Assembly (NCBI GenBank): GCA_008369845.1
Contig: MRSU01010563.1
Span: 1-34,926, forward strand
Direction: 5' to 3'
Source: Trichomonas gallinae
Lineage: Eukaryota
DNA: 34,926 nt
Shown here: one piece after another, positions 1 to 34,926 of the stretch
Layout: each line of letters starts with the position of its first letter
How positions within the stretch are numbered: position 1 is the first letter of the stretch
Position numbers and translations under genes: made by a program
The notes under the pieces: generated by a model
What the model was told of the DNA's origin: nothing
Database searches by the model: none
What the model saw: the letters and a program-made list of their open reading frames with translations, nothing else

Positions 1-35
<35 letters not shown>
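1..35 (+). repeat. Poly(A) tract of at least 35 nt, truncated by the window edge
   Basis: Uninterrupted A run from position 1 to 35. Confidence 0.95.
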
Positions 36-36
<1 letters not shown>

Positions 37-197
37 AACTTATAACAAAAATAATTTTTCTAAAATGAATGATTTTTCTACATTGAAATCAGAATCAAAT
101 ATACTTGTGATATGGCTTATTAGATTTTTATCGTTGAATTTTACGACTCGAAAAAATTTTGTTGGAGTTTTTCTAACAAAAAGTGTCAGATAATATA

Positions 198-1007
198 ATG
201 GAAAAGAAAAAATTTACCAGCAAATTGGCAAGAATTATAACACCTGGCACAAATGTTGTTAAAGCCTACAAAACTTCCTCTCCACAAAGTACAGATGGTC
301 ATATTTATTTTTTATATTATGATTATTATATGCACGTAGTAAAATTCGAAAATGATTATGTAAATGTTCGAATTGGCAAAGAAAATTGCTGGATTAAAGC
401 GGATTCAATTGAAGAATTAACATTTGATGCAAGAATTATTCGTGAAACTGACATTTACTCTCAGCCGGATGAAAAATCAGAAATAGTTGCACATTTATCC
501 CCCGAAACAGACGTTAAAATTATCGATTATAATGTAAATAAATATTCGGAAATTTATTTTGATGGAAAAACCGGATTTGTTTTAGCAGACAATACAAATT
601 TCAACTTTAAGACATTTACAGGTGCGAATGATGGCGAAATTGCTGTCAAATTAGTTAGATCTAGAAAAGGTTGTGGATATGAATGGGCAATGTGCGGCCC
701 AAAGACATTTGACTGCTCAGGATTGATGCAGTGGACATATAACAGACTAGACATATTTATTCCAAGATGTAGTTTTCAACAAGCTGTATCTGGTATAATT
801 ATTAAGGATAAAAAAGATCTTTTACCAGGTGATCTCATCACATTCTATACTAATCCCCAGAAACCTGGCAAAGTTTCTCATGTTGTAATGTATGCTGGCG
901 ATGGAAAGTTTTTACATGAGTCTAGTAAATATAATGATGTAATGGAAGTTGAGTTAGATTCATATTCATATGAAATGGCAACAATGAACAGATATTGGGA
1001 TAATTAA
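198..1007 (+). CDS. NlpC/P60 peptidoglycan DL-endopeptidase with two N-terminal SH3b-like domains (bacterial-type)
   Basis: Motifs YEWAMCGPKTFDCSGL (Cys codon 714), LLPGDLITF, SHVVMYAGDGKFLHES (His 879, His 915). SH3b-like segments end in CWIKADSI and GFVLAD. First ATG is at 198; the track start at 183 is a GTG. Confidence 0.93.
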   Translation: MEKKKFTSKLARIITPGTNVVKAYKTSSPQSTDGHIYFLYYDYYMHVVKFENDYVNVRIGKENCWIKADSIEELTFDARIIRETDIYSQPDEKSEIVAHLSPETDVKIIDYNVNKYSEIYFDGKTGFVLADNTNFNFKTFTGANDGEIAVKLVRSRKGCGYEWAMCGPKTFDCSGLMQWTYNRLDIFIPRCSFQQAVSGIIIKDKKDLLPGDLITFYTNPQKPGKVSHVVMYAGDGKFLHESSKYNDVMEVELDSYSYEMATMNRYWDN

Positions 1008-1167
1008 TTAAAATCAGCGGCATGTTTCTGTTCAAAACGTCATGTTTTTTAATAAAATCTTTATGTTTATAGCAGAAAATCCATAGAGATTAGTTCGTTT
1101 TTAACCTTAAATCCTAAAAGTGACATTTTTATAAATGCAAATAAAATAATGTTTCGCGATTTAATGA

Positions 1168-1944
1168 ATAGCCAAATTTCAAAATGGGATCTTTAATTTT
1201 AGAGTTATCCATGATTACACATGTTCTATTGGTACAGAATTAAGTGAATCAAATGAAGTTGGAAATGCTTTAAATGTAAATGTTCCACAAAACACACATA
1301 TTGATATTCCATCATATGCCATATACAAAGATAGAAGTTATATTGTAACTGAAACCGCATTATTTGCTTTTCGAGGTTATTCAAATATTACTTCATTCCA
1401 TATCCCGAAAACAATCAAAATATTACGATGAGATGCATTCGCTTTCACATCTATTACAAAAATATTTATCCCAAAAACAGTTGAACAAATGTTGCGTGCC
1501 CCATTTTCTGGTTGCAAAAAATTAACTAAAGTAGAATTCGAGTTCGGTATCAGTATAACATACCTCGGCGGTGACATATTTTGGAACTGCATTAATTTAA
1601 ATTTTGTTATACTTCCAATATATATAAAGTTTACTAATAATACGTTTAAGGTTTCTAATTTATCAAAACTTTATGTATGCAATATAGATGCTGTTGAAAA
1701 TGATTTTAATCAATTTAAAAATGCATACAATATTCCTACTATATACGTGCGAAAATGTTACAAAGGCACAACATTCATGGGAAAAAGTTTCACAAGAATG
1801 ACAGAAGATTCAATTTGCTTTTACAATAAACCTCTCGAAAATACATCATACGATGATCAGTTCTTCAGCATTTTCCCATATTTAGCAATAATGCCAATCT
1901 CAACATGCATTGATCAGCAAATTTTTGTCCTTGCTTATTCTTAA
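1168..1944 (+). pseudogene. BspA-like (TpLRR) leucine-rich repeat gene with no initiator ATG and one internal TGA
   Basis: Frame 1 reads IAKFQNGIFNFRVIHDYTCSIG...YIVTETALFAFRGYSNITSFHIPKTIKILR*DAFAFTSITKIFIPKTVEQMLRAPFSGCKKL. The TGA at 1429-1431 is in frame with the track ORF 1489-1944. Confidence 0.8.
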
Positions 1945-2266
1945 TTTTGAAATTTTGAACTACCAAGATTTGTCACAGTTTGAAAATATCTATTACAAAT
2001 AATAATAAAAAAATTAGTAAAAAAGAGAAAGAATTTATTCAGATGTATTGCAAATGTTTACAGAAAAGTTATGCACCATCTATGCAAACAGAAAAAGATC
2101 AGATTGCACAACATAGAATGATTCAATATAGAACTCATCTTGCTGTACCATGATAGCTATATTACAATGAGCTCAAATAGTTCTAATATTTTTAAGTTCA
2201 TTCTTACAGAAGATAGAAAAATTCATTAAAAAGTTTGAATGAATAAATTTATTTGAATTTAATTCA

Positions 2267-2908
2267 TTATGCGTTGTAAGGATTTTTATCCATGTTGCTT
2301 GGTGGATTCGGCGCAACATAAGGAGTATCTTGTGATTGAACTAACTGTTGAGTGGGAGCTGGCTGTACATTATTGATATTAATAATGACGTTTTGTTCTT
2401 GTTTTGGTCCATCGACAAAAGACATATATTGCTCTTCTCTTTCTTCCTCAATTTCGGAATAATCAAAGCATGATCCCGCATTAAGGCAAAAGCACTGAAC
2501 AATGATATAAATCATTCCACCAATGCCAACGAAAAAGAGAACGAAAGGGTAAATAAATGGCCAGAAAAGCAGAATACAGCAGCAACTATTTTCAACATAT
2601 TCATCTTCAAGATGAGAATTTCCATGCTTATCGGTAACTATGTAAGTGTTCGTCTTTCTTTCACAACAACATGAGTCAATCCACTTGTCCCAAAGATACC
2701 TTCTCACCTTAGGCCAGCTGTAATGAAAAGCATGCGGATTGATTGCCCAACCAACTAAGGTGAGGACAAACAATATACCAATGAGGACGTATATGCATAT
2801 TTGTAGGATCAAGTCTTGCTTCTTCTTTTTGTCTTGGTTATCATCTGCATTGTGAGATGGTGTAATAGTTTCATTGCAGCATGTGAATGCAAGAAACAAT
2901 AAGAACAT
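2267..2908 (-). CDS. Hypothetical membrane protein (signal peptide, two TM segments, Cys clusters, Pro/Gln tail ending NPYNA)
   Basis: Hydrophobic N-terminus MFLLFLAFTCC, two long hydrophobic stretches, SCCC motifs, and a TCACT initiator just upstream of the ATG. Confidence 0.8.
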   Translation of the reverse strand: MFLLFLAFTCCNETITPSHNADDNQDKKKKQDLILQICIYVLIGILFVLTLVGWAINPHAFHYSWPKVRRYLWDKWIDSCCCERKTNTYIVTDKHGNSHLEDEYVENSCCCILLFWPFIYPFVLFFVGIGGMIYIIVQCFCLNAGSCFDYSEIEEEREEQYMSFVDGPKQEQNVIININNVQPAPTQQLVQSQDTPYVAPNPPSNMDKNPYNA

Positions 2909-3180
2909 TTGCTTTCAAGTGAAATATTACGGCAGATCAAATTGAGAAAGGATTGAATTATGAACTTCCTTTCAAATGATATTTAAATTGTAATTATACA
3001 TATCTCGATGTTTTCACAAACGATTACTAACAATAGAATGATATTGAAATAGCATAAGATTAAAGTTTAAATTGAATTTTTCATTTTAGAATATGAAATG
3101 TTACTCGAAGTAAAGTTGAGTTGAATTCAAATTATTGGGGGTTTTAGCAGTTTTTCAATTTAAAATATGATTGATTTTAA

Positions 3181-3560
3181 TTATTGTTGATGACATAATT
3201 CAATATTCATGAAAAATTTAATCATTGCATTCAGATAGCTTTTTGAATGATTGACAGAAATATTATTTACAGAAATATGTAATAATATTTTTATAATAAT
3301 AATAAATATATCAATATCATCATCCTTTTCAATGTCAAATGTTTTCAAAACTTTGAGAATGCTTTGGTTAATCCGAATTATCAACGTTTCACTTTTGTTC
3401 ATACCATCAATGAGTGTTGTGAGAATGATATTATAAAATCATTTCAATATATGTAACTTTTCATTAACATTTTCATGGTACAAACTCTCATTGCAATACA
3501 TTAAAAATGAAACACTCAAATGATGTTTTAAACAATTTTGTCACTAAAAATAGGCAATGT
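3181..3560 (-). pseudogene. Possible decayed helical-repeat (HEAT/ARM-like) gene fragment
   Basis: Short amphipathic ORF at 3181-3402 with coding-like but stop-interrupted sequence upstream. No diagnostic motif. Confidence 0.2.
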
Positions 3561-4667
3561 TATCAATCATTTATGCAGATATACAAAATGATTTTAATAA
3601 AAAAAAATCATGAAAAGGATTTAAGTTATACATCAACATATAGAATAAGATTCTGATAAAACTTTCTTGCTAAAAAAAAATTTAATTTTTCCCCAAAATT
3701 CTACAGATAAGACCTATTGCTTTTATAACACGCTGGATGAAGGAATGAAATAAAGTACCATAACATTTTATACATCTTTCAACAGAATATCAAACAATAT
3801 TTATGAAATGTACAAAATTCTATCTTATTACCAAAATAAACATGGAATGATGATGTATAATGTAAAAGTCACAATAATCTTTCATACGAACCAAAAAATC
3901 TAAAAAATGCCCAATTTTGAAACAAAATATATTTGTTCACTCTAGTAACAGGTAATGATTGTTTATATTCACTGGAAATTTAATGACAAGATTGAGTATC
4001 TAAGATGGAGAACCATTCACAAAATAGGTCAACGAATGAAAATTAATTTACAATAAATCATCATCATCAAAAAGTGACATCTTCTCATTTTTCATCATTT
4101 TTAAAACTCGGGATATCACATACCATAATTGCGACACCATTATTCCTTAAAACCCCACTTTCAAATCATCAGAAACAAAAAAATTAAATAATCAACCAAG
4201 CCTCAGTTCAAGACAAAACTCAGCTGTTCTGTAACGAAATGCGGAACGAAAAGCGACAGATTTACATGTCAGATTTGACACGTAAAGTGTCCAAAAGAAA
4301 CACTATAGACAGGGGGTGCATCCATTTTGTCACTTTTCAAATGATTTTGATGCTGGATTGTGAAATAAAATACTAAACTTTTGAGATAAAGAGTTTCCAG
4401 AAATATAAGAAGATAGTATCAGCATCAGACATTGCGCCTGAAGCAAGTTGAAACTCTTTCATTTTATGACGAAGACTGGTAAGAGCGAATTCCATTTGTC
4501 TTCAGCGTGATTTAATTTATGTAAAAACAAAATTATGTCAAAAATCATATTTTTACATTTTGCAAGATTTAGAACGATTTGCCCGGGTCCAACGAAGATT
4601 CCACACTTTTATTTTGGCCATATTTGAATTCAGTACTGTGTAAAATCTATGATTATCAGACTTTTCA

Positions 4668-4931
4668 TTCCAATATGTATAAAATTTATTTCAGAGACCT
4701 TTAAGGTTTCTAATTTATCAAAGCTTTATATATGCAATATAGATGCTGTTGAAAATGATTTTAATCAATTTAAAAATACATACAATATTCCTACTATTTA
4801 CGTGCGAAAATGTTACAAAGTCACAACATTCATGGGAAAAAGTTTCACAAGAATGACAGAAGATTCAATTTGCTTTTACAATAAACCTCTTGAAAATACA
4901 TCATACGATGATCAGTTCTTCAGCATTTTCC
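4668..4931 (+). repeat. Direct 264-bp duplicate of 1613-1876 (3' part of the BspA-like pseudogene)
   Basis: Collinear and near-identical from ttccaata to cagcattttcc. It accounts for track ORF 4649-4945 (FKVSNLSKLY...DDQFFSIF). Confidence 0.95.
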
Positions 4932-5661
4932 GAGTTCAATTATAAAATCATTGATTTTATCCTATACAACTAAATATTCAATACTTTGAGCTGTAAAAAT
5001 TGCATCATATTCTTTAAAGAATATAAACTTTTCGAGGATTGAATTCATAACGTCTTTAGTTAGATTTAATTCAATATGATGAACAATTTTTTGGGAAAAT
5101 ATCAAAAAATATATTCAAGACATATGAAATAGTAGTGAAGTTGTTTGCCGAATAATTGATTAATTCAAATATTTCAGATTTTAATAATTCATCGCATTGA
5201 TTATTAGCTAAGCAAAATATGATATGCGCAATAGCTTGAAGCTGTTTCTATAGAAAATAATTTTAAATCATATTTGGAAGTGTTATGATATTTATATGTC
5301 AGCTATAATTCGTTTATGAGTATCATAAGCAAATACAAGCACTATAAAAAAAGTTAAATATATTGATGAATTGAAGATATGAGAATTATTTGCCGTATCT
5401 TGATACTATGTATTATCAAATATCCATATTTATTGAATGAATTTTTATAAAATTTTTGACGATCAACGAACACAAAACATTTGCGATCCTAGATTTTATT
5501 TCAAAAATATCTTATGTCTTGTGAAAATAATGATATTGCTTTAGAAGAATCTTAGGAATTATTCATTAGTTATTTAATTCAAAAGGTAATGAAATTCAGG
5601 TCTATTGAAATTTGATTTGATTTTTTTTTGTTGTTGTTGATCGTCAAATCATTTTTCAAGA

Positions 5662-6153
5662 ATGACTCTCTTCCTAACTAATCACACAAAGTTGTACGTG
5701 CAAATAAGGAGCGTAGAACTAGGCACATACGCTGCAACAGATAAAGCAGAATTAGTTTTATGCGTTGGAACAAAACATCACATCCATGATTATCCTTACA
5801 AATTCAAATCAGGAAATAAACATGACGTAAATCACACATGGACATTCAATATAGTTCATCCTCAGACCGGTGAGTTCTATGTTGTACTTTACAAGCACCA
5901 TTTACTTGGTGATAAAGAAATTGGTCAACTTGGCTTCTGCGTTGGCGGATTTACAAAGAATACTGTCGTTTCTAAGAAATTTATGCTACAATCAGCCAAC
6001 ATAAATGCAATGCCAGCTACAGTTGAGATGGATATTCATATTTGCGCTGATGGATCGCATGCTTTTTACGCTCCACAGGGTGAAATATCAGATAGTGCAA
6101 TCATCCAGACTTCTCATCATTTTGGTGAGCCGGAAAGCAAAATTGCTCTATAA
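5662..6153 (+). CDS. Single C2-domain-like protein, paralog of 28880-29359
   Basis: Beta-strand pattern LYVQIRSVEL...HTWTF...VVLYKHHLLGDKEIGQL. TCATT initiator at 5649; the stop codon forms TAAA. Confidence 0.75.
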   Translation: MTLFLTNHTKLYVQIRSVELGTYAATDKAELVLCVGTKHHIHDYPYKFKSGNKHDVNHTWTFNIVHPQTGEFYVVLYKHHLLGDKEIGQLGFCVGGFTKNTVVSKKFMLQSANINAMPATVEMDIHICADGSHAFYAPQGEISDSAIIQTSHHFGEPESKIAL

Positions 6154-6401
6154 ATATTTGTATTTTATTTAAAATAATCGTTTTTATTATTGATTTATAT
6201 AATATACTTAATAAAAATTATAAATTTAGTAATATTTTTTGGATAAAACGAAACATCAGAAAAATTTGATAATTTGGATAAAAATAGTTGATGTTTAATG
6301 AATATAAATATTATTAGATACATTAACTAAATATTATAAGAAATAATAGTGTTTGCGTTAAAATTAAAGAGTTTTGATAAATTTATAAAATAAAAGTCTT
6401 T

Positions 6402-6451
6402 GTCACTTTTTAAAATTTTGTCACGTTTTTAAAACGATTATTGTCACTTTT
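6402..6451 (-). promoter_or_regulatory. Cluster of AAAAGTGAC (GTCACTTTT) promoter motifs upstream of the CFAP100-like gene
   Basis: Exact copies at 6402 and 6443, variant at 6420. AAAGTGAC is a described T. vaginalis upstream motif. Confidence 0.7.
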
Positions 6452-6469
6452 GAAAATTTATACGTTTAA

Positions 6470-7792
6470 ATGTCGTTCTCCAGTCTATCATTTGGTGAAC
6501 GAGCTGCAAACCCTTTTAAAATATCAGATCCGTGCAATGTATTCGGATCTAAAGAAGCTGATGAGCTTAAAGTTAAAGCAAAGCGAGAAATTTTACAAAA
6601 TTTGACATTAAAAGAACGAGCAGATTTATTAACATCACCAATACCAACATGCCATAATTCACAACAAAGAACACGCGTTCCTTCGCAGGTTGGTTCACCA
6701 AGTGGCACAAAACGAAAACATAAACAAGAATCGGCAAAGAGAATGTCGGAATTCATTCAACAAAAGCGTGAAGCATACTTAATGCAGCTTATTATTGATT
6801 CAAAAAACGAAGAAATTCGTAAAATTTACTCAACAATGTCAACAAGCGAGAAAGAATACGAAGAAACAGAAACAACACAAGCAGATCTTGCTACAAAATA
6901 CAAACTTATCTCATCGCAAAGTGAAAATTTAGTTGCTAGGCAAAGAAAAAATACCGAATATGCAAATTCTCATAGAGTTGAGCTTGCAAAGAAGCTCAAG
7001 CAGAAACAACACGAAATATCAACAATACAATCAGATATATCGAAAAATGAAGAACTTTTGGAGCAATATCAAACATATTACGAATTCTTAGATGATTTTA
7101 AACCAAAAGACAGACCAATAGAATATTACTATGATAACCCTTCAAAATTAATGGATGAAATGGATAAATACGAAAAACAAAACTTATTCTTAATCGAACA
7201 ATACCAATCTATAAGTAATCAGTTGGAAAAAGACAATGCAAACTATGCAGCTTCTATAAAAGAAATCCAAAATGCCGTGGATATTTTAGAATCTAAAATA
7301 GATAATAGAAATCCATTAATAGATTTCCAGAAATCAGAGCAAAACTTACAAATAGAACTTTCCCACATACAAACAGAGATAGATTACTTGTATGGAATTG
7401 TAAGAAACATGTATATCCGCTTATATAAAGGAGATCCAAAATTGAATGCGATGCACATGCTTCAGAAAATAGATGCGGACTTAGAAACAATGTATGCTGA
7501 CTCAGAGAATCTCAGCCGAAGGTTCTTCAACGAAAAACAAGCAATTTTAGAGAAAAAGAGAAGAGAACAGCAAAGATTAGAACAGCAGAAAGAGATTCAA
7601 CGCGCAGCACAAGAAAAGAAAGAAGCAGCTCTAGCACGTGCAAATCGTCCTGTGCAGAAGAGAATTGGTAAGCCGTTGATGTATAGAACAACTTTGAAGA
7701 AAGTGGTCAAGAATGATGACGAAAAACGACGTAGACAAGAGGCTGAACAGAGGAGGATTGATAAATTGTTATTTGGTGATGATTTTGATTGA
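6470..7792 (+). CDS. Coiled-coil flagellar protein, CFAP100/CCDC37-like (DUF4200)
   Basis: EFIQQKREAYLMQLIIDSKNEEI, EKQNLFLIEQYQ and C-terminal ALARANRPVQKRIGKPLMYR resemble CCDC37/38 family motifs. Long coiled coil. Confidence 0.75.
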   Translation: MSFSSLSFGERAANPFKISDPCNVFGSKEADELKVKAKREILQNLTLKERADLLTSPIPTCHNSQQRTRVPSQVGSPSGTKRKHKQESAKRMSEFIQQKREAYLMQLIIDSKNEEIRKIYSTMSTSEKEYEETETTQADLATKYKLISSQSENLVARQRKNTEYANSHRVELAKKLKQKQHEISTIQSDISKNEELLEQYQTYYEFLDDFKPKDRPIEYYYDNPSKLMDEMDKYEKQNLFLIEQYQSISNQLEKDNANYAASIKEIQNAVDILESKIDNRNPLIDFQKSEQNLQIELSHIQTEIDYLYGIVRNMYIRLYKGDPKLNAMHMLQKIDADLETMYADSENLSRRFFNEKQAILEKKRREQQRLEQQKEIQRAAQEKKEAALARANRPVQKRIGKPLMYRTTLKKVVKNDDEKRRRQEAEQRRIDKLLFGDDFD

Positions 7793-8079
7793 AATTATCA
7801 GATAATTATTTTTGTTTGTAATATTTTATAAAATTGTTATATTTAATACTTTTTTGAACAAAAAAGTTTATTTCTTTTCTTTATTTGTTTAATCTTTGTG
7901 TTGAAATGGAATATTTAAGTTATTTGACATATGTCAGATTTAATGTTTTACATCTGACACTTTACAACTATTGGAATTTTTTTAACTTTGATATGTTACT
8001 ACACCTCTTTTTTTCTATATTAAAGATCTTTTTAAACAGTGTTTATATATTGTACATCAGCTAACATAAGGATGTCGCA

Positions 8080-8132
8080 AGGTAACCCACCCACCTGTTT
8101 GGCGATACCCCAGGGGGAAAAGTGGGTTACCT
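8080..8132. other. GC-rich intergenic hairpin (11-bp perfect inverted repeat)
   Basis: AGGTAACCCAC (8080-8090) pairs with GTGGGTTACCT (8122-8132); inner CCTG/CAGG stem. Confidence 0.8.
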
Positions 8133-8225
8133 GTCAAAAATATGTTTTTAAACAATTTCCTTTGCTTTAACTTACACATTTTCTTTGAATCAATTTTTCT
8201 ATTTTTGATTTTTTTTTTTGCAATT

Positions 8226-8443
8226 GTCACTTTTGTTCATTTAAATCGTCACTTTTTATGAAAATTATTATTGCTCATGAAAAGTTTTCTTTTGATTTGT
8301 TTTGAGTCATCCAGATATCATAATCAATAATAATAGATCATGATATATATTATATCATAAATAAACAATGCCGAATATTATAATAGTTAATGAAAAAGTT
8401 GAAAAATAAAATGATGAATTTTTTATAGAAAACAAAAAGTGAC
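8226..8443. promoter_or_regulatory. AAAAGTGAC motifs upstream of the ankyrin gene
   Basis: Copies at 8226(-), 8248(-) and 8435(+). Confidence 0.65.
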
Positions 8444-8445
8444 AA

Positions 8446-9402
8446 ATGAAAATAAAAATTGTTGATTCTTATTCATCCAATAGAAAACTCAAATATATAA
8501 GCGATGTTGAACTCCCTGACTATTTACAGGAACTATCAGATATAGAAGACAAGCTATTTTCGTTAAATTCAGAAACTTTCGAATCTTTTTATCAGCAATT
8601 AAAAAAATACATACGAGATAATGCAGATTTAAGCGACTATTTTCAGAATTTAATACATAGTGCAATCAACTTAAGACCAAAATCTATATTAAATTATTGC
8701 AGACTCTATTTTTCCTTTTTTAGATATCTTCCATCAAATTGCTCTTTTCTTCTAACATCATATCAAGAAGTTATGCGTGGCTGCGGCTCAGCTTTGTTTC
8801 CAACACTTGAATCGATTGAACAAATTTTTGAAACCGACTCTCTTGGACTTTATTTAAAGGAAGACGATGTAGATGGACTCCAAAAATTAGCATCCAGTGA
8901 AGATTTTAATTTTAATGATGAAGTTTCAACTTTTCCAATACAAATTTTAAATTTTGACATGTCAGTCAGATTAATAGACATTGCAAGCGCTTTTGGATCA
9001 ATAAATTGCTTTAAATTCCTTCAAATGAATAAGGCTGTAATAACAGGGAATACTTTTGATGCAGCAATTATGGGAGGTAACTTAGAAATTATTAAAATAA
9101 TTGATGCATCATACGAGGAAGTTCACAGCATATCTATCGAAACAGCAATTCGATACCATAGATATGATGTTGCAGACTGGCTGCTAGATAGCATAGAAGT
9201 TCAAAGAGTCAAGCCATTCAATAGTTTATTTATCGGTCACACGAAAGCTTTTGTATTTGCTGCAGTCAATTTTAAGAAAACGAAAATTTACAAGAAATAT
9301 AAACTTATGAAAAAGCTACTTAATCCTTTGTTTATTAGATATGCAGCTGAGCAAAAATATATTATTGATGATCAAATCAATGATAAAATAATGAAAAAAT
9401 AA
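8446..9402 (+). CDS. DUF3447/ankyrin-repeat family protein, C-terminally truncated
   Basis: EDDVDGLQ, LIDIASAFGSINCFKFL, AAIMGGNLEIIKI and AIRYHRYDVADWL are typical of this family. AAAAGTGAC lies immediately before the ATG. Confidence 0.85.
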   Translation: MKIKIVDSYSSNRKLKYISDVELPDYLQELSDIEDKLFSLNSETFESFYQQLKKYIRDNADLSDYFQNLIHSAINLRPKSILNYCRLYFSFFRYLPSNCSFLLTSYQEVMRGCGSALFPTLESIEQIFETDSLGLYLKEDDVDGLQKLASSEDFNFNDEVSTFPIQILNFDMSVRLIDIASAFGSINCFKFLQMNKAVITGNTFDAAIMGGNLEIIKIIDASYEEVHSISIETAIRYHRYDVADWLLDSIEVQRVKPFNSLFIGHTKAFVFAAVNFKKTKIYKKYKLMKKLLNPLFIRYAAEQKYIIDDQINDKIMKK

Positions 9403-9786
9403 TTCTCATGAATGTCATTCTGCCAAAAGTCATTAATGTATTCCTTTGCTTCATCATCGGTTTTTGATGAAACCATTAAGTTTTAAAGAAGCTAGTTATT
9501 GAACAATATCAGGAATAAATAGATCAACTTGTAATTAATTGACATGATTCGTCTTTGTATCGAATCTGGTATTAACTAGTAAAGACCCTCGCAGTTCCTG
9601 GAATAGATGTCAACAATGAAAACTTCAGAAAAAGGCTATCATGAAATAGTCAAGCTTCTTCTTGGAATAGACATCAACGCGAAAGACAACGGCAAAAGGA
9701 TAGCCTTGACTTGGGCTACTAACAATGGACATATTGAAATTGTAAAATCGTTGAAAACTCATGGGGCATCAATATTGAAAAATTAA
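9403..9786 (+). pseudogene. Decayed ankyrin repeats, the former 3' part of the 8446 gene
   Basis: Broken frames give LVKTLAVPGIDVNNEN and, in the gene's own frame from 9628, EKGYHEIVKLLLGIDINAKDNGKRIALTWATNNGHIEIVKSLKTHGA. Confidence 0.8.
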
Positions 9787-10549
9787 ATTGAACATTCAAT
9801 ATTATGCTATTTTAACGAAACAGAATGAGTAATATTGCATTACAACTCAAAATTTTAAACAGAATTCAACATGCTGAAATGTTTTTAATATTGATAATTA
9901 TTAATTTTGTAAGCTGCCCCATATAATTGGACACTTTGGCCATACAAAGTCAGAAGTGTAATGTGTTTTGATATCATGATAAAGGTAATACAATTTTTTT
10001 CTAACAAGGTTTGAAACGCGTGCAACGTTTTTTTTTTTTTCGAGAGAATTTTTCGAGCAGAAATAGTGAGCGGACGAGCATCAGCCCGAGGTGTTCGATG
10101 GAACACCAAACAATAGGCATATGCAGTTAAAAAAAAAAGTAATGTTGCAGAAATTAGTTTGGAATAAACTATGTGTTTTATTTGATTTAAATAAAATAAT
10201 TAAATAATAATATAAGAATCGAATGACTTAAATTAAAATCGCGGATATTGCTAATTTCAAATTTGATTTAATGATCTTGAGTTATTAGGATGATTGGACT
10301 AGAATTATATTATAATTGATATGGGATAGCAAAAATTACTGTGTCACGATTGAAAATGAATATTTTTGAATCCATTAGAAGATAACTGTTTCTCCTTTAA
10401 GTTTATTAATTTGAACATCAGGTTGAATTGTTGTATTAATAAAATTTATAGATATTTAAGATATTTGAAATTCAATGATATATTTTTAATCAAAATAACA
10501 CTATAATATTTTTATTACAAAAACAAATGTTGATAATAACATTATCCCA

Positions 10550-11023
10550 TTACTCCCAAGTAGAGAAAGCATTTTCAATTTGGAAATTTTGAAGATTACT
10601 TTCATCGAAGAAAGAAAATATCTCATTAAACTCAGCTTCTTCTGGTGCTGGAGTAATAATTTGTAGTTCTACAATGTCTGTCCTTGCATCATTTTCTTTA
10701 TTTTTCCTCTTTATCATGTTCATTAACTTGTTATATCGGTTTTTAATTTGTATATCATTCCTTCCATCGAAGTGTGATGCAATGAATCTCCATTTCGGAG
10801 CCAATTTAGGAACCAAATCTAAAAGTAAAACGTCTTCTTCATTTGTCCACTCTCTGTGAGCTACTTCAGGTGCTAAGAACCTAGTATATCTATCTCGGCA
10901 TTGCCTCGGGCTTCTTCCATTCATCTTTTTTGCAACTTCTCTCCAATTCCCTAACCCAACCTGCTTAACTAATGTAGTTAATTTCATATCTTCTTTCTTG
11001 CTAAAACGCTTGTACGCGAGCAT
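10550..11023 (-). CDS. R2R3 Myb-like DNA-binding protein
   Basis: FSKKED...NWREVAKKMNGRSPRQCRDRY and WTNEEDVLL...KWRFIASHFDGRNDIQIKNRY. Confidence 0.95.
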   Translation of the reverse strand: MLAYKRFSKKEDMKLTTLVKQVGLGNWREVAKKMNGRSPRQCRDRYTRFLAPEVAHREWTNEEDVLLLDLVPKLAPKWRFIASHFDGRNDIQIKNRYNKLMNMIKRKNKENDARTDIVELQIITPAPEEAEFNEIFSFFDESNLQNFQIENAFSTWE

Positions 11024-11773
11024 GCTTTATACTATGTAAAAAATAAAAGATGATATCAAATCAACATGATCCAAAAAAAAATTCAGAATTTCCAACCTGT
11101 TCTATTCAATTTTTTCAATCATCTAAACAAAAATGTGTCGGCAGATCACTTTCAGATTGGCAAAATTACGGATCTGCCAATGAAATTTATCTTATATATT
11201 TAGTATTATTTTATAAAAATTAATGATTTAGAATCACTTTTTTAAAACTTTTTTAGAATTGTATCTATTTTTGATTTGTGTTGATATTTTTATCCAAATG
11301 TAAATTTTTTGAAATAAAAAGTGACCCTAAATCGTTTGATCAATGATTATATCATGATATACTCCTAATTATTTAATTTTTTCCTAAATTGACGTTAATC
11401 TTTTGAAAAGCACTTTTTGTTCTTCTTTGATTTAAAATAAATTATGCTTGATCTGCTGATAATTGTCAATATATCTGAATGTTTTGCAACGTTTTGCTGA
11501 AGTATTCATTAATCTTATAAAAAAGTGACTTTTTGAACATTACGATAATGTAGACATTTTTCTAATAAATTCACAAGCATTTGGAATGATTCTCTAGTAA
11601 ATTTAGTTAAGATACAAAATTGCATGGCAAAACAATACATATATTTCGTCAAAAATTTGAATATTATTCACCATTTTCATTTTTGGTAGTTATTCATTGA
11701 TATCATTGATATATTGTATCAATATACTACATGATGATATAATTTAACTTTTGAATTTAAATTTACAAAGTTT

Positions 11774-14773
11774 TTAAATCTGGGTTATATACCTGGAAAT
11801 ATGTGACTTAAATAATTGACTAATTTCACTTTCTTCGTATATCAATTGTTTTGAATAGTTGACTAAAAATTCAATTATATTTTTTTGTGGATTTTGTTCA
11901 ATGGATAAATATAGAACATACAAACTTGTGGTTGATTCGCTTGGCTTCATAGCACTCTTATTGTATTGAATTAAATTCGAAATCAGAGATTTGAACAAAT
12001 CAAAATATTCCTGAATTATAGAATTTTGATTCAGTTGCGCAAGACAAATATTCTTCAAAAGATTAAGCGATTTCAAGCAATAAGGCAATGATTTGAATAT
12101 TTCAAGAAATTGAACATGATAAGGTGTATGTCCATCAATGAAGAAAATTTCAAGAATCATTGGAATGAATTCTTCTATTTTGATTTTTTGTTGAATATAG
12201 TTTGTTAATGCTTGAATAAATTCTTCTGCATTATTTCCTGTTTTTAATACATAAAATGCCCATCTAAGTAATGAAATTGGCTTGATTGAATCAAGTGAAT
12301 ACAAATGAGCTTTTGATTCAAAATATGAAATCCAGTATTTTTCATTATAATTTAACAATGTTTTTTCTAATTGATGCATATAAAAGAATACTGCTTGCAA
12401 ATTTTCGCTAGTTTCGAGCATTTCTTTTCCATTTTCTCTGTCCTGTAGGTATTCTATATATTTTCGCTGTACATTTGATTCCATCATCAACAAAAGATTG
12501 TAGCAAAATAATAAATTTTCTTCTGGAAATTCTACTGTATTAATCATGAATGACAAGCTACCAACTAATACATCCAAGGAATTCAACATCAGTTTTGAAA
12601 TGTAGATTCGATCAAATAGCATGAATTCGAGCTTGAAAAATTGAAAATTCGGAACATTTCCTTTTTGAATAATATGACCAATAATCGCCGATGCTAAATA
12701 ATGCAAATCATAATCATACGAGTCAAAAGTCGAAACATAATTTAATAAATTACATACTGTATTAATTATTATTGCAAATTTTTCATTAATGACTAAATTT
12801 TTCTCCAAGTTCTTCAAAATTAGTTTGAAGGAGATTGTGATGTTGTCAAAAGTTCTAAGAGTAATACAATAATATCTATTTTCTTTTGCATTAAGTCTAC
12901 AGCAATATTCTGCTAATTCATCCATTGGTGTGTCAGATTCCAAATAAAATACTTCAATATCTTTTCTCAAATAATTCAAAACTGCATCAATTAAATTTGT
13001 GCATAACTGAACCACATAACTTGCATCAATTTCAGCAATATGTTGCAATGCTTTGTCTATTTCATCAAGAATTAATAAATCAGATTCCAGAAGATTTTTT
13101 TCTAAAATTTTATCACAAAAGGCTTTAATAAATTTGTCATCTTGAAAACTATTATATTCGATTAATGAAATAACAGATGCACAATGCATTGCACTAATAT
13201 AATCACCTGCTGATAAACAATCATTATCTAATACATTAATTGCTAAACCAAAGATCTTTTCAGCATTACCAAAATTCTCTTCTCTAAATAAATCGAATAA
13301 AACAGGAAACAAATCAAAAATGCATGGCAATAATTCATTATTGGATATCATTTCATTGATAATTGCTTGTTGCAGTTCGCATGTTAATTTAATCCATTCT
13401 TGGTGAATACTTCCGAAACTACAAACTGACATCAAAAGTTCTTTAACTATAATTATTTCCTCCTCTTCGCAAATTCTATGTGCTGTATTATTCATAATTT
13501 CATATGCAATATTAAGATCATTTGTATTCAATATATTTTGTGATGATGTTTTCTCTAAAAACTGCGCACAAATTAATCTTAAACTTGCATCATCACAATT
13601 TAATGAATTAATTATTTGTTCACTAAAAACGGTTTTCAGTGATAAATGTGTATATGTTGAAAAATAAACAAAACACTCAGTGACTATTGCCAAGGCGCAT
13701 TTGACATGGTTAATATCTTCATTAGCTTGCGATAAAAATTCTATTAACCAGGCTGTGAATTCGACGTTAGATGCATAAAAATCTGTAATTATAATCATAA
13801 CATTCATCGCGTCAATCAATAAGGATTCATTTTGGGATTCATCTAATGAAGGATCATAAGATTCAACTACTGATAAACAAAAAGAAAACAAGAATTCTGC
13901 AATAAAACTTTGAACAAAATCAATGCTTATAGATTCATTAAAACAAATGAAATAATGAGTAATGCAGATCATAATATTTCTAATAGATTTCTCAGTTCCA
14001 TGTTTTGCAATTATGTTTGTAAATAGTGTAATAAAATCTTGAGCTGATTCTGATAAAAACTTGCACAAAGAGTTGAAATATGTGTCAAAAACAGACAAAA
14101 GTTCAACAAATAAATTTTCATCTTCTGATATGTTACTAAAAAGATTATAAATATATTCTACATAACTGCTCATATCGAATTTTTGGGATAAAACTAGTAT
14201 CAATGGAACAATTGCTATGTGAATTTCTGCATGAGTTTCTGCATTATTGATAAATGTCTGCAAAATATTATTGAATATTTCAGGATTGTCGAAAACAATA
14301 TTTGATGATACTGATATCACTAAACTTTGTAATGATGACTTTACTATATCTAAATTTGGTGATTCAAGGCCTTTTATAAATAAATTTAATATTATTGGTG
14401 AAAATTTCATAATTGAAGTCGAAACAATAAGAAAGTGTGATATAATTTGTCTAAAATTTGGTTCTATTTGTTCATTTAAATAAATACTCGCAAAAATTTC
14501 GAAAATTTGGTTTTGAAAAAAATCTTCTGTTAAAATGCCTCTAATTTCATCTGATGATTTAACTTTAACTGTGAGTAAGATTAATGAAGCTTTTCGAAGC
14601 ATTAAATCTTGACTCTGAATAAAATGTAATAATAAATTAGCAGCTTCTAATGGATTACTTGCAACATATTCGTTAAACAGTTTTTCACTGGCAATTCTTT
14701 GATCATTATCATCAGATATCAAAGAATTTAAAACAAGATCACGAAATGTTTTTTCATCCATATAATTATCCAT
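11774..14773 (-). CDS. Large HEAT/ARM-repeat protein, importin-beta-like
   Basis: 999-aa acidic, all-helical ORF. N-terminal LISDDNDQRIASEKLFNEY resembles karyopherin-beta HEAT1. Confidence 0.65.
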   Translation of the reverse strand: MDNYMDEKTFRDLVLNSLISDDNDQRIASEKLFNEYVASNPLEAANLLLHFIQSQDLMLRKASLILLTVKVKSSDEIRGILTEDFFQNQIFEIFASIYLNEQIEPNFRQIISHFLIVSTSIMKFSPIILNLFIKGLESPNLDIVKSSLQSLVISVSSNIVFDNPEIFNNILQTFINNAETHAEIHIAIVPLILVLSQKFDMSSYVEYIYNLFSNISEDENLFVELLSVFDTYFNSLCKFLSESAQDFITLFTNIIAKHGTEKSIRNIMICITHYFICFNESISIDFVQSFIAEFLFSFCLSVVESYDPSLDESQNESLLIDAMNVMIIITDFYASNVEFTAWLIEFLSQANEDINHVKCALAIVTECFVYFSTYTHLSLKTVFSEQIINSLNCDDASLRLICAQFLEKTSSQNILNTNDLNIAYEIMNNTAHRICEEEEIIIVKELLMSVCSFGSIHQEWIKLTCELQQAIINEMISNNELLPCIFDLFPVLFDLFREENFGNAEKIFGLAINVLDNDCLSAGDYISAMHCASVISLIEYNSFQDDKFIKAFCDKILEKNLLESDLLILDEIDKALQHIAEIDASYVVQLCTNLIDAVLNYLRKDIEVFYLESDTPMDELAEYCCRLNAKENRYYCITLRTFDNITISFKLILKNLEKNLVINEKFAIIINTVCNLLNYVSTFDSYDYDLHYLASAIIGHIIQKGNVPNFQFFKLEFMLFDRIYISKLMLNSLDVLVGSLSFMINTVEFPEENLLFCYNLLLMMESNVQRKYIEYLQDRENGKEMLETSENLQAVFFYMHQLEKTLLNYNEKYWISYFESKAHLYSLDSIKPISLLRWAFYVLKTGNNAEEFIQALTNYIQQKIKIEEFIPMILEIFFIDGHTPYHVQFLEIFKSLPYCLKSLNLLKNICLAQLNQNSIIQEYFDLFKSLISNLIQYNKSAMKPSESTTSLYVLYLSIEQNPQKNIIEFLVNYSKQLIYEESEISQLFKSHISRYITQI

Positions 14774-14846
14774 TTTGACAATAAATCTTAATTACATGTC
14801 GAAAATGAGCGTTACGTGTCAAATTGACATAAAATTTTAAACTTTA

Positions 14847-14989
14847 CAAAATGATTCTTATTCATTGACGCGATGAATGTTATGATTATAATTACAGATT
14901 TTTATGCATTTAATGTCGAATTCACAGCCTGGTTAATAGAATTTTTATCGCAAACTAATGAAGATATTAACCATGTCAAATGCGCCTTG
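14847..14989 (+). repeat. Inverted duplicate (about 143 bp) of 13691-13834, an internal coding segment of the importin-like gene
   Basis: The reverse complement of 13691-13834 matches with about 5 substitutions and 1 indel by manual alignment. Confidence 0.95.
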
Positions 14990-15046
14990 TGTGCTGAATA
15001 TATAATATAATTTTCAGATAGTATAGAGTACTCTATACGTAAAATT

Positions 15047-16180
15047 TTACATAAAAACGAAAACAAAGACTTGAATAATCTTCATATTATGTATCTGAAC
15101 GTATTCAATTCTTCCAGTAGGATATAATGGACCTAGGTATGTGATAGCAGCTTCGCCATTTCCCGAATGGCCATTGGTGGTTATTTTAGGATTGAGGCTA
15201 GTTGGCATTGGATATTGACCATCGAGCATTTTGCCATCATGGAAGTAAAATCCTGAAAAGTGGAACATACTGTTTATGCTGTTCATGTCCGCTTCAACGG
15301 GAGAAGGAGACATACAGCCTTTGTATCCACTTATATAGGAATTTCCTCCTGCTGAAGAGGTTTCAGTTCCCCATTTCGTGGAAAAAATGGTGAAATCCAT
15401 TCCACCTCTATATCCAGACCCGCAGCCTGCTGATGATCCTCCAATATCAACGCCATAGTCCTTACCTGTGCATCCAATGCCTAGATTGCCAAAAGTTTGA
15501 GTTGCACCTAGCGATCTATCACTAACATTTTTTGATATTAGATCACCTCCATTCCCACCTTTATATAATCTATAGTGTGTGTTTATTTCGGTGCCATTTG
15601 TGGAACATGCACCACCTCCTGATCCCGCGACAATGATGCGACTTTTAATTGATTTTTGGAAAAGTGACGTAGTATTGTCAATTTTGTTCATATCATAGTA
15701 TACTAGGCGAAGATCGACTGCTCCGCCTCCACCCGCGCCACTTTCCGAAAAATTGTAGTCTCCTGTGTCTATTCCTGCATTTCCACCTCCATTCCAGCCT
15801 CCAAGGCTTCGAACGAGCTCTCCATGCAAGTATGAGGTTTGATCTTGGCCTTTCCCGCCGATGTAAAGGAAAAATTTTGTCGTAGATGGAATCCAGATCT
15901 CACCACTGACGTAAGAACCTTTTCCGCCAGAATCAGGATGCATAATTATTTCATTTTGATATCTTGCATCACCGCCTTGAGAGCCCCAAAGTTCGACAAA
16001 ATATCTGCCTTTTTGGAAAGTTACTTCGTATGGGGTGCATTTTGTAGTACTATTGCAAGGATAATTAAATACGTATTTATTTTCTCGTTTTGTAACGTTT
16101 TCTGTTCCTAATTCTTTGGAATATAGCGAATAAGTTAGCTTTGGTGTCCGTGCTGCTATACATAATACTAATATCAACAC
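15047..16180 (-). CDS. Glycine-rich (ALK/LTK-type Gly-rich domain) surface-type protein with no in-frame ATG at its N-terminus
   Basis: GRYFVELWGSQGG, GGKGSYVSG, YIGGKG, GAGGGGAVDLR, RIIVAGSGGG, GGNSYISGY; hydrophobic C-tail. The frame opens with GTG after TGA; first ATG is at 15943 (residue 80). Confidence 0.8.
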   Translation of the reverse strand: MLILVLCIAARTPKLTYSLYSKELGTENVTKRENKYVFNYPCNSTTKCTPYEVTFQKGRYFVELWGSQGGDARYQNEIIMHPDSGGKGSYVSGEIWIPSTTKFFLYIGGKGQDQTSYLHGELVRSLGGWNGGGNAGIDTGDYNFSESGAGGGGAVDLRLVYYDMNKIDNTTSLFQKSIKSRIIVAGSGGGACSTNGTEINTHYRLYKGGNGGDLISKNVSDRSLGATQTFGNLGIGCTGKDYGVDIGGSSAGCGSGYRGGMDFTIFSTKWGTETSSAGGNSYISGYKGCMSPSPVEADMNSINSMFHFSGFYFHDGKMLDGQYPMPTSLNPKITTNGHSGNGEAAITYLGPLYPTGRIEYVQIHNMKIIQVFVFVFM

Positions 16181-16410
16181 TCATGTATGTTATGGGAAGC
16201 CCATGTATTTTGAGAATAAAAATTTTTATATGTCATGTAAATATTAAATATGTCAAGTAAATAATACATTATGTTGTGTAAAATATTACATGTCAAATTG
16301 CTCAAGAAATGTAAAGAACTTAAAATTGATTTAAATCATATTAACCTATGTATGGTGTGTTAAAAATAATAAGAGTTAATTAAATATCGTTAAATTTATT
16401 TATATTACAA

Positions 16411-17373
16411 ATGGAAGAACCAGAAAGAAAGTCTCTGGTTCGATTATCAATCAATGTTGATAATGTACGAGACATTTTAACATTTCTTAATGATGAAGTA
16501 GCCAATCATTCGAAAGACATAGCAAATATCAAAAATATTTTATCAAATCTTGTTTCAGTAAAGCGATTCAATGAACTAGAAATGATGGTTACGGACTTGA
16601 ACGACAATTATTACAAGAAATTCGACGAATTATACCCAAATTATACAAATATTATGAAAGATATTGATGAACGATTTGATATGTTCCAAAAACAGATGGG
16701 ATCTACTATATCTGGCGTTTATCAAGAACTTTCAACTAGAATTGGAAAGATTGAAAAAACAATTGAACCAATGATTACAATGCAATCGAAATTAAATAAC
16801 TACGTCGATAAATTAGATAAATTACTATCAGACTCTGGTAATTTAAACTCATTCAGATCAATTATAGATTTGAATAGACGTGTAACAGCATTAGAACAAG
16901 CATTCAATCAGAGAAATAACGATCAGGATGAGTTGTTTCAGAAGTTACGTGAATTACTCGAAGCAAACGGAAATATTGAAAATTCTGATATAGAAACGCA
17001 AACGACTAGAATTAACATGTATGACGAACAGACAAATGCTACCAATAATAATAACGATTCTGATAATGATAAAAATAAGAATTCAAATTTAGATGTGTTT
17101 AATAAAGCGATGGATGATCTTAATAAACTCAATATAGACTCTAATTCACTTGATCCTAATAAAAATTGTTCTAATCAAAATGATCATTCCAAACGCGAAA
17201 ATTATAGAAAACAGATAACAAGACTTGAAATACCTGTAGAGATAGCTCACATTGCCCCTACTGCAAAGTCTTCAAGAGAAATTGGTTCATTGATGAAAGT
17301 CGTCGTATCACAAAGAAGCTCACATCCAGTGTTCAAAGCCTCTAGGAAATATCCACATAGTTCGAGGAAGTAA
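16411..17373 (+). CDS. Hypothetical coiled-coil protein
   Basis: 320-aa ORF with heptad character and an Asn/Asp-rich linker. Confidence 0.75.
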   Translation: MEEPERKSLVRLSINVDNVRDILTFLNDEVANHSKDIANIKNILSNLVSVKRFNELEMMVTDLNDNYYKKFDELYPNYTNIMKDIDERFDMFQKQMGSTISGVYQELSTRIGKIEKTIEPMITMQSKLNNYVDKLDKLLSDSGNLNSFRSIIDLNRRVTALEQAFNQRNNDQDELFQKLRELLEANGNIENSDIETQTTRINMYDEQTNATNNNNDSDNDKNKNSNLDVFNKAMDDLNKLNIDSNSLDPNKNCSNQNDHSKRENYRKQITRLEIPVEIAHIAPTAKSSREIGSLMKVVVSQRSSHPVFKASRKYPHSSRK

Positions 17374-17759
17374 GAAAAACTGCAAAATTATAATGTTTTA
17401 CAGTGAAAAATTTTATGATTCTTTACAATCGCATGTTTGTTATTATAAATCTTTGTAACTTTTTGATCCCATTTATTATTTTATATGAAATGCTTAATTA
17501 AACTTAATCAACGATAGAAATAATAACAAACACGGTTTTTTGTCTCCCACGGTCTTAATATTGTTATGTATACATTATGGTTATTTGATTATTAATGGAA
17601 TAAAGTCAAAATAATCGAAAATAAGACCGTATATTATATATGGATACTAAATAAGCTTTAAACACATGTGAAAAGGTCTAAAATTATAATAATAGAGTAT
17701 AACTTTTAAATATTTCTTTTTCAACAAACATGGTATAAAATATATAAAAAAATATAATA

Positions 17760-18929
17760 TTAGATGGAAGGGAGTTTCACAGGAACTCTTCTTCTTGATG
17801 GAGATACTATTGGTGTGTGAATTTGCGTGTGTAATGATTTTCTTCTTGCTGCTTTGAGATTTTCTGGAACAATTAAAGGTCTTACCAGGCTCTTCATATG
17901 ATATGAATCTTTACGCTCAGGAACTGGAGCTTCCTTGATGAGTAAATTATGGAAATGAGAAACAAAATAATCGCGACGAATAATACTGAACGCAGTAGTA
18001 GCATCATTTGATGCATTTGCAGCCAAATCCTTTTTAATTTGCTCATAATCGAATCCAATTTGAGCCAATGAACGAGTGAAATACAATTCATCATATTCGA
18101 ACTTTGCCAATTTCTCCTCAACATAAAGATAATGCTCATGCAGCCATGGATGATGGATGACATCATAGAGGCTGATTCTTTCTGCTGGATTCTTTGTTAA
18201 TAATTTCTTTAACAAGTCAGTTAAAAGAGGTGAAATGTTTGAAGGAATTTCTACTTCCTTGAAAATGATCTTTTGAGCTAATCTTGTCATATTTGCATCC
18301 TCAAAAGGTAAATATCCAACAACAATCGCAAACAAAACGACACCACAGCTCCATATATCGGATGAATATGTATATGGATGTCCTAAAATCATTTCTGGTG
18401 GTGCATAGGCTGGCGAGCCACATTGTGTTTTAAGAGTATTATTTTGGTCAGGTGTGTTACTTAAGCCAAAATCGATGACTCTCAAGTTCCTAGAAGCATC
18501 AAAAAGAATGTTTTCTGCTTTAATATCACGATGAGCAATGTTACACTCCTCATGTAAATAACGAATAACCATAATAAGCTGCGAGAAAACGATAGCAGCA
18601 TCAGTTTCATTTAATGTTCCATGTTCATTTATATTGTTTAAGAGTGTTCCGTTTCTTACGTACTCCATGACCAAATAATAGTTATTTGGCGTCTCAATTA
18701 CCTCGAAAAGATCGCTGATAAATGGATGGCGAGCTCTCTTGAGGAAGTTTATTTCGCGTTGGATCCTCATAAGGTGCTCATAGTCCTCTTCTGTTTCGAT
18801 ATGTTTTGGAATCATTTTGATAGCGACGTGCATTGAGCTTGGCTTGTGGATGGCAAAGAAAACATTTGCAAACCCACCTTTTCCAATTGTGCGGACTACG
18901 TTGTAGTTTGCTAAAGCTTCCTTCTCCAT
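17760..18929 (-). CDS. CAMK-group (SNF1/AMPK-related) Ser/Thr protein kinase
   Basis: GKGGFA, VAIK, HRDIKAEN, DFG, TQCGSPAYAPPE, DIWSCG. Confidence 0.96.
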   Translation of the reverse strand: MEKEALANYNVVRTIGKGGFANVFFAIHKPSSMHVAIKMIPKHIETEEDYEHLMRIQREINFLKRARHPFISDLFEVIETPNNYYLVMEYVRNGTLLNNINEHGTLNETDAAIVFSQLIMVIRYLHEECNIAHRDIKAENILFDASRNLRVIDFGLSNTPDQNNTLKTQCGSPAYAPPEMILGHPYTYSSDIWSCGVVLFAIVVGYLPFEDANMTRLAQKIIFKEVEIPSNISPLLTDLLKKLLTKNPAERISLYDVIHHPWLHEHYLYVEEKLAKFEYDELYFTRSLAQIGFDYEQIKKDLAANASNDATTAFSIIRRDYFVSHFHNLLIKEAPVPERKDSYHMKSLVRPLIVPENLKAARRKSLHTQIHTPIVSPSRRRVPVKLPSI

Positions 18930-20393
18930 AATTTTTTAAAATAAATAATATTGAATAGATAATTGAAAAAATTTAGTGTATATTTGTAAAATATAAAGTG
19001 CAGGAATGATATATGTGTAAAAATTTTGAGGCCGCCGTTTCAGGAAACTATACAAAATTTGTTCGCAGTGAAGCTATGAATTCTTTTTGTATGCATTGAA
19101 AAGTAAAACCAATCGTAAATTTTAAATATGCTAATAGACAACTAAAGGGTATTATAGTTGTTTATTCAAACCGCTAGAAAACTTTTTTTTTTGCTTTTTT
19201 TACAACTCAACTCAAAATACAGGAAACTCACCAATAACAATACGCAATCCGATGTTGCGTCTTGGCCGCGAAATTCAAATATGCTTTATTTGTTAATATT
19301 TGAACAGTTGTAATAACAAATAACATAATGTCTGCTCATTCATAATTTTCCAAATCAAATTTAATTCAACAAAAGTGACTACATTTTGTTTCGATCTCTA
19401 TTCTTGCTATGTTTACAGTTAGTTAATGCGCGTTTTTCATTTGAAAGAAAGATTTTTGATTTGAGATGATGAATACATGTTATTCCTATCATTAGGCATC
19501 AACGTATTAAAAAAATCAATTAAGCCTGATTTTTATGCTTCGATCTCAAATTTTAATTAAATTAATCATCATATTGTACCAATAAAAGGAATATCGCATT
19601 TAATTTTTAAAACTCGAATTCTCATACAATTTTGATCCGTAAAATTATTTTTGTTCGCTGATGACTTCTGTGTTCGATATATTTTATATAAACTAGAAGA
19701 GCTCATTCAAAATTTTATGTTCATCTTAAAATAATTGAAAGATGACAAAGAATTTATTTGAAAAGACTAAATTTACTTTCAATTGCAAATCTCAATATTT
19801 GTATATAATCGTGAATTAATTTTATGCTGAATAGCTCACTAAAATGAGTCAGAGGTTCAATATTGGTCGACCAAATTAAATTTTCAAAGTGATGAACAAA
19901 AATATTTACGTTTACCTTTTATGATTCATTAATGCATACATTGAAATATGCAAATAAAATAAACAACATTTTTTTCAATAACATAAAATTCAATTCAATT
20001 TTTACCCTTCCAGATTTCTCTTGCTCACCTATTATTTTCTGCATTTTTAATATTTAAAATTATTTTTATTATTTCACCGAAAAACCTTCTAAAATAATTT
20101 ATTTTTATCATTTTCATTATTTGCATTGTTATAAAAATAATTTTAAATAATCTAAAATACTTATATTTATATCTAGATTCGTTTTTACACTTTATAACAA
20201 TCTTTATTCAGTATTTCTCGTAATATCAAATAATTTTCTTTTCTGCGATTCAATGTTTGCAGCTTCCCTACGTCGCTGTGTCATACCTGTAATTTATTGA
20301 ATCTTTTCACAAGATTCGATTCTCAACCATTATAATGCTACACATGACATTTTTTTTATGAAGAAACAAATTTCAAATAAGTCTGTGAATTAA

Positions 20394-22823
20394 ATCAATT
20401 TAGTTGATAATGGACAAACACTTACATACTTTAAGGGCTCAACCACAGGTGTTACTGTTCCTGCAACTGTTCGAACCATCTATGGAAAATCAGCTACAGA
20501 TTATTGCTGCAAAGATGTAACAGATAAACTCAGAGAATGCATATTTGCAGAAAACTCGAACTTAGACACAATAGGATCTTATGCTTTTTACAATTGTTCA
20601 AAATTAGCCTCAATTGATTTTAGACCTTGCACAAAATTACGCCTAATAAAAGAATATGCTTTCCAATACTGTTCACTCTCTTCAGTCAATTTTCCAGAAG
20701 GAATAAAAGAAATACAAACATTAGCATTTTCTTTCAATAAATTACAAACTCTAAGTTTACCAGCAAGTTTAGTTACATTGGGATTTTCAGCTTTCGGAAA
20801 AAACGATTTACTTCAATCCGTAGCATTTACTCCAAATTCGTTATTGGACAGTCTTCAAGTAAATATTTTCTTTTCCAGTAGTCTAACTTCATTTATTGTC
20901 CCACCAAACGTTCAATCGATAAATGGGCTCGCATTCCAAGAGACAGGAACAATTGTGTCCATATCTGTTGATCCAGAAAATAAATATTTCAAAGACATTG
21001 ACAAAAAAGCAATTTACAACCAAAATGGAACAGCTATTTATTATTTTGCGTCAGGTATAACTGGAGAATTTACAATTCCTGAAGGAGTGTTGGAAATTCA
21101 AAAAGGTTGCTTTACTTCTTCGCATTTAACATCTCTCACGCTTCCAAAAAGCATAAATAAAGTTTATGATTTTGCTTTCATGAGGAGTTATATTACAAAC
21201 TTTAATATTGATGATTCACTCAATTCAATTGCAATTGGCGCTTTTGAATATTCATGGAATTTAATCAGCATTCAATTACCATCATCGCTCACGGAAATTA
21301 GCACGAGGTTGTTCAAATATTCAAGAATAGAATCAATTGTTATTCCAGATAAAGTCACAAAAATCGGTGATTCAGCTTTCGAATATTGCAAATATTTGAA
21401 AAATATTTCTTTACCATCAAATCTAAAAAGTCTTGGAGATAATGTTATAGCTTCTTCACCTTATGCAAAATTTATTTTCCCGCCAGACTCAGGTTTATAT
21501 GTAAGCGATGATCAACTAATTATGGATAAGCTAAATACGACAATTTATTTATATCTTGACAACAAAAACACTGTAAATATTTTACCAACAATTTTAACAA
21601 TAAAAGGTTCTGCGTTCAGAGATAAAGCAGAGTTAGTTACAATATCTTGTTCTGGTTCTCCACAATTACAAAATATTGGAGAATATGCGTTTTCTAGCTG
21701 CAAGAAACTGAAAAATTTCATTAGTTTTTCAACTTTGGCTACCATTGGAGATTATGCTTTTCAAAACACAAAAATTAGTCCTTCTCTAATTTTTGGATCT
21801 CAGTTAACATCAATAGGTGTTAATGCATTCATTGGACTTGATATATCATCAATATCTTTCAATTCTGTTAATCCTTTGACTATTTCTGATTCTGCTTTTA
21901 TGTATTGCTCGAAAATCACAGAAATACAATTTAACTGTCGGTCAGATATAAATTTAAAAAATTCCGTTTTCAGCGGTCTCAGTTCATTAAATACAATTAC
22001 TTTGTCTGACGAAATCAAAACAATTGGATCTTTCTGTTTCTCAAATTGCAGTTTAACAAGAGTCAACTTCGAATCAGCAACTTTTGGACCTGGAGTGTTT
22101 CCTCAAGGTTTATTCGCAGATTGTAAAAATCTTGAAACAATAAACATTCCGACAAACATAACAACACTCGAAAGCCAATGTTTCCAAAACAATAAACTCC
22201 GAAGAATAAGTTTGCCAGTTGGCTTATATGAACTTGGTAGACAATGCTTCAAAGGTTGCTCCTATTTATCTGAAATAATTATTCCTGACAATTGTGCATT
22301 GCAGCTGATTAATGTTGGAGTGTTTGACGGATGCACTAGTTTGTCTTCATTCAGCGATTTTGTATCTGGCTATTTTGTTGTTGACTCGGGAGCTCTTTAT
22401 AACAAACAAAGAACAAACTTGATCGTTTATCCACCAGCTTCACCAAATAATTTCTTCGCCGTTGCATTTTCTGTTACAACTATTTCAGAGAGTGCTTTTA
22501 TTGGATGCATCAACCTTCAAACGATCCTCATTCCTGATGGAAGTGTTACAAGAATTGGAAGCAGTGCATTTGAAGGCTGTAAGAACTTAAAATATATCAA
22601 TATTCCAATTTCTGTAAAAGAAATTGGCGAAAATGCTTTTTTGGGATGCAACAAACTTAACTGTGGACAAATAATTCAAAATAGAACAGTTGAATTTCGT
22701 CAAAAACTTATCCGTGCAGGCATCAATCCAAAGTCATTTAAGGACTGTGAAGTTGTTACATGCAAAGTATCATCATATACATATTTGAATGTATTTATAA
22801 TCCAGGTATTTATACTAATATAA
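20394..22823 (+). CDS. BspA-like (TpLRR) leucine-rich repeat surface protein, 809 open codons, no N-terminal ATG
   Basis: Many LxxIxIPxxVxxIgxxAFxxCxxL repeats. The frame is open from 20394 (INLVDNGQTLTYFKG...LDTIGSYAFYNCSKL). ATG 20358 is cut off by TAA 20391; next ATG is at 21180. Hydrophobic C-tail. Confidence 0.88.
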   Translation: MNLVDNGQTLTYFKGSTTGVTVPATVRTIYGKSATDYCCKDVTDKLRECIFAENSNLDTIGSYAFYNCSKLASIDFRPCTKLRLIKEYAFQYCSLSSVNFPEGIKEIQTLAFSFNKLQTLSLPASLVTLGFSAFGKNDLLQSVAFTPNSLLDSLQVNIFFSSSLTSFIVPPNVQSINGLAFQETGTIVSISVDPENKYFKDIDKKAIYNQNGTAIYYFASGITGEFTIPEGVLEIQKGCFTSSHLTSLTLPKSINKVYDFAFMRSYITNFNIDDSLNSIAIGAFEYSWNLISIQLPSSLTEISTRLFKYSRIESIVIPDKVTKIGDSAFEYCKYLKNISLPSNLKSLGDNVIASSPYAKFIFPPDSGLYVSDDQLIMDKLNTTIYLYLDNKNTVNILPTILTIKGSAFRDKAELVTISCSGSPQLQNIGEYAFSSCKKLKNFISFSTLATIGDYAFQNTKISPSLIFGSQLTSIGVNAFIGLDISSISFNSVNPLTISDSAFMYCSKITEIQFNCRSDINLKNSVFSGLSSLNTITLSDEIKTIGSFCFSNCSLTRVNFESATFGPGVFPQGLFADCKNLETINIPTNITTLESQCFQNNKLRRISLPVGLYELGRQCFKGCSYLSEIIIPDNCALQLINVGVFDGCTSLSSFSDFVSGYFVVDSGALYNKQRTNLIVYPPASPNNFFAVAFSVTTISESAFIGCINLQTILIPDGSVTRIGSSAFEGCKNLKYINIPISVKEIGENAFLGCNKLNCGQIIQNRTVEFRQKLIRAGINPKSFKDCEVVTCKVSSYTYLNVFIIQVFILI

Positions 22824-23220
22824 GAAATATTTTCACTATATTATAGTATATAAAAAATAATATGACAGCTTTAATTAATGCTTCAATATTTTCATCTGCA
22901 ATTTAATTGTTTTTGTAAAGATGCTAGATTCCACTTCCATACCTAATATCCAATAATTTGGATATTCTGGTGTGACATTCTCACCTCCATTTTGAAATAT
23001 TTAAATTATAATTCTTAATAATAATGAGGTAGCGTTTATTAATGCTTCAAAAACTATACATCTAACAATTTTTATAATTTTGATATCTAGACTCTATTTT
23101 GAAGACTTTTTAGTTGCTTTTTCTATCAATAGAGGTCATCCTTGGTCATTTAGTTTAGCAAACCTTGTGAATTGAAAAGTGACAGTTGGGATAATGATTT
23201 GTAAAAATTATGCATGATAA

Positions 23221-24147
23221 AATATAGATAATACATTAGATGTATGGAAGTATTTCTTTAAAACTAAAAATCCTGCTGTTTCAACTGGTAATAATCCCAA
23301 TATCAAATATAATGAAAATATGGATATATTATTATCATCATTTTTATATTTAACGTATCGAGCGATTGAAATAACTTCCAGTAATGTTAACTTATGTATA
23401 AGTTATTCGTCTTTCATCGATGATTCTGCAGCTACAAACGAAAATATCAGTGCAGGAGCAGTAGGAATGTCATCTGGAAAGCGCTTTTTCGTATTCAACA
23501 CAGTGTTCAGCGGCTGCCAAACATATCTAAAAAATGGAGGCCAAACATTCAGAATAACGAATGTGACAAATAAAACAGTTATCGGCGCGTCACTTTGTAG
23601 AAATGGCAAAGAATATCTGCCATCTGACACTTTACAATACAAAACCGTTTTTGTTTTTGATTACGACAATTTAGCATTCCAGGAGACAAACACATCTTAT
23701 AATGAAGTCTACGAAAAATGTTTTGGACATTTCAATTATGTCGATGGATATATTTCGTATTGCAATTTTAATAATGCAAAATCTTTTCAAAGTGGTCTAT
23801 ATTTAGTAAATGTTAGTGCAATATATACATTTTGCAATTTTATCAATAATAATATAACAAAAAACGAATTAATAAGAACTGATCTTAAAGATGTCTATTT
23901 TTTGAATTCAAATTTCAAAAATAATAATGCACCACAATATTTTAAAAGTTACACAGATAACAAAGCCATTTTGTATAGTTGTGATTCAGATAGTTATAAC
24001 AATGCTACAACTATTAATTCTTTTTCGAAAGATATGATTTTTAAAATAACATACCATGTTCATAACACTGAATGTTCAGTTTATAATGACGATATTTATT
24101 TGAATAACTACATCATTATGCTGTATTCCATTGTAATTATTCTATAA
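23221..24147 (+). CDS. Right-handed beta-helix (Pmp/pectin-lyase-like) surface-type protein, tandem paralog A
   Basis: Repeated CNFxNN/SNFKNN and AGAV/GGQ motifs; hydrophobic C-tail. Similarity to paralog B extends upstream of ATG 23320 to 23221 (NIDNTLDVWKYFF). Confidence 0.65.
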   Translation, partial: NIDNTLDVWKYFFKTKNPAVSTGNNPNIKYNENMDILLSSFLYLTYRAIEITSSNVNLCISYSSFIDDSAATNENISAGAVGMSSGKRFFVFNTVFSGCQTYLKNGGQTFRITNVTNKTVIGASLCRNGKEYLPSDTLQYKTVFVFDYDNLAFQETNTSYNEVYEKCFGHFNYVDGYISYCNFNNAKSFQSGLYLVNVSAIYTFCNFINNNITKNELIRTDLKDVYFLNSNFKNNNAPQYFKSYTDNKAILYSCDSDSYNNATTINSFSKDMIFKITYHVHNTECSVYNDDIYLNNYIIMLYSIVIIL

Positions 24148-24435
24148 TTTTTTTTTTTTCATATGTATCAATAGATGATAGAATTAAAGCATAGTGTTTG
24201 ATAAAAGTAGGAGTATTAAAGTATAAATTTATAATTTACTGATTTTATAAATGATGATTTAAAATTTGATAATTTAATATACTTGTCAATGATATAGCTA
24301 CGCCAGAATGCGATAAACTAATAATTTTTAAACAAATATATAGTCACAAATGCAGAATTTAAGGAAATAATCCAAGACAAATAATAATAAAAAGTGACAT
24401 ATTTGAATATAAAAAATGCAATTTCAACACGATAG

Positions 24436-25371
24436 AATATAGATAACGCATTAAATGTATGGGAGTATTTCTTCAATATCAGGAATGCAGCAAAAGTCAC
24501 TGGAACCAATCCATCGTTAGCATGTGAAAATTTAAATTATGATATTTATTTGTCATCATTTTTATATATATCAAATAGAGCAGTTACATTAACAACGAAA
24601 AATGCCAATCTCTGCATCAGTTATTCATCATTTGTTGGAAATTCCGTGCCGAAGGAAGATATTGAAGGTGGAGGCTCAATTTTGATGTCAAATGGCAACA
24701 ATTTTTTCCTTTTCCAAACAGTTATCACTGAATGTCTAACAGAATCAAAATCCGGAGGCCAAGCATTTAGAGTCACTGTTCCAAATAAAACGGTTATAGG
24801 TGTCACTTTCTGTCGCAACGGCAAATATTCTGAGTCATCTAAATCAATTGATTGCAGGACGACTATAGTTTACGACTATGGAATTCTTGCTTTCCAAGAA
24901 TCTAATTTCACAAAAAATGAAGTTATAGATAGATGTTTTGCGCATATTTTCTCTCTCGATGGTTATATTTCTTATTCAAATATTAATAACTGCAAATCAT
25001 ATGAATTTGGAAGTTATATCTTTAACTGCTCGCTTATATTAGTAAGCTGCAATTTCATAAATAACCAAATAGTAACAGAAGAAATATTTAGAATATTGCA
25101 TAAAGATATTTATTTTATAAATTCAAATATAAAAAATAACCAAGCATCATCTTACTTTGGATCATTGACAAATAATAGAGCATTACTATACAATTCTGGC
25201 ATTGATAATACTAATAACAATCAATATTTTGAAATTATTAATGAATATGAACTCACACAAAACTATAAAATAATTTATAAAGTTCATAAAAAACAATGTT
25301 CCAATTGTGATGTCAGCATTCATTTTAGTATGTATATTTTTATGTTTTATTCAGTTGTTTTATCTATTTAA
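24436..25371 (+). CDS. Right-handed beta-helix surface-type protein, tandem paralog B
   Basis: Collinear with paralog A (NLCISYSSF, GGQxFR, NKTVIG, CRNGK, LAFQE, DGYISY, CNFINN). The frame opens at 24436 (NIDNALNVWEYFF); first ATG is at 24685. Confidence 0.65.
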   Translation, partial: NIDNALNVWEYFFNIRNAAKVTGTNPSLACENLNYDIYLSSFLYISNRAVTLTTKNANLCISYSSFVGNSVPKEDIEGGGSILMSNGNNFFLFQTVITECLTESKSGGQAFRVTVPNKTVIGVTFCRNGKYSESSKSIDCRTTIVYDYGILAFQESNFTKNEVIDRCFAHIFSLDGYISYSNINNCKSYEFGSYIFNCSLILVSCNFINNQIVTEEIFRILHKDIYFINSNIKNNQASSYFGSLTNNRALLYNSGIDNTNNNQYFEIINEYELTQNYKIIYKVHKKQCSNCDVSIHFSMYIFMFYSVVLSI

Positions 25372-25630
25372 ATATATTATATGTCAAATAGCTGCTAAAA
25401 ATATGTTTAAAATCTTAATTTCATCATTTTCTTCTCTGTCTTCCAGCTAAAAAGTTTCTGCAACTTCTTCTTCACTTTGGATTTGATAATTCTGTATAAT
25501 ATATAACCAATCGCTGCAAAGCACCCAATCTAATATGGATCTGGTTTATAATCAACCTAGTTATATTGTATCTTATCCTATCTACGAGTTAGATTTTTCA
25601 TGATAAAAGTGAGCGTATTTTTTTTTGTAA

Positions 25631-26209
25631 ACTTACTTGATAAGAATCCTACCATCAAAAAATGGTGATTTAAACGGACTAACACTACGTTATCCAACTC
25701 TCTTTGCTTACACTGCTGATGGCGTATTTAAACCTCATTATAACATTAAATTTCTTTTTGATAGAAATAATAATAGTGAGTGGTGCTCTGCATATGCTGA
25801 TAATCAGAGCTTTTCTATATATATTGCAAATGGCGCATATATAACACCCACAAATTATACATTTCATGTTGGAGGATATTCCGATCCATATTTTGCTCAA
25901 AATTGGACTATATCTTGTTACTATAACAGTAACTGGACTATAATAGATAACGTGATTAACAATACAAGGATAAATAAAAACCATGTTGCTGAAACGTTTG
26001 AAATTTCTAACATAACAACATGTTCAGCTGTCAATTTCAGAATGAATGGATTGTCTATGTATAACGGACTAATATGGTGCATGACAACAATGGAAATATT
26101 TGGTGAAATTTCATTCGATAAAGGAATGAGGTTCTTTTGCGATACATGTAAACATGTTCCAATCTACCAAATGAAATTTAGCTACGTCTACGTCTTGATC
26201 TTGATTTAA
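25631..26209 (+). CDS. F5/8 type C (galactose-binding-like) domain protein with C-terminal hydrophobic tail and no N-terminal ATG
   Basis: LFDRNNNSEWCS, ITPTNYTF, QNWTI, WTIID, MEIFG pattern. The frame opens after TAA 25628; first ATG is at 26042. Confidence 0.65.
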   Translation, partial: TYLIRILPSKNGDLNGLTLRYPTLFAYTADGVFKPHYNIKFLFDRNNNSEWCSAYADNQSFSIYIANGAYITPTNYTFHVGGYSDPYFAQNWTISCYYNSNWTIIDNVINNTRINKNHVAETFEISNITTCSAVNFRMNGLSMYNGLIWCMTTMEIFGEISFDKGMRFFCDTCKHVPIYQMKFSYVYVLILI

Positions 26210-26466
26210 TTCTATAAATAGTTTTCATTGTTGCTACATAAGATATTCCTTCGTATATTATCGTATAAACCATTAATATGAGCATTTTGTAACACTTATA
26301 GCATAAAGAAAATGAATGAAATATTTGATAAATTTTATATTCGGATAAATCCTAAAATTCTTATTCCATTTTAATGTAGTTGATCAAGACTATTTATAAG
26401 GTTGATTAAAAAAAGGCAATAAAAAATTTGACAAATAAAATGATTTGTAAAGTAAAATAGTCATAA

Positions 26467-27540
26467 ATGAAGGATGGCGGGGAACCAAATTACAAAATGC
26501 CTCCTTTAAGATATACAGTGCCAGGAACAGATTTTACTGTAGATTGGCATTGCAAAACGCATCCCAGATATGTTCATTCGTTTCTATCTCACTGCCATTC
26601 AGATCATCTTTCAGGAATCGAGTCATTTCGTTCACCTCGCGTTCTACACTGTACGCCAATCACTGCACAATTCCTTTTACTTAAATACCCGAAACTTTCT
26701 GGCTGCATTGAAACTCACGAAGTTGGATCTGTTTTCTATATTGATGCAATTACGATAACTGTGTTCGATGCAAACCATACGCCAGGAAGCGCAATGTTCC
26801 TATTCGAAAGTCCTCTTGGAAGAAAAATTTTGCACACTGGAGATTTTCGTGCGAATGAAAAAGTCTGCAATAGCATTGAGAAGATCTCACCAGTCAATCA
26901 GCTGTTCATAGATTGCACGTATGCAACATCTAAGCTTATTTTCATATCCAGGGAAATTTGCATCAAATGGGTACAAAATAAGGTTACTGAAAATTTGGCG
27001 AAAAATATTTTAACCTTAATTGGAACATATACTATAGGCAAAGAAGAATTAGTCATAGCTGTGTCCAATCACATCAATCAGCCAGTGTTTGCTCCAGTAG
27101 ACAGATACCAGAGCGTCAGGCATCTGATGGACACGAATTACTGCAAGAAAACGAATTTTACTGATGACGCAACAAAATCGAAAGTTTTTTTGGTGCCAAT
27201 CGGGGACTGCAACGATAAAAACGCTGCACACTGGGCCCACCAGTATGGATACAACTCTGTTTGCGCGATTGCAGCCACTGGATGGTGTGGAAAGAAAGGA
27301 TGGGAAACTCCAAGAGTGAATTTCGTTGACGGAGTGAGTGTGACACTCTTTAGTGTGCCATATTCTGATCATTCATCGCCGAACGAATTGCTGGAGTTTG
27401 TCAAGGTTGCAAGACCCAAAAAAATCACCTCCTTCACTTCAAGATCGCAGAACGAAGAAGAAAAAATACAAAAAATGTTTCTCCCTTTTATTAGGAAAGA
27501 AAAGAATAAGAACTTCATTGAGTTTTATGCGAAGAAATGA
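26467..27540 (+). CDS. SNM1/PSO2-family DNA-repair metallo-beta-lactamase (beta-CASP/DRMBL) nuclease
   Basis: FLSHCHSDHLSG, DANHTPGSAMFLF, LHTGDFR, FIDCTY, GTYTIGKE, VPYSDHSS. TCATA initiator-like element at 26461. Confidence 0.93.
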   Translation: MKDGGEPNYKMPPLRYTVPGTDFTVDWHCKTHPRYVHSFLSHCHSDHLSGIESFRSPRVLHCTPITAQFLLLKYPKLSGCIETHEVGSVFYIDAITITVFDANHTPGSAMFLFESPLGRKILHTGDFRANEKVCNSIEKISPVNQLFIDCTYATSKLIFISREICIKWVQNKVTENLAKNILTLIGTYTIGKEELVIAVSNHINQPVFAPVDRYQSVRHLMDTNYCKKTNFTDDATKSKVFLVPIGDCNDKNAAHWAHQYGYNSVCAIAATGWCGKKGWETPRVNFVDGVSVTLFSVPYSDHSSPNELLEFVKVARPKKITSFTSRSQNEEEKIQKMFLPFIRKEKNKNFIEFYAKK

Positions 27541-28070
27541 ATATTATTGTTTGTAAATACTATATATTGCTGAATATTTCAAATTTTATTTAATCTATTC
27601 AATATGGTTGATCTGGTTACACCATTTTGAAGGAGCACGGATACTAGTATAGTATCATTTTGATCGAAGCTCAAAAAGCAGTACTATACTGTAAAGATAA
27701 TACCAGAATATCATTCAGGCGTAATTTGTATCAAGACCAAAGTAAAATGATTATAAACACATATATTAACACTTTATTAATGCAATGGACAGTTAATTAT
27801 CAATACTGATTAAAATTGATCGATGCTCACTTAGAGTATTGAGTAATTAACGATATTACACATCTAAATCGATTCTAATTTGTCTGTAAGAATATAGTCT
27901 GAAACATAACAGAGAAATTTACAATATCAAAATTTCATGATAGGAAAACTAACGATGGCATCATGCATCTTTATCATAACATTGCTATAATTTGTTAAAA
28001 CCTTTTATAACAGTATAAGGTGCAATAATTGAGTAATTTTACCTTCATCAAATTTTAATACATTAAAGTT

Positions 28071-28300
28071 AACATTGTGAATTTTGGAATAGATAGTGTT
28101 ATAGTATCTGAATTTAATAATCTACCAATTACTTATAAGGTGTTAAATTTCGAGATGCGTTCGTAGTTGGCAGCTCAAAAATTGATTATTTTGGGTCATT
28201 TATATGTCTTCTATATGGATAAATCGTTTTAATTGAATCCTCACAAAAATCTAAATCATGGCGCCAGAGCACAAAACCTCTTATCCCCAATATGTGAACC
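28071..28300 (+). pseudogene. Possible heavily decayed protein kinase remnant
   Basis: Fragments in kinase order across frameshifts: NIVNF..IVSEF, ITYKVLNFE, KIDYFG, MAPE. Confidence 0.25.
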
Positions 28301-28879
28301 ATACTTATATTTACAAATAATCAAAAAATATTTTAAAAATTGATATAACTTGAAAAATTTTGCAAAAACATCAAAAGTGAATAAAATATGAAGTATCTTT
28401 CACAATTATACACAATAAACCATGTTTTATAGATCAAAATAATTTTATTTCGAAGCATTTTAAAATTAATATCATCATATTGAACAAATTTTTAGACCAA
28501 AATAATTTTGATAAATACGATTATTTTTAATTCAAATTTCAAAGTGTTTATAAATGAAGATAATGATAATCATATGATAATACTAGCTTTGCAAATCGTT
28601 GATGCACTTAATTTTGATAAATTTTGGGAAAATGGATTTATATATGATGCTAAATCAACATCTAAAATATTTTGTGATGAAAGAATTGAGAATAACCTTG
28701 AACAAATATCCCATCAATTTATTGTGAATCTCTCACAAAATATTATTTTACAAAAATTAACTCATAAAGCAAGCCATGAAACATAATACATTCGAATTTT
28801 GCTTTATTCGTCGACGAAAATTTTTCCCGTAATGATATTGAAAAAATCCAGCTTTTTGTCGACATCATTTTTATTATTG

Positions 28880-29359
28880 ATGGGAAACAGTAAGAGAGTT
28901 CTTATCCATGTCAGGGGCATTGACCTTGGCTCATATTCAGCTACTGATAAAGCTGGCTTGGTGTTGTACGTAGGTGCGCCATCAAGTTTCAAGAAATATC
29001 CATACCCATTCAAATGTGGTGATAGAAACCATATAGGTAGAACATGGGAGTATCATTATAAGGTTGACAACAACGCTTCATTTGTTATCGCGCTTTATAA
29101 GCAACATTTTCTTGGCGACAAAGAAATTGGTGAGCTAGAATTGAAGATTTCTGCATTCCAGCCAAATACTGTTATTACAGAAAGGTTTGAGCTTCAGTCT
29201 CCAAACATTGCTGCAGTTCCAGCAAGAATTGAATTAGAAATTCATCTCAACGCTGATGGATCGCAGCCATTCCAGGCTCCAAAGGGCTTCTTGTTTGATA
29301 ATCCAACAATCCTTCATCGCAATTTCTATGACAGCCCAGAGTTGAAGCTCAATAATTAA
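28880..29359 (+). CDS. Single C2-domain-like protein, paralog of 5662-6153
   Basis: Shares LGxYxATDKAxLVLxVG, YPYxFKxG, LYKxHxLGDKEIG and ADGS with its paralog. ATG 28880 follows TCATT at 28865 and matches the paralog length. Confidence 0.78.
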   Translation: MGNSKRVLIHVRGIDLGSYSATDKAGLVLYVGAPSSFKKYPYPFKCGDRNHIGRTWEYHYKVDNNASFVIALYKQHFLGDKEIGELELKISAFQPNTVITERFELQSPNIAAVPARIELEIHLNADGSQPFQAPKGFLFDNPTILHRNFYDSPELKLNN

Positions 29360-30458
29360 TCTTACTTTCCTAATTTTTGTTTGATATTTATAATTAAAGA
29401 TTATAATATTTGTTAAAAACTTTTCTCTGTTTGTTTATCTGCTTACCAGTTATCATTATCTATATTTTGGATAAATCCAATATATAAAAACTAATAGATG
29501 CGAAATTAACAGGATATCTATAGTGAATAACAGCTATATTATTGTTGTACTAATAAATAATATCAATCAATATGTGCTTTGTCGATTAATATAATAAGAT
29601 TATTTCAATAACAAAATATTAAATTAGTTTTAGGGCCATTTCTCGATGGAACTCTAATTAAATCCTTGATGGCTAAATAATAACCAAGCGATATTAATAA
29701 ATTTAATCCGAAAATTTGATCGAATTTGCTAATTATCGCTCAATGAGCATTTTACTTGTATATTGAGAAACAAAAGGACTAGTAGTATCTGAAATGATGA
29801 CATAAACCAGATTTTTTTCGAAATTGAATTTCAAATATAAAAATACGATCCTTTAATTATTACTCATTACCAATTAAATAAGCAATACGTTCGCAAATAA
29901 ACGACTCTTTACATTTGCATTAATCTCATAGAAAAATCGGCCAACATATAAATGGACGGTATTCGAAATATGCATAAAAATGCATGATATTTACAATGTT
30001 GAATTAACATTTTTCAAATACCATATTTAATTTGTATCTGATTATTGAAAAAATATAAAAATCAATTGAAAAAAAAAATCAAAAAATTATTAATATTTTT
30101 AATCTTTAATCCTTATTAAGTATAATTTATTTTATTGATCGTAATTTCAATAATTCGGATTAAACAACAATTAGCTAATCATTTTCATATAAATAATTAA
30201 AATTTAAGTTTTGCAATTTTATATTCCAAATGAAAGTGATATAAAATTATATGTTGATTATAATAATAGCAAAAAAATATTTTACATTTTTGAATGAATA
30301 TCGATTATTTTTCAGTTAAAAATTTGAGAAATTCCGCTAATTTTGATAAAGCAACAACCGTCCATTTTTATCTTTATTATTCTAATATATATAGTGCATG
30401 CATCAATATTTTATAATTTTTGAGAATTAGCAAAACTGTAGATCTTATTTTTCAATAA

Positions 30459-31424
30459 ATGGATCCTCTTGAAGTGGAGTTCTTCAAAGAGAACAAATTG
30501 GTGTATGAGAAGATGATAGGAGAGGGTGCATTCGGCAAGATATTCCTTGTGTATTCATCCCAATATGAAGAATTCTTTGCATTGAAAAAAGTTCCACAGG
30601 TAATGTTCAACCAAGGCGAAATTGAATGCTTGAAACACATCTGCCAGAAGAATATTATTAATTTGTATAATTATTTCCATTTCAGAGACCATGTTTACTT
30701 ACTTATGGAATATTGTCCAAGAGATCTCAATTATTTCATAAAGCAATCAGAAGAAATCAATCCATTCACTCTTAAGAGACATATTCATGATATTCTTCAA
30801 GCGATAAAAGCATGCCATGACAGGAATATTGCACATCAAGATATTAAACCAAACAATTTCTTGTTAGACAAGTACGGAAGGATCAAAATCTGTGATTTTG
30901 GCTTATCAACAATATACAATGATAATCCTGTATCAAAATCTGCAAAAGGAACATTTTTGTTCATGGCACCTGAGTTATTCAAGAAACATGCCTACAACCC
31001 GATAAAGTCCGACATCTGGGCATTAGGAGTTACATTCTATTTAATGGCGACAAAATCATTACCATTTTATAGCGTAAACCGCCTGACATTTATCGGTCTC
31101 ATTAACACAGGCATGTTTTCTGACCATAAGATAGGCGATCCGATGCTTACAGCCGTCATCAAGAAATGTTTAGATCCAAATCCAGAAACTCGTGCTTCTG
31201 CTGATGAACTGCTCTCAATGCCGTACTTTGAAGAATTCAAATTATTGCCTCTTCAAGAATCAAGAGGTAATTTGAAAACTAAATCTTCTGGTGCGATTAT
31301 CATGAAGCCAGGATATAAAATGAAACCTCACAAATTGCAGGATAGAAACACAACTCCTTTGATGAGGTCTTCTATCCCAATGGCTTTAAGGAAAATGTCG
31401 CAAACATGCGAAAAATTCTTTTAA
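30459..31424 (+). CDS. Ser/Thr protein kinase (trichomonad CAMK-like expansion)
   Basis: GEGAFG, ALKK, HQDIKPNN, DFG, GTFLFMAPE, DIWALG. Confidence 0.95.
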   Translation: MDPLEVEFFKENKLVYEKMIGEGAFGKIFLVYSSQYEEFFALKKVPQVMFNQGEIECLKHICQKNIINLYNYFHFRDHVYLLMEYCPRDLNYFIKQSEEINPFTLKRHIHDILQAIKACHDRNIAHQDIKPNNFLLDKYGRIKICDFGLSTIYNDNPVSKSAKGTFLFMAPELFKKHAYNPIKSDIWALGVTFYLMATKSLPFYSVNRLTFIGLINTGMFSDHKIGDPMLTAVIKKCLDPNPETRASADELLSMPYFEEFKLLPLQESRGNLKTKSSGAIIMKPGYKMKPHKLQDRNTTPLMRSSIPMALRKMSQTCEKFF

Positions 31425-32581
31425 TATCAAAATCTTAGCGAAACTGTATCATGCATTTGTTGTTATACTTGTAAAGTTATATATTCCGGATGATATTTTA
31501 ATTGTTTCTGTTTATATTATTAGAGAAAAATATTATTTTATAATTGAGTCATATAAGTAACATTAATAGATATTAAATGAACAATATACTAATTTTTGAT
31601 GATAGAAAGCCATGGACACAAAAAACAAAAAATATTGATAAAATTAAAAACATAAACAACTAATAAGAATGTAAAATTCTAGCAATATCACTGAATGCAA
31701 TCATTATCTGAAGCATACTTCGTTATATTGAGCATTATATTCAATTGTCGATATATTGAGCATAAAGATGCATTTAACCCAAATGTTTTCTGTTGCTTAT
31801 GCCATAAGTTTTTTCATGGTTAATGCAAAGATTATGTTTGCAATATAACTTTGAGGTCAATCACGTGGTATGAAAATTATTTTTAGGGTCTGACATAATT
31901 ATTTAGTGTATAGCAAACGAATGCCACGCCTGCAACATTTTTCCAGTGTAAGGACGCCTCTATCCCCAATAAATGAGGTGTGCATGAGGAATATATGTGA
32001 TATGTTTGTTAATGATATGATTTCTCCAAAACATGTTTTGAATAACAATTCCGACAGCCATTTATTATATAATATTCATGGTGAGATACCAACCAAGTAG
32101 GTTTTATATGAGATATGGTATGATTTCGATTTCATTGCATGAGAAATATTTACAGAAAATCTGAAAATCAGCCATAATTGTGTAGTGTCTGCCATAAAAT
32201 GATATGGCAGAGATTTAGGACAAAATGATCGAATTATTTTAGCAAATTTTTATTATCATTATTTTGCCAATCTCACTTTAAGAGCAACAAACATATAATC
32301 AAACCTAGTCATTTTTATAATTTTCAAGTGCGGTTGTTATTAATAATTTCGAGTAATTATCTGCGGAATTTTTAGAAACTTTAACTATAGATACCTTATA
32401 TAATAGAAAATCGTATAACGGAATTATTTTCGGTGTAAACACTTTGAAAGAAAACGACCAATGTTGATTATTTTTAAGGATTCATATTTAGCATCCATAA
32501 AAATGAATAAATAAATACAAACAAAAGTTTTTATCCCGAAATCAAAAAATATCAAACATCTAAAATCTAATTATAAACGAC

Positions 32582-33748
32582 TTAGATCTTGTAGATAACT
32601 GTCTTAACGTGCTTCCTGCGCATCTTGATGAGAGCTGGAGTAATAATCTGTACGTTGAGTGATTTACGCCTCCCCGCTTTGATTTGTTCCAAAAGCTCGA
32701 GTTTTGGTAATGGTTCTGTAGCAGATTGGAGTTCCTGCTTGTTGCAGCGGACTGGCTCCTGAAATGTCATCCAATCCAAAAAATACGTCATTTGCTCTCT
32801 CTTTAAGATATTATAGGACACAGTCATTTGATTTGTGTGTCCCAATGATATCTCTTTGATAGCCGCTTCACTCTTGAAGCCAATCTTCTCCATGAAAGCA
32901 TTTAAGACGTCTTGTTTGTACTCGATCTTTTGGAGCTTCTCTGTAACAGTATTATAAGCACGATGGAGCCATGGATGTTCTATGATCTCATCTAGTGTGA
33001 TTCTCTCTTCTGGATCTTTAATGAGTAATTTTTTGATAAGATCTGCACATTCATCTGAGACATGGGCAGGAAAATCGATCTCTTTGTAAATAATCTTTTG
33101 CATGAGTTTAGTCATGTTTAGATCTTGAAATGGAAGATAACCGCATACGATAGCATAGAGTACAATGCCACAGCTCCAGATATCGCTAGAAAAATTATAG
33201 CACTTTCCAACAATCATTTCCGGTGAGGCATAAGCTGGACTCCCGCAGTGTGTGTGTAATAAGCATTCTTTGTCCGCGTAATTAGAGAGACCGAAGTCAA
33301 TAACCCTAATATTATTATGTACATCAAGAAGGATGTTCTCAGCCTTAATATCACGATGCGCTACGTTGCAGTCTTGGTGTAAATGTTTTACAGCTGCAAT
33401 CAACTGTGCAAAAAGAAAAGCTGCTTCCGGCTCTGGGAACTTGCCGAATCTGTTTATAGCAGCTAGGAGTGTTCCTTGTTGGCCATGTTCCATTACAAAA
33501 TAGAAATTTTCTGGAGTTTCAACAACTTCAAACAATTCAGCGATAAATGGGTGCTTGACCATCTTGAGGATATCCATTTCGCGCTGGATACGGACCATTT
33601 GCTTGCCATCTTCGTTATTAGCGTATTTTGGAATAATTTTGATTGCGACATTAGCGCCAGTGAGATTATGCATGCCGTGGTATACCTTCGCGAATGAGCC
33701 TTGTCCAAGGTGGTAGTTAATTGAATAGTTAGCTAATGTTTCTTGCAT
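32582..33748 (-). CDS. CAMK-group (SNF1/AMPK-related) kinase, paralog of 17760-18929
   Basis: GQGSFA, VAIK, HRDIKAEN, DFG, THCGSPAYASPE; shares the RRKSL tail. ATG at 33748 follows a TCATT initiator and aligns with the paralog start. Confidence 0.96.
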   Translation of the reverse strand: MQETLANYSINYHLGQGSFAKVYHGMHNLTGANVAIKIIPKYANNEDGKQMVRIQREMDILKMVKHPFIAELFEVVETPENFYFVMEHGQQGTLLAAINRFGKFPEPEAAFLFAQLIAAVKHLHQDCNVAHRDIKAENILLDVHNNIRVIDFGLSNYADKECLLHTHCGSPAYASPEMIVGKCYNFSSDIWSCGIVLYAIVCGYLPFQDLNMTKLMQKIIYKEIDFPAHVSDECADLIKKLLIKDPEERITLDEIIEHPWLHRAYNTVTEKLQKIEYKQDVLNAFMEKIGFKSEAAIKEISLGHTNQMTVSYNILKREQMTYFLDWMTFQEPVRCNKQELQSATEPLPKLELLEQIKAGRRKSLNVQIITPALIKMRRKHVKTVIYKI

Positions 33749-34840
33749 AGTCCAAATGAATTTTTCAAAGCTAAGAATTGTGAGCAATTTTTGAATGGCA
33801 AACTTAAATCATGAAAAATCCAACTATATATGATAAAATGATGATTGATGAATGAAAATTTCAGCTCTCAATTGGTCCGCAGCATTCAAAAATGAAAAAA
33901 TTGAATAGATATCTGTATTTAGATTGAATATAAAGAAAATATTATCACTCTACATATGATAATTGATTCCTATTTGCAAAAAAAGTTTATAGTACTATGA
34001 AATTGATGAAGAATAGAAAATGTTAAAGTTGCTGGGCTTCAAATTTAGATATCGAGTGAAAAGTGATCTGGGTATGTATCTGATGGAGGTCATTTGTATA
34101 TTTTTAAATTGGTTTAGAAATTATTTGAATCAAACCGTATATAATTGATTGAAAATATTGCATTCATACAGTATTGATTAAAGTACATGTCCATGATTAA
34201 GTTATCAAATGCGGTACTTTCAAAAGTGAAATCGAATTTTTCAAAAGTTTATCGAAATATTGAAAAATTGGAATTCTAAATCACTCAGATATAAATTTAA
34301 TGACCCTAGCCGCAGACATTTTTCTATAATATTCAAAAATCAGGCTTTCAAATTTGTTAGCATTTTTCCCAAATCTAATAAAAGCACTCAATGGTCTATC
34401 ACTAGTAGGATAGTATTAAGTGGCTTTCCCAGATATTCACAAAATGCAATTCAGAATCAAATTTGAATGTTAAGAGAGACTGATATTTGTACATATGCAA
34501 TAGTATTCTACCATAGGATCATTTTCTAAATAACGAGTGTGAACGATATTCTGATAGCAGTTCAATTCATGATTAGATTTTTGAAAGAATAATACAGATT
34601 CTACTATCAAACAGGTTCGATATGATCATTAGTTCACATTTATATAGATAAATTAGGATAAAAGATAATTTTTGCGCTTTTCGATATCTGAACTGGTAAA
34701 TAAAGACAATAAAAAACTATGATTGTTTAAGATATAGCTTATATATCATGTATATAATCAGAGTGCCAAAGAATGGCTAGTTAACTGACGAATCTTTGAA
34801 TCTCGGAAAGCTTCTATTTATGTCTATTCAAATTTTGGAG

Positions 34841-34906
34841 TGCGAGTGAAATTTCACTCTCACTTTTTCACCCACCTTTCAATTTTTGCTCTCACTTTTT
34901 CATCCA
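34841..34906. repeat. 16-bp perfect palindrome plus 14-bp direct repeat
   Basis: GAGTGAAATTTCACTC at 34844-34859; CTCTCACTTTTTCA at 34857 and 34889. Confidence 0.85.
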
Positions 34907-34926
34907 ACACCATTTAATTAAGCAAT

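What the first reader, a model, noticed from the sequence alone, without database searches (positions are those of the whole stretch)
1168..26209. A class of 'headless' surface-protein genes: six tail-bearing ORFs from four families all lack an initiator ATG
Seen: the frames at 1168(+), 16180(-), 20394(+), 23221(+), 24436(+) and 25631(+) each open straight after a stop codon. Their first in-frame ATG lies 107, 79, 262, 33, 83 and 137 codons inside recognisable coding sequence. Five have no other lesion. They encode LRR, Gly-rich, beta-helix and F5/8C domains and all end in a hydrophobic tail. The roughly 13 other genes here (kinases, Myb, SNM1, C2 and others) start with a normal ATG. Inference: random decay should not confine damage to the 5' end of one functional class. 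Candidate explanations are (a) silent cassettes recombined into an expression site that supplies ATG plus signal peptide, as in antigenic-variation archives; (b) a leader added by trans-splicing; (c) non-AUG initiation (ATA, ATC, TTG or GTG occurs in the first 1-4 codons of each, weak evidence in AT-rich DNA); (d) readthrough or frameshift from short upstream ORFs.
Basis: partly seen in the sequence, partly recalled or inferred. Interest (0 to 1): 0.9.

Follow-up and report, generated by a model that had tools for sequence, protein, structure and literature searches.

The report
Trichomonad surface genes without ATG starts
In this trichomonad parasite genome all six genes for proteins with a hydrophobic tail lack the usual ATG start, yet their reading frames stay open and those tested are under purifying selection, so they are likely translated from near-ATG codons, which would mean many surface genes of these parasites are annotated too short.

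Summary
Six of six tail-bearing frames have no ATG at their 5' end (first in-frame ATG after 107, 79, 262, 33, 83 and 137 codons); all 13 other genes start normally. The DNA is from a trichomonad. A relative in run X1 (about 92-95% identical) keeps the covered frames intact. For the F5/8C gene it shares the TTG-ATA start and shows pN/pS of about 0.3, so assembly error and old random decay are unlikely. Homologues mostly have no signal peptide, and their Met aligns with that TTG: only the ATG is missing, not a leader. No shared recombination block or consistent splice acceptor was found, which weakens the cassette and trans-splicing ideas. T. vaginalis shows a similar pattern: 14 of 16 glycine-rich homologues are annotated from an internal Met. 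Best reading (0.5): initiation at near-cognate codons (UUG, GUG, AUA, AUC). No RNA or protein evidence was available. One published test found no alternative starts in T. vaginalis, and the 5' flanks lack a canonical Inr, so start-loss silent genes remain a real rival (0.25).

The parts
1168..1944 (+). BspA-type LRR gene with weak hydrophobic tail; frame opens on ATA; one internal TGA at 1429-1431; first in-frame ATG at 1489
15047..16180 (-). Glycine-rich (ALK_LTK_GRD) tail-bearing gene; frame opens GTG TTG ATA; first in-frame ATG at 15943
   Evidence: X1 contig covers 15030-16176 without gaps
20394..22823 (+). 809-codon BspA-type LRR gene with Cys + hydrophobic tail; frame opens on ATC; first in-frame ATG at 21180; in-frame upstream ATG at 20358 closed by TAA
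23221..24147 (+). Tail-bearing gene of unnamed family; ATA at codon 2; first in-frame ATG at 23320; in-frame upstream ATG at 23194 closed by two stops
24436..25371 (+). Paralogue of 23221 (49% identity); ATA at codon 2; first in-frame ATG at 24685; the X1 orthologue was also called from that internal Met
25631..26209 (+). F5/8C (CBM32-like) tail-bearing gene; TTG at 25637-25639 aligns with the Met of homologues, ATA follows; first in-frame ATG at 26042
1117..1124 (+). AAAGTGAC (M2) upstream motif; also at 23176 and 24391, as AAAGTGAG at 25606, and before ordinary genes such as 8436
   Evidence: motif named in PMC4223856

Best explanation
These six genes are likely functional genes for predicted tail-anchored surface proteins that are likely translated from a near-cognate codon (UUG, GUG, AUA or AUC) at the position where homologues have Met. 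Shown: the class lacks ATG; five frames are otherwise whole; three genes (25631, 16180, the 23221/24436 pair) carry a purifying-selection signal; in the F5/8C gene the TTG occupies the homologous Met column and is shared with a relative. Inferred: transcription, translation, the exact start codon in the other five genes, surface location, and a low or regulated output. The proteins would need no added leader, because most family members have no signal peptide. The 1168 gene has a further internal stop and may be decaying.
For: (1) Class association 6/6 vs 0/13. (2) Random decay expects 351 stop-producing site equivalents against 18 ATG sites; the chance that ATG is the first hit in five genes is about 3.5e-7 (assumes an ancestral ATG and equal rates). 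(3) X1 orthologue of 25631: one contig spans the gene, TTG ATA unchanged, no ATG or stop gained, pN/pS 0.27-0.35 overall (p 0.0009-0.007). (4) 16180 body vs X1: pN/pS 0.32-0.39, p 0.0005-0.003, codons 132-365 only. (5) Paralogues 23221/24436 at dS 1.2-1.8 have dN 0.35-0.39 before the first ATG and 0.43 after, and both keep AAT ATA GAT; the X1 orthologue of 24436 was called from the internal Met. (6) Six of 14 aligned homologues other than the X1 protein begin with Met in the column of the TTG. (7) The predicted CBM32-like domain spans residues 1-161 at block pLDDT 78-96; the first Met (138) ends the second-last strand. (8) A near-cognate codon lies in codons 1-3 of all six, ATA in codons 1-4 of five, against 3.4% ATA per codon. 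(9) T. vaginalis: 14 of 16 glycine-rich homologues are annotated from residue 74-164, against 7 of 103 from other sources; TVAG_016810 and TVAG_039300 show stop-AAA-ATA/ATT followed by open coding sequence before the annotated ATG (read by eye).
Against: No RNA, ribosome or peptide data for these genes. Woehle et al. [quoted passage not shown] None of the six has a canonical Inr (TCAYW) within 40 nt, against 6 of 13 ordinary genes, and all six have upstream ATGs, against 3 of 13 (p=0.003) and a 56% background: the flanks look more like unselected DNA. Selection on the pre-ATG part of 25631 alone is not significant (pN/pS 0.39-0.50, p 0.055-0.14), while the part after the first ATG is more constrained (0.11-0.15). 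Any ATG point mutation gives a near-cognate codon, so the codons alone do not separate use from loss. The X1 protein P0163 was written with Met on a TTG, so some homologue 'Met' starts may also be TTG/GTG, and the T. vaginalis contrast is confounded by different gene callers. T. vaginalis BspA genes include many ordinary pseudogenes, and two experimentally studied ones (TVAG_240680, TVAG_073760) have ordinary ATG starts. The start column is established for one gene only.
Confidence: 0.5

Rival explanations
1. Start-loss silent genes: loss of the ATG is the tolerated (or favoured) first lesion in redundant surface families, and the genes are untranslated relics or a reservoir for recombination.
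For: No canonical Inr and no depletion of upstream ATGs in the six flanks; an internal TGA in the 1168 gene and a 5'-truncated copy of it at 4668-4931; many BspA pseudogenes in T. vaginalis, with the reservoir idea already voiced (PMC2843621); thousands of transcribed pseudogenes lacking start motifs (PMC4223856).
Against: The TTG start of 25631 is shared with X1 at about 0.13 synonymous differences per site while pN/pS is about 0.3 and no stop arose (3.4 expected, P0=0.03); ATA is shared by paralogues at dS above 1; four unrelated families share no 5' recombination block.
Confidence: 0.25
2. The ATG is supplied at RNA level, by a short 5' intron of the 23-28 nt type B kind, split-intron trans-splicing or editing.
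For: GT-AG stretches of 25 nt (16180) and 27 nt (23221) would join a nearby ATG in frame. Type B introns have variable motifs (PMC12316389); a trans-splicing capacity in T. vaginalis is cited in PMC13548475 (the cited paper was not held). The X1 copy of 25631 has ACTAAC just before the frame.
Against: Among GT-AG joins under 50 nt, none rescues 20394 or 25631, and those at 1168 and 24436 start from ATGs inside the frame and cut out coding sequence; the 23221 donor is absent in its paralogue; no strict branch site at any of the six 5' ends and a relaxed one at one. Editing would need different chemistries for TTG, GTG, ATA and ATC.
Confidence: 0.12
3. Ribosomes start on an upstream ATG and enter the frame by readthrough or frameshift.
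For: All six have an ATG within 40 nt; four have one in frame. Readthrough has been proposed for Trichomonas from long transcripts (10.64898/2026.08.31.748405).
Against: One to three stops would have to be passed; frames differ among genes; a 4-nt insertion in the X1 leader of 25631 changes the upstream ATG's frame; tagged tests found no readthrough (PMC4223856); the parts of the preprint read give transcript, not protein, evidence.
Confidence: 0.07
4. The genes are translated from the first internal ATG as shortened proteins.
For: The 55 codons after the first ATG of 25631 are the most constrained part; 23221 would lose only 33 residues.
Against: It would remove nearly the whole F5/8C fold, the start of the glycine-rich domain and three LRR_5 stretches, and leaves the conserved pre-ATG segments of the paralogues unexplained.
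Confidence: 0.04
5. Assembly or base-calling errors at the 5' ends.
For: A T-run before 25631 differs in length in X1; the window's own reads were not available.
Against: An independent data set has the same ATG-less start at 25631 and an internally called orthologue of 24436; neighbouring genes are clean.
Confidence: 0.02

Closest known systems
T. vaginalis BspA-like family, non-TMD subfamilies with conserved Cys and hydrophobic C-termini (PMC2843621)
   Same: LRR_5 repeats, Cys motif about 20-30 residues from a hydrophobic end, often no detectable signal peptide.
   Different: In the passages read the paper notes eight proteins without a starting Met and 98 pseudogenes, but no class-linked ATG loss or non-AUG start; its own table shows many annotated ATGs inside open LRR sequence.
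Eukaryotic non-AUG (near-cognate) initiation (review PMC5666671, seen as search listing only; otherwise recalled)
   Same: Codons one base from AUG at the expected start; constraint on the segment before the first AUG.
   Different: Usually an extension of an AUG-started protein or a uORF in scattered genes (recalled); here it would be the only route to full-length protein, tied to one structural class across four unrelated families.
Silent antigen archives (trypanosome VSG, Borrelia vls, Anaplasma msp2; recalled)
   Same: Surface-protein families with copies that cannot be expressed in the ordinary way.
   Different: Four unrelated families interspersed with housekeeping genes, no shared 5' homology block, lesions confined to the start, orthologues kept under purifying selection.
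Trichomonas 'split'/readthrough genes and type B introns (10.64898/2026.08.31.748405; PMC12316389)
   Same: Apparently broken but transcribed genes, rich in BspA.
   Different: Those have internal stops, frameshifts or introns between annotated halves; five of the six genes here are unbroken and lack only the start codon.

Membership tests
BspA-like (TpLRR) proteins: 20394, 1168 | LRR_5 (PF13306) repeats above the curated cut-off | tested here: met
   461.8 bits for 20394, 36.1 for 1432-1941, cut-off 27.7
Tail-bearing trichomonad surface-protein class | Hydrophobic C-terminus, usually with a Cys motif upstream | tested here: met
   Tail hydropathy +0.71 to +2.19 in all six; Cys in the last 32 residues of five, none in 16180
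Tail-bearing trichomonad surface-protein class | Surface location of the protein | not testable with these tools
   No proteomic or localisation data
Non-AUG-initiated genes | Near-cognate codon at the homologous start position | tested here: inconclusive
   Met for 25631 (TTG in the Met column of 6 of 14 homologues); ambiguous for 16180 (homologue starts spread, median position 10); no full-length homologues found for the other four
Non-AUG-initiated genes | Coding constraint on the segment before the first AUG | tested here: met
   Paralogues dN 0.35-0.39 at dS 1.2-1.8; 25631 pN/pS 0.39-0.50, not significant alone; frames open in X1 where covered
Non-AUG-initiated genes | Initiating ribosomes or N-terminal peptide at that codon | not testable with these tools
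   No ribosome profiling or proteomics reachable
Antigenic-variation cassette archive | Shared flanking homology for recombination into an expression site | tested here: not met
   Among the 20 largest of 49 repeat families only short A/T-rich matches around AAAGTGAC, also at ordinary genes
Antigenic-variation cassette archive | An expressed, rearranged copy elsewhere in the genome | not testable with these tools
   No whole genome held
Trichomonas spliceosomal intron / trans-spliced exon | Branch site WCTAA fused to the 3' AG in a 12-nt motif, with a frame-restoring donor | tested here: not met
   0 of 6 strict, 1 of 6 relaxed (1168, where no such join restores the frame start); short GT-AG joins from an upstream ATG in 2 of 6 with poor motifs
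Pseudogenes | Neutral evolution and accumulation of stops/frameshifts | tested here: not met
   pN/pS 0.27-0.39 for 25631 and 16180; one stop in about 2,250 codons; 1168 and 20394 not tested for dN/dS
F5/8 type C / CBM32 fold: 25631 | Galactose-binding-like beta-sandwich | tested here: met
   Model mean pLDDT 85; best Foldseek match CBM32 2v72, E 9.8e-08; Pfam score below cut-off; ligand unknown
Beta-helix proteins: 23221, 24436 | Right-handed beta-helix fold | tested here: inconclusive
   No Pfam hit; three-sequence model pLDDT 30

The most novel reading that the evidence does not exclude
Trichomonas keeps a large part of its surface-protein repertoire on near-cognate start codons as a translational regulon: hundreds of genes now annotated as truncated or dead are made full length only when start-codon stringency is relaxed, giving surface variation at the level of initiation rather than DNA rearrangement.
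Probability: 0.2. Interest if true: 0.92.

Novelty: new variant of a known kind. Interest (0 to 1): 0.7.

Why it matters
If these genes are translated from near-AUG codons, a whole class of trichomonad surface proteins uses a start rule that annotation ignores. Many T. vaginalis gene models would then be too short: 14 of 16 glycine-rich homologues found here, and about 15 of 36 BspA rows in one table part read by eye, start inside coding sequence. That bears on the open questions of why this genus holds so many 'pseudogenes' and apparently leaderless surface proteins, and it is testable by re-searching existing long-read and proteomic data against stop-to-stop frames. If instead they are silent, selective loss of the start codon with a conserved body would itself be an unusual kind of archive.

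Tried and rejected
No whole genome was held, so the genome-wide class test could not be run. No RNA holder was listed; the two RNA runs laid gave no cover, which is no evidence either way. Ten window proteins were not in the exact-match collection. A 'decayed signal peptide' reading of the flanks was considered and dropped as the general explanation, because only 11 of 63 glycine-rich homologues starting in the first 20 positions have a hydrophobic N-terminus by a crude score and F5/8C homologues mostly start directly on the domain; it stays possible for 20394 and 16180. The metagenome scan gave 25 loci, mostly bacterial; two parabasalid-like loci (L002, L004) have ordinary Met plus hydrophobic leader but are distant. 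The search with the first 100 residues of 20394 gave 41 hits; the nine viewed were not full-length trichomonad relatives. The 23221 family gave one homologue. The protein atlas gave no result. The fold of 24436 could not be modelled. BspA N-terminal motifs were not found in the searchable supplements (four files not searched). Four look-ups of earlier findings returned nothing. Literature searches listed no paper reporting non-AUG starts or class-linked ATG loss in trichomonad surface genes; subscription papers are mostly not held, and Figure S1A of PMC4223856, which bears directly on the claim, could not be seen.
Full report
Setting. The window is eukaryotic, about 30% G+C, with BspA-type LRR, DUF3447, Myb, kinase, NlpC/P60 and glycine-rich genes. 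The only named eukaryotic homologues of the glycine-rich gene are from Trichomonas vaginalis. I take the organism to be a trichomonad (inference). No whole genome was held. One public run, X1, labelled bird metagenome, holds a syntenic relative whose longest pieces differ at about 3-8% of letters.

Observation. The six frames open after a stop and have their first ATG after 107, 79, 262, 33, 83 and 137 codons; the 13 other genes have it after 0-20. The tails of the six are hydrophobic and those of the 13 are not; Fisher p=3.7e-5, post hoc and with two paralogues. Only 1168 has another lesion, a TGA at 1429-1431. LRR_5, the start of ALK_LTK_GRD and F5_F8_type_C all match before the first ATG. 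The beta-helix label could not be confirmed. Random point decay offers 351 stop-producing site equivalents against 18 ATG sites, so ATG being the first hit in five genes has a chance of about 3.5e-7.

What is missing. Only the start codon seems to be missing, not a leader. Of 39 hits to the 25631 protein I aligned the X1 protein and 14 others of similar length with tails; six of the 14 begin with Met in the column of the window's TTG (codon 3), with no signal peptide. The model has a CBM32-like fold over residues 1-161, and the first Met (138) ends its second-last strand. In the glycine-rich family, 63 of 103 non-T. vaginalis hits start within the first 20 query positions (median 10) and 11 of these have a hydrophobic N-terminus; GTG, TTG and two ATA codons lie in the first eight codons, so the start there is not fixed. 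For 1168, 20394, 23221 and 24436 no full-length homologue was found (1168 was not searched). Caveat: the X1 protein P0163 was written with Met on a TTG, so some homologue starts may also be TTG or GTG.

Selection. One X1 contig spans the 25631 gene: 31 differences are listed of 34 counted, 30 in the frame; TTG ATA is unchanged, no ATG or stop is gained, and a 4-nt insertion lies in the leader. pN/pS is 0.27-0.35 overall (p 0.0009-0.007), 0.39-0.50 before the first ATG (p 0.055-0.14) and 0.11-0.15 after it. For 16180 I used 37 of the 40 rows shown (659 existed; three shown rows lay outside the gene), covering codons 132-365 and so not the pre-ATG part: pN/pS 0.32-0.39, p 0.0005-0.003. The long X1 pieces over four frames have no gap, or one in-frame 3-nt gap, while listed indels fall in intergenic DNA (12 of 23 indel rows shown). 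The paralogues 23221 and 24436 have dS 1.2-1.8, dN 0.35-0.39 before the first ATG and 0.43 after, and both keep ATA at codon 2. The X1 orthologue of 24436 was called from the internal Met and is 88% identical, which suggests that it lacks the ATG too. So for two genes the ATG-less state looks older than the split from X1, with protein-level constraint since.

T. vaginalis. Fourteen of 16 glycine-rich homologues are annotated from query residue 74-164, against 7 of 103 from other sources; gene callers differ, so the contrast is confounded. In Table S1 of PMC2843621 (5 of 57 parts and three searches seen) about 15 of the 36 rows of one part have 150 nt of open, ATG-free coding sequence before the annotated ATG (by eye), some with ESTs (TVAG_008860: 7). 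Two rows show the frame start itself: stop-AAA-ATA (TVAG_016810) and stop-AAA-ATT (TVAG_039300, marked pseudogene). The table cannot exclude a farther ATG or an upstream break; it also shows many plain pseudogenes, and two studied BspA genes have ordinary starts.

Mechanism. Near-cognate initiation is the one route that fits TTG, GTG, ATA and ATC together; ATA lies in codons 1-4 of five frames against 3.4% per codon. Splicing: short frame-restoring GT-AG joins from an upstream ATG exist for two genes only, with poor motifs, and no strict branch site lies at any start. Cassettes: no shared 5' block beyond the AAAGTGAC motif of ordinary genes. uORF recoding: upstream ATGs differ in frame, and the X1 insertion shifts one. 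Against my reading: no canonical Inr within 40 nt in 0 of 6 versus 6 of 13, upstream ATGs in 6 of 6 versus 3 of 13, the published statement that alternative starts do not appear to be used (PMC4223856; figure not seen), and the lack of any expression data. ATG point mutations also give near-cognate codons, so only selection, not codon identity, separates use from loss. I put near-cognate initiation at 0.5, silent start-loss genes at 0.25, RNA-level supply of ATG at 0.12, uORF recoding at 0.07, internal-ATG products at 0.04 and assembly error at 0.02.

Papers seen. PMC2843621: passages, first part of section 6, parts of supplement S1. PMC4223856: passages and section 7. 10.64898/2026.08.31.748405: parts 1-3 of 4. 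PMC12316389, PMC6701047, PMC7885099, PMC12612818: passages. PMC13548475: abstract and passages. PMC5666671: listing only. The VSG, vls and msp2 comparisons are recalled. Ten searches listed no report of this pattern; most subscription papers are not held.

Verdict. A real, class-linked anomaly with evidence of maintained coding function and signs of the same pattern in T. vaginalis. It works like non-AUG initiation, but membership is unproven without initiation or peptide data. Interest 0.7; new variant of a known kind.

Noticed in passing
window 13691-13826 and 14854-14989: A 136-nt piece of the 1005-codon gene's coding DNA is copied, inverted and 96% identical, into that gene's own upstream intergenic region.
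   Followed up: no
window 4668-4931: 94% identical copy of the 3' part (1613-1876) of the 1168 BspA gene, lacking its 5' part and ending before the tail.
   Followed up: partly
window 25616-25690 (run X1 copy): The X1 orthologue reads ACTAAC just before the frame start and ACTAAC...CAG near codon 20, both resembling the Trichomonas branch/acceptor motif; the window copy lacks the second AG.
   Followed up: partly
window 23214-23260 vs 24429-24475: The paralogues are unusually alike at DNA level around the frame start (first 11 nt identical) despite dS above 1.
   Followed up: partly
window 177-1007: SH3_3 + NlpC/P60 gene, of the laterally acquired peptidoglycan-hydrolase type recalled for Trichomonas; ordinary ATG start.
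   Followed up: no
window 2267-2914 (-): A membrane-type gene with ATG and a hydrophobic leader but no tail: the ATG loss is not a property of all predicted membrane proteins here.
   Followed up: partly
window 1-35: The window opens with a run of 35 A.
   Followed up: no
window 16227-16266: Several X1 contigs match only this 40-nt TGACA-rich stretch upstream of the glycine-rich gene, suggesting a repeated upstream element.
   Followed up: no

Follow-up and report, generated by a model that had tools for sequence, protein, structure and literature searches.

A shared C-terminal tail on unrelated protein domains in Trichomonas gallinae as a candidate parabasalid sorting signal

Results

The window analysed in this work (the whole stretch of 34,926 nucleotides of Trichomonas gallinae DNA, contig MRSU01010563.1 of assembly GCA_008369845.1, positions 1 to 34,926 of the forward strand) contains five open reading frames whose products end in similar C-terminal tails. 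One of them, on the minus strand, codes for a protein with an ALK/LTK glycine-rich domain (377 codons, 15047..16180; PF12810, E 1.9e-43), and its tail (15047..15121) is a Cys-less variant with PTGR and, directly ahead of the stop codon, IIQVFVFVFM. The others lie on the plus strand and comprise a BspA-type leucine-rich-repeat protein of 809 codons (20394..22823; PF13306, E 1.4e-140) with a T-C-K motif in its tail (22755..22823), which fits the [TS]CK pattern of PMC2843621, and two tandem paralogs of an unnamed family, namely paralog 1 with 308 codons (23221..24147; no Pfam match; tail E-C-S ... IIMLYSIVIIL at 24070..24147) and paralog 2 with 311 codons (24436..25371; tail Q-C-S-N-C ... IFMFYSVVLSI at 25294..25371). 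They are followed by a protein of 192 codons (25631..26209) with a weak F5/8 type C (discoidin-like) domain (PF00754, E 0.0035, under the curated cut-off) and again a T-C-K tail (26141..26209). Paralog 2 is predicted to form a beta-helix or solenoid (mean pLDDT 69.7, <50 for residues 274-311), and the top matches in a structure search were beta-helix and solenoid proteins with low TM-scores; the model places the tail, at low confidence, in a separate helix of residues 293-310 beyond a linker. The F5/8 frame is 92% identical to P0241, and the first-ranked homologs from T. vaginalis G3 reach identities of only 37% and 43%.

All five C-termini quoted in the original prediction were recovered from the window, each closing on a stop codon, and the layout it described, a small-residue site followed by a polar spacer and a hydrophobic end, holds, whereas a Cys is not universal: the tail of the glycine-rich gene reads P-T-G-R, and T-C-K occurs in just two of the five. 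The tails do sit on unrelated folds (ALK/LTK glycine-rich domain, BspA repeats, predicted beta-helix paralogs and weak F5/8 domain), but these represent four independent families instead of five, since two of the carriers are tandem paralogs with 49% identity. All five genes are without an in-frame ATG where the conserved N-terminus begins, and their frames are nonetheless intact. The first in-frame ATG is codon 80 in the glycine-rich frame, codon 263 in the BspA frame (an ATG at 20358 is in frame but separated by a single TAA), codon 34 in paralog 1 (a Met common to 6 of 7 aligned members), codon 84 in paralog 2 and codon 138 in the F5/8 frame. The glycine-rich frame starts with a hydrophobic, signal-peptide-like run, VLILVLCIAA, which is encoded on GTG/TTG codons.

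A hydrophobic-end rule was passed by all five tails (scores 2.3-3.2); the 14 other open frames of at least 130 amino acids in the window scored at most 1.4, none of them attaining 2.0. A position profile of the tail was trained exclusively on glycine-rich homologs (105 sequences, from 120 matches minus 8 bacterial-type and 7 truncated ones) and gave scores of 2.2 for paralog 1, the lowest among the five, 3.7 for the glycine-rich protein, 4.3 for paralog 2, 6.3 for the F5/8 protein and 8.5 for BspA, values which are reached by fractions of 0.000-0.045 of 1253 spurious AT-rich stop-ended frames. Note that such spurious frames often end hydrophobic too (208 of 1253, 76 of them also with a Cys), and the evidence therefore lies in recurrence and spacing and not in any single tail. 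Applied to 10 tails of the other three families, the profile yielded a median of 5.0, compared with -6.9 for a control set of 45 eukaryotic ORFs (Mann-Whitney p=1.6e-6). The rule plus a Cys was passed by 8 of these 10 tails, a share that drops to 2 of 45 in the control set and to 1 of 390 among bacterial ORFs. A signal shared across the families is very probably real.

Among the 120 glycine-rich homologs, 95 extend beyond the domain, 79 of them with a hydrophobic end, and 8 stop at the domain end; the tail is absent from the bacterial homologs. Its usual layout comprises [T/S]-C, a spacer of roughly 8 polar or basic residues and roughly 11 hydrophobic ones up to the stop. A Cys is enriched but not invariant (73 of 89 tails of the glycine-rich homolog set): it occurs at positions -30 to -14 in 63 of 78 tails against 18.7 expected by body composition, and is absent from this region in the other 15. 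The distance from Cys to the end has a median of 20 residues (quartiles 19-22), and the residue following the Cys is most commonly Lys (13 of 73). The longest stretch free of both charged and amide residues has a median length of 11, the stretch free of charged residues one of 14 (quartiles 11-17), and the median 19-residue hydropathy is 1.14. At least two basic residues among the last five were found in 4 of 89 tails. The tail is conserved among homologs of just 30-50% identity, which are not independent of one another in these counts, and in the paralog family all five full-length homologs contain a Cys at a distance of 20-26 residues from the C-terminus, three of them passing the hydrophobic-end rule. 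A search with the F5/8 protein gave a single relative, and one with the BspA C-terminal region returned no trichomonad tails among the 120 matches listed of 1147; these are long proteins of the BspA kind, mostly bacterial-type as judged from size and Pfam composition. The case for BspA tails hence rests on the window gene and on PMC2843621. No family in Pfam or NCBIfam covers the tail, and a first metagenome scan gave no match.

As to the orientation of the carriers, signal peptides are present in L021, L032, L033, L038, L073 and L075. Of these, L021, L038 and L075 represent a second lineage in which the glycine-rich domain is combined with an ATG, a signal peptide and a hydrophobic tail, here with no Cys upstream of the hydrophobic end, and this arrangement is the layout of lumen-facing proteins. 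By a hydropathy rule, a signal-peptide-like start is found in 3 of 56 full-length glycine-rich homologs and in none of the other 53, their first residues being gene-caller output and the comparison being confined to protein sequences. The ratio of observed to expected N-x-T sites is 1.73 in the 89 glycine-rich homologs that carry the tail; it amounts to 1.92 in 50 full-length members lacking a signal-peptide-like start and to 2.22 in five paralog-family homologs, counts in which the homologs are again not mutually independent; N-x-S shows no excess in the same sets, and the N-x-T ratio is 0.94 in 28 bacterial glycine-rich domains. The sites are spread over 78 alignment columns, and a 1.32-fold enrichment persists after removal of the 10 most-shared columns (p=0.007). 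The excess is weak in the window genes (1.48, p=0.037, versus 1.25 in 12 controls) and missing from the window BspA gene (0.97), the bacterial BspA matches also showing 1.31. Cui et al. are said to have described an N-x-T excess in 2009 as a mark of ER passage, and the excess seen here points to such a passage, including that of members without a signal peptide; a lumenal or surface orientation of the carriers appears probable. The predicted export without a signal peptide finds support in the homologs (53 of 56 without one, yet with an N-x-T excess), but the window genes are uninformative on this point because their conserved starts lack an in-frame ATG and the glycine-rich frame opens on the VLILVLCIAA run.

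Discussion

A tail of this type is already on record for the BspA proteins of T. vaginalis, whose [TS]CK motif and hydrophobic end led to the proposal of an atypical, non-GPI lipid anchor (Noël et al. 2010, PMC2843621). The core idea is therefore not new. The original interpretation is supported in part, the tail being, as found here, a eukaryote-specific addition shared by unrelated domains of extracellular type. In the excerpts available of that paper, the C-termini of TMD-less TvBspA proteins ([TS]CK, SCHIA, TCQCR) end hydrophobic, have the Cys motif 20-30 residues from the end and occur with or without a signal peptide, as here, and the BspA protein of the window agrees with this definition (V-T-C-K plus 18 residues, all uncharged; PF13306; 19-residue hydropathy 1.47, no called TMD). 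The same excerpts describe the tail for BspA only, whereas it is found here on three further folds and in homologs from other sources, together with its absence from bacterial homologs and the N-x-T evidence on orientation. Sharing of the tail across families was not found in print, although the alignment supplements S6/S7 of PMC2843621 may show more of the motif, nor was an N-x-T excess in tail carriers, as far as the available parts of the literature extend. No published experimental test of the tail was found, and terms for ids or names of T. vaginalis homologs gave no match in the supplementary files of a single proteome study of the phagolysosome.

The tail departs from the definitions of GPI, tail-anchor, CAAX and bacterial Cys-CTERM signals. 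Prokaryotic Cys-CTERM modules resemble it as short C-terminal Cys-motif modules on unrelated surface proteins, and cleavage has been shown and lipidation predicted for MYXO-CTERM, but their Cys is invariant, their transmembrane helix complete and their end rich in Arg, none of which strictly applies to the trichomonad tail (Cys in 73 of 89 tails, a helix of transmembrane length in 13, a basic cluster in 4); cleavage by a cognate Rce1-like protease is a further part of their definition. No model in NCBIfam matched the tail, and the resemblance is an analogy, not homology. CAAX-prenylated Entamoeba BspA likewise combines a C-terminal membrane signal, in the absence of a signal peptide, with a Cys near its end, but a Cys at -4 occurs in 1 of 89 tails, the usual one lying about 20 residues from the end.

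Our best explanation, held tentatively, is that the tail may serve as a parabasalid C-terminal sorting signal which mediates ER entry and surface anchoring via a Cys-linked lipid, replacing GPI. The domains would face the ER lumen and the outside of the cell, and where a signal peptide is lacking, post-translational recognition of the tail would provide the targeting. The hydrophobic end would hold the protein at the membrane transiently and then be cut near the Cys, as its length falls short of a stable transmembrane helix and a cytosolic stop-transfer charge is lacking; the Cys, or the new C-terminus, would be lipidated, in line with the proposal for bacterial MYXO-CTERM, whose cleavage is Cys-dependent (PMC11980579, in excerpt). 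Cleavage and lipid attachment at the tail Cys are likewise regarded as a tentative assignment. With the uncharged run at a median of 14 and an upper quartile of 17, an uncleaved span of a thin membrane is conceivable for some tails.

An uncleaved minimal anchor, in which the domain points outward, the terminal 14-20 uncharged residues remain embedded in the membrane and the Cys is either S-acylated or engaged in a disulfide-linked dimer, would agree with these run lengths, the 18 uncharged residues after T-C-K in BspA and the low-confidence helix of paralog 2, and would also account for the Cys-less variants. However, the 19-residue hydropathy reaches at least 1.6 in only 13 of 89 tails and stays below in 76, compared with 2.69 for the conventional C-terminal helix of L075. 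DHHC acylation is cytosolic, and the tail Cys would be lumenal. DHHC enzymes do occur in T. vaginalis, where S-acylation affects at least 363 proteins (PMC12733157, a review available in part), and this kind of anchor is considered possible, if rather unlikely. If the large domain were cytosolic instead, with a palmitoylated juxtamembrane Cys beside a basic residue as in tail-anchored proteins, the lack of signal peptides in 53 of 56 homologs and the preference for Lys after the Cys, matching the positive-inside rule, would find an explanation, and both groups share a C-terminal membrane signal with a Cys near the end. The N-x-T excess, which is indirect evidence, the extracellular-type domains, the combination of a signal peptide with the tail in L021, L038 and L075 and a hydrophobic segment too short in most tails speak against such an orientation and render it very unlikely.

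An ordinary GPI signal, read by a pathway too divergent for recognition so far, is more doubtful still. A small residue followed by a polar spacer and a hydrophobic end without cytosolic tail, on unrelated ectodomains, is how a GPI signal is arranged too, and Cys is permitted as omega residue (A/C/D/G/N/S; PMC9098846, in excerpt), which covers 73 of 89 tails, but with Cys as omega an A/G/S follows at omega+2 in just 13 of 73 (36 of 73 counting T, C, N and D), and any omega/omega+2 pair is present in 27 of 89. The same source gives a spacer of 8-12 and a hydrophobic tail of 15-20 residues, whereas here a median of 20 residues in all follows the Cys, usually in proteins apparently without a signal peptide. 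The absence of GPI synthesis cited in the original prediction is corroborated by PMC2843621, which in the part available states that T. vaginalis has no genes for any of the GPI enzymes. The least probable alternative, which is disfavoured already, would see in the tails mere by-products of gene decay, AT-rich sequence having become part of the reading frame at its end, without any sorting role. It could draw on the frequency of hydrophobic ends in spurious frames, the missing normal starts of all five genes, the transcription of many pseudogenes in T. vaginalis (PMC4223856, in excerpt) and a close relative whose gene model for paralog 2 covers 192 aa and ends ahead of the tail (P0242), but is at odds with the constant spacing, the Cys excess, the cross-family profile, the retention of the tail at 30-50% identity and the codon changes in the listed differences between the glycine-rich gene and that of the relative, 16 of them synonymous versus 14 non-synonymous.

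How trichomonads display proteins on their surface without a transmembrane helix or GPI has been an open question since the genome work of 2007-2010, and a tail common to unrelated families reduces it to one testable 25-residue module, whose profile is usable for predicting the surface proteome; if an enzyme processes the tail, a parasite-specific pathway becomes accessible to study. An extended version of the sorting-signal reading appears distinctly unlikely: a sortase-like GPI substitute of parabasalids, in which one Cys tail would provide both ER entry of signal-peptide-less proteins and cleavage and lipid linking by a dedicated enzyme for many unrelated surface families, Trichomonas carriers possibly using non-AUG starts or a 5' end from elsewhere.

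With regard to the missing starts, the annotation of 15 of 17 T. vaginalis homologs begins at an internal Met. The absent start codons suggest, for many of these genes, mis-annotation from internal methionines, unusual expression or silence. Introns were rejected as cause, since a branch-point/3' splice consensus motif was found upstream of none of the five, as was a silent-cassette model, since no shared 5' junction element occurs among the 20 of 57 direct repeat families listed. Both paralog frames are preceded at 45 nt by a AAAGTGAC motif, which is the known M2 motif and is present in 16 copies in the window versus 1.1 expected, preceding ordinary genes too.

C-terminal tails on unrelated proteins

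The five C-termini quoted in the original prediction are all found in the window, each followed immediately by a stop codon, and their carriers represent four unrelated folds. These are an ALK/LTK glycine-rich protein (15047..16180, minus strand; PF12810), a BspA leucine-rich-repeat protein (20394..22823, plus strand; PF13306), a tandem pair of paralogs that no Pfam family matches (23221..24147 and 24436..25371, both plus strand), and an F5/8 type C protein with a weak domain match (25631..26209, plus strand). Structure prediction gives a beta-helix or solenoid for the paralog, and the top hits of a structure search belong to the same class, at low TM-scores. The organism is a trichomonad, presumably an avian Trichomonas: homologs with a name belong to T. 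vaginalis G3, with 37% and 43% identity for the first two, and contigs from a bird metagenome (run X1) that are about 94% alike cover the region. The F5/8 protein shares 92% identity over its full length with P0241.

With a position profile trained exclusively on 105 glycine-rich homologs, ten tails of the other three families reached a median score of 5.0, compared to -6.9 for 45 control eukaryotic ORFs (p=1.6e-6), -5.7 for spurious AT-rich frames (n=1253), and -7.5 for bacterial ORFs (n=390). Note that these ten tails comprise seven members of one family and one near-duplicate pair, amounting to three independent tests, and that two of them (P0243 and P0245) score near zero. The tail is common to these unrelated families.

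Among the 120 homologs listed for the glycine-rich protein, 95 extend beyond the domain, 79 of these with a hydrophobic end, while eight stop at the domain end and 17 have a domain end missed by the pattern used. Metagenome loci of bacterial type finish at the domain or run into other domains, some showing the helix-plus-basic end of bacterial kind, and the six eukaryote-type loci of the 78 fetched in all consist of three with complete tails, two cut inside the tail, and one cut before it. The tail is an addition on the eukaryote side, family-wide in the glycine-rich proteins. Under a stricter rule, 63 of 78 tails carry a Cys at -30 to -14 (18.7 expected); T or S precedes the Cys in 42 of the 73 Cys-bearing tails (of 89), which continue for a median of 20 residues after it. 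All this points to a real, lineage-wide C-terminal signal.

The available text of Noël et al., 2010 (PMC2843621) describes TvBspA proteins without TMD that have conserved Cys motifs, [TS]CK among them, 20-30 residues before a hydrophobic end, reports GPI enzymes as absent, in line with the missing GPI pathway of the original prediction, and for that reason proposes anchoring via unknown lipids; the lipid-anchor idea is therefore already in print for BspA. The accessible part of a BspA/Pmp preprint (10.1101/454884) covers members with TMD. Neither cross-family sharing nor any motif test was found in the largely open-access literature searched. The tail is thus known in outline for BspA, and the present comparison carries it over to unrelated families.

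Possible mode of action

The tail matches CAAX in only one of 89 cases, and it misses the omega+2 and length rules for GPI attachment signals stated in the accessible part of PMC9098846. Length suffices for a conventional membrane helix in 13 of 89 tails, and four of 89 have a basic end. Because the tail is mostly too short for a helix, mostly lacks a basic end, and is neither CAAX nor a regular GPI signal, our preferred reading is a membrane handle of transient use: it would be recognised post-translationally and cut close to the Cys, a lipid taking the place of the removed end. The main rival reading is a short membrane anchor that is left uncleaved. We infer cleavage and lipidation solely by analogy: the tail would act as a GPI signal or MYXO-CTERM does, and it belongs to neither family. 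MYXO-CTERM cleavage requires its own Cys, according to the accessible portions of PMC11980579 and bioRxiv 2023.06.07.544157.

Signal peptides are scarce (three of 56 full-length homologs), and P0009 and P0012, the two full-length proteins from T. vaginalis, also lack one. Relative to shuffled sequences, N-x-T sites are 1.73-fold enriched in 89 tailed glycine-rich homologs. Full-length homologs of this kind that lack a signal-peptide-like start (n=50) reach 1.92-fold and five homologs of the paralog family 2.22-fold, while N-x-S shows no such rise; bacterial copies of the glycine-rich domain give 0.94. Such an N-x-T excess was reportedly read by Cui et al. in 2009 as a mark of ER passage. The excess spans 78 alignment columns and persists without the ten most shared ones (1.32, p=0.007). 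Counting against it, the five tail proteins of the window reach 1.48 versus 1.25 in 12 controls, the BspA gene only 0.97, and bacterial BspA matches 1.31. N-glycosylation operates in T. vaginalis trafficking (PMC8717582), and four T. vaginalis [TS]CK-subfamily BspA rows in the first portion of Table S1 of PMC2843621 have no predicted signal peptide. Indirectly, these data suggest that tail carriers transit the ER despite lacking a signal peptide. In three metagenome loci from a second eukaryote lineage (L021, L038, L075), the same glycine-rich domain comes after an ATG start with signal peptide and is followed by a hydrophobic tail that lacks the upstream Cys. Neighbours of the glycine-rich gene in this second eukaryote lineage (L021:10813-11808 and L038:11120-12277), with signal peptide, hydrophobic end, and no Pfam match, are candidate further carriers.

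Missing gene starts

The five tail-bearing frames are intact, yet their conserved N-termini lack an in-frame ATG, the first one occurring at codon 34-263 with conserved domain sequence upstream of it, whereas the 14 other long frames of the window have theirs inside the initial 21 codons (p=8.6e-5). Possible explanations are translation from non-AUG codons, a 5' exon that escaped notice, and recent pseudogene formation. Decay at random would strike the start first in only 2-10% per gene and the gene body far more often, and the X1 contigs show no indels in 1539 nt of the upstream-of-ATG parts versus six indel events where the same listed contig pieces are non-coding (789 nt; p=0.0015). Against a special start mechanism, former coding DNA is less prone to indels than intergenic DNA. 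Among the T. vaginalis G3 homologs, most with accessions from two assemblies, 15 of 17 are annotated from an internal Met, and P0256, which is 98% identical to one of them, retains a complete N-terminal domain in open frame, without Met at the family's start position. Further points against a special start mechanism are an early stop in paralog 2 of the X1 relative, the single stop separating the BspA frame from an in-frame ATG, and paralog 1, which may start at a conserved Met 34. Woehle et al. (PMC4223856) likewise saw no alternative start codons in use in their case studies, and our literature search found no report of non-AUG starts in Trichomonas.

Other features of the window

The M2 motif AAAGTGAC occurs at 16 sites (1.1 expected), including 1117, 8436, 23176, and 24391, and lies 45 nt ahead of both paralog frames. 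Several X1 contigs match only positions 16227-16266 and are unlike the window beyond them: a short element with further copies elsewhere in the genome, located where the glycine-rich gene and the coiled-coil gene point away from each other. A gene at 198-1007 (plus strand) encodes an NlpC/P60 peptidoglycan hydrolase with a bacterial SH3 domain, a kind listed among T. vaginalis lateral acquisitions in the accessible part of PMC6299479. The BspA-like gene at 1165-1944 (plus strand; by eye, no Pfam match), with an in-frame TGA near 1429, and its 5'-truncated near-copy at 4649-4945 (plus strand) are probable pseudogenes; the end looks like a degenerate tail. Dispersed paralogs are found for Ser/Thr kinases (17760-18929 and 32582-33748) and for unnamed genes that look C2-like by eye, without Pfam match (5662-6153 and 28832-29359). 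Just upstream of the 999-aa gene, 14792-15010 repeats part of its coding sequence in reverse orientation, the plus-strand frame 14855-15010 resembling the product near residues 320-365.

Follow-up and report, generated by a model that had tools for sequence, protein, structure and literature searches.

Tandem trichomonad genes under coding constraint lack an opening ATG and suggest a candidate AUA start in genes with hydrophobic tails

Introduction

Since the genome of 2007 it has been asked whether the thousands of transcribed "pseudogenes" of Trichomonas represent dead genes or genes that are read in a non-canonical way (10.64898/2026.08.31.748405). The "RT genes" of this organism, BspA genes included, are apparently broken and are yet proposed to be translated, which makes them similar to the two genes studied here, A and B (Kay et al. 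2012, PMC3378599, in its available part; 10.64898/2026.08.31.748405). The evidence for their translation is mRNA in the more recent study and, in the available part of the older one, tentative immunofluorescence. Unlike A and B, which lack a start at their 5' end, the "RT genes" have stops between two models annotated with an ATG. Another similar locus is the "lncRNA_ATG" of T. vaginalis, which consists of an ATG, then TGA TGA, then an ATG-less frame of about 1 kb, a layout like that of A (Woehle et al. 2014, PMC4223856, in the portion at hand). It was transcribed from its native promoter and no tagged protein was detected, according to the same portion. The M2 motif, which precedes A and B, is also present among the transcribed PSEUDO and LNCRNA loci of T. 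vaginalis in that portion of the study. There the locus was read as non-coding, with no selection test, link to a protein class or candidate start codon, and in this it differs from our reading of A and B.

The predicted products of A and B resemble the parabasalian Pmp-like and BspA-like proteins, which have a beta-helix, no detectable signal peptide and a hydrophobic or Cys-containing C-terminus (PMC2843621 and PMC6701047, in their available parts). Missing start codons do not appear as a feature of a protein class in the available parts of these two studies (Noel et al. 2010, PMC2843621; Handrich et al. 2019, PMC6701047). Our literature search, mainly of openly available papers and including the main text of the 2026 preprint, found nothing on class-wide ATG-less or non-AUG-started trichomonad genes.

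The third point of comparison is wider. Initiation at near-cognate codons (AUA, CUG, ACG) is known for single eukaryotic genes. A and B resemble these genes in that coding sequence is conserved before the first AUG and a near-cognate codon stands in good context. They differ from them in that the near-cognate codon is here apparently the sole start, and in that it is tied to a protein class across unrelated families.

Results

The genes A and B are conserved upstream of their first Met

The window, i.e., the whole stretch of 34,926 nt of Trichomonas gallinae DNA that was analysed, carries trichomonad genes (BspA-type LRR, NlpC/P60, DUF3447, glycine-rich PF12810, kinase). Their named relatives are from Trichomonas vaginalis G3, with ~36-48% identity, and the Atlas clusters are from Parabasalia. 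The NlpC/P60 gene (198-1007, + strand) includes a bacterial SH3 domain (Pfam), and this family has been described as laterally acquired in Trichomonas. Downstream of the DUF3447 gene there is a short ankyrin-like frame (9607-9783, + strand) that is possibly a separated C-terminal piece. The features of A, B and the genes compared with them are listed in Table 1.

Table 1. Position of the genes, leaders, motifs and candidate starts in the window.
Feature	Position	Strand	Description
M2 motif before gene A	23175..23184	+	AAAGTGAC core; named in PMC4223856 (available part)
Gene A leader	23194..23220	+	in-frame ATG, seven codons, then TGA TAA; behaves as non-coding
Out-of-frame ATG mini-ORF of A	23210..23227	+	M-H-D-K-I-stop; overlaps the first codons of A; underlies the frameshift alternative
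Gene A	23221..24147	+	open 308-codon frame without 5' ATG; first in-frame Met at codon 34 (23320)
Candidate start ATA, codon 2 of A	23224..23226	+	putative; A at -3, G at +4
M2 motif before gene B	24390..24399	+	AAAGTGAC core
Gene B leader	24409..24435	+	ATA where A has its upstream ATG; out-of-frame ATG at 24416; TAG at 24433-24435
Gene B	24436..25371	+	open 311-codon frame, tandem paralog of A; first in-frame Met at codon 84 (24685)
Candidate start ATA, codon 2 of B	24439..24441	+	putative; A at -3, G at +4
BspA-like gene, hydrophobic tail	1168..1944	+	behind M2 motif; no 5' ATG; ATA after the stop
Glycine-rich (PF12810) gene, hydrophobic tail	15047..16180	-	no 5' ATG; ATA at codon 8
BspA-like LRR gene, hydrophobic tail	20394..22823	+	809 codons; first Met at codon 263
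F5/8 type C-like gene, hydrophobic tail	25631..26209	+	first Met at codon 138; ATA at codon 4

The first-pass annotation described A and B as diverged tandem paralogs, both open for about 310 codons. This holds, since neither frame has a stop or a frameshift (308 and 311 codons), and the two proteins are identical at 150 of 310 positions (49%, BLASTP). The alignment also places a Tyr of B opposite Met34 of A, as had been noted. We computed dN/dS with the Nei-Gojobori method and the JC correction, and intervals of pN/pS by bootstrap. The whole frames have a dN/dS of 0.35 over 307 codons and a dS of 1.24 (1.1-1.4 across the segments analysed). For the segment before the first Met, where the annotation had proposed this analysis, dN/dS is 0.33 when the segment is that of A (codons 1-33; pN/pS 0.50, bootstrap 0.27-0.90) and 0.28 when it is that of B (codons 1-83, of which 82 aligned; pN/pS 0.48, bootstrap 0.34-0.68). 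The amino-acid identity of these segments was matched in at most 3 of 1000 runs of neutral simulation, and the full frames remained free of stops in none of 2000. These results show that the sequence upstream of any in-frame ATG remained under coding constraint once the genes had duplicated, in line with the initial claim. A dN/dS near 1 or scattered lesions, the marks of a pseudogene, were found in neither gene.

The segment before Met34 is also part of the predicted fold. Modelling of the protein of A with AlphaFold and a 12-sequence alignment resulted in a right-handed beta-helix (pLDDT 77.5; 26 with only 3 sequences) that ends in a hydrophobic C-terminal helix, with pLDDT below 50 at residues 1-10 and 275-308. 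A helix (residues 8-13) and a strand (19-24) precede Met34 in the model, as a predicted cap and first strand. The best structural match (VIA-align) has a Z of 21.4 and an rmsd of 2.9 over 233 aligned residues and is one of many tied beta-helices; all 50 matches listed align from residues 4-18 of the model onward, which indicates that the part before the Met belongs to the predicted domain. Together with the constraint on this segment, its place in the fold makes simple pseudogenisation unlikely, as the annotation had argued. On the basis of their sequences, A and B thus appear to be real, functional-looking genes without an opening ATG.

The modelled beta-helix gives no function to A and B. 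The Atlas places A/B at 0.96 to beta-helix clusters of Parabasalia, with a recognition value below the usual level. Foldseek gave no match at E <= 0.001, the best hit of a PDB sequence search had an E of only 0.11, and Pfam assigned no family to A (Chlam_PMP at just E 0.22 in one of 12 family members). A and B cannot be classed as Pmp-like: they have no Chlam_PMP repeats, and, unlike these proteins, they lack a cytoplasmic tail and a Pfam Pmp match and end directly in their hydrophobic tail.

We found 11 relatives of A and B, eight with HMMER and three more by cluster look-up. Two of them (P0078 and P0084) begin with M-P-I-D-V-W, at residue 4 of A and without a signal peptide, so that the ATA at codon 2 of A and B lies two codons before their Met. 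The others begin at residue 8 (one), near residue 29 (one), at the position of Met34 (four) and at Met84 of B (one), and two of the 11 have a long hydrophobic N-terminal extension. Given the four relatives called from the equivalent of Met34 and the two with an extension, the N-terminal boundary of the family is not uniform. The relative closest to B, P0001, ends early. Word-index protein searches with A/B returned only P0001 and P0083, and metagenome scans for the A/B family and for the N-terminus of the glycine-rich gene gave no match. Scans of viral (46 loci) and prokaryote genomes (17 loci) gave only distant matches, and L047, the locus inspected, is bacterial.

The stop and the spacer before the two genes are compatible with chance, and the motif is a common one

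The two genes do have a stop at the same place: the motif is followed by exactly 36 nt that end in TAA in A and in TAG in B. This arrangement had been regarded as evidence in itself, together with the constant spacing and the motif, and here our results differ. An inherited stop was kept in both copies in 16-38% of the neutral simulation runs, and a TAA directly precedes the ATG of three of the 13 ordinary genes of the window. The spacers are identical at 17 of 36 positions, for a neutral expectation of 16.9 +/- 2.9. We conclude that the shared stop is incidental. The motif, AAAGTGAC, is the published M2 motif of Trichomonas (Smith et al. 2011, as cited in the available part of PMC4223856), which the citing paper, in that part, considers non-functional. 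It has 16 sites in the window, for 1.08 expected, and also precedes ordinary genes; it is not a marker of ATG-less genes. In 5 of 17 rows of T. vaginalis BspA genes, an in-frame ATG follows it after 0-13 nt (by eye; PMC2843621 Table S1, in its available part). A role of M2 as a special element or as an in-frame GTG start was rejected because stops intervene and the frame varies between genes, and a fixed distance from motif to start because this distance differs across families. Other M2 sites are 1-2 nt before the ATG at 8436 (+) and 4336 (-), and antisense pairs occur near gene ends (6402-6450 and 8226-8255, - strand).

The annotation also held that the ATG-less layout predates the duplication. 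This is the parsimonious account for the stop and for the ATA at codon 2, but A retains an upstream in-frame ATG (23194), 9 nt past its M2 motif. Out-of-frame ATGs are common to the leaders of A (23210) and B (24416): they read H-D-K/R-I and end at ATA-TAG, and the upstream ATG of B has a strong context (AAAATG-type). Stops account for 4 of 44 leader codons in the genes with hydrophobic tails described below (hand counts that exclude the defining stop), compared with 8.2% in intergenic sequence, and at such a rate the leaders look untranslated. The codon-usage score of 35 leader codons is -0.06 +/- 0.10 (intergenic -0.14, body 0.11). RNA structure around the start has a z of about -1.5 relative to mononucleotide shuffles and is not common to the genes, and a bacterial promoter scan, irrelevant here, gave matches at chance level.

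The 5' ATG is missing in all genes of the window that end in a hydrophobic tail

We counted 19 genes in the window, excluding fragments and antisense frames. Six of them, including A and B, have a hydrophobic tail, with a mean hydropathy of 0.97-1.97 over the last 15 residues (below 0 in the other 13). The 5' ATG is absent in all six and in none of the 13 (Fisher 3.7e-5; p ~1e-4, by hand, when A and B are counted once). The first Met of the tail genes is at codons 34-263, and the 13 others have a Met within 20 codons of the start of the frame, as judged from the frames alone and not from relatives. The six represent four unrelated families, and the four genes other than A and B are not related to these two. 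The bodies of the six contain one stop in 2255 codons, an in-frame TGA at 1429-1431 in the BspA-like gene 1168..1944. The window includes a near-identical 264-nt copy of the 3' part of this BspA-like gene (~1612-1876), a partial duplicate at ~4667-4931 (+).

Four of the six tail genes have an upstream ATG in frame (p 0.04, with a chance of 0.25 for each gene). In the 809-codon BspA-like LRR gene this ATG (20358) is cut off by a TAA, and an ATC follows the stop. The F5/8 type C-like gene has an upstream ATG (25600) in a different frame; the peptide read from it (25600-25630, +) is hydrophobic and spans ten consecutive T, where an assembly error is possible. An Ile codon occurs within four codons of the last stop in all six genes (five independent; chance 0.44 each; post hoc). 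This codon is ATA in four of the five independent loci (chance 0.20 each, p ~0.01; post hoc). Overall, the candidate codon is ATA in five of the six genes and ATC in the remaining one.

Nineteen relatives of the glycine-rich gene have their first Met where it has an ATA

For the glycine-rich gene we found 75 relatives, of which 74 were aligned (P0072 was excluded). Its ATA at codon 8 falls in the column of the first Met in 19 of the 28 relatives that have a residue there. It is 32 residues before the YPC motif, and the relatives start 16-39 residues before it (median ~31). P0088, which is identical to TVAG_336060 at 269 of 274 positions, has an open and conserved N-terminus that lacks Met throughout residues 2-128. 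Exactly 29 residues before its YPC motif, at the position of the first Met in five members of its subfamily, it has an Ile, known from the protein sequence alone. The full-length metagenome relatives (P0007-P0064, ENA) mostly have no signal peptide at the start and have a hydrophobic tail at the end.

Thirteen of the 15 relatives from T. vaginalis are annotated from an internal Met and none is cut at the C-terminus. Cuts at the N-terminus are found in one of 44 relatives from ENA, two of 14 from Logan and none of one from JGI. The contrast between T. vaginalis and the metagenomes is partly due to gene callers, and those used for metagenomes probably write GTG and TTG starts as M. The T. vaginalis count is itself inflated by annotation habits, as three BspA models of this species pass over an intact ATG further upstream (by eye). 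Judging from these sequences, the class-level ATG-less pattern extends to T. vaginalis. The available part of PMC2843621 (Table S1, sheet B) shows, for many BspA models of T. vaginalis, that an LRR-like frame stays open over the 150 nt before the annotated ATG (e.g., by eye, TVAG_002470, 003000, 004550 and 008860), which indicates that these models are truncated at the 5' end.

Discussion

The position of the Ile codon in the six genes, the column of the first Met in the glycine-rich gene and P0088, and the context of the ATA in A and B lead us to favour initiation at AUA. We give about even chances to the proposal that A and B start at the ATA of codon 2, a case of near-cognate initiation, and that other genes with hydrophobic tails do likewise. 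The M2 motif would then mark the region in which a short 5' leader begins, and the stop before the frame would simply belong to this AT-rich leader. The start codon of the ancestral gene would have turned into ATA before the duplication. The ribosome would initiate at this ATA, or re-initiate there after the tiny upstream ORFs, at low efficiency. The product would begin at D-N-x-L-x-V-W without a signal peptide and would probably be held by its C-terminal tail. More speculatively, a low and leaky output might suffice for a large surface repertoire, or tune it. We infer all the translational steps of this proposal from sequence. Against it, the upstream ATGs, in and out of frame, should capture scanning ribosomes, and ATA is frequent in this AT-rich DNA. 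Woehle et al. (2014) conclude, in the part of PMC4223856 at hand, that alternative start codons are not used. The reverse primer of "lncRNA_ATG" in that part encodes, by eye, a hydrophobic tail that is followed by the tag, and this position of the tag may or may not explain the absent protein.

Alternatively, translation might begin at the upstream ATGs and reach the main frame by recoding, either through readthrough of nearby stops or through a +2 shift at the ATA-TAG of A and B. The sequence AUA-stop is a +2 frameshift site in Euplotes. Such recoding would account for the excess of in-frame upstream ATGs in the tail genes, which also occur in TVAG_039300 and TVAG_349960 (by eye), for the 36-nt spacing retained without indel, and for the alternative ATG that A and B have in the same frame (H-D-K/R-I-TAG). 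Readthrough has been proposed for Trichomonas, tentatively in the available part of PMC3378599 and with mRNA evidence only in 10.64898/2026.08.31.748405. We nonetheless regard recoding as unlikely. It requires readthrough of two consecutive stops in A and of three in the BspA-like gene 1168..1944, and B has no in-frame upstream ATG. The frequency of stops in the leaders is the neutral one, no stop lies near the boundary in P0088, and no single route suits all six genes. The conserved frame of the glycine-rich gene begins long before the stop of the out-of-frame ORF, and three readthrough constructs yielded no protein (PMC4223856, available part). A universal +1 shift at the stop of the upstream ORF was rejected, as it gives the wrong frame in the glycine-rich gene. 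If it is instead the mRNA that is edited, A-to-I conversion at AUA, read as AUG, would make the start codon. This mechanism is known from other organisms and fits the ATA candidates of five of the six genes; the ATC of the sixth speaks against it, and we hold it to be highly improbable.

The tail genes might also be silent cassettes that acquire a start codon, and a signal peptide, through trans-splicing or when DNA recombination moves them into an expressed locus. An N-terminal signal is normally required where extracellular-type domains are combined with a hydrophobic tail, archives of start-less antigens exist in Pneumocystis, and the missing start follows the protein class across four unrelated families. 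Against this, no type A or type B 12-nt Trichomonas splice-acceptor motif is found near A or B with up to two mismatches (the two and five such matches in the window are at chance level), and we found no junction sequence common to the six genes. Most relatives start at the boundary with a Met and without a signal peptide, and the tail genes are scattered among ordinary genes and have bodies nearly free of lesions, which makes cassettes quite unlikely. The same bodies bear on the view that the genes are dead, having lost their starts too recently to have decayed. T. vaginalis has many pseudogenes, some transcribed (PMC2914791 and PMC4223856, available parts), the one locus tested gave no protein (PMC4223856, available part), one tail gene has its internal stop and P0001 is short. 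We consider this view very unlikely, because all six genes would have been hit in a target of three bases, against a single stop gained in 2255 body codons, the ATA at codon 2 is common to A and B across a dS above 1, and the glycine-rich relatives of T. vaginalis are cut 13 times at the N-terminus and never at the C-terminus. Finally, the first Met inside the frame, codon 34 in A, could be the start of the protein, and the conservation upstream a relic. Several relatives keep Met34 and four of 11 are called from it; yet B has no Met at that position, the first 33 codons of A are constrained and supply the cap and the first strand of the predicted fold, and the first Met of the other tail genes lies within the domain, at codons 80-263. 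We consider such a start highly improbable.

Whichever codon is used, the locus defines a subclass that can be tested, with intact bodies under selection, no 5' ATG and a hydrophobic tail by which it can be recognised. If AUA starts are real, many of the ATG-less genes of trichomonads would be truncated in annotations or dismissed as pseudogenes, and many models of surface proteins, with the proteomic databases derived from them, would be wrong at the N-terminus. It is possible, at somewhat less than even chances and on the strength of the sequences compared here, that trichomonads translate the whole class of surface proteins with hydrophobic tails (beta-helix, BspA, glycine-rich and F5/8-type) from AUA or AUC starts. 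Much of the surface repertoire would then have shortened gene models or be listed among the transcribed pseudogenes and lncRNAs. Trichomonads would be eukaryotes with class-wide non-AUG initiation, in which the output of surface proteins could be gated at the initiation of translation.
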